64,000 bases of DNA, taken from positions 27,938-91,937 of the forward strand of contig CAVXOB010000004.1 in the NCBI GenBank assembly GCA_963763175.1, read 5' to 3'. Position 1 is the first letter of the stretch; each line of letters begins with the position of its first letter. This DNA comes from an uncultured Planctomycetota bacterium. GTDB taxonomy: Bacteria; Planctomycetota; Planctomycetia; Pirellulales; Pirellulaceae. Position numbers and translations under genes: made by a program. Below the pieces are notes generated by a model. It made no database searches. It had not been told where the DNA came from and saw only the letters and a list, made by a program, of their open reading frames with translations. Of this stretch, positions 1-64,000 are shown in pieces.

Positions 1-382
1 CCAGCTCCGGGCAATCCGATCCAATGACCATGATCCGGCGGATATTCTCGTTGAACGCCGCCGCGACGGCGTTTGCAATACGCTGGCCGAGATCACCACC
101 GGTTTGCAGCCGATAATGATGCTTGCCACCGAAAAGCCCCGCCATCTTGACCCGATCGCCACCGACAAATCTCACCTCCATCTCGCACGAGTGTTGATCG
201 CAAAAATCACTGACCGTACGGAGCGACTGTTTTGTCAAGGCGATCTGGAGTCGGGCAGCACCATCGGGACCGAGGGCCGGGATCATCCGTGTTTTCGTTT
301 TTCCCGGTTCAGGATACCTTGTGAACACGATCACTCGCGTGGTCGGTTCAGCTGTCAATCCTGCGTCAGATGGATCGTTCAC
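1..382 (-). CDS. TIGR04282/DUF2064-family glycosyltransferase (arsenosugar-cluster associated). Only the N-terminal part is present; the gene runs off the window start.
   Basis: My own minus-strand translation from GTG 382-380 gives VNDPSDAGLTAEPTTRVIVFTRYPEPGKTKTRMIPALGPDGAARLQIALTKQSLRTV...GGDLGQRIANAVAAAFNENIRRIMVIGSDCPEL. The VFxxxPxPGxxKTR N-terminus and the IGSDCP motif are typical of this family. The GTGA start/stop overlap with arsS (TGA 381-379) suggests translational coupling. It is absent from the ORF track because it is truncated by the window edge. Confidence 0.6.
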   Translation of the reverse strand, partial: MNDPSDAGLTAEPTTRVIVFTRYPEPGKTKTRMIPALGPDGAARLQIALTKQSLRTVSDFCDQHSCEMEVRFVGGDRVKMAGLFGGKHHYRLQTGGDLGQRIANAVAAAFNENIRRIMVIGSDCPEL

Positions 383-1425
383 TTGACCAATATGCCTTGG
401 CAACTTGATCCGCAACCGGCCGTGCAGCCAAAACAGTGTCGGCCCGTTTGAATCGCTCGCGAAGCAAGTTTTCGGGAATTGAACTCTCTGATGTGCTGAG
501 GGACGCCGGAGGCCAGCCTCATGTTGAGCATCTGGTTGAAGTCACAATCGAACAGGTTTCCCTCCCAATCCACAGAAACCATGGTGCGGCACATAACGGA
601 ACCAACGGTGAGCGGATTGAAACTGTCAATTAGCTTCTGCAGATAAGTATCAAACTGTTTGGTCCTCAACAAATCATCGAGAAATCGGCTGATCGGCAGA
701 TTCGTGATCACGTGGAGTTCCGTGAAATCGATGTCGTACCGCGATTTCAACTCGCGCCGGTAAGCACTCTCCAAATCAGTTTGCGGCGGCGGAAGGGAGA
801 CGCCCGTCGGATTGTAAACCAATGACAGCTTGAGATCCGAACCGGGCTGAGCGTAGCCAAGAGCGTTGAGTCGCCTGAGAGCCTCGATCGATCGTGCAAA
901 GACGCCGTCGCCACGCTGGCCATCGCAATTTTCCTCAAGATAACAGGGTAGAGACGCAACCACCTCGACGCCCTGACGAGCAAGAAACTCGGGCAGATCT
1001 TGAAAACCATTCGCCATCAATATCGTTAAATTGCAACGATCGATCACACGCCGTCCTAACTCCCGAGCTTGCTCGACGAGCCAGCGGAAGTTGGGATTCA
1101 TCTCGGGGGCACCACCGGTGATATCCAGTGTCGCAATATCGTGGTTCGCCAAGACATCGATGATCGCCTCGGCAGTTTCTCGTGACATACTCTCGCGCCG
1201 ATCCGGGCCGGCGTCGACGTGGCAGTGGGTGCAAGTCTGGTTACAGAGTTTGCCTACGTTGATCTGCAGCACCTCGATCGCCGTCCCCGTTAGCGATGGC
1301 ATCCTCTCCTGCCGCAGTTTCTCAACGAACGTCGGCATCCCCCCGAACGAATCTGCTTCGAGTATCGCTCGCTGCTTCGTGGCGTTGGCGAGTTCGCTCT
1401 TCTGTCTTAGCAACGATAACTGCAA
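379..1425 (-). CDS. arsS: Arsenosugar biosynthesis radical SAM protein ArsS
   Basis: 348-aa ORF with the radical-SAM cluster motif CNQTCTHC and the C-terminal Cys-rich tail HCFGCTAGCGSSCQG characteristic of the ArsS family. It lies directly downstream of an ArsM-type methyltransferase. Confidence 0.85.
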   Translation of the reverse strand: MQLSLLRQKSELANATKQRAILEADSFGGMPTFVEKLRQERMPSLTGTAIEVLQINVGKLCNQTCTHCHVDAGPDRRESMSRETAEAIIDVLANHDIATLDITGGAPEMNPNFRWLVEQARELGRRVIDRCNLTILMANGFQDLPEFLARQGVEVVASLPCYLEENCDGQRGDGVFARSIEALRRLNALGYAQPGSDLKLSLVYNPTGVSLPPPQTDLESAYRRELKSRYDIDFTELHVITNLPISRFLDDLLRTKQFDTYLQKLIDSFNPLTVGSVMCRTMVSVDWEGNLFDCDFNQMLNMRLASGVPQHIREFNSRKLASRAIQTGRHCFGCTAGCGSSCQGILVK

Positions 1426-1483
1426 GGTGATTTTCTTTGGAGGGCACGGTGGGAGACTTGGTTAAGATCTTGTTGGCGTTTCG

Positions 1484-2680
1484 TCAACAGCATGGGCCAA
1501 CATCACGGCAGCCGTCGCCAACGACGGCCGTCGTAGCGTGATAGTCGGAGCCTTTGGTGTGACCTGGGTCACGACGTGAATTTTGTTGGCAGTCGAATGG
1601 TTTTGCGTCTGCTAACGATACTTCGTCACGAGGGTCAATTGCTGCGAACATGCCTACGTAGGGTTCGGATTGCATAACATGGTATGTCTTGTCGCAAACT
1701 GCCATGCGTTCACCACGATGATAGGTGTGCCCATCGTCATCTTTCACCATTTTGAAAGGTCCACGATAAATCAGGGCTTGATTGCGTTCCAGGCAGGGAC
1801 CCTGCGTGCCTTTGTGCGCGACCACGGTAACGGAGCGAAACTCGATTCCTTCGACGGTTCGCCACGGCTGGCTCTCTCGTTTCACCATCTCAATGCCATG
1901 AAATCCGGCTTGCTCGAATGCCGCGAGAAATTTATCTTCGCGAAACGCACCCGAGAGGCATCCCGACCATAACTCGGGGTCTTGCTGCAGTCGTTCGGGT
2001 ATATCTTCATCGCTGACGATATCGCTGATGGCGGCACGACCGCCACGCCGCAGCACCCGGAAAATTTCAGCGAACAGCATCTGACGGTCTTGTTGGCGGA
2101 CAAGGTTCAAAACACAGTTGGAGAGCACACAGTCAACCGAATCATTGGCAACAAGCGGCTGATCGCGGCGCAGACGCTCTTCGACATGGCGGAGCGAAAG
2201 ATAGTCGGCTGCGGTGGAGACGGGGTGATTCGAGAGTTCAGCAGCGAGTTGGTCCAGATCGAGCGAGAGATCTTGGATGAGACCATAGCGAAAATCGACA
2301 TTCGAAAAACCGAGACGTTCCGCCACGATCGGAGCATATTTGCGGGCGAGCTCGAGCATTTCTCGATTGCAGTCAATACCAATCACTCGGCCGCTGGGCC
2401 CAACGACCTGCGCAGCGATATAGCACAACTTGCCCCCACCGCTGCCCAAGTCAAGGACGGTGTCACCGGGGCGAACGTACGGCGTGGGATCGCCGCAACC
2501 ATAATCGCGCTGAATAATCTCCTCGGGAATCACATCGAGCAATCCTGCGGCGTATTGAACGGGGCAGCATAATGCTGGCTCGACCGCGTGGGCTGCCGCA
2601 GCATACCGCTGATACACCGATGACTCCGATGCCTGATTCGCCTGTCCTGTCGTTAAATTCATGAGTCGTTCGCTATTCAT
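1484..2680 (-). CDS. arsM: Arsenite S-adenosylmethionine methyltransferase (ArsM-like)
   Basis: 398-aa ORF with the SAM-binding motif VLDLGSGGG. Conserved ArsM cysteine contexts are present: LCCPV, YGCGDP, LSNCVLNL and WSGCLSGA. It has a Cys-rich C-terminal tail. Gene order is arsM-arsS-glycosyltransferase. Confidence 0.8.
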   Translation of the reverse strand: MNSERLMNLTTGQANQASESSVYQRYAAAAHAVEPALCCPVQYAAGLLDVIPEEIIQRDYGCGDPTPYVRPGDTVLDLGSGGGKLCYIAAQVVGPSGRVIGIDCNREMLELARKYAPIVAERLGFSNVDFRYGLIQDLSLDLDQLAAELSNHPVSTAADYLSLRHVEERLRRDQPLVANDSVDCVLSNCVLNLVRQQDRQMLFAEIFRVLRRGGRAAISDIVSDEDIPERLQQDPELWSGCLSGAFREDKFLAAFEQAGFHGIEMVKRESQPWRTVEGIEFRSVTVVAHKGTQGPCLERNQALIYRGPFKMVKDDDGHTYHRGERMAVCDKTYHVMQSEPYVGMFAAIDPRDEVSLADAKPFDCQQNSRRDPGHTKGSDYHATTAVVGDGCRDVGPCC

Positions 2681-2764
2681 TGTGCAAAAAAACGTTGTTA
2701 TGTCGCGCCCGGGCGGTCATAATGTTAAGCTGGCAACCTTCGACGCTACCGTTATGTCCCTGTC

Positions 2765-5700
2765 TTGTCCTCGCCTACGATTGCTTTCCCTGTGCGTTTC
2801 AACTGCAACCGAATTATAGCGAATCTGTTCGTCTTATTGAGCATTTCGCTGCTCATTCCGATCAGTTCCGCCCAAGATCCGTTTGGAAACGGTTCGGCGG
2901 GTCCGTCCAGAAGCCCAGGTGGAGAGCGACCGGACGGTCGCCCGGGCGGTAAGGCTGTCCCCGCTGAACCTGGCAAAGAGGGTGCGAAGCCCGATGCGGC
3001 CAAGGGCGATGAGGCGAAAAAAGAGGGTGGCGACGCGGAAAAATCCTCGCCCCCGAAGGTCGTTCGTCGCGACGGATTGGATCTACCCGAAGGAGATCCA
3101 GCGGAATTGAAGGCGGCGGTAGGCGAAGACGGCAAAGTCGGATTTCGATTTCGCAACCAGGGCTGGGTCGATTTAATCGGCTGGTTGTCAGATATCTCAG
3201 GGCAACCGATCGACTGGCAGGAGTTGCCCGGTGACTCAGTGAATTTGGTCAGTCCAGAGCGGTTGACGGTTACCGACACGATCGACCTCGTCAACCGGCA
3301 CCTCCTCGCCCGTGGGTATACGATGCTGGAGCTCGAAGGTGGCATCACGATCGTCAAAACCGATTCCATCAATCCCGGGATGGTCCATTGGATCGATCCA
3401 TCGGAGCTTCACTCGCTGCCCAATCACGCGTTCGTCCGAACGATGCTCGATGCCGGCTGGCTGTCGGCTGAAAAGTTGGCTCAGGAGCTCTCACCAATGC
3501 TCAGCGGGGCGGGAAAGTTGACCGCCTTAGCGACAACCAACCGGATCGAGGCGATGGATGCTGCGGTGAACTTGCGTGAGGTTGCCCGATTGCTCTCGGA
3601 AGAACGCGATCTGGCCAGCCGGGATGCGCTGGCGCCCGAGTTTCGATTACGGCATATACCCGCCGAAGAAGCCAAGACGCTCCTGGAGGAATTCCTGGGT
3701 GTGAAAGAGAAAAGTGCTTCGCCAATGAGCCGCGACCAAATTCAAATGATGCAGCGCATGCAACAGCAGCAGCAACAACAGGGTGGTCAACCGCCGGCCA
3801 GTCAGAAAGAAATTGAGATTTCGATCGTCGCCAACGTGCGGCAGAACTCCGTGCTCGTCCGCGCGCCGATTGATCGGGTTGCCATCGCGGCTGAATTTAT
3901 CAAGCGAATCGACGTGCCCGGCGGATCACTGAAATCACTCACCGACGCGACGAGCCGCGTGGAGGTCTATCGTTTGGTGTCGTTGGATCCGGAAAAGTTG
4001 ATCGAGATCGCTCAAGAGATGAACGTGCTCGAACCGACCACCCGGATTCGTGTCGACAAAGATAATAAAGCGGTGATCGTCTCCGGTGCAGCAGCAGACC
4101 GGTTCATCATCAAGTCCCTGATCGAGCGGCTCGATGGTGGCAAACGGCGTTTCGAAGTCTTGCAACTACGGAGACTCGATGCAGCCGCCGTTACCGAGTC
4201 GATTGCGTTCCTCATGGGCACGAATAAGGATGAGGATGATAGCAACAGTCGCAATAGCAGGTACTCGTATTACGGGTGGGGTGGTGGCAGCGACGACGAA
4301 AAAAAAGACGAGGATGAGTTTCGCGTTGCCGCGAATACGAGCTACCGCCAAGTCCTGTTGTGGGCTAACGAAGCTGAAATGGAAGAGGTGCGTTCACTGT
4401 TGATCAAGCTCGGGGAACTTCCTCCGCCGGGAGGAAGCGGTCAAACTGTTCGCGTGATCGAAGCCTCCGCGACTCCTGAAACGCTCGAGTACCTGAAAAA
4501 GCTGAAAGCCCAATGGCAGGCTATGTCCCCCAACGATCTGGTCCTGCCGAGCGAAGATGAATTTCGTGAGTCGACGCCCGATGAGGCCCCGTCCAAGTCG
4601 GACGAACCAGACGACGACACAAAGAAATCCGACAAGGAAAAGGACGGTGAGCAAGAAGATGCGAAACCGCCCGCTGACGACGAGATCGTCGACGCCAAGC
4701 CAGTCATCGATCGCACCGATTGGGACGCTGCACGATTCCATCGGGCCGCGGCCAATGCGGTGATCTTGACGGCAGAGCAAACACCGACGAGCGAGACCGA
4801 AGAGGATAAACCAGCGCCTGTCGAAATTCGGGTTGATGAACGTGGCAATCTCGTGCTGTCGAGCAGCGACACGAAGGCGCTCGATAAACTCGAAAACCTG
4901 ATGCTCGATATTAAACCGCCGAGCCGGTCCTACCACGTCTTTCACATTGAGAATGCGTCGGTCACGCTATTGACGATGGATCTCGAAGACTATTTTGAGG
5001 ATCCCGATGAAAAGAAAGACGATAACTCCAACCGTTTTATGCGCTGGTATGGCTTCGGTGACGACTCATCCGATGATAAAGGGCCAACGGGCTTGGCCAA
5101 AGGGGGCACGCTACGTTTCTTACCCAACTCGGACACCGGAACGATCATCGTCACGGGTGCGACAGGTGGTCAATTGCAAACGATCCGTGAACTCATTGAG
5201 TTGTGGGACGTTGCTGAGCCAATCAATCCAAAACTCAGCCGGTTTACCAAGCTCGTTACCGTTCGCTATGGTCGTAGCGAAAAGATTGCGGAAACGGTCA
5301 AGGAAGCCTATCGCGATCTGCTGAGCAGTAACGATAAAGCATTTTCTGGAGGCGGCGGGCGCGGGAATGGTGGCGGAGGTGAAAAGCGATCAAGCAATCG
5401 CGAACAAGGCTCTCGACTGGAGGATTCCGAGAGCGGTCGGAGTGGTGGCGGCAGTGACTTTTCCTTCAACGGAAAACTCTCGATCGGCGTGGATGAACTG
5501 GGCAATACACTGTTGGTAAGTGCCGAGGGCGAATCGCTGTTAGAGCTGATCGTTTCGATGATCGAGAAGCTCGATCACGCAGCTCAACCGGGTGGCGAAA
5601 TTGAAATTGTGACGTTTTCGGGTGACGTTTCAGCCGAGACACTGCGGCAAGCAATGTCGGCATTGGGGAATACTTCCATGGGTGAGTCCTCCGGTGCTAG

Positions 5701-5854
5701 TAATAGCAGGCCCGATTATCGCAACTCGGATCGGGGGCGTGATCGCGATCGAGGTGGACGCTCGGATCGGGGTGGTGATCGCAATGGTGGAGGGGATCGA
5801 GGAGGAGATGGTGGCGGAGACCGGGGCGGAGATCGTTCTGGCAATCGCGATTAA
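2765..5854 (+). CDS. Secreted protein with about 7-8 secretin-N (GspD N-domain-like) repeats, acidic linkers and a C-terminal GGDR/RGG low-complexity tail. No secretin beta-barrel domain is recognisable.
   Basis: 1029-aa ORF from a TTG start (an alternative GTG is at 2792). The signal peptide is NLFVLLSISLLIPISSAQ. Repeated modules look like IVANVRQNSVLVRAPIDRVAIAAEFIKRIDVP, VDKDNKAVIVSGAAADRFIIKSLIERLD and VDELGNTLLVSAEGESLLELIVSMIEKLD. The tail reads DRGRDRDRGGRSDRGGDRNGGGDRGGDGGGDRGGDRSGNRD. Confidence 0.7.
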   Translation: MSSPTIAFPVRFNCNRIIANLFVLLSISLLIPISSAQDPFGNGSAGPSRSPGGERPDGRPGGKAVPAEPGKEGAKPDAAKGDEAKKEGGDAEKSSPPKVVRRDGLDLPEGDPAELKAAVGEDGKVGFRFRNQGWVDLIGWLSDISGQPIDWQELPGDSVNLVSPERLTVTDTIDLVNRHLLARGYTMLELEGGITIVKTDSINPGMVHWIDPSELHSLPNHAFVRTMLDAGWLSAEKLAQELSPMLSGAGKLTALATTNRIEAMDAAVNLREVARLLSEERDLASRDALAPEFRLRHIPAEEAKTLLEEFLGVKEKSASPMSRDQIQMMQRMQQQQQQQGGQPPASQKEIEISIVANVRQNSVLVRAPIDRVAIAAEFIKRIDVPGGSLKSLTDATSRVEVYRLVSLDPEKLIEIAQEMNVLEPTTRIRVDKDNKAVIVSGAAADRFIIKSLIERLDGGKRRFEVLQLRRLDAAAVTESIAFLMGTNKDEDDSNSRNSRYSYYGWGGGSDDEKKDEDEFRVAANTSYRQVLLWANEAEMEEVRSLLIKLGELPPPGGSGQTVRVIEASATPETLEYLKKLKAQWQAMSPNDLVLPSEDEFRESTPDEAPSKSDEPDDDTKKSDKEKDGEQEDAKPPADDEIVDAKPVIDRTDWDAARFHRAAANAVILTAEQTPTSETEEDKPAPVEIRVDERGNLVLSSSDTKALDKLENLMLDIKPPSRSYHVFHIENASVTLLTMDLEDYFEDPDEKKDDNSNRFMRWYGFGDDSSDDKGPTGLAKGGTLRFLPNSDTGTIIVTGATGGQLQTIRELIELWDVAEPINPKLSRFTKLVTVRYGRSEKIAETVKEAYRDLLSSNDKAFSGGGGRGNGGGGEKRSSNREQGSRLEDSESGRSGGGSDFSFNGKLSIGVDELGNTLLVSAEGESLLELIVSMIEKLDHAAQPGGEIEIVTFSGDVSAETLRQAMSALGNTSMGESSGASNSRPDYRNSDRGRDRDRGGRSDRGGDRNGGGDRGGDGGGDRGGDRSGNRD

Positions 5855-5855
5855 A

Positions 5856-5955
5856 AGCCTATCCGCAGAGGAATTTGACCCTTTGAAGGTAAGACATTAT
5901 ACACGGTTCTTAACAGCCTCGCCGCAGAGGGTCCGACCCCTTTTCGGCTGGGCTC
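5856..5955. repeat. Palindromic REP/MITE-like element, copy A (degenerate)
   Basis: The left arm is AGCCTATCCGCAGAGGAATTTGACCCTTTGAAGG and the right arm is CCTCGCCGCAGAGGGTCCGACCCCTTTTCGGCTGGGCTC. It starts 2 nt after the TAA stop at 5852-5854. It is related to the copies at 22681, 31685 and 50133. Confidence 0.7.
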
Positions 5956-6001
5956 CTATGAATAGCATTCCCGTGCGGGGCGAACCGAGAAGGAAACTCG
6001 A

Positions 6002-8964
6002 TTGATAGCCAAGCCATTTTCGGCGAACTTTGCCCGTCGTGTGATATCGCGTGCCAGCATCATCGTAATTGCGTGGCTGATCGTGGCAGTGCTCGCAAGG
6101 GGGTTGGCCCCCTCTTGGAAGTCCGTTGCGTTAGACGGCGACTTTGACTACTTGCCCTCCACACAGAACAGTGTCGCGGGCGGGCGGCTACTCGATCGAG
6201 CTTTCAAGGGAACCCGCGCTCGCAGCCAAATGGTGCTCGTCTTTGCCAAAGATTCGGAATCGTTCACGTCCGCAGATCACTTGTTGGGACTCGACGTCCT
6301 ACGGCGACTCTACCATCGTCTCGGCGAGGTTTGCTGGCAGCGATCCGAGCGTATCGCCTGCGGGGACGTTCAACCCAGTGATGCGATGGTCCCACAGCCT
6401 GACGCATTGCCTGACGCTGGGATCGCCGCAGCGGGCACTTCGGAGACAGGTTCCGCCGAGGGGAACGCGGGAAAGCTGGATGGTTCCACAAGCCCAGCCA
6501 CCAACGATGCCGCACAACGTTGGCTGCGCGTGGCTGGGGAGGCGTTCGATCAGGCGATCGAAATTGATGCCGATTTTTATAAGTTGCTTGGTGATCGCGT
6601 ACCGCAACGCGAGCCGACTGCCTATGAACCGCGGCTGGCGATCGCTTATTGGGATCGCGGCAAGCTGGCCGAAGCTCGTTGTGCAGATCCGGCCTTGATC
6701 GACGAAGATCTTGCGTCGGCAGAGGTGCTCGATCCCCAGATTGGCGCTACTGCGTCTCCCGTGATCCAGCGCCAACTCGACGATTGGCAGGAATTGTTGG
6801 ACGTTTACAGTTGGAAAGAACCGGTCATCGGTGGACAGTTACGACGACCGCACGCACGAATAGCTGTCATGTCGCTGGCCAGCGAATTGGCGGCGACCGG
6901 AAACATCGAACTGCTTACCCGTCTGAGACAGTTGGTCGCCGAGTGTGTGGAGTATCAATCCGAATACTTGAAACCTGAGGAGCTCTCACAGGCCGGCAAT
7001 CTCCAGGTTCGCATCACCGGGTCAGCGGCAATCGGCGGCGAAACATTACTCGCAGCGCGATCGGCGATCTCGTATACCGAATGGTTCACCGTCGTGATGA
7101 TCTTGATCATCCTCGCCGTCGTGTATCGGGCTCCGCTGCTAGTCGCTGTGCCGCTGATCACGATCGCGGTGGCGGTCATCGTGTCGACGGCCGTTGTGAC
7201 CACTCTCGCAGATTTGTCGACGAACTCCCCATGGTTGGGACTGGATTTAAAAGTCTACACGACGAGTCGAATTTTTGTAGTCGTGATCCTGTTCGGGGCC
7301 GGGACCGACTATTGCTTGTTCTTGATCTCGCGTTTGCGGGAGGAAGCGGCCACCCAACCCTGGCCGGTCGCTTGCGAACAATCGCTCGCAAGCGTCAGCA
7401 GTGCTCTCTTAGGAAGTGCCTTGACGACGATCGTGGGCCTGGGAATGTTGTGGTTCGCGGACTTCGGAAAGTTTCATCATACCGGTCCCATTATCGCCAT
7501 CTGTTTGTGTATCGGGCTGCTCGTCTGCATGACGTTAACACCAGCGTGCTTACGGTTATTGGGGCCAGCTGTGTTTTGGCCAGCAACGATCATTCCCGAC
7601 GCCGATCGCAAAGTCGTCTCGCTGCTGTCAAATCGCGATGTCGCCGATGTGAAAGGGAGCGACGAGAATTCACCTCGCAAGACCAACTTGCGTGGTGGCA
7701 GCCGCGCTTGGAACGCGGCATCGATCGCATTGACGCGATATCCAATTTGGACGCTGGCGGCCGGCTGGTTGTTGTTGATCTTGCCTGCGATCGGTGGGCG
7801 AATGCACGAGCAAGATGTTACGTATGATTTGAGTGGCCAGTTATCCAACACGGCCGGCAGCCGGCAAGGGATGCTGCTGCTCGACGAAAATTTTGGTGTC
7901 GGAGAACTCGCACCGATTTCTGTGCTTGCGCTACGCAGGGGGATCAGGACAAAGCATCACTCACGGCGACACGTGCTCTCTTAGGTGAGTCACTCTACAA
8001 AATCGACGGTGTGCAACGCGTGCGTTCGCTGAGCGATCCGTTGGGAGATTTCCCGCCCGCCCGAGAAATGGGGTTGCTCAGCAAAGAGGCTTGGCGACGC
8101 CGGGCACTCCAGAATCACCGCATGTCTCGACTCCACTTTGTCGCCAATGAACCTCGATTCGCAAACCGGTTGATCCGTTTGGATGTGATCGTCCAGGAGG
8201 ATCCGTTTTCGCAAGCTGCGGCGCGCAGATTGAAAGCGATTACGGACCAAACACGGAACGTTCTCGATAGCCAACAGGGCGATTCCGGCACATCCTGGGA
8301 ACTTTACTTCACCGGTACCACCGCCTCGATTGAAGACCTTCGCGAAGTCACTCTGCGAGATACCGGGCGAATCAAGGTCGCCGTGATTCTCGCTGTCCTC
8401 GCGGTACTGGTTCTCGTCCTGCGGCGCACGGTGCTTTCATTGTATCTGATCGCGACGGTACTGCTCAGCTACTACGCAACTCTCGGATTAACGTACTGGT
8501 TTTTTCGAGCGATCGACGGCCCACATTTTCTGGGACTCGATTGGAAACTGCCACTCTTTCTGTTTGTGATCCTCGTGGCCATTGGGCAGGATTACAACGT
8601 TTATTTGGTAACGCGGATCCTCGAAGAGCGGCAACGCTTGGGATCACTTGCGGCAGTGCGACGAGCCGTTGCACGGACGGGCGGCATTGTGACCGCTTGT
8701 GGGATCGTCATGGCGGCCACGTTCTTCAGCATGACCGCGTCGGCCTGGTGGCCGCCGATGAGCGCGTGGATTGGGCTGTCAGACTCAGTCGCGATCGATA
8801 CGTCACAGCAGACAACTCTGCGAGGTATCACCGAACTGGGATTTGCCTTGGCCCTCGGCGTGTTGATTGACACGCTCTACGTTCGCACGGTGTTGGTGCC
8901 GAGTTTTGTTGTCCTCCAAGACCGCTTTCGCCGGCGATATCAAGCAAAGGAAACTACGAGTTAG
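6002..8964 (+). pseudogene. MMPL-family (RND superfamily) transporter interrupted by a single-nucleotide frameshift, seen as ORFs 6002-7984 and 8011-8964
   Basis: Both halves carry MMPL signature segments: GAGTDYCLFLISRLREE in the first and AIGQDYNVYLVTRILEE in the second. The second frame stays open and protein-like upstream to about 7940 (GDQDKASLTATRALLGESLYKIDGVQRV). Adding one G to the G5 run at 7938-7942 fuses the two ORFs into one 987-aa protein (988 codons including the stop). Confidence 0.75.
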
Positions 8965-9292
8965 TGTTTCCTCTGAATCGAATTGGACGGTCCGCGATCT
9001 TGCGAAAGATCCGGCTTCGCCGATCGTCGACCGACGGGTCCGCCCGTCAGCAGCCCCAAGCGATGGACGCTTTGCACGAGACGCTCTGGCATCGCACCGC
9101 CCTCTCCAACGGCCTTTCCAATGCGTGCTATTGCATCCTCAGGACTGAGTCCATCCTCCCCGCCGCATCGCCGCAGCATTACCGAGCTGATTCTTCGCAT
9201 GTCCGCCAACTCGGGTAAATCCGCTCGTGTCAACGTGTGTCCAAAATTTTGCTTGACCCAGCCATTTCAACGCCTCATGCTCACCCGACGCC

Positions 9293-9413
9293 AACCGGCG
9301 ATAACATTCCCTCGAACCGGCGATAACAATTCGCGTGTCACCGAGGGAACCGAAGGACCAACCGGCGATAACACCCCAAGGATCAGTTTATCACCCCCCA
9401 ACCGGCGATAATT
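9293..9413 (+). repeat. Four direct copies of a 12-14-nt motif, AACCGGCGATAA(CA)
   Basis: Exact AACCGGCGATAACA occurs at 9293-9306, 9315-9328 and 9360-9373. AACCGGCGATAATT occurs at 9400-9413. Spacing is irregular (22, 45 and 40 nt) and no convincing ORF covers the region. Confidence 0.8.
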
Positions 9414-9699
9414 ACCTCGTTGAACTTAATCGAATTGCCCCGGTGCCCCGCAGGGTATTCAGCATCCAGGTGACTGGCCGCATCCCTGCGGGTAGAGGAC
9501 TGGCATCCATGCCAGCCAAGAACTGAAGTGATGAGCTGCGCTCGCTGTTTTCTTTTTTTCTTTGGCGTGCCGCTGTTGGATACGCGACCTCTCCGCTGAG
9601 GTGATTCTCAGCCAGCATGTCGAAACGAGCGTGCTGTAATTGCACCCGTCAGGCCGTGAGATGGGTGCGGCCCAGCTATCCACTGGAATGCCCAGCATG

Positions 9700-9867
9700 A
9701 CCCCGTACCAAAAACGTCTTTGCCCACTCACCCGCCGCTTGGCAGAGGATATGAAAATCCGCAACATGGTCGGCCAGGTCGTGTTCACATTACCGAGCCA
9801 ACTTTCGCGGTTGGCGCTCAGTAATCGCGAGTCGCTCGCCGACTTGCTGTTTCGGTCAGCACGCGAA
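9700..9867 (+). pseudogene. Mobile-element relic: a fragment of an integrase N-terminus fused to a fragment of an IS91-family (Y2) transposase
   Basis: The translation TPYQKRLCPLTRRLAEDMKIRNM resembles the conserved LRQRMIEDMQIRN N-terminus of IS91-associated tyrosine recombinases. VVFTLPSQLSRLALSNRESLADLLFRSARE resembles the HVVFTLPxELxxLAxxNxxxxYxLLFRAA block of IS91-family transposases. Both are short and out of context. The calls are from memory of family motifs only. Confidence 0.4.
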
Positions 9868-9912
9868 AACGCGGGGATCGCTCACCACAACTTTCGCAAA
9901 CGGAGAAAAGTC

Positions 9913-10488
9913 ATGAATCGAAGCACAATCCTGCACGCTGCCGCAGTCGCAGCACTCCTTGTGATCGCAGCACCGTTAGTCGCACAAGAAACACCGAAAT
10001 CGTATCCAATCACGTTTAAGGCGGACGACGTCCACACCATCAACAATTTCTCCATCGAGCTAAACGCTCTCAAGTTGACTGGCTCCCACTTGATGGTTGT
10101 GCCCATTCTCTGTGAACCGGGAATCACGGGTGCGATGCTGATCGGAAAGGGCGACTATGAATTTACTCCCGCTGGCGGTGACGTGATCAAAGGTGTATTT
10201 CGCGCGGCGATGCTTCGCTTCAACCCCATGGACCAGCCAAAACTGTTACCGATCAATCATGGTGACGCGACAACCGATCACGCAGTTCACGAAATGGGAC
10301 GTCACATGCTCGACAATGTGTTTCGCCATTGCTGGCATAGCGGGATGAATGCACTGATCCCGGATGCTGGGTCTCTTGTCGCCAATGTTTATTCGACGAC
10401 ACAAGGTGACTTGCTGATATCGACGGGGCCCGACTCCTCGGTCGTTCACAGTTTCACTAACAACGCCACGCTGTACACGAAAAAGTAA
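9913..10488 (+). CDS. Hypothetical secreted protein (191 aa)
   Basis: An internal ATG at 9913 is preceded by GGAG at 9902-9905. The signal peptide is MNRSTILHAAAVAALLVIAAPLVAQE. The 5' extension in the ORF track (from 9640) is made of the mobile-element relics. Confidence 0.6.
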   Translation: MNRSTILHAAAVAALLVIAAPLVAQETPKSYPITFKADDVHTINNFSIELNALKLTGSHLMVVPILCEPGITGAMLIGKGDYEFTPAGGDVIKGVFRAAMLRFNPMDQPKLLPINHGDATTDHAVHEMGRHMLDNVFRHCWHSGMNALIPDAGSLVANVYSTTQGDLLISTGPDSSVVHSFTNNATLYTKK

Positions 10489-10556
10489 ACGCGACAGAAC
10501 CATGCGGTGAATCGCAGCGAATATCATCATGGCCGATCCGTCGGACATCCAATTAA

Positions 10557-10733
10557 GTTCAACTCGTCGCGACAAATTTCAGCAAACGGGAGCGAGAACA
10601 GCTAGGCTGGAGTGTCAAACGAGGAGTCCCCTTCGGGAATGAAACCTGGGTGGAGCACATTGCCCGAACGTTCAATTTGGAGTCAACCATGCGCCCTCGA
10701 GGACGCCCAAGGAAGAAACCGGTCAAGAAATGA
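10557..10733 (+). pseudogene. C-terminal relic of a Y1 (IS200/RayT-like, REP-associated) transposase
   Basis: My own translation gives VQLVATNFSKREREQLGWSVKRGVPFGNETWVEHIARTFNLESTMRPRGRPRKKPVKK*. The ...RG.PFG.E.WV......L.LEST.RPRGRPRK tail matches my recollection of planctomycete REP-associated tyrosine transposase C-termini. No N-terminal catalytic part is present and an in-frame stop lies at 10554-10556. Confidence 0.4.
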
Positions 10734-10989
10734 ACCTCCCAAGACCAAAAACGGTATCGGACACCTTTCTTATTGAGCTAGTGAAGAATTCTCAGGTGTC
10801 CGCCATTCGTGGGTGAACTTGCTGGATATAGCTTGTCGATCGGTGTACACTGTCGCCTCGTTGATTCCTGCGGTCAGGAAGAACAAATGACGCGTCCTTG
10901 TTCCTGAAGCGTTCGCTGTTTTACTCGCTAACGTGCGTGCGGTAACACGCGGGCGAGCGTCTCCATTCCTTCTCCCATGACGAAATATC

Positions 10990-12675
10990 ATGAAAGCAAC
11001 CCGTCTAGCAGTTCTCTTGCTGCTCGCATCGAACCTTTTCTCGCTGGTCGATTTAACTGAAAGCCGGGCTCAGGACCGGAGTCAACCCAACATCCTGCTG
11101 ATTGTCTCGGACGACACCGGATATGGGGATCTCGGCCCCTATGGCGGCGGCGAGGGCCGCGGCATGCCGACGCCGAATATTGACCAGTTAGCAGCGAGCG
11201 GCATGACATTCTTCTCGTTTTATGCTCAGCCCAGTTGCACGCCCGGTCGAGCTGCGATGCAAACCGGGAGGATCCCCAATCGAAGTGGCATGACGACGGT
11301 CGCTTTTCAGGGTCAGGGTGGCGGCTTACCAGCGGCCGAATGGACGCTAGCCTCTGTCCTGAAAACGGCTGGCTACCACACCTACTTTACCGGCAAATGG
11401 CACCTTGGCGAAGAAGATTTTGCACTTCCCAATGCGCAGGGATATGACGTGATGGAACACTGTTTCCTCTATCACTGCAACGCATACACCTACGGCGACC
11501 CGACCTGGTTCCCCGACATGGATCCCAGTCTGCGAGCTATGTTCAACAAGGTCACCAAGGGTTCGCTCTCGGGTAACGCAGGTGAAGAAGCCAAGGAAGA
11601 CTTCAAGGTCAACGGCCAATACGTGAACAAACCGGATGAGGATGTCGCCATGGAGGGGGTCAACTACCCCGACGGCGTTGTCGGAATACCCTACATGGAT
11701 GAGTATGTTGAGCAATCGGGACTTAGGTTTCTTGAAGACGCGGCCAAAACACCGGATAAACCTTTTTTTATCAACGTCAACTTTATGAAGGTGCATCAGC
11801 CGAACCTTCCCGCCCCCGAGTTCAAGGGCAAGTCGCTCGCGAAGTCCAAGTATGCCGACTCGGTCGTCGAGCTGGATACCCGGATAGGAAATCTCATGAC
11901 CAAGCTCAAGGAGCTCGACCTCGACAAGAATACGCTGATCTTCTACACCACGGACAACGGGGCGTGGCAGGACGTCTATCCCGATGCGGGTTACACTCCA
12001 TTCCGTGGCACCAAGGGCACTGTCCGCGAAGGTGGCAACCGCGTCCCCGCGATCGCCGTTTGGCCTGGGAATATCAAACCCGGCGAACGCAACCATGACA
12101 TCGTTGGCGGTCTCGACCTGATGGCCACGTTCGCCTCCGTCGCGGGAGCCAAGCTGCCCGAGAAGGACCGTGAAGGAGTGCCGATCATATTCGACAGCTA
12201 TGACATGACTCCTCTGTTGACTGGCAAAGGCAAGAGCAAACGCGATTCTTGGTTCTACTTTACGGAGGTCGAGTTGACGCCTGGGGCCGCCCGCGTCGGG
12301 AACTACAAGGCTCTCTACAACATCCGTGGCGACGATGGACAGGCGACCGGCGGTCTTGCGGTGGATACCAACTTGGGTTGGAAAGGCGCAGATAAATACG
12401 TAGCGGTCGTCCCTCAGGTATTCGACCTTTGGGCTGACCCTCAAGAGAGGTACGACATCTTCATGAATAATTTCACTGAACGAACCTGGACGCTCGTGAC
12501 CATCAACGAGTCGATTCAGGAACTGATGAAGACCTACGTCCAATATCCACCGCGCAAGATGCAGGGTGAGGTCTACACAGGTCCGATCACCCTCCCTCAA
12601 TACCAGCGATTCAAGCATATCCGCGAATCACTGGATAAAGAGGGAATCTCGCTTCCCTTGCCCTCAGGCAATTGA
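10990..12675 (+). CDS. Arylsulfatase (formylglycine-dependent sulfatase family), secreted
   Basis: 561 aa with an N-terminal signal peptide. The sulfatase signature is LLIVSDDTGYGDLGPYGG...SCTPGRAAMQTGR (CxPxR). Downstream motifs are GKWHLG and YTTDNGAW. Confidence 0.9.
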   Translation: MKATRLAVLLLLASNLFSLVDLTESRAQDRSQPNILLIVSDDTGYGDLGPYGGGEGRGMPTPNIDQLAASGMTFFSFYAQPSCTPGRAAMQTGRIPNRSGMTTVAFQGQGGGLPAAEWTLASVLKTAGYHTYFTGKWHLGEEDFALPNAQGYDVMEHCFLYHCNAYTYGDPTWFPDMDPSLRAMFNKVTKGSLSGNAGEEAKEDFKVNGQYVNKPDEDVAMEGVNYPDGVVGIPYMDEYVEQSGLRFLEDAAKTPDKPFFINVNFMKVHQPNLPAPEFKGKSLAKSKYADSVVELDTRIGNLMTKLKELDLDKNTLIFYTTDNGAWQDVYPDAGYTPFRGTKGTVREGGNRVPAIAVWPGNIKPGERNHDIVGGLDLMATFASVAGAKLPEKDREGVPIIFDSYDMTPLLTGKGKSKRDSWFYFTEVELTPGAARVGNYKALYNIRGDDGQATGGLAVDTNLGWKGADKYVAVVPQVFDLWADPQERYDIFMNNFTERTWTLVTINESIQELMKTYVQYPPRKMQGEVYTGPITLPQYQRFKHIRESLDKEGISLPLPSGN

Positions 12676-12844
12676 AGCTTCCGCAAAAGCACTCCGACGA
12701 ATATCCGAATGATCTCTCTCGATGGTGAGTGCCGCTGTCCAGTAGCGGGCACGTTGATTTTTCACGTTTGACCATGACTGTGTTGGAAGTCGTCCAAACG
12801 TCCGACTCGACGTTCGAGAAACAAAATTTTTTACCAGGAGCAAC

Positions 12845-13951
12845 ATGATGAGCCCAACGAGTTTGGCACGATTGACGATTTTTTTGGCTGCAAGTGGGAT
12901 CTTGCTACCAGCGGTGCCCGCCATTGCTTGCACTGCGATACGTCTCATTTCTAGGGACGGCAGCGTGGTGGTCGGCCGTACAATGGAATTCGGTTTTGAC
13001 GTCGACTCCGAAGCCGTGGTCATCCCCGCTGGCACCAAAATATCCAGTTCGCTCGCCAATTCGTCGCACGGAATGGACTATACGACGAAATTTGGAGTCG
13101 TCGGAGCGAACGCCATAGGCCGAAAGATCATCGTCGACGGGATGAACGAGAAAGGGCTGTATGTCGGCACCCTTTACCTGCCTGGATACGCTGGCTATGC
13201 CGATCCCGCCAAGGCGGTTGAATCTCGTTCGCTCGCTCCAGAGGACTACGGAGGCTGGTTGCTAGCGAATTTTGCCTCGGTGCAAGAGGTAAGGGCTCAC
13301 TACCAGGATGTGACGCTCGTTCCCAACCCTATCGAAGAACTCGGTGGGCTTACTCTTCCAGCGCACTATATCGTCCAGGACAATACAGGTGCAGCCGTGG
13401 TCATTGAACCGATCGACGGTTCCTTAAAAATACACGACGATCCCCTCGGTGTCTTGACGAACTCCCCAACCTTCGACTGGCATATCACTAATCTTCGCAA
13501 TTACATCAATCTAAGCGCCACCAACGTTCCTGCGGTTGCGCTGTCGGACATCAAACTCACACAGTTTGGCCAGGGTACAGGCATGCTGGGTCTGCCCGGT
13601 GACTTCACCCCACCGTCGAGGTTTGTTCGAGCGGTCTTCTTTTCTCAGCTCGCGGTGAAGAACAAGACGGCGGACGAGACCGTGCCCCAGATGTTTCATC
13701 TCATGAATGCATTCGACATTCCGCGCGGTGCGGTGCGGGAAGATGATAACGGTCAGGTTGACGCAGAATACACGGTGTGGACGTCGGTCTCTGATCTGAC
13801 CAACCGCCGCTGGGCTTTTCGAACTTACAAGGATCAATCGATTCGGGCGATTGATGTCGTCAAGGCGTTGAAAGCGGCAGGCGGTAAAGTGAAAACAATC
13901 GCGATGGATTCCGACCAAGTCATTTTGGACGCCTCCACGAAATTCCAGTGA
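12845..13951 (+). CDS. Choloylglycine hydrolase / linear amide C-N hydrolase family (Ntn hydrolase), secreted
   Basis: 368 aa. The signal peptide ends ...PAIA|CTAIRL, which exposes an N-terminal nucleophile Cys, followed by GRTMEF. This is typical of bile-salt hydrolase and penicillin V acylase relatives. Confidence 0.85.
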   Translation: MMSPTSLARLTIFLAASGILLPAVPAIACTAIRLISRDGSVVVGRTMEFGFDVDSEAVVIPAGTKISSSLANSSHGMDYTTKFGVVGANAIGRKIIVDGMNEKGLYVGTLYLPGYAGYADPAKAVESRSLAPEDYGGWLLANFASVQEVRAHYQDVTLVPNPIEELGGLTLPAHYIVQDNTGAAVVIEPIDGSLKIHDDPLGVLTNSPTFDWHITNLRNYINLSATNVPAVALSDIKLTQFGQGTGMLGLPGDFTPPSRFVRAVFFSQLAVKNKTADETVPQMFHLMNAFDIPRGAVREDDNGQVDAEYTVWTSVSDLTNRRWAFRTYKDQSIRAIDVVKALKAAGGKVKTIAMDSDQVILDASTKFQ

Positions 13952-14186
13952 GCGGTTGGGAAACGGCAAGTGAGCAAGGTCTCAAACAGGGAGGATTTGC
14001 GACAACCCATCGCCGCTGCCGGGAACGACCTGCTCAGGTTTTCCATTCTCTTGGATCGCGGGCAATGGGTCCAAGAACTGGCACTTCAATCAATCCGCAT
14101 CATTGCTTGCCCACCGACGCATGGGCGAACGACGACATCGTTTGGCCCGCTGGCGCGGCAGGTTCGGCGTCGGCAAACCTAGATGG

Positions 14187-15014
14187 CTACGCTGCCGCGC
14201 GTGCGGGCGATGTGGACGCTCGACTCGCTTCCTGAGCGAGCACTTCTTCGGCCAATGACTGGTAGTCAATCGCGCCATTGCTATCGCCAGAATAATCGAA
14301 AATCGATTTGCCGAAACTCGGAGCTTCGGCCAAGCGGATATTACGGCGAATCCTTGTATCGAAGAACTTGGCGTCGCGAAAGAACTCTCTCGACCCCTTC
14401 GAGGACGTGAAGAACTCGTCGATATCGGTGCTGACCTCGGCTGCCAGACGCGTGTTCGAGTCGTACATGCACAGCACCACGCCGGAGAGGCGTAGTCGAC
14501 TATTCATTCGTCTGGCGACGACTTCGATCGTTCGCAACAGTTTGCTGAGTCCATGCAGCGCGAGGAAATGGGGTTGCAGCGGCAGAAAGACTTCGTTGAC
14601 GGCGACGAGCGCGTTGATCGTGAGCACGCCAAGGCTCGGCGGGCAATCGAGGATAAGATAATCAAACGCTTCATGGTCGTCGGCCAGTTTGTCACTCAGG
14701 ATCATCTCACGCCCGACTTCGCAGGCCAATTCCATTTCGGCCGCGGCAAGGTCGAGGTTGGACGGAACGACAAACAGGTTTTCGTCGACCTGTTGACGTG
14801 CATCGGCGAGCGTGGCGTCACCACACAGGACTTCGTACATTGTGGCTTCGCCGTCCACGGCGGTGATTCCCAGGTGCAACGACGCATGTGCTTGCGGATC
14901 CAAATCCATCACGCAGACGCGGCGACCGGCACGGGCTAGAGCAGCGGCGAGATTCACGCTGCTGGTCGTTTTGCCAACGCCGCCTTTTTGGTTGATTACT
15001 GCAATCGAACGCAT
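14187..15014 (-). CDS. ParA/Soj-family P-loop ATPase (orphan; no parB seen nearby)
   Basis: The start was moved to ATG 15014, preceded by AGGAAA. The deviant Walker A is [23 protein letters not shown] and the Walker B-like segment is [12 protein letters not shown]. Confidence 0.85.
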
Positions 15015-15083
15015 GACATTTTTCCTGTGAGAGTGAAGAGCACACCAAGCATCATCGGGCGAATTCCATTCGCCACCCACTCG

Positions 15084-15332
15084 CTATCGAGACGAACTAC
15101 GCAGCGACTGATAGGCCAACAAGACTTCGTATAAGTCTGCATCGATTTTCACGCAGTCATCCGCAAAATCCCGGAGCCAGGTGCGGTTGGATTCGTTTGC
15201 GTCGATCAATAAACGCGTGATCTGGGCGAGCGGAATCGAGACCGATTTCGGCTTTCCCAACCCCGACACACGGTCCATTTCCAACTCACGAACAAATCGG
15301 TGTTTTTTCAATCGAGTGCAGGGTGGAATCAC
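15084..15332 (-). CDS. Small hypothetical protein upstream of parA-like gene
   Basis: An 82-aa ORF (an internal Met would give 64 aa), same strand as ParA and 70 nt upstream of it. I recognise no motif. Confidence 0.4.
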   Translation of the reverse strand: MIPPCTRLKKHRFVRELEMDRVSGLGKPKSVSIPLAQITRLLIDANESNRTWLRDFADDCVKIDADLYEVLLAYQSLRSSSR

Positions 15333-15687
15333 GGCAGATCAATCTTTCGGCTAGAAGCGAGTCAACGCAAGTGTGTTTAACAGGGCATGACGATCCATCG
15401 CCAGAGCGTCCTGCGTTCAAAGTATCGACTTTGACGATGAGGGGACTTGATCCAATTTTGCGGGTTTCGCCGGATCGCTCCGATCACGTGCTCGCCCCCA
15501 CTGTGATCGAACTGCGGTGCGGAATCTTGCCGCGTTCCTGTTTGAGCCAGGCCGAGCTGGTTCATGGCTTGGAATTGGGGTATTAAGCCGTCGTGCTGCA
15601 CGAATACTGCTGCGCCCCGAACCGAAAAAAAATTGGCCCAGCGGAATATGGAAATTTTGTGACCCCCGCTGGTGTGGGGAGCGTACA

Positions 15688-17967
15688 ATGGGACAAAATG
15701 ATTTGGCTATGTCATCCGACCCCGTTTTCAACAATATCTCTTCGCTGATGGACCCGCTCAATCGCGTCTTGCCGTCCCATCACGCGTTGCCGGATAATCA
15801 TCACGGCAGCGCCGCTCGGGAGAGAGAGGCCGCGGAAATGGACGGAATCTCGATCGACGAGATGGTTCGGGATCTCGAACAGGGGTTCGGCGTTGAGTCT
15901 CTCGAAGACGACTCATTTGGAAACGCACCGCATCGCGCCGGGATCGATTATTACGGAGCGACCGAAGACGATTTTTCCGCAATTGGGGTGCGAAACCTCG
16001 AATGGAGACTGCCGATCATCCGCAGCGCGGCCCACCGCAGCGCTGACGCCATCGCTACGAATCAAATCATTGATCCATCTGCATCCCGAGAGGCGCAATT
16101 AACTCAGATTGTCCTCTCGACGTACCGATTGATCGATCCTCGTTTCCGGGGCAGCTATTTTCAACAGGTCCGCGTGGGACGCATGCTGCCGATGACGCTG
16201 CAAACTGCGTCGTGCGTGGATGGCACGCCCCCGTCGTTGCAGCCGGTGCTGTGGAATGATCATCGCAATGCTGTGCGTTTATTCGGTCATGACCTCCCGC
16301 TGCAGGCCGCTGCTCAATCGCCTCAGTCTGCCCGGTTGCCCCAGCCTTTCGAGCCGTCTCAGCGTTTCACAAAGCAACCCCGTCTCGCAACCAAGAGGGC
16401 GTCTCAAGGTAAACGGACAGACTATCGCGACGAGGCAATCGAGGTGCTCGCTGAGCTCCAGTCGCGGTCCCACCCTGCCGCATGGAAGGGGTGGCTTCAG
16501 GGCAAACGACTGGTGGCTTCGCTTTGTGGGCTGCTCGCGTTATGCGTGCTTTCCGTCGCGGCTTACCGCGGCATGGGGCCCTCTCGAGCTCCCACTGATC
16601 CTCCCGATCAGCTCGCCAGCCAACTCAGGCTGAAGCTGCCTGAACTGCAACAGGGTGTGCTGCCCAAGGCGAAATCGGTGACTCCTCGACGGTTGCCGCC
16701 TGCGGCCCATTCGGGCGAACCAGCGGAAAGCGATCTAGATCTGAAGATCCCGTCTCCTCCGCTAATTCTCGACATCCCAGCTCGCGAGCTGACGACAGAC
16801 GAACTCATGAAGGCGTTGGCCAAGGCTTCCGGTCTGCCGGAAAACGAATTAGAAGACATCGCCGAGAAGGGACATCGATCGGGCAGCGAACCTCGCAAAA
16901 TTCCGCAAACTCGGAAACCACGTCCTAATGACGACCTCGTTAGCGGTGCTCGCGTGGGGAGTTCGGAGTTGAAGCCGCCGGTTGTCGCGGAGTCACCGCG
17001 CACGAAAGTCGCGCCGCCTTTGAAAGTCGCGGCGCCCTGGGAGGATGCTGCAGTCGAAGGTGCAGTCGCCCTGTTGTGGTCGGAGACCGACTCAGCGAGT
17101 CGACGATTTACCGCCTCCACCGCTGCCGGATTGATCGACGCATGGGATTTAACGGCGGACCTCGCCGCCGTAGGATCTCTCGAACATGCGGCTGCCCAAC
17201 GGCTAATCATTCAAGCCTCTTGGTTGCTCCGTCCTCTCGCTCGGATCGTGAGTCTGATTCGTCAATCCCAACAGTCAGCCTCGGCACGTTTCGCTGACGC
17301 GAGCGAACCTCAACTTCTGGAAACGTCTCATTTGGACGCTGCCGAAATTCATCTGCTGATCACGTCATGGCGTGCGGCACGCAAACGTGTGGTTCGAACC
17401 AACGATCTCGACCAAATGCTCCGTCAGGCCAACGTGCTGTTGGACCGGATCGTCATCAGTGACCAACTCTCACCACGCGACCGGAGTGACTCGCTCGATA
17501 CTTTTCGTGTCGATGTCGAACAGCTCGCCAGGATCTGCAGCGACAAAGTGTCCATCGGTGAGACCAATACGCTACTTGCCGCACTCGACACGCTGCCCGC
17601 GGAGAGTGAGTGGGCGAGGCTGGCGTCAGCCGAACATCCTTCGGGTCTGATGGCGAGCATCTACTGCCTCCAGCAACGTCGTTGGGATGAAGGAATTGCT
17701 TGGCTTGGACAAACCAGTAACCTGGCGGTTGCAGCGGCGGCGAAAACGGAGTGGAAATTGATCCAAAACGAGCAGCGGGGCGCGAACGTAAATGACGCGA
17801 AATCCCGCATTACGCTTGCCAACCGCTGGAGCAAGATCGCACATCGCCTCGAACCTCGCGAAGCGGCCGCAGTGCGGTTGCATGCGATCGATCTGTATGG
17901 GGCCGATCCAGGAACGCTAGCTCAGCGTGATGAACTCAAAGCAAAGCTGCCACTTTATGTGAAGTGA
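15688..17967 (+). CDS. Large hypothetical protein with one predicted TM helix, Pro-rich linker and helical C-terminal region
   Basis: The likely start is ATG 15688 (MGQNDLAMSSDP...). The TM segment is LVASLCGLLALCVLSVAAY. It is divergent from the ParA operon. No family is recognised. Confidence 0.6.
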   Translation: MGQNDLAMSSDPVFNNISSLMDPLNRVLPSHHALPDNHHGSAAREREAAEMDGISIDEMVRDLEQGFGVESLEDDSFGNAPHRAGIDYYGATEDDFSAIGVRNLEWRLPIIRSAAHRSADAIATNQIIDPSASREAQLTQIVLSTYRLIDPRFRGSYFQQVRVGRMLPMTLQTASCVDGTPPSLQPVLWNDHRNAVRLFGHDLPLQAAAQSPQSARLPQPFEPSQRFTKQPRLATKRASQGKRTDYRDEAIEVLAELQSRSHPAAWKGWLQGKRLVASLCGLLALCVLSVAAYRGMGPSRAPTDPPDQLASQLRLKLPELQQGVLPKAKSVTPRRLPPAAHSGEPAESDLDLKIPSPPLILDIPARELTTDELMKALAKASGLPENELEDIAEKGHRSGSEPRKIPQTRKPRPNDDLVSGARVGSSELKPPVVAESPRTKVAPPLKVAAPWEDAAVEGAVALLWSETDSASRRFTASTAAGLIDAWDLTADLAAVGSLEHAAAQRLIIQASWLLRPLARIVSLIRQSQQSASARFADASEPQLLETSHLDAAEIHLLITSWRAARKRVVRTNDLDQMLRQANVLLDRIVISDQLSPRDRSDSLDTFRVDVEQLARICSDKVSIGETNTLLAALDTLPAESEWARLASAEHPSGLMASIYCLQQRRWDEGIAWLGQTSNLAVAAAAKTEWKLIQNEQRGANVNDAKSRITLANRWSKIAHRLEPREAAAVRLHAIDLYGADPGTLAQRDELKAKLPLYVK

Positions 17968-18042
17968 TCAGACGGCGCCAAGCAAGTACTCGTTTTTTTC
18001 CGGCGTCACACATGGCGTGAGCAATGCGTAATAGGTGCTGGA

Positions 18043-19557
18043 TCACTTCTGAGGCTGATCTTCGATTTCCAGTATGCACAGGAATCGCTGCATGTACGCA
18101 TCCGGATCCGCAGGATCGTACAGATCTTGCATGTACTGCAGCTCAATCGCCTCCGCCCTTTGGCTGTGGTGAGTCGCCCACTGCGTCGCGAGATATTGAC
18201 AGAGCGAGTCGCGGTATTGCTGATTGCGATCGTACACTAAGTGGCTGTACAGCTTGCGCCATCGGTGATCGGGGAACCGTCGATAGGGATAGGCGGGGCG
18301 CGTGAATGTTTCTGCATCCGCTTTCACGCCACCACGCAGCAGGTCCGCGTAGTTAAAGTCAGGCAACCTAGCCAAAACGATAAACCAGCTGCCTCGATTG
18401 GACGCATAGTCGAACAGACGCCAGTTCTGCTGCAGCGACAATAGATCGCCCACTCGTTTCGCCGCGACCGGAATACGGTTATGCCCGAACGCTCCTCGAT
18501 CAGCCAAATTCCAGGCGATCATGTAGACTAACGAAAACGCAACGGCAGTTCCTGCCAAGGCTTGCACCCACCAAGCCGGTTGCGATGGCGGTCCATTGGA
18601 GTCAGTGTCGCTATTCATACTGTCGGAACTCGAGGTTTCCTGAAACCTCGAACATTTCGAGAATTGTCCCAGGTAGTCCCAAAAACCAGCCGGTAAAAAC
18701 AGTAGCAGTGCGGACCAACAGACAAGCGAGAACAGGCCAATTGTGAGAGTGAATTCAATTCCTAAATGCATCGAAGCCAATGCGGCGACCACGAGGCAGC
18801 GAGCACGCCAGTATCCTGCAGTGGCCAACAATAATATCGGCAGAATATGTTCTGCAAAAACGACGACCGTGCCAGCGATCGACGTCAGCTGCGGGTACCC
18901 TTGCAGCATGTACGCAAGCGGACGAGCATAGTCGATATCGCTGAAAATCCGATGAAGCTCGTCGCCGTTAATCCAGTCACCCGTCAGTTTCCACGAACCG
19001 GCAAAGAAATACATCACGCACACTTGGAGCATGATCGCAGCCGAGGCGATAGTACTGACACTCGAGGCCGCTGTCGTTCGCCGCGAACCTAGCGAAAGAC
19101 GCGAAGGTATCGGTAAAAAAAATGCCCAAAAGAGCAGCATTCTCAGCAAGTCGTCAGCACCAGTCTGCAGCAGTGGTGTGCGAGCCTGCATGGACGTCCA
19201 CAGCACCCAGCACAACGCAATGGCGGCTCGCGGATGGAAACCAATCGCCACGCAGAACGCTGCGAGTCCTGACAGCACAAACAAGATCGCCTGAAACGAC
19301 GTACTCCCGCTGAAAAAATGCAGCGACCACCGCCAGGAGCCCACGTAGTCTGCGGCGACTAAAGACGACGGCATCACACCCGCGTCGGTGTAATGTGCTT
19401 GAAGCGAAGTCGCACGAATGGCAAGATCAATAAGTAATACGACGCCAATCGCGATGCGAAAAGCCTTCAACGACCTCAGGTCGATCGCAAACAGATTGGA
19501 TATCTGATGGCTGAACAATGTCAATATTTCGAAGCGGGTTTGATAGCTCGACGTCAA
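18043..19557 (-). CDS. HTTM-domain (vitamin-K-dependent-carboxylase-like) polytopic membrane protein
   Basis: 504 aa. The N-terminal DLRSLKAFRIAIGVVLLIDLAIRATSLQAHYTDAGVMP is typical of HTTM domains. Multiple TM helices are followed by a soluble C-terminal domain. Confidence 0.65.
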   Translation of the reverse strand: MTSSYQTRFEILTLFSHQISNLFAIDLRSLKAFRIAIGVVLLIDLAIRATSLQAHYTDAGVMPSSLVAADYVGSWRWSLHFFSGSTSFQAILFVLSGLAAFCVAIGFHPRAAIALCWVLWTSMQARTPLLQTGADDLLRMLLFWAFFLPIPSRLSLGSRRTTAASSVSTIASAAIMLQVCVMYFFAGSWKLTGDWINGDELHRIFSDIDYARPLAYMLQGYPQLTSIAGTVVVFAEHILPILLLATAGYWRARCLVVAALASMHLGIEFTLTIGLFSLVCWSALLLFLPAGFWDYLGQFSKCSRFQETSSSDSMNSDTDSNGPPSQPAWWVQALAGTAVAFSLVYMIAWNLADRGAFGHNRIPVAAKRVGDLLSLQQNWRLFDYASNRGSWFIVLARLPDFNYADLLRGGVKADAETFTRPAYPYRRFPDHRWRKLYSHLVYDRNQQYRDSLCQYLATQWATHHSQRAEAIELQYMQDLYDPADPDAYMQRFLCILEIEDQPQK

Positions 19558-19707
19558 GTCTCGCCAGATACCCTACTGGAATGGTTGGTGTCAACTTGTC
19601 GTCATCAATTTCACATTGTAATGCGGCGAGTCGATCAATCAAGAACGAAGTCGAATCGTCCGTAGATGCGCTCCTCCGTGGATGCCCATTGCTCGCTGAC
19701 CACCTAC

Positions 19708-20715
19708 TCAGGAGCTGGATAGTCCTGCGTCTTTCATGAGTAACTGCAAATCGCTCCAGGCAGCACGCTTAGCATCAGGGTTTCGCAGCAAGTACGCCGG
19801 GTGATAAATTGCCAGTACTTTACTATCGTGATATTGATGGAGCGATTGCCGCAGACGCCCGATCGATAACTTTGTCTGCAGCAATGCTTGGGCGCTCACC
19901 GCGCCGAGGCAAATGATGTATTCGGGGCGGAGCAGTTGCAACTGCGTTTCGAAATATTCGCGGCAATTCGCCAACTCGTCGTGAGCTGGGTTTCGATTGC
20001 CGGGAGGTCGACACTTGATCGTATTGAGCAGATAGACTTCATCGCGTTTCAGATGAATCGCTTCGATCATCTTTGTGAGTAATTGCCCAGACTCACCCAC
20101 GAAGGGCCGGCCGGTCTTATCTTCCTCGGCACCGGGGGCCTCGCCGAAAAACACGAATCTTGGTTGTGGGCTACCCTCGCCAAAGACTGTCTGTGTCCTG
20201 CAACGCGCTAACGCCTTGCAGCGTGTGCAACCAGCGACAGTTTTGGCGAGCGAATCGAGCGAGGTGATAGCGTCATCCACGGGCAGCGCTGCGCCGGGGT
20301 ACGGTAGGGAGCTGACAACGGTGCTTGTGATGGGGGTGAGACGTGAAGGGCGTGGCGACTTGGTAGGTGGAGTGTCGGGCGGCTGTGGGCTCGCTGGGGT
20401 ACCAGTTGCAGGGGCTGAGGTGGATTCGGAGTCGCCGGTCGCAGCGTCAATCCCAGCTGCGGAGCTATTGACTAAATCGAATTCCGCGTCGAGCGTCGTT
20501 CTCCATTGGTCGACAGTCTCCGCTACCGAATTGGGCACGTACCTCAGGCCGCTGCGATGGAAATGAGCCAGCAACTCTCCGCTGGCACCGAGAATGTCAC
20601 CAGGCGATTGGAAATCACCCAACAGAGAAGCCTTGTCGGGGCGGTCGGCAGAGGAGAAATCGCTCAAATTGCTGATCTCGATCGAGTTTTCGTCATGTTC
20701 GTGCTGCCATGGCAT
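19708..20715 (-). CDS. Family 4 uracil-DNA glycosylase with a ~150-aa Pro/Ser/Thr-rich N-terminal extension
   Basis: Motifs seen are GCTRCKALARCRTQTVFGEG, FVFFGEAPGAEEDKTGRPFVGESGQLL, IKCRPPGNRNP and HPAYLLRNP. Confidence 0.85.
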   Translation of the reverse strand: MPWQHEHDENSIEISNLSDFSSADRPDKASLLGDFQSPGDILGASGELLAHFHRSGLRYVPNSVAETVDQWRTTLDAEFDLVNSSAAGIDAATGDSESTSAPATGTPASPQPPDTPPTKSPRPSRLTPITSTVVSSLPYPGAALPVDDAITSLDSLAKTVAGCTRCKALARCRTQTVFGEGSPQPRFVFFGEAPGAEEDKTGRPFVGESGQLLTKMIEAIHLKRDEVYLLNTIKCRPPGNRNPAHDELANCREYFETQLQLLRPEYIICLGAVSAQALLQTKLSIGRLRQSLHQYHDSKVLAIYHPAYLLRNPDAKRAAWSDLQLLMKDAGLSSS

Positions 20716-20808
20716 TCTGAAATCGCCGGCCAGAGTCTACCATGTCATGTCATTGCAGAACATGTGCAGAACAATTGTCCTCCCGCTTATCGATTTCTCG
20801 GCCCCACC

Positions 20809-22161
20809 ATGCCCGTTCCTCAAGTTGCCATCGTAGGCCGACCTAATGTTGGTAAAAGCAGTCTTTTCAATTGGCTAGCCCGCCGCAGATTGGCGATTGT
20901 CGACGATTTCGAGGGTGTGACCCGCGACCGTATGACTACGCTAATTGAAACCGACGAGCGTTATTTTGAGCTCGTCGATACCGGCGGGATGGGCGTGGAA
21001 GATGCCGATGATTTGACTGCCGATGTGAAACGGCAAATCGAGCTGGCCATCGCTTCGGCCGACGTCATTTTGTTCGTCGTCGACATCCAAACTGGAATCA
21101 TGCCGCTCGATACCGAAGTCGTTGAGCGTCTGCGAGGCGTTGAAAGACCCGTCATTTTGGTCGTTAACAAGGCCGATCAGGATCATCAGGAGATCCACGC
21201 TGAGGAGTTTCGCACCCTCGGTCGCGGCATGCTGCTTCCCGTCAGCACCATGCAAAACCGCGGTCGCGATGAGTTGCTCGAAGCGATCGTGGATCGGTTG
21301 CCTCCCGAGGATCAAACGGTGCGGCCGGAGTCCGCGATGAAGCTGACCATTGTCGGACGGCGCAACGTAGGTAAGAGCACATTCGTCAATACGCTGGCGG
21401 AGTCGGATCGGATGATCGTCAGCGAAGTTGCGGGAACGACGCGGGATAGCGTCGACGTGAACTTTGAGCTTGACGGACAGATTTTCACCGCGATCGATAC
21501 GCCAGGGCTGCGAAAACGCAAAAGCGTGCGAACCGATTTGGAATGGTATTCCACTCATCGCGCAGCCCGCAGCGTTCGCCGCGCCGATGTCGTCCTGATG
21601 TTTTTTGACGCCAGTCAGAAAACGAGTAAGGTCGACAAGCAGCTCGTCGGCTACGTGATCGAGCACCACAAACCCGTGATCTTTGTCGTCAACAAGTGGG
21701 ACCTGTACGCGGGGCAAGTCGCAACGGAGGAATGGGTCCGCTATCTGCGGCACCAGTTTACGACGTTGTCCTACGCGCCGATCGCATTCATTACTGGGCA
21801 GTCTGGTAAAAATGTCAAGACATTGCTCAATCATGCGTCCATGTTATACAAGCAGGCGCAGTCGCGTGTGACGACGGGGGAACTCAACCGCGTCGTGCGG
21901 GCCGCCATGGATGTCCACCCGCCAGCACTATTTCAGAACCGCCGCCCCAAGATTTTTTATGCCACGCAGGTCTCGACCGAACCGCCGACGATTGTGCTGA
22001 TGTGTACCGACCCGAACGCGTTCACGCATGACTATCAGCGATATCTGTTGGGTTGGTTTCGCGACCATCTGCCGTTCGGCGAAGTGCCGATCAAACTGTA
22101 CTTCCAAAAGCGAACCCGGGCGGAAGAATCCAAACAGGAAGGCCGCTCGAAATCGCGCTAG
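20809..22161 (+). CDS. der: Ribosome-associated GTPase Der (EngA)
   Basis: There are two tandem GTPase domains, with G1 motifs VAIVGRPNVGKSSLFN and LTIVGRRNVGKSTFVN, plus a KH-like C-terminus. The start was moved to ATG 20809. The longer track ORF from 20506 overlaps the UDG gene. Confidence 0.95.
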   Translation: MPVPQVAIVGRPNVGKSSLFNWLARRRLAIVDDFEGVTRDRMTTLIETDERYFELVDTGGMGVEDADDLTADVKRQIELAIASADVILFVVDIQTGIMPLDTEVVERLRGVERPVILVVNKADQDHQEIHAEEFRTLGRGMLLPVSTMQNRGRDELLEAIVDRLPPEDQTVRPESAMKLTIVGRRNVGKSTFVNTLAESDRMIVSEVAGTTRDSVDVNFELDGQIFTAIDTPGLRKRKSVRTDLEWYSTHRAARSVRRADVVLMFFDASQKTSKVDKQLVGYVIEHHKPVIFVVNKWDLYAGQVATEEWVRYLRHQFTTLSYAPIAFITGQSGKNVKTLLNHASMLYKQAQSRVTTGELNRVVRAAMDVHPPALFQNRRPKIFYATQVSTEPPTIVLMCTDPNAFTHDYQRYLLGWFRDHLPFGEVPIKLYFQKRTRAEESKQEGRSKSR

Positions 22162-22279
22162 GGCGACACTTTGCCGGTTTTTCCCGTCAATTCGCCTCAA
22201 CCGGTCGGCCGGGTTGTGCCGATGAATCGGAGTGTCGCTCATTGCGAGCCATACTCCAATCGTCCAACGGGAAAATCAC

Positions 22280-22678
22280 GTGATTCGTCGATTCATACTG
22301 CTGTCCGCCGCCTGCGGCGTGATCGCAATTTCTGCTGCTGCGGGCAGTAACGCTGCGGCTCAGATGCCCGTCCCCGGAATGGTGGGCGGTGCGGGAGCTA
22401 TGGGTGGCCCAGGTGCCGGGTACACCAACCAACAGGCCTTTGGTCAAGCCTGGGGTGGCTCGGCGGCCAACGTTGACTGGAACCGGTTTTACCACTATCC
22501 CTACGTGTACTATCCCCAGAATTTCTGGGGGCAAGAGTATTTTAAGAGCAGTGATAGTCTCTACCACCGCTATCCCACCGAGATGCGAATCCCGGTCTAC
22601 AATAAACAGTGGCATAATTACTATCCCAGCAACCGCCGGTTCCATCGAGGCCACCACTTCATCCTCGACACGTTCTAA
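22280..22678 (+). CDS. Small secreted Tyr/Trp/His-rich hypothetical protein
   Basis: A GTG at 22280 gives the signal peptide (M)IRRFILLSAACGVIAISAAAGSNAAAQ (the track start is 22232). The aromatic-rich C-terminal part reads WNRFYHYPYVYYPQNFWGQEYF...YNKQWHNYYPSNRRFHRGHH. Confidence 0.6.
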   Translation: MIRRFILLSAACGVIAISAAAGSNAAAQMPVPGMVGGAGAMGGPGAGYTNQQAFGQAWGGSAANVDWNRFYHYPYVYYPQNFWGQEYFKSSDSLYHRYPTEMRIPVYNKQWHNYYPSNRRFHRGHHFILDTF

Positions 22679-22680
22679 GC

Positions 22681-22779
22681 GGCGATCCGAAAAGAGGTCT
22701 GGCCCTTTGGAGGCGATTCATTCTACACGATTTTTAATAGCCTCGCCGGAGAGGGTCCGACCCCATTTCGGACAGGTCC
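22681..22779. repeat. Palindromic REP/MITE-like element, copy B
   Basis: The arms are GGCGATCCGAAAAGAGGTCTGGCCCTTTGGAGGCGA and CCTCGCCGGAGAGGGTCCGACCCCATTTCGGACAGGTCC. It starts 3 nt after the TAA stop at 22676-22678. Confidence 0.7.
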
Positions 22780-22810
22780 TAACCACTTTTTTCGCAAGGC
22801 TTGATCCGCC

Positions 22811-24235
22811 TTGAGCTCACCGTCACGACCTACCGCCGCCGGTTCGCCGCGTCGCGCACGAGCGGGCACACTGCCGCGTTTGTTAGAGTCCACCGCCGCG
22901 TGCGTGTGGCTGATCGACGCTTCCGGAAAGATCGCGTATCTCTCACCTGCCATGCGCGCATGGTTCGGGGTGGAGGATGACGTGTCGGAATCGATGACGG
23001 AACTGCTAACGCTCGACCGGGCATCGCTCGCTGCGGGCGACTACGTCCGGGGACACTTGACCCGCAGGCTGCACGTCCCGCAAGATGCCCCAGGTCACAC
23101 TGATGCCCAGGCGAAAGTTGCCATCGCTCATTTTGTAATGCTCGATGCGTGGCCTGTGGCTTTACCAGAGACAGCGGATGCAGGTTTGATCCTGGGTTGC
23201 TTCGGTGACTATCTTCCTGATACGGAAATTCCGTGGGAAGCTTGGTTTGGCGAGCGCGGCGTTCGTGATGCTGCAAATCTGGATGCGGAATTGGCTCGGT
23301 TTCGGGGGCAACAGAAACGGCATGCCAATCTGTTGCTTGCCGGCAGTAGCACACCTTCGAGGCAACTGCGTGGCCGCGTTGAGTTAGCATGTCGCATTCG
23401 CTGCCATGTCGGTCTAACGGGGCCATCGGGCTGCGGCGCTGAGGAAATTGCGTCTTTAATACATCACACCTCCGCGGCTGGGGAGGCGATTGTTTGTCTC
23501 GACGCATCGTTAATGGACGCGGAGTTGCTCGAAGTTTACGCGGCGCCGGTCATCGCTGACCTGCGAGAGCAAGCTGAATCGGCCGGCACGCTATGTTTGG
23601 ATCGACTGGACGAGATGCCAGCGGATGCGCAGGCCCGACTAGTCGAGTGGTTAGATGCTTGGCCGGACCGACTGCGATTAATCGGGATTCTGAATGACGA
23701 ACTGCCTTCAGAATGCGAAGCGATACAACTGAGCGATGCAATTGCCGACGCCATGGAGATCTTTCGAGTTTGTATTCCACCGTTAGCGTCGCGTCGCGTG
23801 GATCTCGATCTGATCGCGACTGGATGGGTTCGCTCGGCGAGACTTTCGCGCGAAGCGTTGGAATTGATTCAGTCGTATCCATGGCCCGGGCAATGGAGCG
23901 AGTTTACTGCTGCGTTGCAGTTTGCAGTAGAAACGGTGACCGGAGACCGCATTGGTCGCGAGCATCTTCCTCTGGCGATTCGATCCTACCGTGCACCGTC
24001 ACACGTCGGTAGTCGGGTCAGTCGCCATGAACACGAGGTTACGATCGCACCACCGCTGCCCTCGTTAAAGGATTTTCGAATCGATTCGCTCGATGATGCT
24101 GTCAGCGAGTATGAGTCTGAACTGATCAATCAAGCCATGGCGGCGGCTGAGGGTAACAAAGCGGACGCGGCGCGGCGGCTCGGGATCAGCCGCTCGCGGC
24201 TGTTGCGTAAACTCGTTGGAGACTCACGGTCATGA
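22811..24235 (+). CDS. Sigma-54-activator-like (bEBP-like) regulator with a degenerate AAA+ domain and a C-terminal Fis-type HTH
   Basis: Seen in the 474-aa ORF:
- A Walker-A-like GPSGCGAE in place of GESGTGKE.
- A Walker-B-like TLCLDRLDEM.
- IPPLASRRVDL (compare IPPLReR).
- SYPWPGQWSEF (compare YxWPGNvREL).
- The HTH segment GNKADAARRLGISRSRLLRKL.
- No GAFTGA loop between Walker A and Walker B. Confidence 0.65.
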   Translation: MSSPSRPTAAGSPRRARAGTLPRLLESTAACVWLIDASGKIAYLSPAMRAWFGVEDDVSESMTELLTLDRASLAAGDYVRGHLTRRLHVPQDAPGHTDAQAKVAIAHFVMLDAWPVALPETADAGLILGCFGDYLPDTEIPWEAWFGERGVRDAANLDAELARFRGQQKRHANLLLAGSSTPSRQLRGRVELACRIRCHVGLTGPSGCGAEEIASLIHHTSAAGEAIVCLDASLMDAELLEVYAAPVIADLREQAESAGTLCLDRLDEMPADAQARLVEWLDAWPDRLRLIGILNDELPSECEAIQLSDAIADAMEIFRVCIPPLASRRVDLDLIATGWVRSARLSREALELIQSYPWPGQWSEFTAALQFAVETVTGDRIGREHLPLAIRSYRAPSHVGSRVSRHEHEVTIAPPLPSLKDFRIDSLDDAVSEYESELINQAMAAAEGNKADAARRLGISRSRLLRKLVGDSRS

Positions 24236-24660
24236 CCACGATGAACCTGGCTCGTGAGCCGGAACTGATCGCATGGTGGATTGGCGATGAGGCGTACCGG
24301 TGGCAAGAGACATTTCTCGCCTGGCTCAGCGGAGCCGACTCGCCGAGCGCTGCTCCAACGATCTGCCGAGTCCAGCTTGTTGGACGAAGTGCCCTTTCAC
24401 TGCCGCGCCTGCCCATGCGTGGAAACAAGCTGGCCGGTTCGAGTTCGCCCCTAGTGATATGGGCAATTCCTGAATTCGGAATAGCGGATTTGATCCATCA
24501 GATCGATCACACTCGCCATACAAGATCTGGCTACACGCATATCACAGCGGGGTTGGTTTCGCCAAGAGAGCGGATGGTTCTTAGCGAGGTGGGGGTCGCG
24601 GCACACGTCCAAAAACCCTGTGATTGGACTGCCTTTCACCATTTGTTTCGCGTTAGATGA
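24232..24660 (+). CDS. Hypothetical protein, possibly a degenerate receiver-like domain
   Basis: The start overlaps the stop of the preceding regulator (ATGA at 24232-24235). The C-terminal ...GLVSPRERMVLSEVGVAAHVQKPCDW resembles the end of a REC domain (Ga..yl.KP). No clear phospho-acceptor Asp context is present. Confidence 0.45.
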   Translation: MTTMNLAREPELIAWWIGDEAYRWQETFLAWLSGADSPSAAPTICRVQLVGRSALSLPRLPMRGNKLAGSSSPLVIWAIPEFGIADLIHQIDHTRHTRSGYTHITAGLVSPRERMVLSEVGVAAHVQKPCDWTAFHHLFRVR

Positions 24661-24735
24661 CTCGCGACGCAGCAAATCTACTCACAGAATCCGCTCAATC
24701 GGAGTTACACGGAATGCTATTGTTCGACTTGCTCA

Positions 24736-27219
24736 TTAAAACACAAACACGAATTCATTCCAGTTCAGTACGCTCAGCGCGTAGAGGGCTTCGGCTCGTT
24801 CGGGTTTGAGATTGCTATCGTTGATGAAGGAGTTCATCAGCTGTCTGCCGTCCATGATTTCTTGTTCGGTCGCATCGCGGCCGAGAACGCGGTGGAGAAT
24901 CCCGCTAACCAAGAGGCCGCGGTCAGCCGTGATGGCCTCATCCGTAGTTCCCTGGGCGTGGAGCTGCTCACGGACGGACGCGAGTAGCTGGTGCGCCTTC
25001 TTATGAATAAACTCGCTGTTGAGTAGCGACATCGCTTGGCCCGGTTGCAACGTGACGAAGCGAGCTTCGCATGTCGTATCGGGCTCGGGGAAGTCGAATG
25101 CCGCGAGCATGGGCGTCAACAGCGAACGTTTGACGTGGATGTAGACACTGCGGCGGTTGCGGTCCAATTCACTGGAGTCTCCCCAGCCTTTTCCGGGCAC
25201 CGATTGGCCCGCCAAGACTTCGGGCGAGAGTTCCTCGTAGAAACTGGGGCCATAGGTTTCCAAATTGATTGTTCCAGCGACCGTGAGGATGGTATCACGA
25301 ACCTCCTCAGCGGTCAGCCGGCGCGGATCGAATCGCCAATACAGATCATTATTCGGGTCGATGACCGATGTGTTTCCGACGGCCGCAGCCTGCTCGGGCG
25401 TTAAGGCTGCGGCAGCTTGATAGGTTTTACTTGTCATCATGAATCGATGCATCTCTTTGAACTTCCAGCCCTTGTCCATGAATACATGGGCGAGATAGTC
25501 GAGCAGCTCGGGGTGCGTTGGCGGAGTGCCGAGCTGACCAAAGTTGTTCGTTGATCGCACGATGCCCCGGCCAAAGTGGTGCTGCCAAATGCGGTTCGCG
25601 ATGACGCGAGTGGTGAGACGATTGTCGGGTGTTGCGATCCAGCGTGCGAAAGCCAAGCGTCGCATAGCCGCGTCAATCGGCGGATCGGCGCCCGCAAAAA
25701 CTTTGGTTTCGAAAATCTCAGGCACGCGAGGTGTGACTGGATCCGTCGGTGAGTGCGGATTGCCACGAAACATCACGAAGGTCTCTGCCATCTCTTGCTT
25801 TTGGGCCAGCCCGAGTACTTGCTCACGTGGAGGCAGTTCGTTGCGACGCTTCTTAGCGTTCGAAAGCTCGTTTCCAAGTTCCGCATAGCGACTGCGTTGC
25901 TCAGGTGTCAGGTGCTGGTCGAGCTTTTCACGTAGCACCTTGTTGCGTTCTTTGCGGCTACCCTCAGTGGCGCGTTGGTCGGGAGCCGACATCTTGACGA
26001 TGCCCGCCTGCTCGATTTCAGCACGTTCCTTTTCAATACGGGCAAGGTCTTCGTCGCTCTGTTGATATTGCACCAGTAATTCGGGCGAGGTGATATCGAT
26101 TTGATTAAAAGCAGTGCCATTGCCCCGCGTACCATAAGGTGTCACGTCGGCAAAGATCGCCAGCATGCCGTAATAGTCGGTTGTGGGTATGGGATCAATC
26201 TTGTGATCGTGGCAGCGGGCACAGTTGACTGTCAGTCCCAGAAAGGCTTGTCCGGTCGTCGTGACAAGATCGTCAAGCTCGTCGTAGCGGGCCTGTAGCG
26301 GATCTGCGGGCTCGTCGTCCCAGATCCCCAGTCGGTAGTAGCCGGTGGCAGTTCTTGATTCCGTTGTGGGATACTCGAACAGATCGCCAGCAAGTTGCTC
26401 TTGAATGAATTGGTCGTAAGGTTTGTCTTCATTGAACGAGCGGATGACATAGTCGCGAAATTTCCAAGCGTTAGGTTTCGCGTCGTCGCGTTCGAAAGAG
26501 TTCGTCTCGGCATAGCGAACGAGGTCGAGCCAGTGCCGACCCCACTTTTCGCCATAGTGTTCAGAAGCGAGTAGGCGGTCGATAAGTTCCTCGTAGGCAT
26601 GCGGGTCGGGATCATTGGCGAACGCTTCAACCTCTTCGGGCGTCGGTGGCAGACCGACCAAGTCATAGGTGGCGCGGCGAATCAGGGTGCGTTTGTCAGC
26701 AGGTGGGGCCTGCTGCAGTCCCGCTTCGGCGAGTCGCTTGAGCACGAACGCATCGATGGGATGAACTTCATCGCCCGCGGTTTGGACTTCCGGGACGGCC
26801 GGATCGGTGAGCGGTTCGAACGCCCAATGCTTGCTGAATGTTGCGCCTTCTTCGATCCACCGCTTCAGCAATGCGACTTCGTCTTCAGTTAACGGATCGC
26901 CTTCGGGTGGCATCCGCTCGTATTCGTCGTCGCTGGTGATGCGAGTCACCATTGCGCTCTCAACCGGTTCGCCGGGAACGATCGCGTACTCGCCTGATTC
27001 TGACTCGACGAGGGCTAAATCTGCATCGTGAAACGCGAGCCCTCCTTCGGCTTGATCGGGGCCATGGCAGGCGAAACAGCGACGGGCCAGCAGGGGCTGG
27101 ACATCGCGAGCGTAGTCCAAATCAGCGGCAGTTGCTGCGTCAGCAATCAGCACGCCGCCCAGGGCAGCGACAACGACAGAGCAAGCCAAAATGGATCGGA
27201 AAGACAGAAGAGGCATCAC
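24736..27219 (-). CDS. PSD1 / planctomycete cytochrome-c domain protein (PSCyt + DUF1549 + DUF1553)
   Basis: 827 aa with a signal peptide. The heme-binding motif is CFACHGPDQAEGGL. The DUF1549 block is RRATYDLVGLPPTPEEVEAF...YGEKWGRHWLDLVRYAET. The DUF1553 block is NCARCHDHKIDPIPTTDYY. Confidence 0.9.
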   Translation of the reverse strand: MMPLLSFRSILACSVVVAALGGVLIADAATAADLDYARDVQPLLARRCFACHGPDQAEGGLAFHDADLALVESESGEYAIVPGEPVESAMVTRITSDDEYERMPPEGDPLTEDEVALLKRWIEEGATFSKHWAFEPLTDPAVPEVQTAGDEVHPIDAFVLKRLAEAGLQQAPPADKRTLIRRATYDLVGLPPTPEEVEAFANDPDPHAYEELIDRLLASEHYGEKWGRHWLDLVRYAETNSFERDDAKPNAWKFRDYVIRSFNEDKPYDQFIQEQLAGDLFEYPTTESRTATGYYRLGIWDDEPADPLQARYDELDDLVTTTGQAFLGLTVNCARCHDHKIDPIPTTDYYGMLAIFADVTPYGTRGNGTAFNQIDITSPELLVQYQQSDEDLARIEKERAEIEQAGIVKMSAPDQRATEGSRKERNKVLREKLDQHLTPEQRSRYAELGNELSNAKKRRNELPPREQVLGLAQKQEMAETFVMFRGNPHSPTDPVTPRVPEIFETKVFAGADPPIDAAMRRLAFARWIATPDNRLTTRVIANRIWQHHFGRGIVRSTNNFGQLGTPPTHPELLDYLAHVFMDKGWKFKEMHRFMMTSKTYQAAAALTPEQAAAVGNTSVIDPNNDLYWRFDPRRLTAEEVRDTILTVAGTINLETYGPSFYEELSPEVLAGQSVPGKGWGDSSELDRNRRSVYIHVKRSLLTPMLAAFDFPEPDTTCEARFVTLQPGQAMSLLNSEFIHKKAHQLLASVREQLHAQGTTDEAITADRGLLVSGILHRVLGRDATEQEIMDGRQLMNSFINDSNLKPERAEALYALSVLNWNEFVFVF

Positions 27220-27530
27220 GCGGAGGCTAGTTTTCTAGGAGGCAGAGGCGGGAGGCGTCGAATTGCCGACGCCGGAGGGAACTGTATTTTGATCGAAAAA
27301 CGGCGACTTGATAACCGGGAAAACAGTGAAAATAGAATGCCTTCAGTTGGGGTGGCATTTTTCCAAAGTTCGTTACAATGTGTGGCTTGTCTATCGGGCC
27401 AGCGGGAGTCCCTGTGATCGGTCTGGCGAGCGTTTCGCGCGTGCAATGAACCATTCGTGCAATGAGCCATTTCCGCGAGACGCGTCGCGTTACCTGTTTG
27501 TTATGTGACCCTGAACGAGAGAAAAGAAAC

Positions 27531-28871
27531 ATGTCGCAAGTCGCTACGGAACGACTGCCCTACAAAGTTCGAGACATTTCGCTGGCCGAATACGGTCGCA
27601 AAGAAATCGAGCTGGCCCAAAACGAAATGCCTGGCCTGATGGCACTGCGTAAGAAATACGGCCCATCGAAGCCATTGGCGGGTGCCCGGATCGCCGGTTG
27701 CCTCCACATGACGATTCAAACTGCGGTTTTGATCGAGACCCTGGTTGAGCTCGGCGCCGAAGTGACCTGGAGTAGCTGCAATATTTTCAGCACGCAAGAC
27801 CACGCTGCGGCAGCGATCGCGAAGGCTGGTATTCCCGTCTATGCCTGGAAGGGCATGAGCGATGCCGAATTCGATTGGTGCATCGAGCAGACGCTGCACT
27901 TTCCTTCGGGAGAGCCGCTCAACATGATTTTGGACGATGGTGGGGATCTGACCGCGATGGTCCATGACAAGTTCCCGGAGCTGCTTGGCGAAATTCGCGG
28001 AATCAGCGAAGAAACCACCGCTGGAATCCACCGCCTCGAAGTGCTCAACCGCAGCGGTAAACTCCGCGTTCCCGCGATCAACGTCAATGACTCGGCGACC
28101 AAGAGTAAGTTCGACAACCTGTACGGTTGCCGCGAATCGCTTGCCGACGGTGTCAAGCGAGCCACCGACGTGATGTTGGCCGGTAAGGTCGCCGTTGTCT
28201 GTGGATACGGCGATGTCGGCAAAGGCTGTGCCCAGAGCCTGCAGCGTTATGGCTGCCGCGTCCTCGTAACAGAAATCGATCCAATCAACGCGCTGCAAGC
28301 CGCAATGGAAGGTTTCGAAGTCACTACGATGGAAGAGGCGTGCAAAGAAGGCCGTTTGTTCGTCACCACGACAGGCAACAAGGACATCATCCTCGGCCAA
28401 CACATGGTCGAAATGGCCAACGATGCGATTCTGTGCAACATCGGCCACTTCGATACCGAAATTGACGTCGCTTGGCTGGAAGCTCAAGTCACCGCTGGGA
28501 AAGCGACAAAGAGCGAGATCAAACCGTCGGACATCGGTGCCGTCGATCGCTACACGTTCCAGGACAGCGGACGCAGCATCCTCATTCTCGCCAAGGGACG
28601 TTTGGTGAATCTGGGCTGTGGGACCGGCCACCCGAGTTTCGTGATGAGCACTTCGTTCACCAACCAAGTCCTCGCGCAGCTCGAGCTGTGGAAACGGGAA
28701 GAACAGTACGACAATAAGGTTTACATGTTGCCCAAACGTCTCGATGAAGAAGTCGCCCGGCTGCACCTCGGACAACTCGGTGTGAAGTTGACGACGCTGA
28801 CCCAGGACCAAGCCGATTACCTCGGCGTGCCTGTCGAAGGTCCTTACAAACCGGATCACTACCGGTACTAA
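27531..28871 (+). CDS. ahcY: Adenosylhomocysteinase
   Basis: Seen are [46 protein letters not shown], the NAD site [12 protein letters not shown] and the C-terminal YKPDHYRY. The start was moved to ATG 27531. Confidence 0.95.
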
Positions 28872-28924
28872 GCAGCGGTATGGAATTAGATGCGTCAAAT
28901 CGCGTTAACCCAAACGCGATAGCT

Positions 28925-28983
28925 TTCGGCACACTCATTGGAAATTCACCCGTCAATTTCGCTCCCCCAACGAGTGTGCCGAA
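28925..28983. other. 12-bp inverted repeat with ~35-nt loop downstream of ahcY
   Basis: TTCGGCACACTC at 28925-28936 pairs with GAGTGTGCCGAA at 28972-28983. It is not followed by a T-tract, so it is not a canonical intrinsic terminator. Confidence 0.3.
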
Positions 28984-29483
28984 CGTGGCCCAACGCAATC
29001 GCCGGCGAATGGATACGACTCGTCAGTCATGAGTCGACGAGGCAACGAGTTTCTTCACGCTGGATATATCGTCTTATCTTCTTTGCAAATTTTGCTTTGT
29101 TGTCACTCAACACATTGGGCGGTGAGTTCACATTGGACGGTGACTTCAGTGCCTCGTCAGGGTGAAGCCATCTGCCGTATTTTGCAACAGCGTTCAGGCC
29201 TTCGCGGAGGGGGTTGCGTGGCGTTCACGGCGTCGTTTCAACGAGATGGGCACCCGTCGCGTATCCGATTCGGCAAGGCTACTTTGCTGCCAAACGATTT
29301 TCAGAATCGATCGCACCAACTCGCTCCATCGCCTTAATTGTCAGTGCGATTAATCGGATGCGGCAACTAGGCTTGGATACCTGGACCGAGGGAAATAGGA
29401 TACTCTGTGGGCATGACGCCCCACCCCCTCTCTCGTGGTGGCCCGCATTCTTTCATCCTGTTTGATTCCAAATTTTTCTGCAT

Positions 29484-31685
29484 ATGAATACGACTGGAAC
29501 CGCATTCGACGCATTGGTGGGTCCCTGCCGCTCTGATCCGGACCGCCTGCGTTTAACATTCCTTCACGAAAGTGGGGTGGGCGAAGCGGTCACCGGGCGC
29601 GAGCTAATCGAGCGCTCCGAGGCGTTAGGGCAGCGGTTGATTGAGGGCACGCGCGCGGGCGACCGGGTTTTACTAGCGTTCCCGGCCGGGATCGATTTTG
29701 TGGTTTCATTCCTGGGGGCGGTTTGGGCGGGGTTGATCCCTGTGCCGGTACCGTATCCGAAACCACGGCGGCCGCTGTCTCGCTATCAAACGATTGCCTC
29801 GGACAGTTCCGCACTGCTGGGCTTAACGAATCGCGAAACGCTGGAACGAGTCGATTCGGAAAGCATCTCATCGGTGCGCTGGCTCTCACCCTCCGATGAC
29901 CTGGGCGGTGATGCGCCGGAAGCTCTGCGTCGGTTGAACGGTGCCAACACGCGACGGCCCGATCCGGAAGCCTTGTTTTTGCAATACACGTCTGGGTCGA
30001 CCGGGATCCCCAAGGGTGTGCGGGTCACGTTGTCGAATTTGATGACCAATCTGGAAGTCATCCAGCATGGGTTCGGACTGGGGCAATTGCCCACGGACCG
30101 TCGGATCGTGTGCAGTTGGTTGCCCGCTTATCACGACATGGGTTTGGTAGGGATTATTTTGTCCACCCTGGTCCACGACGGTCACGCCATTTTCATGTCA
30201 CCAACCTCGTTCATGCAGCGGCCGTCGCGATGGTTGTCGGCGGTGAGTGACTACCGCGCCGCGATCACCGTGGCCCCTTGCTTCGGATACCGCTATGCGG
30301 CCGCAAAGGTCACCGATGAGGAAATTTCGGGGCTGGACCTGAGTTGTTTGAGGGTGGCCGCATGCGGCGCCGAACCAATCGATGCGACGGTATTGAGAGC
30401 ATTTTCGCAGCGTTTTGCCAGTGTTGGATTTTCCGATAGCGCATTCTATCCCTGCTACGGACTGGCCGAATGCACATTGATGGTCACGGGCAGCGACCGC
30501 GCAGCTAGCAACGCAGTTCCGCGAGATGGCAGCGAGTCCCCATTGAATGCGCCCGGCTATCTCAGCCAACAAATTAGTCGCCAAGGGATGCGTGACTCGA
30601 TCGCGCGTCCTCCGCGTGACGCTGGCGACGCGGTCGAGTTAGTGTCGTCGGGCGTTTCAGGCAATGCGACGCTTGTTCGCATCGTGGATCCCGCTTTGCA
30701 ACTTCCACTTGATGAGAACGACATCGGCGAGATTTGGGTTCACTCCAATAGCGTCGCCGATGGTTATTGGGGCAAACCCGAGACGAGTGAAAGCGTTTTC
30801 GCGAGCAGACTGCCTGGCGATGAACGACGCTACCTGCGCACGGGTGACCTGGGCTATTTGAGCAACGGACAACTCTACGTGACCGGACGATTGAAAGACT
30901 TGATCATCCTCCGCGGGCAAAATCACTATCCAGAGGATTTGGAGCGGACCGTCCGGGTTAACATGGGTGGTCGAGTTGACTGCCTTAGCGCAGTGTTTTC
31001 GGTTCCCAGCGACACAGGCGAGTCACTGGCAATCGTGCAGGAAGTCCCACGAGGATTCTCAGTGGATCAGTCGGGCGAGTTGCTCGATGCGATCAGGATG
31101 TCTGTCGCGGGCGAGCATGATTTGATCGCCTCCGCGATCCTGTTGATTCGGTTCGCTTCGATGCCCCGAACCAGTAGCGGAAAGGTTCAACGAAGCCAAT
31201 GCCGTCAACAATTCTTGGATGATTCCCTCAAAGTGATCGATCGCTGGCAGCCAACGATTCAACTCGATCCGACCCTGTTTCCCAACAAGCAAGAACTGAC
31301 CCGCTCAGTCGACGTGTCCAGCCCAGGCGGGCGCCAGATCGTTTGCGAGCGGATCGAACGGGTGTTGCTGAGGTGGTTGACTCGCCAGTTAGCTTGTGAC
31401 AAAAACTCGATCGAAGCGCAGCGCCCATTCGCCGAGTGCGGAATCGATTCGCTCATGGCGGTTGAAATGAGTAGTCAACTGGAACACTGGCTCGACGTCC
31501 GACTCTCGCCGGTCATTGCATGGTCGCATCCCAACGCCGAAAAATTGGCTGAGTATCTGACGGATCAATTGCTCGGTCCCGGCCCGCAACCCGTTGAGGC
31601 GGCTGAACAGAGCATCGAGGCCCTACTCGCCGAAATTGAATCGATGAACGAAATGGAAGTGCTCAATGAAATCAGAAAGCCCTAG
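29484..31685 (+). CDS. Fatty acyl-AMP ligase (FAAL) fused to a C-terminal acyl carrier protein domain
   Basis: 733 aa. The AMP-binding core is LQYTSGSTGIPKGVRVTLSNLM, followed by YLRTGDLGY and GRLKDLIILRGQNHYPEDLE. The C-terminal carrier domain has the phosphopantetheine site ECGIDSLMAVEM. Confidence 0.9.
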   Translation: MNTTGTAFDALVGPCRSDPDRLRLTFLHESGVGEAVTGRELIERSEALGQRLIEGTRAGDRVLLAFPAGIDFVVSFLGAVWAGLIPVPVPYPKPRRPLSRYQTIASDSSALLGLTNRETLERVDSESISSVRWLSPSDDLGGDAPEALRRLNGANTRRPDPEALFLQYTSGSTGIPKGVRVTLSNLMTNLEVIQHGFGLGQLPTDRRIVCSWLPAYHDMGLVGIILSTLVHDGHAIFMSPTSFMQRPSRWLSAVSDYRAAITVAPCFGYRYAAAKVTDEEISGLDLSCLRVAACGAEPIDATVLRAFSQRFASVGFSDSAFYPCYGLAECTLMVTGSDRAASNAVPRDGSESPLNAPGYLSQQISRQGMRDSIARPPRDAGDAVELVSSGVSGNATLVRIVDPALQLPLDENDIGEIWVHSNSVADGYWGKPETSESVFASRLPGDERRYLRTGDLGYLSNGQLYVTGRLKDLIILRGQNHYPEDLERTVRVNMGGRVDCLSAVFSVPSDTGESLAIVQEVPRGFSVDQSGELLDAIRMSVAGEHDLIASAILLIRFASMPRTSSGKVQRSQCRQQFLDDSLKVIDRWQPTIQLDPTLFPNKQELTRSVDVSSPGGRQIVCERIERVLLRWLTRQLACDKNSIEAQRPFAECGIDSLMAVEMSSQLEHWLDVRLSPVIAWSHPNAEKLAEYLTDQLLGPGPQPVEAAEQSIEALLAEIESMNEMEVLNEIRKP

Positions 31686-31794
31686 AGCCTATCCGAAAAG
31701 GGGGCTGACCGGTCTGACCCTTTGGAGGCGAGTTATTTCACAAAGTATTTATCGGCCTCGCCGGAGAGGGTCAGACCCCTTTTCGGATAGGCTC
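31685..31794. repeat. Palindromic REP/MITE-like element, copy C (best preserved)
   Basis: The arms are GAGCCTATCCGAAAAGGGGGCTGACCGGTCTGACCCTTTGGAGGCGAG and GCCTCGCCGGAGAGGGTCAGACCCCTTTTCGGATAGGCTC. Its first base overlaps the last base of the FAAL TAG stop (31683-31685). Confidence 0.8.
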
Positions 31795-31919
31795 TTAAAT
31801 CCATTGGAACATAAGTGGCGGTTATTCTGTCTCAGCTATTCTGTCTCAGCGCTGCCTAGCCGCCGAGAGTCGTAGCGGCAGGATGCCGCCGATACGTCAA
31901 TTCCTGCTGCCGTCGTTTC

Positions 31920-32705
31920 TTAGCGAGACCGCAGTGTTTGGTCGATCATCCTGAGCACGGGCGCGGGATGATTCTTCATAAAAAAGTGGCCGCCGGCAAA
32001 TTGGCGACAGGTGAATTTGCCCGTCGTTGCTTTTCGCCAACCATTTAAATCCTTCAATGTCACGATTCGATCGTCGGCACCTCCGACAGCCGTGATCGGA
32101 CACGTCAGGGGTGGCTCCTCTTGGTAGACATGCGTTTCATAGACCCGCATATCGGCCCGAATCGCTGGCAATACTAACTCGAGCATCGCCGGGCTGTCCG
32201 CAATCTCCTTGGGGATCGCCCCGTACCAATTTCGTAGCTTATAGACCATTTCGTCGTCGGGCAAAGATGCGACCGGTTGACTCACTCCGAGCGCATGGGG
32301 CGGACGGCAGGCCGCCACAAACAATTGCTGGATCATCCGATCGCGCGCCCGCAAACGACGCGCTAGCTCGAACGCGACCAGCCCGCCAAAGCTGCAACCC
32401 AACAGTGTCAGAGGTCGATCTACGAACGGTCCATGAATTATTGCTTCGGCGAGCTGCTCGACCAAATCATCGATATTGTCGATAGGGGCTTCTTTCAGAC
32501 GCCCATCACGCCCGGGCAACTGGACCGCGAACAAATCGGCAGCATGAAAATTGCGTGCCCGCCAACCACCGAAAACCGCGCTTCCCATCCCGGCATAGGG
32601 TAGACAAATGATAACTTCCTGATGTCCGGTATCCGTCAGATGCGCAAACCATGGGGACGCTTGAGTGGGCGGTTTCATTGAGTCGGCCATGAAGTATACT
32701 GACAA
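31920..32705 (-). CDS. Type II thioesterase (alpha/beta hydrolase)
   Basis: 261 aa. Seen are ICLPYAGMGSAVFGGW, the nucleophile elbow GCSFGG and the C-terminal GGHFF motif. It is divergent from the PKS, 155 nt away. Confidence 0.85.
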   Translation of the reverse strand: MSVYFMADSMKPPTQASPWFAHLTDTGHQEVIICLPYAGMGSAVFGGWRARNFHAADLFAVQLPGRDGRLKEAPIDNIDDLVEQLAEAIIHGPFVDRPLTLLGCSFGGLVAFELARRLRARDRMIQQLFVAACRPPHALGVSQPVASLPDDEMVYKLRNWYGAIPKEIADSPAMLELVLPAIRADMRVYETHVYQEEPPLTCPITAVGGADDRIVTLKDLNGWRKATTGKFTCRQFAGGHFFMKNHPAPVLRMIDQTLRSR

Positions 32706-32860
32706 GGTAAAATGGATAAGCAGTGGGGGTTGTCGAACGCCTCATCTTGCACTGTCTTTCGATCGTGTCTAGCCGCCCAGTTTGGATTTGTCTCCGTTCC
32801 GGCGAACCAGGAAGGTTGCCTTCACCACTTCGCAACTCTGATGACGACTTCGCTGGCACT

Positions 32861-35800
32861 ATGAATAGTATAACGCAAAGACTCGAAAATCTGTCTCCGG
32901 CTCAACGTGAACTGTTGAAGCAACGTTTGTCTCAGGAGTCGGCAGGTGTTCAGGAACCGATTGCGATCGTTGGCATGGCCTGCCGATTTCCCGAGGCGGA
33001 CAACCTGCAGCAATATTGGGATCTGATCCTTCGCGGAGGCAACGCCACCCAAGTGATCCCTCGCGACCGTTTTCCTGTAGAACAACTCTATCACAAAGAC
33101 TACGACACTCCGGGGAAGCTGATTTCCAAATGGGCGTGCTTACGTGAAGACTTGGGCTATTTCGACCCTAAGTTTTTTGGCATCGCACCGCGAGAAGCCT
33201 CGCGGATGGACCCACAACAACGAATGCTCCTAGAGGTCGCTTGGGAGGCGATGGAACATGCGGGCATCCCGCCAGCCGAATTGTCGAAGTCACCCACCGG
33301 CGTTTTCATCGGAGTATCGCAGGTCGACTACATCAAGTTGGCGGGACAGTTCGATGATTTTTTGGAGATGATTGACGCTCACACAGGCACGGGCAATTCG
33401 TTGAGTCTTTGCGCCAATCGCTTGTCATATGTGTTCAACTTTAGCGGTCCGAGTGCATCCGTCGACACCGCGTGCTCGTCTGGATTGGTGGCATTGCACC
33501 ACGCCGTCCAGAGCCTTCGAGCGAGGGAATGCGACGCAGCCTTAGCCGGGGCGGCCAACATCTGCATCACTCCCGATTCGATGATCTCGCTGTCGCGAGC
33601 CCGGATGGTTTCGCCGACCGGACAATGTCGGCCTTTCCATCAGGACGCTGACGGATATGTACGCGGCGAAGGCAGCGGCGTGGTCGTGCTGAAGCGTCTG
33701 TCCGACGCGATCGAAACAGGCGACCGGGTGCTGGCGGTGCTCCGTCACACGGCCGTCAACCACGGCGGACGCACCTCCGGGATCACCGCTCCCAATGGAT
33801 CGGCGCAGGTCCGTGTGATGCGCAAGGCCCTCGCTGGCGGCGGAGTGTCGCCCAGCGAAATCGATTATATCGAAGCCCACGGCACGGGGACTCCCCTAGG
33901 TGATCCCATCGAAGTTGAGGCTCTTGGTGAAGTCTATCGGCAGCAAACGCCCGATGACCGACCTGTCTATCTGACGAGCGTCAAAGCCAATATCGGTCAC
34001 CTGGAAATTGCCGCAGGCATTGCCGGATTGATCAAAGCGGTCATGGTGCTGCGAAGTCGCACAGTGCCACAACAGCCGGGACTCGATACCATCAATCCGC
34101 GCATTCGGACGGAGGGGACTCGGATTCGTATTCCTACCGAAACGACCTCGCTGGGCGAACCCGGATCAAGACATTTGGCCGGCGTGAGCAGCTTTGGTTT
34201 CGGGGGAACCAACGCGCACGCGGTCATCGAATCGGTCGCTGACCCTGATGTGGCGGTTCCATCGGAAAACCCGCGTGACTATCACCTGCTGACGTTATCA
34301 GCTCAGTCCGACGACTCGCTGAAATCGCTGGCCGCATCGTACCGCGACGTGTTAGAAACACTCGACTTCCATCGGATTGGCGATTTCTGTCACGCTGCGG
34401 CGGTCAACCGAACTCATCACCCCCGACGTGCCACCGTCCGCGTCGAGAGCAAAGAGCAGTTGCTCGCCGACCTCAAAAAACTTGCTGCCGGCAAGAAGTC
34501 GCCAAGCATTCGTCGTGGTAATGTTCAGTTTCGCGGACGCGGCCGGATCGGATTCCTATTCACCGGCCAAGGATCACAGATTCCCGGCATGGGCTGCGAC
34601 CTCTATCATAGCCAACCCGTCTTTCGCGATATGATGGATCAGTGTGAAGCGTTCTTCCAAAGCGAGCGAGGCGAGTCGCTGCTGACGGTGATGTTTGATG
34701 AAAACGCGGTCGAGAAACTCAACGACACCGCTTGGACTCAGCCCGCCTTATTCGCGCTAGAAGTTTCGCTGGCGATGTTATGGAAAAGCTGGGGCATCAC
34801 GCCTTGCATCGTGATGGGGCACAGCGTTGGGGAATATGCCGCAGCTTACATGGCCGGTGTGTTTTCATTGAAAGACGGTTTACGACTGATCGCCAAGCGG
34901 GGCGAATTGATGAGCCGATTGCCCGCCGGTGGTGCCATGGCAGTGGTGTTCGACGATGAGGCCGCGGTGATTGAATTGCTGAAACCGTTTGAGGGTCGGT
35001 TGGAAATTGCCGCGCTCAACGGACCTGAGAACACGACCGTTTCGGGAACCGAAGACGCGTTGCAGGAGTTAATCTCGCATTGCGAGTCCGTGGGCGTTGG
35101 ATGCCAGCGTTTAACTGTATCGCACGCATTCCATTCCCATCTGATGGATCCGATTCTGGACGAATTCGAACAGTACGCATTGAGCGTCGAATTTTCTGCG
35201 CCAGATATTTCCTTGATTAGCAACCTCACCGGTGAATTGGTTGATGAACAGGTCACAACGCCTTCCTACTGGCGAGAACACATCCGTGGCAGCGTGCAAT
35301 TTTCGCATGGCGTGGCCACGATGTCAGCGGAGGAACTCGATGCGCTGATCGAAATCGGTCCCACGCCGGCGCTCGTCGGGATGGCCAAACGATGCATGCC
35401 GGATTGGTCCGTAGCGACGATTGCGTCGCTACGCAAAGGAAAGTCGGACGTCTCTGCTTTGATGGATGGTGTCGCGGACCTATTCGTCGCCGGTGGAACG
35501 TTGGACTGGGCCGGAGTCGACCGCCCGTGGAGTTTTAATCAGATCGATTTGCCCTCCTACCCCTTCGATCGACAGTACTATTGGCTTGAATCGGAAGGTA
35601 ATAACGAGCGTCTGGACGATGTGTTCGGACTCAATATCATTCATCCCTTGTTGGGGAAATCGATCAGAGCGGCCGAGTCGACGATCTTTCAGTGCAAGAT
35701 GCGTTCGAGCAATCCCGAATCGATGCGAGACCACGTCGTTCAAGGTTCGACCCTGGTGCCGGGGTCAGGTTTCACTGAAATGGGTTTCGCCGCTGCGACT

Positions 35801-38800
35801 GAGCTATTGGGCGAAGGATCGCACCGAGTCGAGGATCTGAGTTTTCAGCAGGCCTTGTTTCTCAGCGATGTCGCTAAAAACGTGCAGATGGTGGTCTCGC
35901 CTCCGAGCGGCTCGCGGTATCCGTTTCGGATCTACAGCCAAGGCGTCGTGGCCGGCAGTTCAGATGGCTGGGAGCTCAATGCAACCGGTACGATCGTTCG
36001 TGCTTCGGCGCAGGATGAAGCTCTGTCACCGCCCGAGATCGACCTCGACAAAGTGCGTGGGGACGTCGTTCGAACACGCGATCATGATGAATTTTATGAA
36101 ATCATGAGGCAACGAAATTTGAATTACGGACCGACCTACCAAATCATGGACGGGCTAGCCCAAACGGCGACTCAAGCGATCGCGCCGATGCGTTTCCACG
36201 AAGACGTCCTCGAGCAGTTGAAGCAGTACGCAATTCCGCCTGCCGTTGGCGACGGTGCGATGCACTGCGCTGGCGGCGTCGTGCCTCCGCAACTCGATGG
36301 TTCCTTCACTCCCTATACCTATCTGCCGACCAGCATCCGCTGCGTTCGCAGATACGCGGCACTCACAGAAGGATTGGATTCGGGAGGCGTCATCGCAGTG
36401 GCCCAACGAACCAGCGATGATGATTCGGAGAGTCCCGAATCGGTTACTGCGGACGTTTTTTTAACCGATGTCGCGGGTCGGTGCCTGATCCACTATCAAG
36501 GCGTCTCGCTGCGACGTCTGAGCCGCGCAGCGGAGGAAACCGAACGCTCCGATCCACGTCACTGGCTGTACCAGTGGGGTTGGACCGAGAATGATGAATT
36601 CGGCGACACGCTAAACGAGCCACCCGAGTCGGCCAAGGACGAAACGATTCTGATTTTGGCTGATCAACACCAGATCAGCGAGCGTTTGGCGAAGTTGGTG
36701 GCGCCCCTGTGCGAACGTACGATTGTCGTCACCGCCGGCGACCGATACTCCGGTCCGACGGCTTCATCGTACAGCTCGAACGAAGTCCAGGGCATTGAGA
36801 GGTACGAAGTCAACGCCGCTAGTGAGGAACACTTTGAGCGTTTGATTCAAGAATTAAAACTGAAGCCGAAGCGACCTTTACGGGTCGTTCATGCCTGGAG
36901 CGTTGACGTCGAAAATCCCGTCGGTGACGGTGATCAACAGCTCGCCCGATCACGTGAGCTATCGGCTTCGTCCTCTCTATTCCTATACCGCTATATCTCC
37001 AAGGCCTCGTTGGGCATCAACCCGAGTTTCTTGATCGTTACCCGCGGTGGCCAAATTATCGACGACGAACATCCCGTTCACTTCTTGCAGCAAGAGATGA
37101 TCGGGATCGGGCGGGCAGCGACGCTCGAGTATGGTGGCTTCAGTACTCGTCTCATTGACGTGGATCCTCAGGATTCAGCCGACGATGCGGCGCAGCAATT
37201 GTTGCGTGAATTATTCTTGGACAGCGAAGAAACACAAGTCGCATGGCGGGATCACAAGCGATGGTGCGGTCGCCTACAGCGTCTGGATCGATTGCAGAAT
37301 TCCGATAGCGCTCCGTCGATTCCGACCGGAACTCCGTTTCACTTAATGATCGCGGGCGACAACACCATCGAGGGCTTGCGTTACAAACCTTTCCGACGCA
37401 GCAAGCCGGTTGGTGAGCAGGTTGAGATCCGTGTGGCCGCGACGGGATTGAATTTCAGCGATATTCTGAAGTCCCTGGGACTCTATCCCGGTATCACCGA
37501 TGATGTCGTGCCAATCGGTATCGAGTGTTCCGGCGTGGTGTCGGCGATCGGCGACGAGGTGCATGATTTACAGGTCGGCGACGAAGTCATGGGGATCGTT
37601 CCCTATGGATTCGGGTCGCACTGTGTGACCTCACGTCAGGCGGTTGTCGGCAAACCCGATGCGCTTGATTTCGAGGAAGCAGCGATCATTCCCATCGCTT
37701 TCATGACCGCACACCACTGCTTGATCGACGTGGCGCGGCTGCAAAAAGGCGAGCGCGTGCTCATTCATGCCGGTGCCGGGGGCGTCGGTCTAGCAGCGAT
37801 CCAGATCGCCCAGTCCATTGGCGCCGAAGTCTTTGCGACGGCCGGCAGTGACAACAAACGCGAGTACCTCGAGGCAATCGGGGCCGATCACGTGATGAAC
37901 TCGCGGACCGTGGAGTTTGCCGATCAAATCATGGAAATCACTCAAGGACGAGGCGTGGATGTGGTGCTTAACTCGCTACCCGGCGATGCGATCGATCACA
38001 GTTTGGCGGTTTTGGCCGAGTACGGTCGCTTTGTCGAGATCGGTAAGGTGGACATCTATCAGAACAAGATGATCGGACTATTGCCTTTTCAGCGAAATCT
38101 ATCCTATACAGCCGTCGATCTCGATCGGATGTTCCGCCAGCGACCTGCACAATCCCAGGAATTGTTAGCCAGCATCATGCGGAAATTCGAAGATGGAGCT
38201 TATCAACCGCCCAACATGACCGTGTTCGATGCCGAACAAGTTGTTGATGCGTTCCGCTATATGTCGCGGCGCCAAAACATCGGAAAGATTGTGGTGTCGA
38301 TGCCGTCGATCGAGGTGCTCGATTCGTCTGAGGAAGAACGCGGAATCGAAGCACTCGTCCATCCCGCCAGCACGTATCTCGTCACCGGAGGACTCGGAGC
38401 TTTGGGACGCAAAGTGGCGGGGTGGTTGGCGAACTTGGGTGCCGATTGTGTCGTCTTGACGTCCCGCCGTGACCCGTCGGCGGATGTGATCGATGAATTG
38501 GCTGCTTTGTCGAGGCAGTTCCCCGGAACCAAGTTTGTTGCAATGTCGACGGACGTCTCGAGCGCGGAATCGCTCGCGAACACGCTACGACAAATCGACA
38601 CCGATTTACCGCCACTGCGCGGTGTGATTCACGCCGCCGGTGTCGTCGAGAATCAGTTTATGGTCGAGATGGACATGCCGACCTACGACCGCAACACCGC
38701 CGCGAAGATTCGTGGAGGTTGGAATCTCCATCAAGCGACATTGGACCGTCAGTTGGATTTCTTTGTGCTCTTTTCGTCCGTCAGCACGATCGTGGGCACC

Positions 38801-39568
38801 ATTCAGCAATCCGCTTACGGGGCGGCAAATGCATTCTTGGATGGACTGGCGCATTATCGGCGCTCGATCGGATTGCCCGTGACGGCAGTGAACTGGGGGC
38901 CATGGGGCGAGGTCGGAATGGCAGCCGAATCGGGTTCGGATTTAGCCTCCCGCGGTATGCTCAGCTTGCCCGCCGAGCCCTCCTTGGATTTGATGGGCGA
39001 ACTGATGGCCGAAGGACGTCGCCAAGCCACCGTGATGATCGCGGATTGGCCGAAATTGATTCGCGCGTATGAAGCGCTTCGCCGGAGCGGAATCGCGCCG
39101 CCGATGTTCGAACAGTTTCAATCGGCGAAGGACATCGACGAGAACGCACGTGCCGAAGCAAAGTTATTCCACGCGAAGTTGTCGTCGCTACCGGCGGCGC
39201 AGCGAGAGGAAGAACTACGGTCCTACCTGACTCGCCAAATTGCCCAGATCATGGGATTGGAACCCTCCGACCTCGATGTCAATCAATCGCTCAACACCAT
39301 GGGTTTGGATTCCCTCATGGCGATCGAGCTGGCAAATCAACTTCAATTGACGCTGCAAGTTGCCTTGCCAATGTCGATCTTCATCGAGAACCCCACGGTA
39401 GCGACCTTGGCTCGTCAATCGACCATCGCGATGGAGGGCGGCCAAGCTGACGAGCCATCGTCAACCTCCTCCGCTGACATACCGTCCGCCCACACCCCCG
39501 CCGATTCGCCCGCATCCGATTCTCAGCCCGTCGGTGATGAACTCGCTGAACCGCAGCAAACTTCTTGA
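32861..39568 (+). CDS. Type I polyketide synthase with a single fully reducing module, KS-AT-DH-ER-KR-ACP (the MAS-like/FAS-like architecture)
   Basis: The start was moved to ATG 32861 (MNSITQRLENLSPAQRELLKQRL...). Domains:
- KS, about 32954-34237: DTACSSG (Cys codon 33473), HGTGTPLGDP and NIGHLE.
- AT, about 34544-35437: GQGSQ, GHSVGE (Ser codon 34823) and the HAFH motif at 35123-35134.
- DH, about 35630-36517: HPLLG and MRDHVVQGSTLVPG.
- ER, about 37340-38302: LIHAGAGGVGLAAIQIAQ.
- KR, about 38372-38917: YLVTGGLGALG and SAYGAANAF.
- ACP, about 39200-39427: GLDSL (Ser codon 39311).
- No integrated TE domain. Confidence 0.95.
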   Translation: MNSITQRLENLSPAQRELLKQRLSQESAGVQEPIAIVGMACRFPEADNLQQYWDLILRGGNATQVIPRDRFPVEQLYHKDYDTPGKLISKWACLREDLGYFDPKFFGIAPREASRMDPQQRMLLEVAWEAMEHAGIPPAELSKSPTGVFIGVSQVDYIKLAGQFDDFLEMIDAHTGTGNSLSLCANRLSYVFNFSGPSASVDTACSSGLVALHHAVQSLRARECDAALAGAANICITPDSMISLSRARMVSPTGQCRPFHQDADGYVRGEGSGVVVLKRLSDAIETGDRVLAVLRHTAVNHGGRTSGITAPNGSAQVRVMRKALAGGGVSPSEIDYIEAHGTGTPLGDPIEVEALGEVYRQQTPDDRPVYLTSVKANIGHLEIAAGIAGLIKAVMVLRSRTVPQQPGLDTINPRIRTEGTRIRIPTETTSLGEPGSRHLAGVSSFGFGGTNAHAVIESVADPDVAVPSENPRDYHLLTLSAQSDDSLKSLAASYRDVLETLDFHRIGDFCHAAAVNRTHHPRRATVRVESKEQLLADLKKLAAGKKSPSIRRGNVQFRGRGRIGFLFTGQGSQIPGMGCDLYHSQPVFRDMMDQCEAFFQSERGESLLTVMFDENAVEKLNDTAWTQPALFALEVSLAMLWKSWGITPCIVMGHSVGEYAAAYMAGVFSLKDGLRLIAKRGELMSRLPAGGAMAVVFDDEAAVIELLKPFEGRLEIAALNGPENTTVSGTEDALQELISHCESVGVGCQRLTVSHAFHSHLMDPILDEFEQYALSVEFSAPDISLISNLTGELVDEQVTTPSYWREHIRGSVQFSHGVATMSAEELDALIEIGPTPALVGMAKRCMPDWSVATIASLRKGKSDVSALMDGVADLFVAGGTLDWAGVDRPWSFNQIDLPSYPFDRQYYWLESEGNNERLDDVFGLNIIHPLLGKSIRAAESTIFQCKMRSSNPESMRDHVVQGSTLVPGSGFTEMGFAAATELLGEGSHRVEDLSFQQALFLSDVAKNVQMVVSPPSGSRYPFRIYSQGVVAGSSDGWELNATGTIVRASAQDEALSPPEIDLDKVRGDVVRTRDHDEFYEIMRQRNLNYGPTYQIMDGLAQTATQAIAPMRFHEDVLEQLKQYAIPPAVGDGAMHCAGGVVPPQLDGSFTPYTYLPTSIRCVRRYAALTEGLDSGGVIAVAQRTSDDDSESPESVTADVFLTDVAGRCLIHYQGVSLRRLSRAAEETERSDPRHWLYQWGWTENDEFGDTLNEPPESAKDETILILADQHQISERLAKLVAPLCERTIVVTAGDRYSGPTASSYSSNEVQGIERYEVNAASEEHFERLIQELKLKPKRPLRVVHAWSVDVENPVGDGDQQLARSRELSASSSLFLYRYISKASLGINPSFLIVTRGGQIIDDEHPVHFLQQEMIGIGRAATLEYGGFSTRLIDVDPQDSADDAAQQLLRELFLDSEETQVAWRDHKRWCGRLQRLDRLQNSDSAPSIPTGTPFHLMIAGDNTIEGLRYKPFRRSKPVGEQVEIRVAATGLNFSDILKSLGLYPGITDDVVPIGIECSGVVSAIGDEVHDLQVGDEVMGIVPYGFGSHCVTSRQAVVGKPDALDFEEAAIIPIAFMTAHHCLIDVARLQKGERVLIHAGAGGVGLAAIQIAQSIGAEVFATAGSDNKREYLEAIGADHVMNSRTVEFADQIMEITQGRGVDVVLNSLPGDAIDHSLAVLAEYGRFVEIGKVDIYQNKMIGLLPFQRNLSYTAVDLDRMFRQRPAQSQELLASIMRKFEDGAYQPPNMTVFDAEQVVDAFRYMSRRQNIGKIVVSMPSIEVLDSSEEERGIEALVHPASTYLVTGGLGALGRKVAGWLANLGADCVVLTSRRDPSADVIDELAALSRQFPGTKFVAMSTDVSSAESLANTLRQIDTDLPPLRGVIHAAGVVENQFMVEMDMPTYDRNTAAKIRGGWNLHQATLDRQLDFFVLFSSVSTIVGTIQQSAYGAANAFLDGLAHYRRSIGLPVTAVNWGPWGEVGMAAESGSDLASRGMLSLPAEPSLDLMGELMAEGRRQATVMIADWPKLIRAYEALRRSGIAPPMFEQFQSAKDIDENARAEAKLFHAKLSSLPAAQREEELRSYLTRQIAQIMGLEPSDLDVNQSLNTMGLDSLMAIELANQLQLTLQVALPMSIFIENPTVATLARQSTIAMEGGQADEPSSTSSADIPSAHTPADSPASDSQPVGDELAEPQQTS

Positions 39569-39571
39569 CAC

Positions 39572-39594
39572 AGGCGTGATCCGCCTCTTTTCTC
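39572..39594 (+). terminator. Weak intrinsic-terminator-like hairpin after the PKS
   Basis: The stem-loop is AGGCG-TGATC-CGCCT (39572-39586), followed by CTTTTCTC. It lies between the convergent PKS and MFS genes. Confidence 0.3.
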
Positions 39595-39617
39595 ACAACC
39601 GGAGCTAGCGCAATCAC

Positions 39618-40883
39618 CTATCGCAATAACCGCGAATCCCCTGGTCTCAAAAAATAAACACCCATCATGGAAAGCACTGCAAGTGCCAAAAAGAGGGTGC
39701 CGACTCCCGCCTGCCACCATTGCAGCGACATACGGATCAGTTGATACAAAATTCCCGACATGAGGATCGCTGACCAATTCACCACACTTTGCACCGACAG
39801 CACGCGCCCACGGATCGCTGCGGGAGTTTGCAGCTGGATCAACACGTGGATCGGTAGCACCATCGCCCCCGTCAGAAATCCGAGCAGAAAGAGTATTCCG
39901 GACGTAGTGGCGATGGTAAGTGAGACCTCCATCCAAATCAGAACCGCCAAAGCGAGCTGGCACGCTACCAACGCGATCGCTGTGAACGGTAACCAGCGAA
40001 TCATTGAGAATCTTCGTTCCGCCAATCCCGCGAACCCGCACCCGGCCGCAATACCCGTCACACTCGCGGCCAGCACGAGGCTGGTCGTGGGCGGGGACAG
40101 TTGCAACTGGACGCGGCAGAAAACATTGATGATGGGATGGTAGAGACCGGCGATCAACCACAAGAATCCGTACACCATCATGGCGTCGCGCAGAAGCGGG
40201 CAATCATGGATCGATCTCCAGACTTCGCCCGCTCTCGCGGGGGCCGCGCCGGCGGCGCCGGCGGCGGCGGTCCCGTTCAAGCGGAGCGGCGAAATGGAGT
40301 GTGCCGAGACGACCCCGAACACAGCGACCATAACGAAGCATCCGCCGATTAACCACGGATAGGTTGATTGCCATGCGAGCAATGCGCCCCCGCTGGCGGT
40401 ACCCGCCACGATGGCGGCGTAACCAATCATTTGCATTGATCCGTTGGTGGGCGAGACTCTCGATCGACCTACTAAGTCGAGAATGATGCCGTACTTGGCT
40501 GGCATTAAAAATGTCGACTGCGACGCCATCGCCACTAACAATCCCAGCATCACCCAAACTGGAACCGGGCCGGTTGTAAAAAACGCGACCCCGACGCAGG
40601 CCATGATCGCGATCTCCGCATATTTCGCCCAAATGATGACGGTGCGTCGAGAATGATGATCCGACGTCCGCCCTGCGGGACCGGCTAAAATTAAGAAAGG
40701 TGCCGCGAAGACGGCGATAGCGACGCCCTGTAAGTCGCCGCCCAGTATCGAGATCTCAGCCGGCCGCGAAAGAAGACTCAGCAGAATAATTTGTTTGAGT
40801 GTGTGGTCGTTGAACAGACTCCAAAACTGGGTCGCCAGCAAAGCACGCGTCGACGCCTCCGACTCAAGCACCATCGACCGCAA
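39618..40883 (-). CDS. MFS transporter, LplT-like (lysophospholipid-transporter-like)
   Basis: 421 aa with about 12 TM helices. The N-terminal QFWSLFNDHTLKQIILL resembles the LplT FNDNxFK block. Confidence 0.75.
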   Translation of the reverse strand: MRSMVLESEASTRALLATQFWSLFNDHTLKQIILLSLLSRPAEISILGGDLQGVAIAVFAAPFLILAGPAGRTSDHHSRRTVIIWAKYAEIAIMACVGVAFFTTGPVPVWVMLGLLVAMASQSTFLMPAKYGIILDLVGRSRVSPTNGSMQMIGYAAIVAGTASGGALLAWQSTYPWLIGGCFVMVAVFGVVSAHSISPLRLNGTAAAGAAGAAPARAGEVWRSIHDCPLLRDAMMVYGFLWLIAGLYHPIINVFCRVQLQLSPPTTSLVLAASVTGIAAGCGFAGLAERRFSMIRWLPFTAIALVACQLALAVLIWMEVSLTIATTSGILFLLGFLTGAMVLPIHVLIQLQTPAAIRGRVLSVQSVVNWSAILMSGILYQLIRMSLQWWQAGVGTLFLALAVLSMMGVYFLRPGDSRLLR

Positions 40884-41676
40884 ACCGGATATGCGTAATC
40901 TTCATCACCTCACGTAGAAATCGACCGTAGTGCGGTAGAACCTTCACCAAGCGGTACCATCGCCATCGCTCGACGAACCGGTCGACCAGCGACCATTCGC
41001 TTATAAACTGGAAATTGGGATCCCAACTGGATAGCTCGCGTCCGGAGTGGATTCCCCAGAGAAGCTCCGCCCGAGTCCGACGTAAAATAGGCACCGACTT
41101 TTTGCGCCCAACAATTCCAGGACAGACCGACTGAAACACCAGTTCAGCTCTGGGGAAACGCTGCAGCATCTTCAACAGCAGATCCTTCATGGATGCTTCG
41201 TCGAAATAAAAAAACAATGCTTCTGCCACGATCAGCGTCGGCGCGTCGGCACCCACATCGTCAAACCAAGATGTATCGAACATCGATTTGGAAATGAAGA
41301 CGTTTCGATCCGTCGGGGTGAGAAAACGACGACGCAATTCGATCGAGTCCGGCACGTCCAAGTCATACCAGCGGATTCGACCATTGTCCAAACGCTGGAA
41401 CCGCGCATCCAGACCGGCACCTAAATTGATGACCCGTCCATCGGGATAACGCTCCATGAAATCAGTAACCAGCTCGTCGAACATCACCGTTCGCACGACG
41501 ACATCGTTGCGAAGCGACCAAGCCGCATCGAAGTTAGAGAAATCATAGTCCAACTCCGGCAGGATCTCGACGGCAGCTTGATCATAGAACAGCCGATGCT
41601 CTCGCCTGCTCTCGGTCGCCCGATAATACAACGGGATCAAAAGCGTTTCTTGAATACTTCCAAGTTCAATGCCCAT
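40864..41676 (-). CDS. SAM-dependent O-methyltransferase of the TcmP/leucine-carboxyl-methyltransferase family
   Basis: The start was moved to ATG 41676 (MGIELGSIQETLLIPLYYRATES...). Seen are VINLGAGLDARFQRLD and RWYDLDVPDSIELRR, typical of polyketide O-MTs of the LCM fold. It overlaps the MFS start by 20 nt. Confidence 0.75.
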   Translation of the reverse strand: MGIELGSIQETLLIPLYYRATESRREHRLFYDQAAVEILPELDYDFSNFDAAWSLRNDVVVRTVMFDELVTDFMERYPDGRVINLGAGLDARFQRLDNGRIRWYDLDVPDSIELRRRFLTPTDRNVFISKSMFDTSWFDDVGADAPTLIVAEALFFYFDEASMKDLLLKMLQRFPRAELVFQSVCPGIVGRKKSVPILRRTRAELLWGIHSGRELSSWDPNFQFISEWSLVDRFVERWRWYRLVKVLPHYGRFLREVMKITHIRFAVDGA

Positions 41677-41692
41677 GCCGAAGGCTCCTGGC

Positions 41693-42622
41693 TTACGCGG
41701 TATCGGAAGAGTGCGGCATCGACTTCGTCTCGGTTTTTTCCCGAAATCCATAAACCATTTTGTCGGCGGGAGACGATTGGCTGAAGCCGGTCGCCGTCTC
41801 AAAGCCCTGATTCTTGAGTATCTGTTCTATGTGCCGCATGGCGTCATCGCCGCGGTGCGTTTCTACAACGACTTGGCGAACTCGCAGCCAATCCTCTTGA
41901 CTGACAGCTTCCAAAATTTCGATTTCCGCACCCTCCGCATCGACTTTCAGGTAATCGACGTGGCCAATCGAATGGTCGTTAAGAATGTCGCCGATGGAGG
42001 TCAGTTCGCAACGGACGGTTTCATGCCGACCATGGTGCTTTATTAAGACTTTGGCGACCGCCACACGGACAAAGTGAGGAAGGCAGCCCAGGAACTTTGC
42101 CAGCATACGGTTGGGGTGTTGGTCAAACGCATTGAGCGTGAAATCGATCGCGCGCTGTTTTTGTTCGTCCGAGTCGTCTGGACACATTGTTGAGCTGCAA
42201 CTAAATCGCGGAAGATGTCGGAACTCGTTGACGCTCTTCTCCTTCCATACGCCTTGATTGGTGAGAGTGACCCGGTGTTCGGCTGGGCGAATCAATTGGC
42301 GATTGTGTTGCAAAACTCTGAATGTTTCAGGAATTGGTTCGAAACAGAAATAATTCAAGCGTTCATAATGATCTGTCGCGTAAAGCAGAAATAATCCTAT
42401 ATTGGATCCAATATCAATCACCGTCGCGCCGTCATGAAGGTGCACGTTCAATTGATCGTAAATCTTTTCACGAAATATCTCGTCATAGATCAACCACGTT
42501 TCGGACGCATTCATATGAGCGATCGTGCGACCGTTGGGCAATGTCGTCTGGGGTAGTTCAGAGTGCGATGTCGCAGGTTGTGGAGAGTCGTGAGTCGCGG
42601 CCGTCACTGGGGAAGCGTTCAT
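41693..42622 (-). CDS. FkbM-family methyltransferase
   Basis: 309 aa. Seen are VIDIGSNIGLFLLYA and VDYLKVDAEGAEIEILE. There is an ATGA start/stop overlap with the upstream Rieske gene at 42619-42622. Confidence 0.8.
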   Translation of the reverse strand: MNASPVTAATHDSPQPATSHSELPQTTLPNGRTIAHMNASETWLIYDEIFREKIYDQLNVHLHDGATVIDIGSNIGLFLLYATDHYERLNYFCFEPIPETFRVLQHNRQLIRPAEHRVTLTNQGVWKEKSVNEFRHLPRFSCSSTMCPDDSDEQKQRAIDFTLNAFDQHPNRMLAKFLGCLPHFVRVAVAKVLIKHHGRHETVRCELTSIGDILNDHSIGHVDYLKVDAEGAEIEILEAVSQEDWLRVRQVVVETHRGDDAMRHIEQILKNQGFETATGFSQSSPADKMVYGFREKTETKSMPHSSDTA

Positions 42623-43725
42623 GATGCGGTCATGTGGTTCGCGATGTAGTTTTGAAAATGAAAGATTCGTTCTTCGCGAATCGAGATCACGCCGCCTTGG
42701 GGACGACTGGGTGATCGGATTCCTGCCTGGTTGAGCGACAGGATCGCGACATCTTCATCCTGGATCTGCTTTAGAAATCTTCGGCCCCACCGCCGCGATA
42801 GACACGATAGTCCAGCAGTGTACCACCGGTCTCTTCGCCCGCGATACGCGAATCCCCGTGTGACGACCATGGTTGATTCTGCAGCGATAGGAATGATCGC
42901 CTCCAAATAGGAAAATCCGGCCATGCGAATAAAGGTCAGAGTTGGATACACATGCACGTGTTGATAGGGTTCGCGTTCCAGCTCTAACCACTGATGCGTT
43001 TTCTGATCGAGCCAGCGCGAGACCGCGTCCGGCGCTTCTTGGTCACCAATAAACCGAGTTGATCGTTCTTTGAAATCGTGTTGGCATTGCTCTGGATCAG
43101 GACGACGCACCAGCGTCGCCGCATGAACCGTATCGATATGATAGCTCTCCAGCCCATTCTCAATATATGTCTTCCAGTTGCACGGAATCGACTCTGAATA
43201 GGACATCATGGGAACCCATCGATCATGAAACCATTGATCAATGAGTTCGCCGCGTTCACCAAGGAACTCGCTCAATGGCATGCCGCCATCTGGCAGGGAA
43301 ACGAAGATCAAACCGGCTCGCGTCTCACAGCGAAACTCATGCAAACCCAGTTCACCCTTCTTCAATGGCTTGAAACTAGGCGCGTCTGGAATGCGTTTAG
43401 TTTGGCCCGCGTCGTCATACTCCCACCCGTGGTATTGGCACTTCATTCTCGCCGCATTGCCGCGCGCTTTCTCGGTGAGGGTGCAGAAACGATGCGAACA
43501 CACGTTCAGAAACGCGCGGATGGAATCTTCGCCTCGGCGTACCAGTACCGGTCGGTCGAGGATCATCAAAGTTATAAAATCACCAACTTGTGGTACATCG
43601 GATTGACATCCAACACAGTGCCAGGCCGGTTCCAATAAAACGCGTTTTTCGGCGTTGAAATACTTTTCTGAAACATAGCTGCTTGCATCCAATACCTGCG
43701 GGCTATGTGTCTCACTTAAGAACAT
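42619..43725 (-). CDS. Rieske [2Fe-2S] non-heme-iron oxygenase, alpha-subunit type (paralog 1)
   Basis: The Rieske motif is CSHRFCTLTE...MKCQYHGWEYD. The mononuclear iron motif is NGLESYHIDTVH. The start was set at the Met that aligns with paralog 2 (MFLSETH...); the track start is 43734. Confidence 0.85.
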   Translation of the reverse strand: MFLSETHSPQVLDASSYVSEKYFNAEKRVLLEPAWHCVGCQSDVPQVGDFITLMILDRPVLVRRGEDSIRAFLNVCSHRFCTLTEKARGNAARMKCQYHGWEYDDAGQTKRIPDAPSFKPLKKGELGLHEFRCETRAGLIFVSLPDGGMPLSEFLGERGELIDQWFHDRWVPMMSYSESIPCNWKTYIENGLESYHIDTVHAATLVRRPDPEQCQHDFKERSTRFIGDQEAPDAVSRWLDQKTHQWLELEREPYQHVHVYPTLTFIRMAGFSYLEAIIPIAAESTMVVTRGFAYRGRRDRWYTAGLSCLSRRWGRRFLKQIQDEDVAILSLNQAGIRSPSRPQGGVISIREERIFHFQNYIANHMTAS

Positions 43726-44909
43726 GCTGAACATCCCGCAGTTGGGATTGGAGGAATAGCAGAAGACGTTGGAGAAACCGGTTGAGAATTTTCGCCGTGG
43801 TCCCGATTGGCAGTGCGGTCGAGAATATATTTTTGGAAGTGAAACACGCGTTCTTCACGAATCGATACCAAGCCTCCACTTGGTTGGATCGGTGACTGCA
43901 GCCCGCGCTGGATGCTTGGAAAAATCCGTTCATCTTCGTCGATGACGCGTTGGAACCAACGCCGACCCCATGCCGCTAGCACGAAATTGACGAGTTTGCC
44001 GCGGGCTGTCTGTGGATCAACCGCGTTGCTAAAGAATCGCCATTGGTCGTGAGAGTCGTTTGGCGAATTCGGATACACCGCCTCCATCCAACTGAACATT
44101 CCAAATTTGGCAAAAACTAAATTGGGATAACAATGGAACTGGTGATACGTCGCATCTCCATCGATACCGGCAATTTTCGACGCCCAGCGGGCCAACCGAG
44201 TCAACGGTGTCTCTTCATCCGACGCGACCCCCAGCGAACTGTGTGACGCATCATGAAGTTCGTGCCGACAATCTCCAGCCCTAGGGAAGTTTCCAAACGT
44301 TCCCGAATGGACCTCCGCTAGATGATATCCCTCGAGCGAGTTCTCTAATGACACCTTCCAATTAGCATGATTGTTTCGGCGTGCCGACAATACGAGGCGA
44401 CTACGTTCGGGGAACAGCATTTTGCACAGTTCGTAGCCATCACCTAGGTATTCCCCCAGTGGGGTCGGTTCGGGGTTCAATGATATGAAGATCAATCGCC
44501 CTACAGTCTCGCACCTCAATTTAGTGAGTCCGAGTTGACCGCGGTGAAGCGGTTTGAAGCTTTGAGCGTCTGGGATTCGCTTGGTTTCTCCGGACTTGTC
44601 GTATTCCCAGCCATGATAACGACATTTCAAACGCGCCATATTTCCACAGGCCGCGTCGGTCAGCAAGCTGAAACGATGTGCGCAGACGTTGAGATAGGCG
44701 TGAGGCTGACCCTCGGACCACCAGACTAAGATAGGTCGTTGAAAAAGCTCGGCGGTGAAATAGTCGCCGTGCCCCTTCAATTCCGCGGTGGTTCCAACGC
44801 AGTGCCAGCCGGGCAAAAACAATGCGTCAAGCTCCTTCTGATGTTGTTCCGGGGCGAAATAGGCTTCCGTGGGAAGAAGTTGCGCCAGGTGAGTCTCGCT
44901 GAGGAACAT
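43716..44909 (-). CDS. Rieske [2Fe-2S] non-heme-iron oxygenase, alpha-subunit type (paralog 2)
   Basis: The Rieske motif is CAHRFSLLTD...LKCRYHGWEYD. The iron motif is NSLEGYHLAEVH. It is collinear with paralog 1 from the N-terminus MFLSETH onward. Confidence 0.85.
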   Translation of the reverse strand: MFLSETHLAQLLPTEAYFAPEQHQKELDALFLPGWHCVGTTAELKGHGDYFTAELFQRPILVWWSEGQPHAYLNVCAHRFSLLTDAACGNMARLKCRYHGWEYDKSGETKRIPDAQSFKPLHRGQLGLTKLRCETVGRLIFISLNPEPTPLGEYLGDGYELCKMLFPERSRLVLSARRNNHANWKVSLENSLEGYHLAEVHSGTFGNFPRAGDCRHELHDASHSSLGVASDEETPLTRLARWASKIAGIDGDATYHQFHCYPNLVFAKFGMFSWMEAVYPNSPNDSHDQWRFFSNAVDPQTARGKLVNFVLAAWGRRWFQRVIDEDERIFPSIQRGLQSPIQPSGGLVSIREERVFHFQKYILDRTANRDHGENSQPVSPTSSAIPPIPTAGCSACS

Positions 44910-45070
44910 GGTGCCAATCGCAGGGGGCAGGTCTCGGCAGTCGTCGGTGCCGGGAACACATTCACATTGGGAACTTTAGGATAACTAAATGTGAAATCCA
45001 ATCAAGTCGGGTGGGCGGCCTTTCGTACCGTCATCTACAACAGTGCTGCCGGACCGATTAGATTGCCGAA

Positions 45071-47494
45071 ATGTCCAACCTCCCTCCGCCCCCATCTCCT
45101 CAGTCAACCTCCGCCGGAGAAGGTTCCGCGAGCACGCACGCCCGAGATCCTCGGGAGCTGCGTCGCCGGCGCTATCAATTCCGCTGGTATTTCGGCTTGC
45201 TCGCGGTGATTCTGCTGGCAATTCCTTCGACGGTCTATTCCGCTGCGGCAATCGCGACGATGCGGAACGTGCCGGACCGATGGTTGCCTCCGAGCTTGCC
45301 ACTGAAGCAAGAGTTTCAGGAGTTCTTCGACCGGTTCGGGGTCGTTGATGTCATGTTTATCTCGTGGGCCGATGCAGACCTGGGGGCGGCGGACGTTCGC
45401 GAGGTAACGATGCTGCTGCGGGAGCTTTCCCAAGAGGAGGGCGACGATTCACTGGATCGGTGGGAGCGAGCCTCCGCGACGGAACCGGTCCGCTTGTTCT
45501 GGCAGCGAGCGATGGAAATCTGTGACGGTCAGCGTCCATTTCAGTGGGTCCGTAGCGGTACGGAAGTTCGTGACTCATTGACCCAAATGCCCTTGAATGC
45601 GTCGGACGTCTCAGCCAACCGGCGACTCAGGGGAACCTTTGTCGGTCCCGACGGAAAACAGACATGCGTCTTTGTCTCATTTTCCGAAGCATCGGGCGCG
45701 CACCAGCGAGCTCTCCTGCCATTGATGCGTCAGGCGATCGCGGATTTGATTGATCGACCTATCGATGAGATTGTATTTGTCGGTGGTCCGGTGGATGGTG
45801 CGGCGGTCGATGGAGAAGCGATCAACTCGATTCAAAAGTACACCGTGCCGTCATCGATCATCGCGGCACTGTTGTGCTGGATATGTTTACGTTCAATCTC
45901 TTTGACGTTTACCATCTTGAGTATTGCCACGGTCGGCCAGGGACTGGTCCTCGCTGTAGTGTATTTCAGCGGCACACCGATGAATGCGATTTTGATTGTG
46001 CTTCCGCCACTCGTCTTTGTCCTCACCGTTTCCTCTGGAATTCATTTAAGCAACTACTACTTCGAATTTATTTTAAATCCGAAAACAACCCCCATCGAGG
46101 CGGTTGAGAGGGCGATGCGAATCGGTGTCCCGCCCTGTTTCGCGGCGGCTTTGACGACGGTCATCGGGATGGTGTCTTTGTCGATGGTGCGTCTGCAACC
46201 CGTACAGATGTTCGGAGCAATCGGCTCGATGGGTGTTCTGCTGACCCTGGGTCTACTGATCTTGATGCTACCTGGCGCCATGCTGTTTGCGAAACGTATC
46301 GCTGTTGCACCGGAGATCGGAGCACGAAACCAAGAATTTGGACGACCGGGTCGGTGGCTGCGTCCGACCGCGATTCTGTCTGTATTCGGAGTGCTCTCCT
46401 GCTTCGCGGCGTTGGGCCTGGGGCGACTGACGACCTCCGTCAGCGTCCCAGATATGTTTTTTCCTGAGAGTGAACTGAGACAACAATACGATTGGTATGA
46501 AAAACATGTCGGTGCGACGATGACTGCGGAAGTCCTGATATCATTTGTGGCACCTGACGAAGACGACATGTCCGCTGGCGAAGGAACTCGCCAGCTCCGT
46601 CAGATTCATCAAGTCCAAGCTGCCCTGATGCGATTACCAGAAATCGGTGGAATCCTATCGGCCGCTAATTTCCTACCTGTCCCCTCTCATCGCGGCGGGA
46701 TCGCAGCAACAGTCTCCCGCGCAGCGATTCAATCGCAAGTGACTGACGAAGACTCAGATATTTATACACTCGGATACGTCGATCAATCCAGAGGCGAACG
46801 GACGTGGCGGCTATCCCTGCGCTTATACCAAACCGGCAATCACGACTTTAACAACATCGTGACAAAGATAGTTGACACTGCGGAAAACACGCTGGAGGAG
46901 TCCGATCAGGGTCCGAGCGCGCGAGTCACGATGACGGGTCACCTCGTGATCGTTGAGGGAACTCAAAAGCTTTTATTGAAGGATTTGTTCACGAGTTTTC
47001 TAGCTGCGTTCGGGGTCATTGCTATATTGATCGCGATCTATCTTCGCAGTGTGGTCGGCGGCATGTTGGCGATGATCCCCAACCTCATCCCCACTTTGTT
47101 TTTGTTCGGGGGGATGGGCTGGTTGCGATGGCCTCTGGATATCGGTTCGGTCATGACCGCCTCGGTGGCCCTAGGGATCGCAGTGGATGATTCGGTTCAT
47201 TTGCTCGCCCAGTACCGTCTTGCTCGGCAAAGCACTTCCAGTGGTCGTTCGGCTGCCCTCATTGCCCTGCGGCATTGCGGTTGGGCAATGCTCCAAACGA
47301 CGGTGGTGTGTAGTTTTTCACTGATGATTTACGGTCTCTCTGAATTTGTACCGACACGTCGCTTTGCCTTTTTCATGCTTGGTTTGTTGACGTTGGCATG
47401 GATCGGGGTAGCGACCCTGCTGCCCGCTATCATGGCCACCCGGTGCGGCGACTTTCTAGCGGGTCGCGTGAAGAACGCTGCCGATTCAACTTGA
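45071..47494 (+). CDS. RND-superfamily exporter (HpnN/MmpL-like, 12 TM, two large periplasmic loops)
   Basis: 807 aa built from two homologous TM bundles. The first contains VLPPLVFVLTVSSGIHLSNYY and the second MTASVALGIAVDDSVHLLAQY. It is divergent from the Rieske/MT/MFS operon. Confidence 0.85.
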   Translation: MSNLPPPPSPQSTSAGEGSASTHARDPRELRRRRYQFRWYFGLLAVILLAIPSTVYSAAAIATMRNVPDRWLPPSLPLKQEFQEFFDRFGVVDVMFISWADADLGAADVREVTMLLRELSQEEGDDSLDRWERASATEPVRLFWQRAMEICDGQRPFQWVRSGTEVRDSLTQMPLNASDVSANRRLRGTFVGPDGKQTCVFVSFSEASGAHQRALLPLMRQAIADLIDRPIDEIVFVGGPVDGAAVDGEAINSIQKYTVPSSIIAALLCWICLRSISLTFTILSIATVGQGLVLAVVYFSGTPMNAILIVLPPLVFVLTVSSGIHLSNYYFEFILNPKTTPIEAVERAMRIGVPPCFAAALTTVIGMVSLSMVRLQPVQMFGAIGSMGVLLTLGLLILMLPGAMLFAKRIAVAPEIGARNQEFGRPGRWLRPTAILSVFGVLSCFAALGLGRLTTSVSVPDMFFPESELRQQYDWYEKHVGATMTAEVLISFVAPDEDDMSAGEGTRQLRQIHQVQAALMRLPEIGGILSAANFLPVPSHRGGIAATVSRAAIQSQVTDEDSDIYTLGYVDQSRGERTWRLSLRLYQTGNHDFNNIVTKIVDTAENTLEESDQGPSARVTMTGHLVIVEGTQKLLLKDLFTSFLAAFGVIAILIAIYLRSVVGGMLAMIPNLIPTLFLFGGMGWLRWPLDIGSVMTASVALGIAVDDSVHLLAQYRLARQSTSSGRSAALIALRHCGWAMLQTTVVCSFSLMIYGLSEFVPTRRFAFFMLGLLTLAWIGVATLLPAIMATRCGDFLAGRVKNAADST

Positions 47495-47553
47495 GCCACG
47501 CATAGGCGATCATCGAACCAAAGATTGTTTGATCTAGTGGCGGTGAAGGCGTT

Positions 47554-47576
47554 TGACGCTCTCGCGATGAGCGTCA
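47554..47576. terminator. Hairpin between convergent genes (possible bidirectional terminator)
   Basis: TGACGCTC (47554-47561) pairs with GAGCGTCA (47569-47576) around a 7-nt loop. There is no strong T-tract. Confidence 0.3.
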
Positions 47577-47600
47577 GCAACGATTACAGGACGAGACTCC

Positions 47601-48656
47601 TCATGCGGTCCAGCGTCCTAGCATTCGATCGAGTGAATCGGATGTTTGATAGATCAGTGCTTCTGGGTAATGTGGGTACGGATGAAAGTACTCGAACGTG
47701 ACGTACCCGTCATAGTTGATCTTGTCGAGTTCCTTCATCACGGCTGGCCAGTTCGTGGTGCCATCCAGGAGTGGCCGAAAGGTCTCCAACGAGTAGTCGG
47801 TGCCCTTCTTGGTGAATTCCTTGAAGTGAACGTTCTGGATGCGTTTCCCGAGAATCGGAACCCAGTGCTCGGCAAACTGGAACATCGAGATGTTTCCCGT
47901 GTCGTAGTGAACCTGGACCGCGTCGCTGCCGAAGTCATCAACGAATTCGTTCATTTCCATGGGCGTCATGAGAAACCCATTGAAGAAGATGTTTTCCATG
48001 TTCAAGGAGACACCTGACGATTCTGCTTGACGCACCAATTTCCCGACCGCATCTTTGGCCCGGCGCAAGCAAACATCGTTGGCGACCGGCTCATGATCGT
48101 CACGCCACGGAATGTGAACAGCACCGGGAACCACGAGAAGATTCTGCACCCCCATTTGGCTTGCCGCCTCAGCCATCAAGCCCGCCAACTCGATGCCACG
48201 ATCTCGCTTGGCAGGATCGTTACTTGAAAGGGGGTACGGCCAAAACAAAAAGCTACACAATCCACTGATCTCAATCCCGATTTCATCGGCCATGTGCCTG
48301 ATCGCAGCGAGCTGCTTGGTCGACGCCTGCGGAGAAAGGTCATTTTCGAGATCGTAATTGAGTTCGATACCATCAAAGCCCGCTCGCTTGGCCAGCTCCA
48401 TGCACTCGCGCAGCGTCATGCGATCCGGGTACGGGAACGCCCAGAGATTAATTGATTTTCGAAACGAATACCGCTTCGGCGACTGGCGGCGATCGTCAGT
48501 CGCTGAAGTCTTGCCATGTGAATCGTCCGCCGTGTTTTCGCCCGCACCAACATTCCGGGCGACACCGCCAGCAACGGCTGCGGTCGCGATCCCGCTCAAC
48601 AGAGCCTCACGACGCGACACACCTCGATTCTGTGCAAAGGGTCCATTGATCAACAT
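47601..48656 (-). CDS. Xylose-isomerase-like TIM-barrel protein (sugar phosphate isomerase/epimerase family) with Tat signal
   Basis: 351 aa. The twin-arginine leader is SRREALLSGIATAAVAGG. Other blocks are GFDGIELNYDL and VHYDTGN. Confidence 0.8.
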   Translation of the reverse strand: MLINGPFAQNRGVSRREALLSGIATAAVAGGVARNVGAGENTADDSHGKTSATDDRRQSPKRYSFRKSINLWAFPYPDRMTLRECMELAKRAGFDGIELNYDLENDLSPQASTKQLAAIRHMADEIGIEISGLCSFLFWPYPLSSNDPAKRDRGIELAGLMAEAASQMGVQNLLVVPGAVHIPWRDDHEPVANDVCLRRAKDAVGKLVRQAESSGVSLNMENIFFNGFLMTPMEMNEFVDDFGSDAVQVHYDTGNISMFQFAEHWVPILGKRIQNVHFKEFTKKGTDYSLETFRPLLDGTTNWPAVMKELDKINYDGYVTFEYFHPYPHYPEALIYQTSDSLDRMLGRWTA

Positions 48657-48776
48657 TCAAGTTCTCTCTTCATAAGGTTGTCCGAAGTCAAGCCAGCGCC
48701 GCGGTCAGAACGAGTCACCGTGTCGACGGTTGCTAACTACGCATTTATTCTATGCGATCGATACCCGCTCGGCACG

Positions 48777-49290
48777 TCAACACTCGTCCGCGATCACCGT
48801 TTTTGCATTTTGGCGAGCGGTGATCGCGTTGCGTTGAGCCACGAAGGCGAACATGCTTGAAACAAGTAATCCCACAACCAGCAATAAAATCATGGCCGCA
48901 CAAAGGCCAGCGACGGCCGGGTTCCGCCGGCACCAGCGCCACGTCCGCGTTGCCAGACCGATGGGCCGGGCATGAACCGGACGATCCGCTAGATACCGTT
49001 TCAAATCTTCCGCGAGCAATCGCGCCGAGCCGTAACGTCGGTGCGGCTCTTTGGACAAACACTGCCCCAATACTTGCGCCGTTGCAGTCAGTTCTTCGAA
49101 TGCTTCGTCCGGGCTGACGATCTTTGCCAAACCGAAATCTGTGATATGCGGCTGTCCGCCCGTATCGATCGAACCGTTGCGTTGTCGCCTTCTATGCTGA
49201 ATTGGACGAGACTCGCTATCGCGAGTAGCTCATCCACGAAGTCTCACAGACGGTATCCCGTGCCGCAGAGATCGACGACGAGATTACAGA
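48777..49290 (-). pseudogene. Decayed paralog of the downstream Ser/Thr kinase, retaining the kinase C-lobe and TM segment only
   Basis: ITDFGLAKIVSPDEAFEELTATAQVLGQCLSKEPHRRYGSARLLAEDLKRYLADRPVHARPIGLATRTWRWCRRNPAVAGL aligns with ITDFGLAK...CLNKEPHRRYGTAQELADDLRRFDERRPVLARPISGPAKVQRWTRRNPLVASL of the 50303 gene. About 65 aa are missing, from the activation loop to helix G. The catalytic loop is degraded (HRRRQRNG), and there is an in-frame stop at 49230-49232. Further upstream a frame-shifted remnant reads DFVDELLAIASL. Confidence 0.7.
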
Positions 49291-49412
49291 AATTTTAAAC
49301 CCCTCTCGCAGTAGCCTTACGCGAAGCAAATTAGTTGCAAGTCGCAATAGAAAAGCGGAGCATGATTCCTGGAATGGGCTCCGGTGGTTATGAAAACTTC
49401 GAGTAGAGAGTC

Positions 49413-49997
49413 ATGAATTCCAAACGACAACAGATTTCGCAGATTGAGAGTATGGAGCAATACCGTGAATACCTGCGATTGCTAGGACGGATGCAGGTGG
49501 AACCGCGTTTGGATGCCAAAGTCGATGTGTCCGGCGTGGTACAGGTGACGCTTTTGGAAGCATATCAGGAAAGGAATTCCTGGGAACCGCTCAGCGACGA
49601 CGGACGCTTAGCATGGCTGCGACGAGTGTTCGCCCACAATCTGTTGGACGAAATTCGACGCTTTCGAGCGCAAGCTCGTGATATCGATCGTGAGCAATCG
49701 TTTCAGCAAGATGTGGAAGTATCGGCTTCGCTTCTGGAGCATCTTTTGGTCGATCCTAGATCGTCACCGAGCCGCAAGGCGATGCGCAGTGAAGAGGCAA
49801 TGCGGTTGATGAAGGCCCTGGCTTGCTTGTCACCGACCCAGCGTCAGGCGATCGAAATGCACCATTTAAAGGGAATGCCGCTGGCGTTGGTCGGCGAGCG
49901 GATGCAGAAAGACAAGGGAGCCGTCGCAGCGCTGGTCTATCGCAGCACCAAGCGGCTACGAGAATTGCTGAAAGCCGAACCACAGGAGAAGACCTAG
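49413..49997 (+). CDS. ECF-type RNA polymerase sigma factor (kinase-associated type; no anti-sigma gene adjacent)
   Basis: 194 aa. The region 2-like segment is RLAWLRRVFAHNLLDEIRR. Region 4 is LSPTQRQAIEMHHLKGMPLALVGERMQKDKGAVAALVYRSTKRLRELL. Confidence 0.85.
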   Translation: MNSKRQQISQIESMEQYREYLRLLGRMQVEPRLDAKVDVSGVVQVTLLEAYQERNSWEPLSDDGRLAWLRRVFAHNLLDEIRRFRAQARDIDREQSFQQDVEVSASLLEHLLVDPRSSPSRKAMRSEEAMRLMKALACLSPTQRQAIEMHHLKGMPLALVGERMQKDKGAVAALVYRSTKRLRELLKAEPQEKT

Positions 49998-50132
49998 CCG
50001 CAAACCTATTTGTAGCGAAAGTCGTCAAGACTTTCGGAGTGGAGGTTGCCCAAAACTTTGACATTTTTCGCTTCGCCCACAAGCACATGAAATTTTTGCG
50101 TCATCCGCTGGCGTTGCTTGCCGCTTAACTTA

Positions 50133-50233
50133 GAGTCTATCCGAAAAGGGGTCTGACCCTCTCCGGCGGGGCCGGTACATACCGTCAAAATCGACTCGTC
50201 TCCAAAGGGTCAGACCCCTTTTCGGATAGGCTC
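50133..50233. repeat. Palindromic REP/MITE-like element, copy D (inverted orientation relative to copy C)
   Basis: The arms are GAGTCTATCCGAAAAGGGGTCTGACCCTCTCCGGCGGGGC and CGTCTCCAAAGGGTCAGACCCCTTTTCGGATAGGCTC. It lies between the sigma factor and the kinase gene. Confidence 0.8.
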
Positions 50234-50302
50234 TGAGTAACGCTAGAACAGGAACTAGCTCAGAAACGAGATTTCTTTTGTTACGACCCAATAGCAATAC
50301 TG

Positions 50303-53300
50303 ATGAAAGACCACATCGAACCCGACTCACTCGCCGATTCTGAGTTTCGGACTCTGCTGGTTGCCTGTTTAGAAAAACTCGAACGTGGCGAGTCGCTCAA
50401 TCGCGACACACTGCTCCGCGAGCATTCGCAGTACGCGAAGCCGCTTGCTGCATTCTTGGACGACCAGGAGATGCTGATGAGAATTGCATCGGGAATCCGC
50501 GACGCAGCCTGTGGGGACGCAAATCCGGCGAACCAGCCGACGATGGATTCGGTGTTTAAGAAACCGGAGTTTGAACTGGGAGATTCTGTTCGCTACATCG
50601 GCGAGTATGAAATTCTGGCCGAGATCGCCCGCGGCGGCATGGGGATTGTCTTCAAGGCGCGGCAGCAGAGTTTGAACCGAATCGTTGCCTTGAAAATGAT
50701 ATTGGCGGGCCGTTTGGCAGACCCCAGCGAGGTCGAGCGGTTTCGGCGCGAAGCGCGTGCCGCGGGCCGACTGAATCATCCGAGCATCGTCCCTATCTTT
50801 GAAATTGGTGAGTACGAAGGACGCCACTACTTCACGATGGAGTTTGTTGACGGTCCATCGTTGGCCGAGATCATTCGCCAAGAAACGCTGGCTCCTCGCA
50901 CCGCCGCGACATTGCTGCGAGATGTGGCCGAGGCGGTCCAGTATGCGCACCAGCAGGGAACGGTTCACCGCGACTTGAAGCCCGGCAATGTGTTGCTCAA
51001 AGGCAAAACATGTCCGCGGATCACCGATTTTGGATTGGCGAAATTACTCGAATCGGTTGACGAAGCCTCGCGCGCAGAACTCACTGCATCGGGACAGATC
51101 CTCGGAACTCCGAGTTATATGTCACCCGAGCAAGCCGCGGGCAAGCAAGCACTGGTGGGGCCGGCAGCGGACATCTATTCGCTCGGTGCGATCCTCTACG
51201 CCTGTCTCACCGGACGTGCTCCCTTTGTGGCCGATTCGCCCGTCGATACGCTGATGCAGGTGCTCAATAAAGATCCCGTTGCCCCCCGTACGCTCAATCC
51301 GTCGGTACCACGTGATTTGGAAACGATCTGTTTCAAATGTTTGAACAAAGAGCCACACCGCCGCTATGGCACCGCGCAGGAACTCGCCGATGATCTGAGA
51401 CGGTTTGACGAAAGAAGGCCGGTATTGGCTCGCCCGATCAGCGGCCCTGCCAAGGTTCAGCGATGGACGCGTCGAAATCCGTTGGTCGCTAGCTTGGTGA
51501 CATTGGCGGTGATTTTGTTAGTCGGAGGCACGGTCGTCTCTTCCTATTTTGCCGTCAAGGCAGAGCGTCGCGCCGACGCGGAAACCGTCCAACGAGAACG
51601 TGCTGATCGCGAGGCGGAAGCCGCCGAGGCCGCACGACGCGAGATGCAGAACGCGTTGGTTCTGGAAGAGTCAGCTCGAGCTGATGCGGAAGCCGCCCAT
51701 GATGAACAGGCCAAGGCGAGGCGATTGGCCGAGCAAGCGTTGGCGGGAGAAACGCTCGCCCGCCGACAAGCTGACCATGCCGCTCGAGCGGCGCAATGGG
51801 AGTCCTATGTCGCCAAGCTGCAACCACTGCGGCAAGCGTCGATGGAAAAGGAATGGGGGCACCTCGATCGATTGCTCGGTGAGATGATCCCAGCGAAAAA
51901 CCAACCCGACTATCGCGGTTGGGAATGGTATTTTTTTCAGGATCAGGTTCACGCAATCACGTCAAAACTGGGTGAAACCGAACGAACCGCTGGCAATTTC
52001 ATTCTTGACGCCCCACGTGACCGTTTGTTCGCCTGGACCGGGGGAAAGTTGAAAATCTGGAGCCTTGGTACCAAGACGATCGAAAAGGTGCTGTCCATTC
52101 CCCCGCTTCATGTCGAGACCGTTTCACTTTCTCCCAATGGCAAGTACTTAGTGGGCGGTGATTGGACGCCGAAACGCGGGCTTGTCTGGGACGTGGACGC
52201 GGACAAACTGCTAATGGAACTCCAGGTCGAACCGAATGAGAAGGGGCCTGAGACAGGTTCCAAGAAAGGACCGACTTTGTGGGCGACCGCCTGGAATCCT
52301 GACGGTTCGCAATGGGCAACCGCCAGCCGTGATGGCGAGATCCGGATTTGGAAGACGAGCGATTGGAGTCTCGATAAAGTTCTACAACAGCGAAGCCATC
52401 GAAACACAATTGGCAACATGGACTGGAACGCCCATTCAGGGCTAGCGACGGGGCATCGCTTCGGTTGGTTTCGGATTTGGGATGTCGATGCGGGTAAAGT
52501 ACTTCATACAGCCAAGTGTGGAAATTCTATTTTGGAGTGCGTGAAGTGGAATCCGTCGGGTACACGACTCGCACTGGCAACCGAAGGGTTAGACGTTTTT
52601 ACCAACGAAGCAAAACGTGTTAGCGAACGCCTGCAGGCCGGCCTAACCACGGCGGTCGCGTGGCTTGACGATGAGATTTTGGCGGCAGGCGGGCGTGACC
52701 AAGACGTTCGAGTCTGCTCCTCCAAGAATCTTGCGGACTTCAAGCGGCTCCGTGTTCATTCAGGCCAAATTCGCTCGCTGGCATTTCTGGACGATCAAGT
52801 CATCATCAGTGGTGCCGACGATGAGGGCATTCGGCTGACCCGATTGGACGTCGAGCATCCCGCGATACAGAAGTTCCAAGCACATCAAGATCGTGCGACG
52901 GAGGTGGAGTGGAGTCCCGATGGAACACAGTTGGCGACCTCGGGGTGGGACGGCCATGTCTGTGTTTGGGATGCCGGGACACTGAGCCTTATGACAAAAG
53001 TGGGCGAATCCCACACTTGGGTTTGGGATGTTGCTTGGGACAACGCCGGTGATCGGCTGGCATCGATCGAACATCGAGGACGACTTGACATTTGGAATGC
53101 CGACGAAGGGACACTGATCGAGCAGTTGCAGGTAGCGAATCTCGATCATCCGCGACTTGATTGGCGCCCGGCGAACGACTTTCTGATCCTGGGCGGCAGG
53201 CGCTCGCAGATCATTAGTACGTCACCGTTGAAATCCATCTGGACCGACGACTCAACTAACCGTGGTTGGCGAATTGAATATCAGATCGGTCCTAATCAAA

Positions 53301-54499
53301 AGCGTGCCGCCGGCATTGGTGAGAATGGCAGGTTTGTCGTGATTGATTTGGAACAACGAAAGGTAATCAAGGACCTGTACTTAGGTGATACCGGAACTGG
53401 TGCAGGTGCGTGGAGTCCTGATGGAACTCGATTCGTCGCCGCCGGTACGGACATGTCAATCATCGACATGAACTCACTGGAGCGAATCGATCGTCTCGAG
53501 GGACATCGCGGTGCGGTGGGCGGCGTTTGCTTCAATCCCACCGGGACGCGAATCGCTTCTAGTGGAAACAATGGCATGGTCTATTTCTGGGACGTGAAAA
53601 CCGGTGACTTACTCGTTCGCATCCCGCTCACTGATGGCGCATTAGGAGCGATTGATTGGTCGCCCAACGGACACCGACTGGCGACAGTCAATTCACAGGG
53701 AGAATTGATCGTGATGGGAACGCCCACACTGGACGACCATCACGACAAGCTCGACGTGCTCAGCGACTACGTCATGACGCCCGAGGAAGAGTTGACGCTG
53801 CTTAGTCAAGCGATCCGTGGCAAACCTGACAACGGCGAGTGTTGGCAGAAACGCGGTTTATGGTTTGCGACCCACCAACGTTGGTCGGAAGCTTCATCGG
53901 ACCTCCAGCAAGCGACGCAGGCCTCACCAGGTTCGAGTTGGTATCGTTGTGAAGCCGCGACGGCGGCCTGGATGGCGGGAGACCGCAAAGCATACACGGA
54001 TCAGGTCCAAGCAAACCTCGATAAACTGCCGAAATACGACTTCTCCAGCGAAACAGTGACCGGTGCTTACCTGGCACAAACTGCGGCACTCGATGAGACG
54101 TTTGCCAATGACTTCGAAAGCTTACTACCGCTGGCTGAACGTTTCGCCCAAAAAAATCCCAGCTCGATCTATTGCCAACGTTCCTTGATCTTGCTGACGT
54201 ATCGGTTAGGAAACTACGAACAGGTGCTAGAGCGATTGCAACCGCACCTTGATCGCCGAGCGTACGGCAACATGCAGATTTACGAGCAGATTTTCGTCGA
54301 CTGTTTGCAAGCGTTGGCACTGCAGCACCTGGGCGAGGATACCGAGGCACGACATGCGTTATCCAAAGCCGAAGCGACTGCCGCACAAGCTTGGCCCAAT
54401 CCAATGGACAAAACAAGGGTCATAGAGGCGGGACTAAGGATTGTGCCCGTGAAAGCACTTCTCGCTGAGGCCAAGAAACTCATCCACCACGCTGATTGA
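50303..54499 (+). CDS. Ser/Thr protein kinase with TM helix, coiled coil, WD40 beta-propeller repeats and C-terminal TPR-like region
   Basis: 1398 aa. Kinase motifs are GGMGIVFKA, VALKMI, HRDLKPGNVL, ITDFGLAK and GTPSYMSPEQ. The TM segment is LVASLVTLAVILLVGGTVVSSYF. An Ala/Glu/Arg-rich coiled coil follows. There are many WD-type repeats (...SGWDGHVCVWD, ...SSGNNGMVYFWD). Confidence 0.9.
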   Translation: MKDHIEPDSLADSEFRTLLVACLEKLERGESLNRDTLLREHSQYAKPLAAFLDDQEMLMRIASGIRDAACGDANPANQPTMDSVFKKPEFELGDSVRYIGEYEILAEIARGGMGIVFKARQQSLNRIVALKMILAGRLADPSEVERFRREARAAGRLNHPSIVPIFEIGEYEGRHYFTMEFVDGPSLAEIIRQETLAPRTAATLLRDVAEAVQYAHQQGTVHRDLKPGNVLLKGKTCPRITDFGLAKLLESVDEASRAELTASGQILGTPSYMSPEQAAGKQALVGPAADIYSLGAILYACLTGRAPFVADSPVDTLMQVLNKDPVAPRTLNPSVPRDLETICFKCLNKEPHRRYGTAQELADDLRRFDERRPVLARPISGPAKVQRWTRRNPLVASLVTLAVILLVGGTVVSSYFAVKAERRADAETVQRERADREAEAAEAARREMQNALVLEESARADAEAAHDEQAKARRLAEQALAGETLARRQADHAARAAQWESYVAKLQPLRQASMEKEWGHLDRLLGEMIPAKNQPDYRGWEWYFFQDQVHAITSKLGETERTAGNFILDAPRDRLFAWTGGKLKIWSLGTKTIEKVLSIPPLHVETVSLSPNGKYLVGGDWTPKRGLVWDVDADKLLMELQVEPNEKGPETGSKKGPTLWATAWNPDGSQWATASRDGEIRIWKTSDWSLDKVLQQRSHRNTIGNMDWNAHSGLATGHRFGWFRIWDVDAGKVLHTAKCGNSILECVKWNPSGTRLALATEGLDVFTNEAKRVSERLQAGLTTAVAWLDDEILAAGGRDQDVRVCSSKNLADFKRLRVHSGQIRSLAFLDDQVIISGADDEGIRLTRLDVEHPAIQKFQAHQDRATEVEWSPDGTQLATSGWDGHVCVWDAGTLSLMTKVGESHTWVWDVAWDNAGDRLASIEHRGRLDIWNADEGTLIEQLQVANLDHPRLDWRPANDFLILGGRRSQIISTSPLKSIWTDDSTNRGWRIEYQIGPNQKRAAGIGENGRFVVIDLEQRKVIKDLYLGDTGTGAGAWSPDGTRFVAAGTDMSIIDMNSLERIDRLEGHRGAVGGVCFNPTGTRIASSGNNGMVYFWDVKTGDLLVRIPLTDGALGAIDWSPNGHRLATVNSQGELIVMGTPTLDDHHDKLDVLSDYVMTPEEELTLLSQAIRGKPDNGECWQKRGLWFATHQRWSEASSDLQQATQASPGSSWYRCEAATAAWMAGDRKAYTDQVQANLDKLPKYDFSSETVTGAYLAQTAALDETFANDFESLLPLAERFAQKNPSSIYCQRSLILLTYRLGNYEQVLERLQPHLDRRAYGNMQIYEQIFVDCLQALALQHLGEDTEARHALSKAEATAAQAWPNPMDKTRVIEAGLRIVPVKALLAEAKKLIHHAD

Positions 54500-54542
54500 C
54501 GACGACGAGCAAACGCAAAACTTATATAGGAATGGGAAAGCG

Positions 54543-55787
54543 ATGAAAGAGAGTTCGAAGTCGAATCCGTGGCGTTCCATGACCAACAAGCCGCTTAAGT
54601 GGACGTTGCTTGTCATCGCGACGGTCGCGCCCATGACCCTGGTCCTGCTTTGGCACCATTTCCAACCAAGGATGCCTTGGAATGCAGGCCAAGTCGCGCC
54701 GGCTCCGCAGGACGCACGTACAACGCAGGAACTGCTTGAGGATGGGCGCCGTGTCCTTGAGTCCACCGATACGGAACTTGCCAAACAGGAGCAGTTTCTA
54801 GATGTTGATGAACGTGTTCAGCAACTCGTTGCCGCAGAAAAGCTAGACGAAGCCCGGGAGTTTCTCGATCAACAAATTGTTGATGCACCGGCCAACGAAC
54901 TTCTTCCGAAGTTGTATACAAGGATCGCCGTTGCGAATCGGCAGAGCGGCTCGGCGATGATGCCCGAAGTAACATTGATCGATCCCGGCATGCCCCCTCG
55001 CCAGAAAATTCGATTCACGCCAACAGTAGGCGAACAGCAAACCATCATCATGACCATCGCGACGAGCGTGACCACGACGGACGATGGAAGTGCGACGACG
55101 ACGGAAGCCATCCCAACTCAGAGAGTAACGCTCCACACCACGGTCAAAGACATCAATGCAGATGGGGACATCACGTTTGACTTTATCTTTACCAACATCG
55201 AGGTTGTCGATGATGCCCAAACTTCTTCAGTAATCTCTCGCAAAATGATCAATCCGCTGATTGGAATCAATGGTTTACAAACCGTTTCCAATCGTGGAAT
55301 TACTCAGCACGCCGAATTTAGTATCCCGCCAAATATTGATCCGCAGCTGAAGAAGATACTCGATGGAATGAAGGACCCGATCAACCGAACTTGCTCACCA
55401 ATGCCCAGCGAAGCGGTCGGATTGGGTGCCAAGTGGAAAATTACAGAAGACTCGAAATCCAACGGAATTGCAATGGTTTCGACCTCCACGCATGAAATCA
55501 CCAAACTCGAACCCGATGGCTTCACGATGAAGATTCATGTTTCGCAAACCGCACCAGCGCAGGGACTGAAGGACCCGTCATTGCCTGCAGGAATGAGTCT
55601 GTCGCTCCAATCGCTTAAATCCGAGGGCGAGGCAACAACCATCATCGAAACCAATTCCATGCTTCAAGTTAAATCGGCAATCACGCTCGACTCGAACAGC
55701 CTGATGAGCATCGAAACGGGAGGCCAGACGCAACAATTCGACGTCCACACAACGACGAGAATAGATGTAGAAAGCAAACGCGAATGA
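54543..55787 (+). CDS. Hypothetical membrane-anchored periplasmic protein
   Basis: 414 aa. The N-terminal TM is WTLLVIATVAPMTLVLLW and the C-terminal domain looks beta-rich. No family is recognised with confidence. Confidence 0.6.
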   Translation: MKESSKSNPWRSMTNKPLKWTLLVIATVAPMTLVLLWHHFQPRMPWNAGQVAPAPQDARTTQELLEDGRRVLESTDTELAKQEQFLDVDERVQQLVAAEKLDEAREFLDQQIVDAPANELLPKLYTRIAVANRQSGSAMMPEVTLIDPGMPPRQKIRFTPTVGEQQTIIMTIATSVTTTDDGSATTTEAIPTQRVTLHTTVKDINADGDITFDFIFTNIEVVDDAQTSSVISRKMINPLIGINGLQTVSNRGITQHAEFSIPPNIDPQLKKILDGMKDPINRTCSPMPSEAVGLGAKWKITEDSKSNGIAMVSTSTHEITKLEPDGFTMKIHVSQTAPAQGLKDPSLPAGMSLSLQSLKSEGEATTIIETNSMLQVKSAITLDSNSLMSIETGGQTQQFDVHTTTRIDVESKRE

Positions 55788-55873
55788 GCGACGAAGACCA
55801 TGACAACTCGGCAAGAACCTTGGCATTTCCACCAACGTTACACGAAGCCAAAACTTTACACAGGAAAAATACC

Positions 55874-56233
55874 ATGAGGTTTGTTCATAACCAACGGATT
55901 CCGGATCGGGAACCTGATAGGCGATTCTGCTTTTCCTACATCGCGTCGTCACTGCTACTGTGCCTCGCGATCAGCATGCCCGGCTGCGGTGACAACCCAG
56001 GGACGCGTTCACTCACTGAAGTTGCTCGACGGATCAAGCGAGTTCTTAAAGAAAAGGGACTCAAGGTTACCGACGTCACGGTGACTGCCAAGCCAGAGCG
56101 TGACTTAGCAGGGTGGAGTCATCAGTCGGAAGGGACAGGGCATCTTGTACATGGATTCTTTAGACGCTCAAATATGGATACCTCATGGATACCTCACAGA
56201 CAAAACAATCGGCCAGCTCCTTCACCAGTGTAG
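55874..56233 (+). CDS. Small hypothetical protein, possible lipoprotein
   Basis: ATG 55874 is preceded by AGGAAA. The hydrophobic segment ends ...LAISMPGCG, a weak lipobox. It overlaps the next ORF by 49 nt, so one of the two models may be wrong. Confidence 0.35.
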   Translation: MRFVHNQRIPDREPDRRFCFSYIASSLLLCLAISMPGCGDNPGTRSLTEVARRIKRVLKEKGLKVTDVTVTAKPERDLAGWSHQSEGTGHLVHGFFRRSNMDTSWIPHRQNNRPAPSPV

Positions 56234-56703
56234 TATGGTCGTGGTTATTGGGATCTTGGTTCTTGAACTATTTGGTCGCAGGATCGCCTGTTCCTGTCGC
56301 GGGATTAGCCGCTATCATCTCTCTGATTTTCGCGTTTTTCTTTCTCTACACCTGGTCCTTATCAGCTTCCGTCAACAGACAGCGTTTTCAAAAGCTCCAA
56401 GCAAAACGTGGACATAGGATTGCTCTATCGGTTGTAGAGGCATTGACCATACTTTGGAGCGCCACCGGTTTGGGAGCGTTGGTCGTGTGGTTTTGGATGG
56501 TCGATTTGGAACAGGTAGCGGGAAAGGCAATGCAACAAGCGCACGAGAAGATACCGCTCATTTTTTGGCTTGCCATCGCCGGTGCAGTCATCATAGGTGG
56601 GTGGCTTTCATTCTTGACAATTCTCGCTGCAGTGAAGGCCGAGTCGGTCGCGAACAATGATTCGGAAATTCAACCTGAAAAGGCGAGCCCCGGAGAGGAT
56701 TGA
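56185..56703 (+). CDS. Hypothetical 4-TM membrane protein
   Basis: 172 aa with four clear hydrophobic helices. No family is recognised. Confidence 0.5.
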   Translation: MDTSQTKQSASSFTSVVWSWLLGSWFLNYLVAGSPVPVAGLAAIISLIFAFFFLYTWSLSASVNRQRFQKLQAKRGHRIALSVVEALTILWSATGLGALVVWFWMVDLEQVAGKAMQQAHEKIPLIFWLAIAGAVIIGGWLSFLTILAAVKAESVANNDSEIQPEKASPGED

Positions 56704-56807
56704 AAGTCTGTGTCGACGACCGCGTCTAACAAATCGCTCAACCGGAGCACCCTTGGCGGGCTATGCACTTTGGATAATCCGTCGGAGTTGATTAGGAAGT
56801 AGAGAGA

Positions 56808-57191
56808 ATGACGAAACATAGACCAGTCATGTCGATCACCGCGGCAGGGGTTGTGATCCTTTCCATAGGTTTCATCCTTCTGAGTCCACTTGCTCGCCGG
56901 ATGGTTCGTTTCGAAGGAAATGTTCATGTCGACGACGTCGCCGCATTATTGGTTTCTCTGGTCATGGTCAATGCGGCATTCATCCTCGGTGTGATCAGCG
57001 TTTGCGCATGCTGTCAACTCGCTAAGCGATTAGGCTACGATCCGATGCTCGGCCTGGCACTACTGTGTCCAGGTGTCAATCTGGCGGTCTTCTATTACAT
57101 CGCATTCCGCGAGTCCCCCATCGAAACCGCTCTACGTCGTGCGCAGCGACGAGAGGATCAAAGAACCAAACATGAAGCGAATTTACATTAG
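56808..57191 (+). CDS. Hypothetical 3-TM membrane protein
   Basis: 127 aa with three hydrophobic helices and a basic C-terminus. Confidence 0.5.
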   Translation: MTKHRPVMSITAAGVVILSIGFILLSPLARRMVRFEGNVHVDDVAALLVSLVMVNAAFILGVISVCACCQLAKRLGYDPMLGLALLCPGVNLAVFYYIAFRESPIETALRRAQRREDQRTKHEANLH

Positions 57192-57346
57192 AATCGTGCC
57201 GCGGGCATTCTGTGCTTTACAATTCGTGCGGTGCCTCTGATTTGAAATGTTCGCCTCGAATGAATCTTAACTTGTGATGATAGGACTCGCTCAGCAGCAC
57301 CCACGGACGCTTCCCCGCGTCGGCCCCGGGACGCCCCAGCGGCGGG

Positions 57347-58330
57347 TCACTTGCTGATCTTGCACTTCGGCAACGCCTTCTGAAGTTCCTTCACCCCGTC
57401 GTCCGTCACCTGCGTGCGGCCCAGATCAAGTTTGGTGAGTTCCTTGAGCGGGGCCAATTCCTTCAACCCTGTGTCCGTCACCTGCGTCCCCTGCAAGTTG
57501 AGGTCAGTGAGGTTCGTGAGTGGGGTCAGGTGCTTCAGCCCCGCACCCGTTACCTGAGTTTCGTCCAAACTGAGGTCCTTGAGTTGCTTGAGCGGGGCCA
57601 GTTCCTTCAGCCCTATGTCCGTCACCTTCGTGCGGCCCAAGTAGAGGGTGGTGAGGTTCGTGAGCGGGACCAATTCCTGCAGCCCTGCGTCCGTCACCTG
57701 CGTCTTGTGCAGACTGAGGTCCTTGAGTTTCTTGAGTGGGGCCAGTTCCTTCAGCCCTGTGTCCGTCACCTTCGTGAAGCTCAGGCTGAGAGTAGTGAGG
57801 TTCTTAAGCGGTGCCAGGTCCTTGAGCCCCGCGTCCGTCACCTGCGTGTTCCACAGATAGAGGGTGGTGAGGTTCCTGAGCGGGGCCAGTTCCTTCAGCC
57901 CGGTGCCCGTTAGCCCCGTGCCGTCCAGGTCGAGTGTGGTGAGGTTCTTGAGCGGGGCCAGTTCCTTGAGCCCCACATCCGTCACCTGCGTGTAACCCAC
58001 GTAGAGTGTGGTGAGGTTCTTGAGCGGTGCCAGGTGCTTCAGCCCCGCGCCCGTCACCTGCGTGCCGTATAAGTAAAGGGTGATGAGATTATTGAGAGGG
58101 GCCAGTTCTTTGAGCCCCGCGTCCGTCACCTGCGTGCCCGCCAAAGACACTTCAACGACCGGTTTTCCGGGGGCCTTGTCGTCGCGGGTGACCCTGCCGC
58201 CGAGATTCTCCACGAATGCGACGGCACCGGCTTCGGCTTCATCCGCCCGCGCCGCGGGCCCCGCGAGCACACCGGACACCATCACAGCAATAGCCGCGAG
58301 TCGGAACATGAGCTTTTTCTGATTGAACAC
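57347..58330 (-). CDS. Secreted leucine-rich-repeat protein (about 10-11 repeats of 24 aa), paralog 1
   Basis: The repeat unit is LKELAPLKNLTTLxLxxTQVTDAG (72-nt periodicity). The signal peptide is MFRLAAIAVMVSGVLAGPAARA. The likely start is GTG 58330, preceded by AGGAGA and homologous to the start of paralog 2. The C-terminus is ELQKALPKCKISK. Confidence 0.8.
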   Translation of the reverse strand: MFNQKKLMFRLAAIAVMVSGVLAGPAARADEAEAGAVAFVENLGGRVTRDDKAPGKPVVEVSLAGTQVTDAGLKELAPLNNLITLYLYGTQVTGAGLKHLAPLKNLTTLYVGYTQVTDVGLKELAPLKNLTTLDLDGTGLTGTGLKELAPLRNLTTLYLWNTQVTDAGLKDLAPLKNLTTLSLSFTKVTDTGLKELAPLKKLKDLSLHKTQVTDAGLQELVPLTNLTTLYLGRTKVTDIGLKELAPLKQLKDLSLDETQVTGAGLKHLTPLTNLTDLNLQGTQVTDTGLKELAPLKELTKLDLGRTQVTDDGVKELQKALPKCKISK

Positions 58331-58455
58331 GAGCTTCTCCTGATCAAAGGTGAGTTGATCTCCTTGGAAACGACCCCGCAGCAGACGCCGGGACAACGGT
58401 CCTCGCGGTTTTGCGAGTGCGGAGCGACCGGAGAGAGCGTGGTCCACGCAGCGGG

Positions 58456-59790
58456 TCACCGGATGATCTTGCACTTCGGCAACAACTTCTGGAGTTCCGC
58501 GCCCGTCGCCTCCGTGTGATTCAGGCGAAGTGTGGTGAGGTTCTTGAGCGGGGCCAGGTCCTTGAGCCCGGCGTCCGTCACATGCGTGGAGGACAGGTTG
58601 AGATTGGTGAGGTTCGTCAGCGGGGCCAGTTCCTTCAGCCCTGCGTCCGTCACATGCGTGCCGAGCAGTAGAAGTTGGGTGAGGTTCTTCAGCGGGGCCA
58701 GGTCCTTAAGACCCGCGTCCGTCACCTGCGTGCGAGCCAGGCCGAGACTGGTGAGGTTCTCCAGCGGGGCCAGTTCCTTGAGCCCGTCGTCCGTCACCTG
58801 CGTGAAGTTTAGTTCGAGTTTGGTGAGGTTCTTGAGCAGGGCCAGCTCCTTGAACTCGGCGCCCGTCACCTGCGTGAAATTTAGTTCGAGTTTGGTGAGT
58901 TTCTTGAGCGGGGCCAGCTCTTTCAATCCTGCGTCCGTCACCTCCGTATTGGACAGGACAAGGGTGGTCAGGTTCTTGAGGGGGGCCAGTTCGTTCAGCC
59001 CGGCATCCGTCACCTGCGTGCCGTTCAGGTCGAGTCTGTTGAGATTCTTGAGCGGCCCCAGATGCTTCAGCCCTATGTCCGTCACCTTCGTGAGGCCCAG
59101 GTAGAGGGAGGTGAGGTTCGTGAGCGGGGCCAGTTCCTTCAGCCCTGCGTCCGTCACCTGAGTTTTGTGCAGACCAAGCTCCTGGAGTTTCTCGAGCGGG
59201 GCCAGTTCCTTGAGCCCGGCGCCCGTCACCTGAGTATCAACCAACCAGAGTTTGGTGAGGTTCTCAAGTGGCGCCAGTTCCTTGAGTCCCGCGTCCGTCA
59301 CCTGCGTGCCGGACAGGTCGAGTTGGAGGAGGTTCTTGAGCGGGGCCAGTTCCTTGAGCCCAACATCCGTCACCTTCGCACCGGACAGGACGAGTCCGGC
59401 GAGGTTCGTTAGGGGTGCCAGTTCCTTGAGCCCCGCGTCCGTCACCTGCGTGCCAATCAGGCTGAGAGAAGTGAGATTCTTGAGCGGGGCTAGTTCCTTG
59501 AGCCTCGCGTCCGTCACCTGCGGGCCGGATAGGAAGAGGGTGGTGAGGTTCTTGAGGTGGGCCAGTTCCTTCAGCCCAGCGTCCGTCACCTGCTTGCCGG
59601 CCAAAGACACGGCAGAGACCGGTTTTCCGGGGGCCTTGTCGTCGCGGGCGATCCCGCCACCGAGATTCTTTAAGATCGCGACGGCCCTGTCTTCGGCCTC
59701 ATCCGCCCGCGCGGCAGGCCCCGCGACCACACCGGACACCGTCACAGCGATGGCCACAAGTCGGAACATGAGCATTTTCTGATTGAACAC
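58456..59790 (-). CDS. Secreted leucine-rich-repeat protein (about 15 repeats of 24 aa), paralog 2
   Basis: It has the same repeat unit as paralog 1. The signal peptide is MFRLVAIAVTVSGVVAGPAARA. The GTG start at 59790 is preceded by AGGAGA. The C-terminus is ELQKLLPKCKIIR. Confidence 0.8.
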   Translation of the reverse strand: MFNQKMLMFRLVAIAVTVSGVVAGPAARADEAEDRAVAILKNLGGGIARDDKAPGKPVSAVSLAGKQVTDAGLKELAHLKNLTTLFLSGPQVTDARLKELAPLKNLTSLSLIGTQVTDAGLKELAPLTNLAGLVLSGAKVTDVGLKELAPLKNLLQLDLSGTQVTDAGLKELAPLENLTKLWLVDTQVTGAGLKELAPLEKLQELGLHKTQVTDAGLKELAPLTNLTSLYLGLTKVTDIGLKHLGPLKNLNRLDLNGTQVTDAGLNELAPLKNLTTLVLSNTEVTDAGLKELAPLKKLTKLELNFTQVTGAEFKELALLKNLTKLELNFTQVTDDGLKELAPLENLTSLGLARTQVTDAGLKDLAPLKNLTQLLLLGTHVTDAGLKELAPLTNLTNLNLSSTHVTDAGLKDLAPLKNLTTLRLNHTEATGAELQKLLPKCKIIR

Positions 59791-60405
59791 GAGATTCTCC
59801 TGATCAAAGGTGAGATGATCTCCCCGGAACTACCCCCCGGGGGACGCCGGGCCAACGGTCTTCGCGTCGCGAATCGCTGCGTCGCTTACGGCCGAACGGT
59901 TGGGAGTCACCCGGTCGCATGATTATCTCGTTGCGAAAGTCTGACTAACTCGGCGCGCATTTCATGGTTCTCGACACAGGCACGAAAGTTACTAGCTAGT
60001 CTCTGTCCGGAAATTCAATGCCCGCGTTAAACGCCAGTTTTTTTGGCTCATCCGACCGAAGCGTGCGCGATGGTGACTGGAGGTTTTCTGAGTACTGTCA
60101 TATCCGGAATGGAAATTTGCGATCCGCGCACACATCCAGCGGCACCACCCGTAGGGTAGCTTTTTTGACACTCAAAGTCCACTGTTTGCCTGCCAGCCAG
60201 CACGGCTCGGTTAGCTGGGTTGGTTCATTCTCGCCACCCTGGTTAGATATCCGAAGCTCTGAGAGCCCCACACTGTCTCATCCGGCGTTTGAACCGCTAA
60301 CAGAGCATCTCACTCAAGCACGGGCTTGCTCAGCAGAGCGAGGCTCCGCCGATACCCTCGGCATGCGACGACGTTGCTAGTGTGCTTGGCAGCACGACAA
60401 GCAGC

Positions 60406-61986
60406 TTAAGACTTCAGAGCTTCGGACGGCTTCGATTCTAACGTATTCTCTGTCTTCACTCCAAGACGAATTAGTAAACCAATCAGCAAGTCGCCGATCC
60501 GTTGGGGACCACGACGCTTCTTAGCAGCAAGCTCCTCCAAAGGTTTCCCTTCGCTGGCGTAGGTGCTCTTGGGAAGCCACACAAACGCTTCGTTCATGTC
60601 TGCGATCATGCGATCCAAGTCGCTATGATGGTCAGCATGAAATTCACGTAGCTTTGACAAGATCGCTTCACGATCGACACCTTTGCCACGCCAAACCTGA
60701 CGGCCGCCGACCAACTGAAACACCATTCGCATCGCCCGGTTGGCGATCCGGCAATGACGGTCTCGGGGATCCACTTTCTGTTTTTCCCAGAATGCAGAGA
60801 GCCCGCGATAGTACGAGTGGCACTTGATTAGATTTTTAGCAACCATCATCGCCGCGCCGCGCAGGCGGCGATTGCTACTGCGGCTCAGACCACCCTGATA
60901 ATCGACCGTATCGCTCTGGTAACGTGATGGGTACAAGCCAGCTCGACCATTGATCGCCCGCGCACTGGCGTAGTGCTCGATTGGTCCAGCCTCACCGGCC
61001 AGACCGGCTGCCGAGACCACATTGATTCCCGTAACACTAAGCAGCAGCACGTACGGTGTTTTCACCAAAAACCTCGCCATTTCCCGCTCCGTCCGATTGA
61101 TTTGCTCGGTCAACAGTTCCCACACTTCAAGCAATCCCGACCACTGATCCGTCACCATGTCAGCGAGGCCTGTTGGTTCAGCAGCGGTCAGGGACCACGC
61201 AACGATCCGTTCGAGCGTTCGCTTTTGGAAACGAATTTTCTGCTGCTTCAGATGCTTCGCTAGCCCGTCCACATTGGCTTGCTTGATTGCGGCGGCTGAC
61301 GAGAACTTCTTGGCTAGCGGCATGGCAACCGATCCCTTAAAGAACTTATGTTGGATAAACAAGTCGTCGTATCCACGCATGCACTGATGCATCATGGTGC
61401 GAATCTGCACTTGTAGTTTGGCGCGTTGTTTAACGAGGATTCCTCGATGCCGCGTAAGTCGCTGTAGCGATTGGTAATTTTCATCGACTGGCAAGATCGC
61501 CAATCCGTAGCCATTGATCGCCGCATGAAAGATCGCTTCAAGATCATTGTCGTCGGTTTTCTCGTTGGGGTGAAGTGCTCGTCGGTAGTGCTTGGAGGCA
61601 AACGGATGAACCGTTCGCGTATCCATGCCCGCTCTGCGAAGCGACGCTTGAACTGGCTTGTGATAGACGCCGGTCATCTCCACTGCCGCGATTGAATCCT
61701 CGATCGAATGCTCCGTGAGTGCCTCTTTGATCTGCGCGTTCATCGCAGCCAAGGAGCCCGCATTGTGTTCAACCTCAGTAGGTTCGACGAGCACTCTGCC
61801 GTAGAAGTCCAAGAGCATCCATTTGGATCGACGTTTGGCACAGTCGACCGAGACGACACCGAAGTGAGACGGGCCGACAGCTTCGACCCGTTGCTGGATC
61901 ACGCCAGCGGGCTTGCCGACGTATCGCCGTGCGGGTGATTTTGATTTTGACGATTTTGTCGGACGTTTTTTTGTGGCTGTTGCCAT
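60406..61986 (-). mobile_element. IS110-family transposase gene (DEDD recombinase). The ends of the element are not defined.
   Basis: The start is at ATG 61986 (MATATKKRPTKSSKSKS...). The DEDD_Tnp_IS110-type N-domain shows VVSVDCAKR, AVEMTGVYH and KTDDNDLEAI. The Transposase_20-type C-domain shows LLLSVTGINVVSAAGLAGEAGPIEHYASARAINGRAGLYPSRYQSD. About 310 nt of non-coding DNA lies upstream and about 500-600 nt downstream. Confidence 0.9.
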
Positions 61987-62295
61987 GGTCGAGTTCCTTG
62001 ATTGAAGAAAAGTGAATTCCTTCAATAAAAGCACTCAGAATGCGCCGGGGGATAGTTTTTTGCTATCTTTGGTACATACCAGGCATAACTCAAGTGTCCA
62101 ATGATTTGTTTAATAAAAGCGTCCTCGGCGAATCGAAACTCGCCGAGAACCGTCGGCACCGTTGGCGCACCGTCGACCGGGATATCCCTTGTCAAGTTGC
62201 ACCTCTGCAGAGCTTGATTCCGTTTCTCCCGGCAGACCCAGTACAAGGTCCAGCGACAACTCGCACAAATTATCATTGGACGCTTGAGCCATGGA

Positions 62296-62975
62296 GTGCC
62301 GGGATAAAACCGGTTTGGAATCGAGAATGAAAGTTTCTTACGAGGAAGGTCTAACCAACTACTTCGGCCTCCGGCGGAGGTGCGACGAAGGTAACAACGT
62401 CGTGCTGAGCGTCCGTGCAGGGGGAAGCGTAGGCCAGCTAATTGAGCTCCGAAATCAGGTCTTCCATGTGCCGACCGTGTCATATGCGTCGGGAAGGCAA
62501 CACCAGCTACACCGCTTTGGTAAGGGTAGTCTGGACATGGCGGAGTCGAAGAACCTGTGCATGCGTGGAAAATTCCAAACGCGAGAACCGGGAAGTCCCA
62601 TTTGCCCCTGGGGTCAAGTCGTGATGACTCACTGCCAGGGCGACCAGCGAACCTCTATGAGCGCAATTCTGGTATGAACGCGGATGGGATGGCAGATGAG
62701 GCCGTAGTACCGTCGACGCGGGTGAACAAAGCTGCGACCGCAGTGGCGGAATCCGCCGAGGAAAGGGACCTCACTGAAGGGAAGTATTGCCGGATTGGCG
62801 TCGATGCTTCGGACTCTGAGCCGGAACAAGTATCAATTGGAGCGTCACGGGAAATCACGACGGGTAGCGTCACAGTGTGTCGCGATCGTTTGACCCAACG
62901 GAGGAGCCGTATGAGTCAAGGCTCACGTACGGATCTGTGCGGGGGGCGGCTGGCAACAGCCGTCCCTACCGCGAT
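62296..62975 (+). mobile_element. Group II intron RNA lacking an intron-encoded protein (ORF-less or IEP-deleted). The 5' boundary is uncertain.
   Basis: - Domain V is at 62904-62935: GAGCCGTATGAGTCAAGGCTCACGTACGGATC, versus the canonical GAGCCGUAU...ACGUACGGUUC.
- Domain VI is at 62939-62972: GCGGGGGGCGGCTG-GCAA-CAGCCGTCCCT-A-CCGC. It has a bulged A at 62968, 7 nt before a terminal ...GAT at 62975, which fits the AY 3' end.
- Upstream segments (GGCGGAGTCGAAGAACCTGTGCATGCGTGGAAAATTCCAAACGCGAGAACCGGGAAGTCCC, and a leader translating as ADEAVVPSTRVNKAATAVAESAEERDLTEGK) resemble bacterial group II intron domains I-IV.
- Candidate 5' ends are GTGCC at 62296 and GTGCG at 62380.
- No reverse-transcriptase ORF lies between the leader and domain V. 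Confidence 0.6.
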
Positions 62976-63161
62976 CCTTGAAAACCTCCGGCGCACCCTT
63001 CGGTCGGATGAGCCATCTTTTGTCCTGCGTGCGGCGTGGAGCTTGACAAGCACAATGACGATCGCAACTCCCCGAAATTGCAATCGACGTCAATCAAATG
63101 AGTTCTTGCCCCACGTTTCCGCTTCCCAAATCAGACACACAGGACACGTAATATCACGTGT

Positions 63162-64000
63162 TTACCGCTTGGGTCGTTGACCTTTGTCGAGCAGGACTTC
63201 CAAGCCTTCGTAAAGGTCGTCGGGGAGGGGATGCGGTGCGCGGACGACGTCCCCGTTGACCAATCTGCTGTGGGGAATCTCGAGATGATCCAGAAGAACC
63301 GCGAGGTGATCTTCGGCAGTGAAGATCTCATCGGGGACTTCATCACCGATCAGCCATTGGCAGCGAAAGACGGCCTCGTTGACCTCGTCCTTATTGGAGA
63401 GGCTTCCCATTGACATGTGAATCCGATCGGGAAGCAAAACATCACCGGATTTCTTCCAGTGATAGCGGGCCTCCAAAAAGTTCCAAGTATAGAGAAGATC
63501 CTTACCACTAAATCGGACGGGCATCCACTGATCGGCGGGACTGAAATCAATCCTGTATCGAAAGTTAGCGCTTTTGTTCGGCATATAGGCCCAATGACTG
63601 ATGATGGAACCGCCAGGTCCGAGGTCGCTTCGAATCAATCGAAACTCACGCATTGCTTGCTCGATTCCCAAGTAGTTATCCCGTCCCTCGAGTCCATAAG
63701 GCCCAAGAATATAATCGTCATAGGGATCATGGGCCCAAGCGTGTCGATTCCAGAAAAAATCTCGACGCTCGGTTTTGTTCATCCCTTCGGGCGGGATCTC
63801 ATACGGGCCATGGAGCAGCGTGGCCGTGTCGCGATATTTGGTCTTGTCCTTAATTTTGACGATTTCATCGCCTACTTCCGCCAAGTCCGGGAAGACAAGG
63901 TACATGGCTTTGAGATCAAAGTCGCGTTTCTGATCCACGACCCGAGCCATCACAATCGGATGAATCAAGAGGGGATTTGCCCGTGAGCCCAGAGTGACAT
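63162..64000 (-). CDS. Hypothetical protein (frame stays open to the window end, so possibly 5'-truncated here)
   Basis: The track ORF is 268 aa (63162-63968). The same frame continues without a stop to 64000 (VTLGSRANPLLIHPIVMARVV...). No family is recognised. Confidence 0.55.
   Translation of the reverse strand, partial: VTLGSRANPLLIHPIVMARVVDQKRDFDLKAMYLVFPDLAEVGDEIVKIKDKTKYRDTATLLHGPYEIPPEGMNKTERRDFFWNRHAWAHDPYDDYILGPYGLEGRDNYLGIEQAMREFRLIRSDLGPGGSIISHWAYMPNKSANFRYRIDFSPADQWMPVRFSGKDLLYTWNFLEARYHWKKSGDVLLPDRIHMSMGSLSNKDEVNEAVFRCQWLIGDEVPDEIFTAEDHLAVLLDHLEIPHSRLVNGDVVRAPHPLPDDLYEGLEVLLDKGQRPKR

What the first reader, a model, noticed from the sequence alone, without database searches (positions are those of the whole stretch)
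29484..47494. Orphan FAAL / fully reducing type I PKS / RND-exporter lipid cluster with Rieske and methyltransferase tailoring
Seen in sequence, nine contiguous genes:
- FAAL-ACP (29484-31685).
- A type II thioesterase (31920-32705, minus strand).
- A single-module KS-AT-DH-ER-KR-ACP PKS (32861-39568).
- A tightly packed, partly overlapping minus-strand operon: Rieske oxygenase x2, an FkbM methyltransferase, a TcmP/LCM-type methyltransferase and an LplT-like MFS (44909 down to 39618).
- A divergently transcribed RND/HpnN/MmpL-like exporter (45071-47494).

Established knowledge: FAALs activate fatty acids and hand them to PKSs. KS-AT-DH-ER-KR-ACP is the architecture of the mycobacterial MAS-like iterative PKSs. 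FadD(FAAL)-Pks-MmpL synteny is the hallmark of mycobacterial envelope-lipid loci.

Inference: this locus probably elongates a fatty acyl starter with malonyl units, since the AT carries HAFH. It would then oxygenate and methylate the product and export it to the cell envelope. I know of no characterised product for this gene combination in Planctomycetota. It is the best candidate in the window for an undescribed system.
Basis: partly seen in the sequence, partly recalled or inferred. Interest (0 to 1): 0.8.

Follow-up and report, generated by a model that had tools for sequence, protein, structure and literature searches.

The report
Orphan planctomycete fatty-acid/polyketide lipid gene cluster
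This is a real, conserved but modular gene cluster in a Pirellula-type planctomycete that most likely lengthens a fatty acid, methyl-esterifies, hydroxylates and O-methylates it, then exports it; the product is unknown, so it is a reasonable but not exceptional lead for a new bacterial lipid.

Summary
All nine genes are present at the stated coordinates, and every catalytic motif I checked is intact.

**How the cluster is built**
- The invariant core is three genes: FAAL-ACP (+), a discrete thioesterase (-) and a MAS-like, malonyl-specific KS-AT-DH-ER-KR-ACP PKS (+).
- The same four tailoring genes (Rieske, Rieske, FkbM methyltransferase, LCM-fold methyltransferase) recur as a group. In strain SH139 they lie next to a completely different PKS.
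- An LplT-like MFS and an MMPL/RND pump come and go between genomes.

**Synteny**
- Two overlapping metagenome scaffolds, probably one organism, keep all nine genes in the same order at 56-78% identity.
- The closest cultured relative, Allorhodopirellula solitaria CA85 (PKS 85%), keeps only FAAL, TE, PKS, LCM and RND.
- Flanking genes are not shared.
- Only eight PKS orthologues at 59% identity or more appear among the 8,000 candidates scored from a database of 5.8 billion proteins.

**Function and novelty**
- Best reading: a fatty acid is extended, released, methyl-esterified at its carboxyl, hydroxylated at sp3 carbons, O-methylated and exported.
- I found no published product or description.
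- It is a new variant of the FAAL-PKS-MmpL type of lipid locus. It is not a member of the mycobacterial family: the AT carries a malonyl signature and there is no Pap acyltransferase.
- Interest is moderate.

The parts
29484..31685 (+). FAAL-ACP didomain, the fatty-acid loader. Residues after the ACP form a short acidic, helix-like tail that may act as a docking element.
   Evidence: Pfam finds AMP-binding, DIP2-like C-domain and PP-binding. NCBIfam FAAL models score 1e-116 to 1e-95 against about 1e-35 for CoA ligases. The best PDB hits are all FAAL-type: 7r7f at 2e-122, 3kxw, FadD23, FadD32 and FadD28. It is conserved in L005 (80%), L106 (65%), L107 (61%) and L108 (46%).
31920..32705 (-). Discrete alpha/beta-hydrolase thioesterase of the type II TE family, the probable chain-release enzyme. 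The likely true start is the Met at about 32690.
   Evidence: PF00975 at 3.5e-37. The GCSFGG nucleophile motif and a C-terminal GGH are present. It lies between FAAL and PKS on the opposite strand in every related locus: L005, L106, L086, L107 and L108.
32861..39568 (+). Single-module, fully reducing type I PKS, KS-AT-DH-ER-KR-ACP (MAS-like), with a malonyl-type AT and no terminal TE, R or C domain.
   Evidence: Pfam. Motifs found: DTACSS, HGTGT, KANIGH, GHSVG, HAFH, HVVQGSTLVP, LIHAGAGGVG, TGGLGALG, SAYGAAN and GLDSL. The best PDB hit is M. tuberculosis mycocerosic acid synthase 9d2y at 957 bits. HAFH is present in all 10 related PKSs.
39572..39586 (+). Terminator-like hairpin 4 nt after the PKS stop codon. 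This is weak evidence.
   Evidence: The consensus scan found it, but the total number of such sites is not above the shuffled expectation.
39618..40883 (-). MFS transporter related to the lysophospholipid-transporter (LplT) domain of Aas fusion proteins. It is an accessory gene.
   Evidence: MFS_1 at 5e-16. It matches the N-terminal domain of PRK08633 at 2e-45 and LplT at 8e-16, both far below the curated cut-offs. It is present in L106/L085 (56-57%), L088 and L089, and absent in L005, L086 and L107.
40864..41676 (-). LCM-fold SAM methyltransferase, the probable carboxyl O-methyltransferase that forms the methyl ester.
   Evidence: PF04072 at 54 bits. The database gene call is 270 aa. The AF2 model has pLDDT 93. 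Foldseek's top hits are PPM1/LCMT1, ML2640c, TYW4 and Rv0731c. ML2640c and Rv0731c were shown to be small-molecule carboxyl methyltransferases (PMC10193983). In CA85 this is the only tailoring enzyme.
41693..42622 (-). FkbM-family SAM methyltransferase, the probable hydroxyl O-methyltransferase. It is an accessory gene.
   Evidence: PF05050 at 9e-14. TIGR01444 scores 74.3 bits, above its cut-off of 37.7. It travels with the Rieske pair in L106, L088, L109, L003, L004, L008 and L009.
42619..43734 (-). Rieske non-heme-iron oxygenase alpha subunit, paralogue 2. It is an accessory gene.
   Evidence: Rieske and Ring_hydroxyl_A domains. The CSH...CQYH and ESYHIDTVH motifs are present. It is 40% identical to paralogue 1. 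Orthologues are present in L106 (77%), L088 (65%) and L109 (49%).
43716..44909 (-). Rieske non-heme-iron oxygenase alpha subunit, paralogue 1. It is an accessory gene.
   Evidence: Pfam. C76, H78, C96, H99, H196, H201 and D326 are invariant in 47 homologues. The AF2 model has pLDDT 89. The nearest folds are Stc2 and CntA at TM 0.7-0.8. Named homologues are planctomycete.
44910..45070 (.). Divergent 161-bp intergenic region between the tailoring operon and the RND gene, the presumed promoter region.
   Evidence: The RND-proximal half aligns with the LCM-RND intergenic region of A. solitaria CA85. No sigma-70 or sigma-54 consensus site scored above chance.
45071..47494 (+). MMPL/HAE3-type RND transporter, the probable lipid exporter.
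   Evidence: PF03176 at 60.7 bits, above its cut-off of 20.5. TIGR00921 (HAE3) scores 2e-31, while the MMPL and HpnN subfamily models score far below cut-off. It is conserved and divergently transcribed in L005 (76%), L106 (61%) and L088 (53%). Unrelated MMPL genes also lie near LCM or the triad in L001 and L108.

Best explanation
This is a self-contained but modular lipid biosynthetic gene cluster of a Pirellulaceae planctomycete.

**Shown by sequence and synteny**
- A FAAL-ACP didomain, a discrete thioesterase and a MAS-like fully reducing, malonyl-type PKS form an invariant three-gene core.
- An LCM-fold methyltransferase and an MMPL/RND pump usually accompany the core.
- Two paralogous beta-subunit-less Rieske oxygenases, an FkbM methyltransferase and an LplT-like MFS are optional additions.

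**Inferred mechanism**
1. The FAAL adenylates a long-chain fatty acid and loads it on its own ACP.
2. The PKS extends it with malonyl units to a saturated longer chain, in one round or, like MAS, iteratively.
3. The thioesterase releases the free acid.
4. The LCM-fold enzyme methylates the carboxylate to a methyl ester.
5. The two Rieske enzymes each hydroxylate an unactivated sp3 carbon.
6. FkbM converts a hydroxyl to a methoxy group.
7. The neutral lipid is moved out of the cytoplasmic membrane by the MFS and/or the MMPL pump.
For: **Domains and motifs**
- Domain calls and intact catalytic motifs.
- FAAL identity.
- The PKS is closest to mycocerosic acid synthase.
- HAFH is present in all 10 related PKSs.

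**Synteny**
- All nine genes are kept in L085/L106.
- The RND-to-MFS stretch is kept in L088.
- Reduced forms occur in CA85/L005, L086, L107 and L108.
- Flanking genes are not shared.
- On the PKS distance tree the window and CA85 are sisters, with the nine-gene L106 outside them. The smaller CA85 cluster is therefore best explained by loss.

**Tailoring genes as a recurring group**
- The Rieske/Rieske/FkbM/LCM genes recur beside a different PKS in strain SH139 and other planctomycete loci.
- Their G+C is lower, 0.51-0.53 against 0.555-0.58 for the other cluster genes.

**LCM enzyme as a carboxyl methyltransferase**
- Its nearest folds are PPM1/LCMT1, TYW4, ML2640c and Rv0731c.
- ML2640c and Rv0731c were shown biochemically to be carboxyl methyltransferases (PMC10193983).
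- In CA85 the LCM enzyme is the only tailoring enzyme on a fully reduced product. The carboxylate is then the only obvious nucleophile.

**Rieske enzymes**
- The Rieske1 model is closest to CntA and Stc2, which are alpha-only monooxygenases of sp3 C-H bonds.
Against: - There is no experimental or expression evidence of any kind.
- Starter chain length, number of elongation rounds, hydroxylation sites and the final acceptor are all unknown.
- The OPCMT-like enzymes tested in PMC10193983 did not accept lauric acid. The planctomycete LCM subfamily is only distantly related to them: profile E is 6.6e-5 to ML2640c, and the enzyme falls below the TIGR00027 cut-off.
- The Rieske enzymes' closest structural relatives act on quaternary ammonium compounds, not lipids.
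- No reductase or ferredoxin partner and no PPTase were found among the 41 window ORFs scanned.
- The thioesterase belongs to the family usually described as editing (type II) enzymes.
- A fully saturated C2-extended fatty acid is an odd end-product unless the PKS works iteratively.
Confidence: 0.55

Rival explanations
1. The chemistry is the same or similar, but the product is a diffusible signal or bioactive metabolite rather than a structural envelope lipid. An example would be a fatty-acid methyl ester signal like the 3-hydroxy fatty acid methyl esters of Ralstonia. The transporters would then serve secretion.
For: - The cluster is rare and patchy. Only about eight orthologous PKSs are listed, and the accessory genes are lost in the nearest cultured species. 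That pattern is more typical of specialised metabolism than of an essential envelope component.
- Methyl esterification gives a neutral, membrane-permeant molecule.
- The comparison with Ralstonia signals comes from my own knowledge and was not tested.
Against: - MMPL-type pumps beside FAAL-PKS pairs are best known for envelope lipids.
- No receptor or regulator gene is conserved with the cluster.
Confidence: 0.25
2. The thioesterase is only an editing enzyme. The PKS-bound acyl chain is instead transferred to an acceptor such as a sugar, polyol, amino acid or lysolipid, by an acyltransferase encoded elsewhere. The methyltransferases and Rieske enzymes would then decorate that conjugate or its head group.
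For: - The TE belongs to the PF00975 family, whose discrete members are usually editing enzymes.
- MAS-like PKSs in mycobacteria off-load through Pap acyltransferases (established knowledge).
- A PapA_C/condensation-like gene sits next to the LCM gene in L004.
- The nearest relatives of the Rieske enzymes oxidise head-group-like quaternary amines.
Against: - No acyltransferase or condensation gene was found among the 41 window ORFs scanned, or in L005, L106, L107 or L108.
- The TE is retained in every version of the triad, even the minimal ones.
- A sister PKS (P0195) carries a fused terminal TE, although that TE is not detectably similar to this one.
Confidence: 0.15
3. This is a membrane-lipid remodelling system of the LplT/Aas kind. 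The MFS flips a lysophospholipid or imports a free fatty acid, FAAL-ACP re-activates the acid, and the PKS lengthens it for re-acylation of membrane lipids.
For: - The MFS matches the transporter domain of MFS-acyltransferase-acyl-ACP-synthetase fusion proteins at 2e-45, and LplT at 8e-16.
- FAAL-ACP does in cis what the Aas synthetase domain does.
Against: - No PlsC-type acyltransferase is present.
- The MFS is dispensable: it is absent from CA85, L086, L107 and L108.
- Both NCBIfam scores are far below the curated cut-offs.
- This reading does not explain the Rieske and methyltransferase genes.
Confidence: 0.07
4. The tailoring and transport genes are unrelated neighbours, for example Rieske enzymes of an aromatic catabolic pathway, and only FAAL/TE/PKS work together.
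For: - CA85 and L107 do without the Rieske and FkbM genes.
- Automatic annotations call the Rieske proteins ring-hydroxylating dioxygenases.
Against: - The gene order is identical with translational overlaps in L085/L106, and in L088 from the RND gene through the MFS.
- The same four tailoring genes accompany a second PKS type in SH139 and other genomes.
- There is no beta subunit, reductase, dihydrodiol dehydrogenase or ring-cleavage gene nearby.
Confidence: 0.03

Closest known systems
Mycobacterial FadD(FAAL)-Pks(MAS-like)-MmpL envelope-lipid loci, such as FadD28-Mas-MmpL7 for PDIM and FadD23-Pks2-MmpL8 for sulfolipid-1
   Same: - A FAAL lies next to a KS-AT-DH-ER-KR-ACP PKS and an MMPL-family RND pump.
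- The PKS's best solved-structure match is M. tuberculosis MAS, and NCBIfam's second-best model is Pks2.
- FadD23, FadD32 and FadD28 are among the best FAAL structure hits.
   Different: - The AT carries the malonyl signature HAFH, not a methylmalonyl signature, so no methyl branches are expected.
- The FAAL carries its own ACP.
- There is no Pap-type acyltransferase, and a discrete thioesterase is present instead.
- Tailoring is by Rieske oxygenases plus FkbM and LCM methyltransferases.
- The RND scores far below the MmpL and HpnN subfamily cut-offs.
- The host is a planctomycete.
Cyanobacterial and myxobacterial FAAL-ACP-primed PKS pathways, in which a fatty acid is loaded by a FAAL with a cis or adjacent ACP
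   Same: - The loader is a FAAL-ACP.
- The best FAAL structure match is a FAAL domain deposited as 'Polyketide synthase' (7r7e/f/g, 2e-122).
- The KS-AT linker matches CurL-like models.
   Different: - Those pathways usually continue into multi-module PKS or NRPS lines, or end in sulfotransferase-TE or reductase domains.
- Here a single fully reducing module is followed by a free TE and a Rieske/methyltransferase set.
- Cyanobacterial loci that share an LCM homologue (L058, L070) are NRPS-PKS hybrids with unrelated content.
LCM-fold small-molecule carboxyl methyltransferases: TcmP of tetracenomycin biosynthesis, and the OPCMT-like enzymes ML2640c and Rv0731c
   Same: - The PF04072 fold is present.
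- ML2640c and Rv0731c are among the top structural matches at TM 0.71-0.76.
- A conserved Thr11...Arg19 and Glu152...Tyr157 have the same spacing as the Thr20...Arg28 and Glu189...Tyr194 landmarks of ML2640c (PMC10193983).
   Different: - Sequence similarity is low: profile E is 6.6e-5 to 1e-7, and the TIGR00027 score of 44 is below the 93.55 cut-off.
- It forms its own subfamily with an N-terminal QETLLIPLY motif.
- The characterised OPCMT enzymes rejected flexible fatty acids such as lauric acid.
Alpha-only (alpha3) Rieske monooxygenases CntA (carnitine), Stc2 (stachydrine) and GbcA (glycine betaine)
   Same: - The Rieske CxH...CxxH motif and the 2-His-1-carboxylate site are present.
- There is no beta subunit.
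- These are the best structural matches at TM 0.7-0.8 and the best NCBIfam family (GbcA).
- They perform monooxygenation at sp3 carbon.
   Different: - Identity is only 18-20%.
- NCBIfam scores of 87-101 bits lie far below the 670 cut-off.
- No partner reductase gene is adjacent.
- The genomic context is PKS and lipid related, not quaternary-amine catabolism.
Planctomycete clusters built on a different large PKS (KS-KS-AT-KR-KR-DH, plus an SDR, and in some loci a PPTase): SH139 (L109), Bythopirellula (L002/L034), CA13 (L001), L003, L004 and L087
   Same: - They share orthologues of LCM (47-52%), and in several cases of Rieske1, Rieske2 and FkbM.
- CA13 also has an adjacent MMPL gene.
   Different: - The assembly line is entirely different, with no FAAL and no MAS-like PKS.
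- They carry an SDR, in some loci a PPTase, a 162-171 aa orphan protein, and sometimes a reductase, glycosyltransferases or a PapA-like gene.
- They are also uncharacterised. Their resemblance to PUFA or heterocyst-glycolipid synthases is from memory and was not tested.

Membership tests
Mycobacterial FadD-Pks-MmpL lipid locus | A FAAL gene lies adjacent to the PKS it primes. | tested here: met
   The FAAL-ACP gene is 1.2 kb upstream of the PKS. FAAL models are the best NCBIfam and PDB hits.
Mycobacterial FadD-Pks-MmpL lipid locus | The PKS has the MAS-like KS-AT-DH-ER-KR-ACP architecture. | tested here: met
   Pfam gives this domain order. The best PDB hit is MAS 9d2y at 957 bits.
Mycobacterial FadD-Pks-MmpL lipid locus | The AT is methylmalonyl-specific and gives multimethyl-branched acids. 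| tested here: not met
   The AT motif is GHSVG...HAFH, the malonyl type, in this PKS and in all nine relatives.
Mycobacterial FadD-Pks-MmpL lipid locus | A Pap-type acyltransferase off-loads the chain onto a polyol or sugar. | tested here: not met
   No condensation or PapA domain was found among the 41 window ORFs scanned. A discrete TE is present instead.
Mycobacterial FadD-Pks-MmpL lipid locus | The transporter belongs to the MmpL subfamily of RND pumps. | tested here: inconclusive
   Pfam MMPL scores 60.7 bits, above its 20.5 cut-off. TIGR00833 scores 73.8 against a cut-off of 874.7, and the best subfamily is HAE3. No solved MmpL or HpnN structure matched; the only PDB hit is CmeB at 4e-4.
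Fatty acyl-AMP ligase (FAAL) | The adenylation domain is closer to FAALs than to acyl-CoA synthetases. | tested here: met
   FAAL families score 1e-116 to 1e-86, against 1e-35 or weaker for most CoA-ligase models (one, PRK07768, reaches 1e-79). The top 15 PDB hits are all FAAL-type. All scores are below the curated whole-protein cut-offs, so no specific equivalog can be assigned.
Fatty acyl-AMP ligase (FAAL) | The FAAL-specific insertion that blocks the CoA-binding conformation is present. | not tested
LCM-fold small-molecule carboxyl methyltransferase (TcmP / OPCMT-like) | The protein has the LCM fold with a class I SAM-binding core. | tested here: met
   PF04072 scores 54.2, above its 22.3 cut-off. 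The NLGAGLDxR motif, D107 and D134 are conserved. The AF2 model has pLDDT 93, and PPM1, ML2640c, TYW4 and Rv0731c are the top folds.
LCM-fold small-molecule carboxyl methyltransferase (TcmP / OPCMT-like) | The landmark residues Thr20 and Tyr/Phe194 (ML2640c numbering), which hold the carboxylate, are present. | tested here: inconclusive
   T11 is invariant and Y157 nearly invariant. Each has the expected spacing to R19 and E152 (landmarks from PMC10193983). No residue-level alignment to ML2640c could be obtained.
LCM-fold small-molecule carboxyl methyltransferase (TcmP / OPCMT-like) | The protein passes the NCBIfam TIGR00027 subfamily threshold. | tested here: not met
   It scores 44 bits against a cut-off of 93.55.
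Rieske non-heme iron oxygenase, alpha-only monooxygenase group (CntA / Stc2 / GbcA) | The Rieske [2Fe-2S] ligands and the mononuclear iron 2-His-1-carboxylate site are present. | tested here: met
   CxH...CxxH and E-x-Y-H-x4-H are present in both paralogues. C76, H78, C96, H99, H196, H201 and D326 are invariant in 47 sequences.
Rieske non-heme iron oxygenase, alpha-only monooxygenase group (CntA / Stc2 / GbcA) | There is no beta subunit, and the fold is closest to alpha3 monooxygenases. | tested here: met
   No small-subunit gene lies in the cluster. Foldseek's top hits are Stc2 and CntA at TM 0.7-0.8.
Rieske non-heme iron oxygenase, alpha-only monooxygenase group (CntA / Stc2 / GbcA) | The protein is equivalent to GbcA or CntA, meaning a quaternary-amine substrate and a dedicated reductase partner. 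| tested here: not met
   GbcA scores 87-101 bits against a cut-off of 670. Identity is 18-20%. No reductase was found among the 41 window ORFs scanned.
FkbM-family methyltransferase | The protein matches the family model above threshold. | tested here: met
   TIGR01444 scores 74.3 bits, above its 37.7 cut-off. PF05050 scores 52.4, above 22.7. The substrate is not testable here.
Type II (discrete) thioesterase | The protein has a PF00975 alpha/beta-hydrolase fold with the Ser-His-Asp triad. | tested here: met
   PF00975 at 3.5e-37. GCSFGG, GGADD and GGH are present.
Type II (discrete) thioesterase | The role is editing rather than product release. | not testable with these tools
   It is retained in all triad loci, and the PKS has no terminal release domain. 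Both points favour release, but this is inference.
Lysophospholipid transporter LplT | The protein matches the LplT equivalog model above threshold. | tested here: not met
   NF008397 scores 58 bits against a cut-off of 297. The PRK08633 transporter domain scores 155 bits against a cut-off of 1221.

The most novel reading that the evidence does not exclude
The triad plus the Rieske/Rieske/FkbM/LCM tailoring genes make a so far undescribed class of planctomycete lipids: hydroxy- or methoxy-substituted long-chain (possibly very-long-chain) fatty acid methyl esters. An MMPL pump would place these in the outer envelope, as a Gram-negative counterpart of the mycobacterial wax-like surface lipids. 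The same four-gene tailoring set would be re-used on the products of a second, unrelated PKS type across Planctomycetota, making it a general lipid-decoration toolkit of the phylum.
Probability: 0.2. Interest if true: 0.7.

Novelty: new variant of a known kind. Interest (0 to 1): 0.45.

Why it matters
- **Few linked products.** Very few planctomycete natural products have been linked to genes. Among those listed in the 2025 phylum review are stieleriacines, carotenoids, alkylresorcinols and a chlorinated fatty acid (PMC12673574). None is linked there to a FAAL-primed type I PKS.
- **A concrete hypothesis.** This locus offers a simple, testable route to a new lipid.
- **A natural control.** The cultured type strain A. 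solitaria CA85 has the core plus the LCM and RND genes but lacks both Rieske genes, FkbM and the MFS. Comparative lipidomics could therefore read out each tailoring step.
- **Enzymes of interest.** The same Rieske/Rieske/FkbM/LCM genes accompany two unrelated PKS systems. That points to substrate-tolerant C-H hydroxylases and a fatty-acid carboxyl methyltransferase, which would interest biocatalysis.
- **Limits.** The system is rare, and its general kind (FAAL, reducing PKS and RND pump) is well known.

Tried and rejected
- **Literature.** Nine full-text searches combined FAAL, Rieske, FkbM, MMPL, Planctomycetes, Rhodopirellula, Allorhodopirellula, PF04072, TcmP and hydroxylation. None described this cluster. 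The only useful finds were the OPCMT paper and a note on orphan cyanobacterial multi-Rieske clusters.
- **JGI metagenome scan with the LCM protein.** It returned only distant homologues at 43% identity or less, with no PKS context, so it gave no synteny information.
- **Genome scan with the LCM profile.** Most of the 80 loci were generic LCM homologues in unrelated contexts. Only L005 carries this cluster type. A few planctomycete-type loci (L008-L011, L034) share the LCM and Rieske genes.
- **Cyanobacterial loci with FAAL, PKS and LCM hits (L058, L070).** These turned out to be NRPS-PKS or siderophore-like clusters and are not homologous systems.
- **Promoter and terminator scans.** Sigma-54 and sigma-70 promoter and terminator counts were at or below the shuffled expectation. 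No regulatory conclusion can be drawn.
- **Upstream regions of the FAAL genes.** They do not align convincingly.
- **Rosetta-stone argument for the TE.** A 46%-identical PKS (P0195) has a fused terminal TE, but that domain shows no BLAST similarity to the discrete TE here. The support is weak.
- **Residue-level mapping onto ML2640c.** The attempt failed because LCMT1 hits filled the five displayed alignments.
- **Rejected readings.**
  - Methyl-branched, mycocerosate-like product, because the AT motif is HAFH.
  - Sterol or hopanoid link: SdmA scores 5e-6 and HpnN 4e-10, both only partial matches.
  - Aromatic catabolism.
  - Prophage or mobile-element origin: no PHROG hits, and G+C is near the window mean.
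- **Small ORF 29029-29337.** It has no homologues or domains and is probably not a gene.

Full report
**1. Observation**

Pfam and NCBIfam confirm all the domain assignments.

- **FAAL-ACP, 29484-31685 (+).** It has AMP-binding, a DIP2-like C-terminal subdomain and PP-binding.
- **Thioesterase, 31920-32705 (-).** It matches PF00975.
- **PKS, 32861-39568 (+).** It has KS, AT, DH, ER, KR and ACP, with no terminal release domain.
- **Minus-strand operon, in transcription order.**
  - Rieske1, 43716-44909
  - Rieske2, 42619-43734
  - FkbM methyltransferase, 41693-42622
  - LCM methyltransferase, 40864-41676
  - MFS, 39618-40883
- **MMPL-family RND gene, 45071-47494 (+).** It is transcribed divergently from the operon.

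The only coordinate correction is to the LCM gene. The database gene call is 270 aa, so it starts at 41676, not at the 41802 of the longest ORF. Gene spacings in the operon are -19, -4, +16 and -20 nt.

Catalytic motifs are intact throughout:
- KS: DTACSS, HGTGT, KANIGH.
- AT: GHSVG and HAFH.
- DH: HVVQGSTLVP.
- ER: LIHAGAGGVG.
- KR: TGGLGALG and SAYGAAN.
- ACP: GLDSL.
- TE: GCSFGG and GGH.
- Both Rieske proteins: CxH...CxxH plus E-x-Y-H-x4-H.

The planctomycete origin is supported by a PSCyt1/PSCyt2/PSD1 protein at 24736-27219. The best genome match is Allorhodopirellula solitaria CA85.

**2. Boundaries and context**

- Upstream lie a sigma-54-type activator, the PSCyt protein, S-adenosylhomocysteine hydrolase (27462-28871) and a 102-codon ORF with no homologues.
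- Downstream lie a xylose-isomerase-like TIM-barrel protein, a sigma-70 factor and a kinase-WD40 protein.
- None of these flanking genes is found next to the related clusters. The unit therefore ends at 29484 and 47494, as far as the related contigs allow that to be judged.
- No PPTase, ferredoxin or reductase was found among the 41 window ORFs scanned.

**3. Synteny**

I used the LCM methyltransferase and the PKS as probes and then read genomic contexts. All loci were re-scored with tblastn.

| Locus | Source | PKS identity | Genes present |
|---|---|---|---|
| L085 / L106 | Two overlapping ENA scaffolds, probably one organism | 74% | All nine genes, same order and orientation, 56-78% identity |
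| L088 | ENA contig | contig ends before the PKS | RND, Rieske1, Rieske2, FkbM, LCM, MFS |
| L005 | A. solitaria CA85 | 85% | FAAL, TE, PKS, LCM, RND in the same order. MFS, FkbM and both Rieske genes absent |
| L086 | ENA contig | 60% | One Rieske gene of a different clade, LCM, PKS, TE, FAAL |
| L107 | Logan contig | 69% | Only FAAL(+), TE(-), PKS(+) |
| L108 | Planctomycete contig | 47% | The same triad, with an unrelated MMPL gene a few kb away |

The invariant core is therefore the FAAL-ACP/TE/PKS triad, and everything else is accessory.

A distance tree of the PKSs puts the window and CA85 as sisters, with the nine-gene L106 outside them. The five-gene state of CA85 is then most simply explained by two deletions.

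The orthologous PKS group is very small. Only eight proteins at 59% identity or more were listed, among the 8,000 best word-sharing candidates scored from a 5.8-billion-protein collection. The next tier is at 46-47%.

**4. The tailoring genes recur beside a different PKS**

- LCM homologues of 47-52% identity occur in other planctomycete genomes next to a quite different, very large PKS. Examples are CA13, Bythopirellula, SH139 and several MAGs.
- That PKS has the order KS-KS-AT-KR-KR-DH. An SDR gene accompanies it, and a PPTase gene in some loci.
- In strain SH139 (L109), orthologues of Rieske1 (57%), Rieske2 (49%), FkbM (51%) and LCM (49%) all lie together beside that PKS.
- In the window these four genes have lower G+C, 0.506-0.528 against 0.555-0.579 for the other cluster genes.
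- I conclude that the four genes work together on some feature shared by the products of both assembly lines. The simplest candidates are a long aliphatic chain and its carboxyl end.

**5. What each part probably does**

*FAAL.*
- FAAL models outscore most CoA-ligase models by tens of orders of magnitude.
- The 15 best solved-structure matches are all FAAL-type.
- A short helical tail after the ACP, and the helical N-terminus of the PKS, look like docking elements. This is inference from sequence.

*PKS.*
- Its best solved-structure match is M. tuberculosis mycocerosic acid synthase, an iterative enzyme.
- HAFH indicates malonyl extender units.

*Thioesterase.* It is retained in every triad and the PKS has no release domain, so I take it to be the release enzyme. 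This is inference.

*LCM enzyme.*
- Its AlphaFold model (pLDDT 93) is closest to PPM1/LCMT1, TYW4, ML2640c and Rv0731c.
- A 2023 study showed ML2640c and Rv0731c to be small-molecule carboxyl methyltransferases. The same study cites TcmP as the carboxyl methyltransferase of tetracenomycin E (PMC10193983).
- In CA85 this enzyme is the only tailoring function acting on a fully reduced chain, which leaves the carboxylate as the obvious methyl acceptor.
- Caveats: the planctomycete proteins form their own subfamily (QETLLIPLY motif) with weak sequence similarity to ML2640c. The tested OPCMT enzymes also rejected lauric acid.

*Rieske proteins.*
- They are beta-subunit-less.
- The Rieske1 model (pLDDT 89) is closest to Stc2 and CntA (TM 0.7-0.8), which are monooxygenases of sp3 C-H bonds.
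- This fits aliphatic hydroxylation better than arene dihydroxylation.
- Identity is only about 20%, however, and those enzymes act on quaternary amines.

*FkbM.* FkbM-family enzymes are O-methyltransferases of hydroxyl groups (established knowledge). A Rieske hydroxylation followed by FkbM methylation would give a methoxy group.

*MFS.* It resembles the transporter domain of LplT/Aas proteins but scores far below the curated cut-offs.

*RND.* It passes the Pfam MMPL threshold but not the MmpL or HpnN subfamily thresholds. The only PDB match is CmeB at 4e-4, and no solved MmpL or HpnN matched.

**6. Most likely mechanism**

1. A fatty acid is adenylated and loaded on the ACP of the FAAL.
2. 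The PKS extends it with malonyl units to a longer saturated chain, possibly over several rounds.
3. The thioesterase hydrolyses it from the carrier.
4. The LCM enzyme methyl-esterifies the carboxyl.
5. The Rieske enzymes hydroxylate the chain.
6. FkbM O-methylates a hydroxyl.
7. The MFS and/or MMPL pump export the product.

Steps 1 and 2 rest on strong family assignments. Steps 3 to 7 are inference. The main rivals, weighed under rival explanations, are:
- a secreted signal rather than an envelope lipid;
- off-loading to an unknown acceptor, with the TE acting only as an editor;
- an LplT/Aas-like remodelling system;
- chance neighbourhood.

**7. Comparison with known systems and novelty**

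- The locus works like a mycobacterial FadD-Pks-MmpL locus. It fails two defining features of that family, the methylmalonyl AT and the Pap acyltransferase, and one more is inconclusive. It should not be filed as a member.
- I found no description of the triad, of the recurring tailoring genes or of any product.
- A recent review of the phylum links no type I PKS to any planctomycete product.
- I rate it a new variant of a known kind.
- Interest is moderate at 0.45.
  - In favour: it is a well-defined, testable orphan lipid cluster with a natural control strain and an interesting recurring tailoring set.
  - Against: it is rare, its general logic is familiar, and nothing is yet known about the product.

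Noticed in passing
window 379-2680 (-): A radical SAM protein with DUF3641 (379-1425) lies next to a class I SAM methyltransferase (1484-2680). The pairing recalls the ArsS/ArsM genes of arsenosugar synthesis. That link is from memory and was not tested.
   Followed up: no
window 2765-8964 (+): A 1029-aa Secretin_N protein is followed by a second MMPL transporter split over two ORFs, 6002-7984 and 8011-8964. This may be a frameshift, a sequencing error or a genuine two-part pump.
   Followed up: no
L109 1-9291 (strain SH139); also L001-L004, L087: A second, uncharacterised planctomycete PKS system has the order KS-KS-AT-(AAT-like)-KR-KR-DH with no Pfam ACP hit. It comes with an SDR, in some loci a PPTase, and a 162-171 aa orphan protein. 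It shares the LCM, Rieske and FkbM tailoring genes with the cluster in the window.
   Followed up: partly
window 40864-44909: The four tailoring genes have a G+C of 0.506-0.528, against 0.555-0.579 for the other cluster genes and 0.557 for the window. This suggests a separate evolutionary history.
   Followed up: partly
window 22811-24235 (+); L107 4189-5178: A sigma-54-type activator lies 5 kb upstream in the window, and another lies directly upstream of the FAAL in L107. They are only 24% identical, and no sigma-54 promoter consensus was found above chance.
   Followed up: partly
L068, L071, L081 (Streptomyces), L079 (Gordonia), L075 (Chondromyces), L058/L070 (cyanobacteria): LCM-fold methyltransferases with the same N-terminal QETLLIPLY motif occur widely outside planctomycetes. 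The two cyanobacterial examples I examined lie in NRPS/PKS loci. This looks like a distinct, apparently uncharacterised subfamily that is only remotely related to ML2640c and LCMT1.
   Followed up: partly
window 60406-62034 (-): An IS110-family transposase gene (DEDD_Tnp_IS110 plus Transposase_20).
   Followed up: no
window 18043-19557 (-): An HTTM-domain protein, the vitamin K-dependent gamma-carboxylase-like family. This is unusual in bacteria.
   Followed up: no
window 50303-54499 (+) and 57347-59790 (-): A 1398-aa Ser/Thr kinase fused to WD40 propellers, and two tandem leucine-rich-repeat proteins. These are eukaryote-like signalling architectures, which I recall as typical of planctomycetes (not checked here).
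   Followed up: no
window 29029-29337 (+): A 102-codon ORF between the SAH hydrolase gene and the FAAL gene has no domain or homologue in related loci. It is probably not a gene.
   Followed up: yes

What the first reader, a model, noticed from the sequence alone, without database searches (positions are those of the whole stretch)
62296..62975. Compact group II intron with intact-looking domains V and VI but no reverse-transcriptase ORF
Seen:
- A near-canonical 32-nt domain V lies at 62904-62935.
- A domain VI hairpin follows, with a bulged A (62968) 7 nt from a ...GAT end (62975).
- Upstream sequence looks like bacterial intron domains I-IV, including the short stretch that normally precedes or begins the IEP (translation ADEAVVPSTRVNKAATAVAESAEERDLTEGK).
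- Only about 200 nt separate that leader from domain V, so the maturase/RT is absent.
- Domain V ends ...ACGGATC instead of ...ACGGTTC. This would turn the conserved G-U wobble next to the AGC triad into a G-A mismatch.

Inference: this is either an IEP-deleted intron that could still be spliced or mobilised in trans by a full-length copy elsewhere, or a dead relic. ORF-less bacterial group II introns are rare. This one sits right next to an IS110 element.
Basis: partly seen in the sequence, partly recalled or inferred. Interest (0 to 1): 0.6.

Follow-up and report, generated by a model that had tools for sequence, protein, structure and literature searches.

The report
ORF-less group II intron, 64 copies
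This is a complete 682-base self-splicing-type intron that has lost its own reverse transcriptase yet has spread to about 64 near-identical copies in this planctomycete genome. It most likely borrowed the enzyme of two or three full-length relatives, which makes it a bacterial counterpart of a SINE and a natural record of how such introns choose DNA strand and target.

Summary
Rfam finds group II domain I (RF02005, 125.6 bits) and domains V/VI (RF00029, 42 bits), and there is no RT ORF.

- **Domain V.** The G·A pair is not damage. All relatives share it, including RT-encoding ones and introns on Pseudomonas and Bradyrhizobium plasmids.
- **Not a relic.** The genome holds 64 full-length copies: 47 identical and 14 with one change.
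- **Targets.** Every copy sits at one fixed point (…GAGYYATG^CCT) in the arms of a ~290-nt palindromic repeat.
- **Polarity.** Each repeat offers two inverted targets. Over megabase blocks only one polarity is used: 58 of 67 favoured-strand sites are filled against 5 of 70 on the other strand. Every canonical favoured-strand site is filled.
- **Helpers.** Two intact RT/maturase introns without an endonuclease domain lie in the same target. Their ribozymes are ~90% identical to this one, so they are the likely helpers.
- **Other species.** ORF-less orthologues exist in two sister species.

Best reading: an active, non-autonomous intron mobilised in trans by replication-linked retrohoming. The kind is known (T. 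elongatus TeI3, RmInt2). No RNA data could be obtained.

The parts
62294..62975 (+). ORF-less group II intron, 682 nt (5' GAGUG … GAU 3')
   Evidence: The boundaries come from comparing empty and filled target arms. Rfam gives RF02005 and RF00029. The genome holds 64 full-length copies.
62299..62591 (+). Domain I (closing stem CCGG/CCGG). It contains the RF02005 match at 62330-62555.
   Evidence: cmscan. The RNAalifold consensus shows compensatory pairs.
62481..62487 (+). EBS1 (CAUAUGC) in a domain I terminal loop
   Evidence: The same loop covaries with the 5' exon in relatives: CCGGAC with GUCCGG, CCCUC with GAGGG, GGUGUC with GACACC, and CAUGGC with GCCAUG. In this copy 3-4 contiguous pairs form with (Y)AUG, or 6 pairs with TTATG arms if one U is bulged (inference).
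62595..62690 (+). Domain II (a branched stem enclosing two hairpins)
   Evidence: RNAalifold columns 325-419 show several compensatory pairs.
62691..62697 (+). J2/3 (GGCAGAU), with the candidate gamma nucleotide A at 62694
   Evidence: Here it is A, paired with the terminal U. In L030 and L031 it is G and the intron ends in C.
62698..62771 (+). Domain III.
   Evidence: RNAalifold columns 428-504. Blocks such as GUAGUACCG and CGAGGAAAGGGA do not vary across 9 diverged introns.
62772..62903 (+). Short domain IV (~130 nt) with no ORF, specific to the ORF-less lineage
   Evidence: It is conserved in ORF-less copies of two other species and in older variants. It has no detectable similarity to the parents' IEP gene. 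Indels between variants break any reading frame.
62904..62935 (+). Domain V (AGC triad with a G·A pair, AC bulge, short upper helix)
   Evidence: RF00029 alignment. All relatives share the same ACGGAUC.
62939..62972 (+). Domain VI, with the bulged branch-point candidate A at 62968
   Evidence: RF00029. The stem shows compensatory changes.
62083..62293 (.). Core of the palindromic host repeat. Its right arm (…ATCATTGGACGCTTGAGCCATG) is the 5' exon of this intron. Its left arm (minus strand, …GAGTTATG) carries an IS110.
   Evidence: Copy-number profile, repeat census and arm census.
62976..63013 (.). Outer part of the right arm of the host repeat, which is the 3' exon (CCTTGAAAACCTCC…)
   Evidence: About 31 copies exist, then unique DNA begins. 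It is an inverted repeat of 60045-60090.
60091..62082 (-). IS110-family element inserted in the other arm of the same repeat, bounded by a CT core
   Evidence: Pfam DEDD_Tnp_IS110 + Transposase_20, and NCBIfam IS110 RNA-guided transposase. There are 15 copies.

Best explanation
The element is a complete group II ribozyme of the RF02005 type. That lineage lacks the DNA endonuclease domain and resembles subgroup IIB. Domain IV is reduced to ~130 nt and encodes no protein.

It is a non-autonomous retroelement. Proposed mechanism:

1. RNA from one or a few master copies is bound and spliced by the RT/maturase of the two intact full-length introns in the same genome.
2. The resulting RNP reverse-splices into DNA at …GAGYYATG^C in the arms of a ~290-nt palindromic repeat. 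It is guided by a short EBS1-IBS1 pairing (CAUA with UAUG) and the +1 C.
3. The helper protein has no endonuclease, so cDNA synthesis is primed by a nascent strand at the replication fork. That would explain why only one of the two inverted arms of each repeat is filled, and why the filled polarity flips at two places in the chromosome.

The burst is recent and has saturated the preferred targets.

**Shown:** ribozyme identity, boundaries, copy number and identity, target, polarity pattern, and presence of intact helpers.

**Inferred:** splicing, trans-mobilisation by those particular proteins, and the link to replication.
For: **Ribozyme.**
- RF02005 scores 125.6 bits and RF00029 42 bits.
- 53 of 207 consensus pairs keep pairing through double changes in 7 ORF-less variants.
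- Gamma-gamma' and EBS1-IBS1 covary across relatives.

**Recent mobility.**
- There are 64 full-length copies: 47 at 100% and 14 with one change, mostly private.
- Mean pairwise difference is 0.05% among introns. The median is 0.8% in the adjacent repeat arm.
- Identical introns sit in at least 7 flank variants, in either arm, and next to an IS110 end.
- Older 5'-truncated fragments occur here and in G010.

**Target rules.**
- On the favoured strand, TTATG arms are 28/28 filled and CCATG arms 29/31.
- All 9 empty favoured-strand sites carry target changes (CGATG, GGAT, or +1 A).
- On the other strand only the better-pairing TTATG arms are hit (5/24). CCATG arms are never hit (0/42).

**Polarity blocks.**
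- C2 below 0.9 Mb: minus 10/11, plus 0/12.
- C2 above 0.9 Mb: plus 19/19, minus 1/19.
- C11 below 2.6 Mb: plus 26/34, minus 3/36.

**Helpers.**
- L021 and L022 encode an IEP with RVT_1 and GIIM (TIGR04416, 344 bits), YADD, and no endonuclease domain.
- They sit in the same target, and their ribozymes are ~90% identical to this one.

**Precedents.**
- ORF-less TeI3 introns are mobilised by driver IEPs (PMC2882425).
- RmInt1 prefers the lagging-strand template, and RmInt2 uses both inverted repeats of ISRm17 (PMC5894124).
Against:
- **Replication direction unconfirmed.** GC skew, ORF orientation, tetramer skew and DnaA boxes are uninformative. dnaA lies inside a uniform block. The 23S and 16S genes point in opposite directions within one block.
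- **Post hoc blocks.** The polarity blocks were drawn after seeing the data.
- **Short EBS1-IBS1.** Only 3-4 contiguous pairs form in this sub-lineage, and no convincing EBS2-IBS2 was found.
- **Distant helpers.** The helpers' ribozymes differ by ~10% from the ORF-less one, so cross-recognition is assumed.
- **Class behaviour in vitro.** If the lineage belongs to class E, tested members splice only by hydrolysis in vitro (PMC3753933).
Confidence: 0.8

Rival explanations
1. Passive cargo. The intron entered the palindromic repeat once or a few times. It was then multiplied as DNA when the repeat itself transposed, or it was spread among repeats by gene conversion. No intron retromobility would be involved.
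For: All 70 intron-bearing sites lie in one repeat family. That repeat has long terminal inverted repeats and ~75 copies, like a MITE.
Against: - 64 arms of the same repeats are empty.
- Identical introns sit in the left arm, the right arm or both, and in at least 7 flank variants.
- The arms are about 15 times more diverged than the introns.
- The filled arm depends on chromosomal position, not on the repeat's own orientation.
- Occupancy follows IBS1 and +1 sequence.
- DNA transposition of the repeat would not produce a megabase-scale strand rule for which arm carries the intron.
Confidence: 0.07
2. Active, but driven by another reverse transcriptase. The driver could be the distant intron at C11:1840120-1842055 (L023) or an RT no longer in this genome, rather than the L021/L022 protein.
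For: The ORF-less ribozyme is only ~90% identical to L021. In one domain I hairpin it resembles L023 more than L021. L023 has an intact 512-codon frame.
Against: L023 uses a different target (GUCCGG^U) and is 74-81% identical. L021 and L022 share the target site and an EBS1 of the same type (CAUUUGC against CAUAUGC).
Confidence: 0.1
3. Dead relic. The copies are fossils of a past burst, and none can splice or move now.
For: There is no RNA data.
Against: - 47 of 64 copies are identical over 682 nt, which implies a very recent burst.
- GAGUG and G·A also occur in IEP-encoding relatives.
- Domains V and VI and all conserved junctions are intact.
Confidence: 0.03

Closest known systems
ORF-less TeI3 introns and driver TeI4 IEPs of Thermosynechococcus elongatus (Mohr, Ghanem and Lambowitz 2010, PMC2882425)
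   Same: Both are ORF-less derivatives of one origin that outnumber their RT-encoding relatives. Both sit at sites with matching IBS, and both are held to be mobilised in trans.
   Different: - Here a single sequence type has 64 copies (17 ORF-less copies in T. elongatus) against 2-3 helpers.
- The helper has no endonuclease domain.
- All copies use one target in a repeat, rather than diverged targets.
- Domain IV is not a recognisable deletion product of the present IEP gene.
- The host is a planctomycete.
RmInt1 and RmInt2 of Sinorhizobium meliloti (class D, no endonuclease domain; PMC5894124, PMC4615759)
   Same: Both home into a repeated mobile element, and both have a helper without an endonuclease. 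RmInt1 shows a bias for the lagging-strand template. RmInt2 uses both inverted repeats of an IS, so one target always has the right polarity.
   Different: - Those introns are autonomous and have about 7-10 copies.
- Here the spreading form is ORF-less.
- The host element is a protein-less palindrome with ~146 arms.
- The polarity rule is visible genome-wide and is nearly absolute.
- The Rfam domain I type is RF02005. Whether RmInt1 is of that type was not tested.
RF02005-type introns on proteobacterial plasmids (P. putida NZ_CP047313, B. elkanii NZ_CP126037)
   Same: Both have the RF02005 domain I and domain V ending ACGGAUC (G·A). In both, the IEP stop codon lies inside domain V, and the open frame runs upstream through domains II-III. 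The IEPs are 55-58% identical.
   Different: Those are single, RT-encoding introns with a 5-nt domain V loop (a trait described for classes IIE and IIF, PMC3753933). The planctomycete lineage has a shorter upper helix and loop.
MITEs and SINEs (non-autonomous elements that use the machinery of autonomous relatives)
   Same: All are short and non-coding, reach high copy number, and depend on a few autonomous relatives. They can outcompete those relatives for the same targets.
   Different: Here the vehicle is a ribozyme that recognises its own target.

Membership tests
Group II intron ribozyme | Domain I-IV architecture recognised by a class covariance model | tested here: met
   RF02005 matches the full model at 125.6 bits against a gathering score of 49.
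Group II intron ribozyme | Domain V hairpin with AGC triad and 2-nt bulge, followed by domain VI with a bulged A 7-8 nt from a 3' AY | tested here: met
   RF00029 scores 42 bits against a gathering score of 40. The bulged A is at 62968 and the intron ends GAU. The triad G pairs with A rather than U, as in every member of this lineage examined.
Group II intron ribozyme | 5' end GUGYG | tested here: inconclusive
   The end is GAGUG, which matches 4 of 5 positions (U2 to A). It is fixed by the comparison of empty and filled sites. The same variant occurs in RT-encoding relatives L021, L030 and L031, while L023 and L029 have GUGUG.
Group II intron ribozyme | EBS1 in domain I complementary to the last bases of the 5' exon | tested here: met
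   The loop position covaries with four different 5' exons in relatives. In this copy 3-4 contiguous pairs form. Occupancy is higher for the better-pairing TTATG arms.
Group II intron ribozyme | Splicing with lariat or linear intron release | not testable with these tools
Autonomous mobile group II intron | RT/maturase ORF in domain IV | tested here: not met
   Domain IV is ~130 nt. The only long frame has no Pfam hit, and indels break it in sister variants.
Trans-mobilised ORF-less group II intron (TeI3-like) | Intact ribozyme, a related IEP-encoding intron in the same genome, and several near-identical copies at sites with fitting IBS | tested here: met
Trans-mobilised ORF-less group II intron (TeI3-like) | Mobility that depends on a helper IEP | not testable with these tools
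   This needs a two-plasmid mobility assay.
Bacterial class E / IIE | IEP phylogeny, a 5-nt domain V loop, and alpha' in a terminal loop of Id3 | tested here: inconclusive
   Proteobacterial RF02005 relatives have the 5-nt loop. This lineage has a 4- or 6-nt loop. No tree with named class E proteins was made.
Class C / IIC | Small ribozyme without EBS2, inserted just after a hairpin, with a 3-4-nt IBS1 | tested here: not met
   The best model is RF02005. Relatives have a 6-bp EBS1 and a 7-bp EBS2 (L023: CCUUUUC with GAAAAGG). The terminator-like hairpin lies ~35 nt from the site, and only in one arm.

The most novel reading that the evidence does not exclude
The ORF-less form may be a long-lived, SINE-like lineage of its own rather than a one-off deletion.

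- It has its own conserved domain IV.
- It has retuned EBS1: CAUGGC in older variants, then CAUGUGC, CAUUUGC and CAUAUGC.
- It is present in several species of the genus.
- It has out-competed its helpers for a shared, saturable set of targets.

Its polarity map may also give the replichore layout of a genome that has no GC skew. That layout would place origin and terminus at the two switch points, far from dnaA.
Probability: 0.45. Interest if true: 0.7.

Novelty: new member of a known kind. Interest (0 to 1): 0.6.

Why it matters
How group II introns can multiply to high copy number bears on the origin of spliceosomal introns and of non-LTR retroelements. This genome offers a very clean natural case.

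- **Scale.** One non-coding ribozyme sits at ~64 copies beside 2-3 helpers.
- **Built-in controls.** Each host repeat presents the same target in both orientations a few hundred bases apart. Strand choice and target rules (IBS1 variants, the +1 base) can therefore be read directly from the genome and then tested.
- **Mispairing tolerated.** The G·A pair at the catalytic triad of domain V and a 5' GAGUG are compatible with recent proliferation, which is of interest for ribozyme structure.
- **Annotation.** ORF-based intron finders miss all 64 copies.

Tried and rejected
- **Origin and terminus.** I tried to find them independently. GC and AT skew with change-point analysis, long-ORF orientation, tetramer-skew principal components and DnaA-box clusters gave no signal. 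dnaA is at C2:2.03 Mb, inside a uniform block. tRNA arrays and the 23S (C2:0.97 Mb, plus) and 16S (C2:1.33 Mb, minus) genes give conflicting directions.
- **Minimum-free-energy folding.** Folding the single sequence gave long-range pairs unlike a group II intron. I used comparative folding instead.
- **EBS2/IBS2.** UCAGGU pairing with RCUUGA is possible, but part of it is invariant in relatives with other targets, so I left it open.
- **Domain V and coding constraint.** I dropped the idea that domain V of the ORF-less form was 'freed' from coding constraint. The helpers' stop codon lies before the differing bases.
- **Origin of domain IV.** Local alignment of domain IV against the helpers' IEP genes scored no better than shuffles.
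- **Wider search.** The ORF-less domain IV was not found in 200 other genomes of the order.
- **Literature.** I found no paper on group II introns of planctomycetes. A 2022 survey lists its sampled planctomycetes with no such introns.

Full report
**Observation.**

An Rfam scan of the window gives exactly two hits, both inside the finding.
- RF02005 (group II D1-D4 type 6) matches 62330-62555 at 125.6 bits, E 3e-35, over the full model.
- RF00029 (domains V/VI) matches 62902-62975 at 42 bits.

Domain V is at 62904-62935. The third pair of domain V is G·A. No reverse transcriptase is present. The only long frame (62557-63180) has no Pfam match.

**Boundaries.**

All copies in the genome are preceded by …ATGGA and followed by CCT…. 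Unoccupied copies of the same flanks read …ATG|CCT…. The inserted unit is therefore 682 nt, at 62294-62975, and starts GAGUG. A more distant RT-encoding relative in the same genome has GUGUG at that position. Other RT-encoding relatives have GAGUG too.

**Anatomy.**

I aligned seven ORF-less variants (81-93% identical, plus one at 67%) and folded them comparatively.
- The fold gives 207 pairs, of which 53 are kept through changes on both sides.
- It defines domain I (62299-62591), a branched domain II (62595-62690), J2/3, domain III (62698-62771), a short domain IV (62772-62903), and domains V and VI.
- The A at 62694 in J2/3 covaries with the last base of the intron: A with U here, G with C in L030 and L031. 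This fits gamma-gamma'.
- EBS1 lies in a terminal loop at 62481-62487. In relatives the same loop reads CCGGAC, CCCUC, GGUGUC and CAUGGC, opposite 5' exons ending GUCCGG, GAGGG, GACACC and GCCAUG.
- In this variant EBS1 is CAUAUGC. It pairs over 4 contiguous bases with arms ending UAUG and over 3 with arms ending CAUG.

It is in frame with the RT in full-length relatives. The conserved IEP, however, starts about 100 codons further on (TIGR04416 begins at residue 122; plasmid homologues align from there). The nucleotide blocks in this stretch do not vary across diverged introns.

**The G·A pair.**

Every relative examined has …UACGGAUC. That covers the RT-encoding introns of this genome, those of four sister species, and RF02005-type introns on a Pseudomonas putida plasmid and a Bradyrhizobium elkanii plasmid. 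It is a trait of the lineage and no sign of decay. In all RT-encoding members the IEP stop codon lies inside domain V.

**Census.**

BLASTN against the whole assembly (7.69 Mb, 11 contigs) finds the following:
- 64 full-length copies, comprising 47 identical, 14 with one mostly private substitution, and 3 more diverged;
- several copies interrupted by an IS;
- a few old 5'-truncated fragments.

RT-encoding relatives with ~90% identical ribozymes lie at C11:1987712-1989637 (L021) and C2:2291195-2293117 (L022). A third is broken by a DDE-transposase IS (L024), and one is cut by a contig end. A more distant one is L023. The L021 protein has RVT_1 and GIIM, matches TIGR04416 at 344 bits, carries YADD, and has no endonuclease domain.

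**Target.**

The copies do not lie in genes. All are in the arms of a ~290-nt palindromic, MITE-like repeat.

A motif search finds 146 arms (TTGGAYRCTNGAGNNATG). Of these, 70 carry an intron, 64 are empty, 11 carry an IS110 directly, and 1 has a changed +1 base.

In the window the intron occupies the right arm. An IS110 (60091-62082, bounded by a CT core) occupies the left arm, 2-3 bases from the equivalent intron site.

Introns differ from each other by 0.05% on average. The adjacent arm sequences show a median difference of 0.8%. Identical introns occur in at least seven flank variants and next to an IS110 end. The introns therefore entered pre-existing repeats one by one.

**Strand rule and saturation.**

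Each repeat offers the target once on each strand. The filled strand is uniform over megabase blocks.

| Block | Plus-strand sites filled | Minus-strand sites filled |
|---|---|---|
| C2 below 0.9 Mb | 0/12 | 10/11 |
| C2 above 0.9 Mb | 19/19 | 1/19 |
| C11 below 2.6 Mb | 26/34 | 3/36 |

The polarity changes again toward the end of C11. With blocks so defined (after seeing the data), 58 of 67 favoured-strand sites are filled against 5 of 70 on the other strand.
- On the favoured strand TTATG arms are 28/28 filled and CCATG arms 29/31.
- All nine empty favoured-strand sites carry target changes: six CGATG arms, other GGAT-type variants, and one with +1 A.
- On the disfavoured strand only the better-pairing TTATG arms are hit (5/24). 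CCATG arms are never hit (0/42).

So two factors decide insertion: strand and pairing with EBS1 (plus the +1 base).

**Mechanism.**

The pattern is what is known for introns whose protein lacks the endonuclease domain. RmInt1 reverse-splices into single-stranded DNA at the fork and prefers the lagging-strand template. RmInt2 uses both inverted repeats of an IS, so one target always has the right polarity (PMC5894124). ORF-less introns that use the protein of relatives are documented in T. elongatus (PMC2882425). I therefore read this element as a non-autonomous intron mobilised in trans by the L021/L022 protein through replication-linked retrohoming, in a recent burst.

Not shown are transcription, splicing, which protein acts, and the direction of replication.
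- Skews, ORF orientation, DnaA boxes and tRNA/rRNA orientation gave no usable replication map.
- dnaA is not at a switch point.
- The contig order is unknown. Balanced replichores are possible but not established.

**History.**

ORF-less copies with the same domain IV occur in two sister species (93% and 90% identical). Older variants (81-85%) occur in this genome and in G015. A 642-nt ORF-less relative (67%) lies in another family of the order. The ORF-less domain IV shows no detectable similarity to the present IEP genes. It was not found in 200 other genomes of the order. The ORF-less form is thus a lineage of some age, not a fresh deletion. Its EBS1 has changed along the way.

**Comparison and novelty.**

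In kind this is known: an ORF-less group II intron that spreads with a borrowed protein into a repeated element, with a strand bias. What is new:
- the host phylum (no paper found; the planctomycetes in a 2022 survey are listed without such introns);
- the scale of a single sequence type (64 copies against 2-3 helpers);
- the complete filling of one polarity of a paired-target repeat;
- the evidence that 5' GAGUG and a G·A triad pair go with recent proliferation.

I rate it a new member of a known kind, of fair interest to specialists.

Noticed in passing
window 60045-60090, 62083-62293 and 62976-63013 (one repeat copy, split by IS110 and the intron): This is a ~290-nt palindromic, MITE-like repeat with ~65-75-nt imperfect terminal inverted repeats and no ORF. 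The genome holds about 75 copies (146 arms). It serves as a landing pad for three different mobile elements. Shorter variants of the repeat also exist.
   Followed up: partly
window 60091-62082 (minus strand): The IS110-family element is bounded by a CT core (ttatgcCT|ggtatg … gacagta|CTcagaaaa). All 15 copies sit in TTATG arms of the palindromic repeat. Most of the ~310-nt 'flank' at 61987-62295 noted for this IS therefore belongs to the repeat, not to the IS.
   Followed up: partly
G000 C2:278678-280249 and 21 further copies (also inside L024): A 1572-nt IS with a DDE_Tnp_1 transposase and GAATGGCGTGGACTTA… inverted ends inserts almost always at one 11-bp site (GAGCTTGATTC, duplicated) in the core of the same repeat. 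It has also hit two ORF-less introns near base 40 and the IEP gene of one full-length intron.
   Followed up: partly
G000 C2 0.78-1.04 Mb and C11 2.43-3.35 Mb: Intron polarity flips at these two places. The genome has no usable GC skew or gene-orientation bias. dnaA is at C2:2.03 Mb, the 23S gene at C2:0.97 Mb (plus) and the 16S gene at C2:1.33 Mb (minus), unlinked and opposed.
   Followed up: partly
L041 (P. putida plasmid NZ_CP047313) and L042 (B. elkanii plasmid NZ_CP126037): RF02005-type introns share the G·A pair in domain V. Their IEP stop codon lies inside domain V, and an open frame runs upstream through domains II-III. Automatic annotation therefore calls over-long ltrA genes (599 aa in P. 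putida).
   Followed up: partly
L037 (G000 C3:288249-289586): Two older ORF-less variants (84.5% and 91.6% identical to the main type) lie head to tail, one base apart, at a contig end.
   Followed up: no
G000 C2:880-885 kb and C11:3555-3559 kb: There are two arrays of about 26-28 tRNA genes each, out of 112 tRNA genes in all.
   Followed up: no
window 62121-62150 (minus strand): A terminator-like hairpin (13 pairs followed by GCTTTTATT) lies inside the repeat core, about 35 nt upstream of the left-arm insertion site.
   Followed up: no
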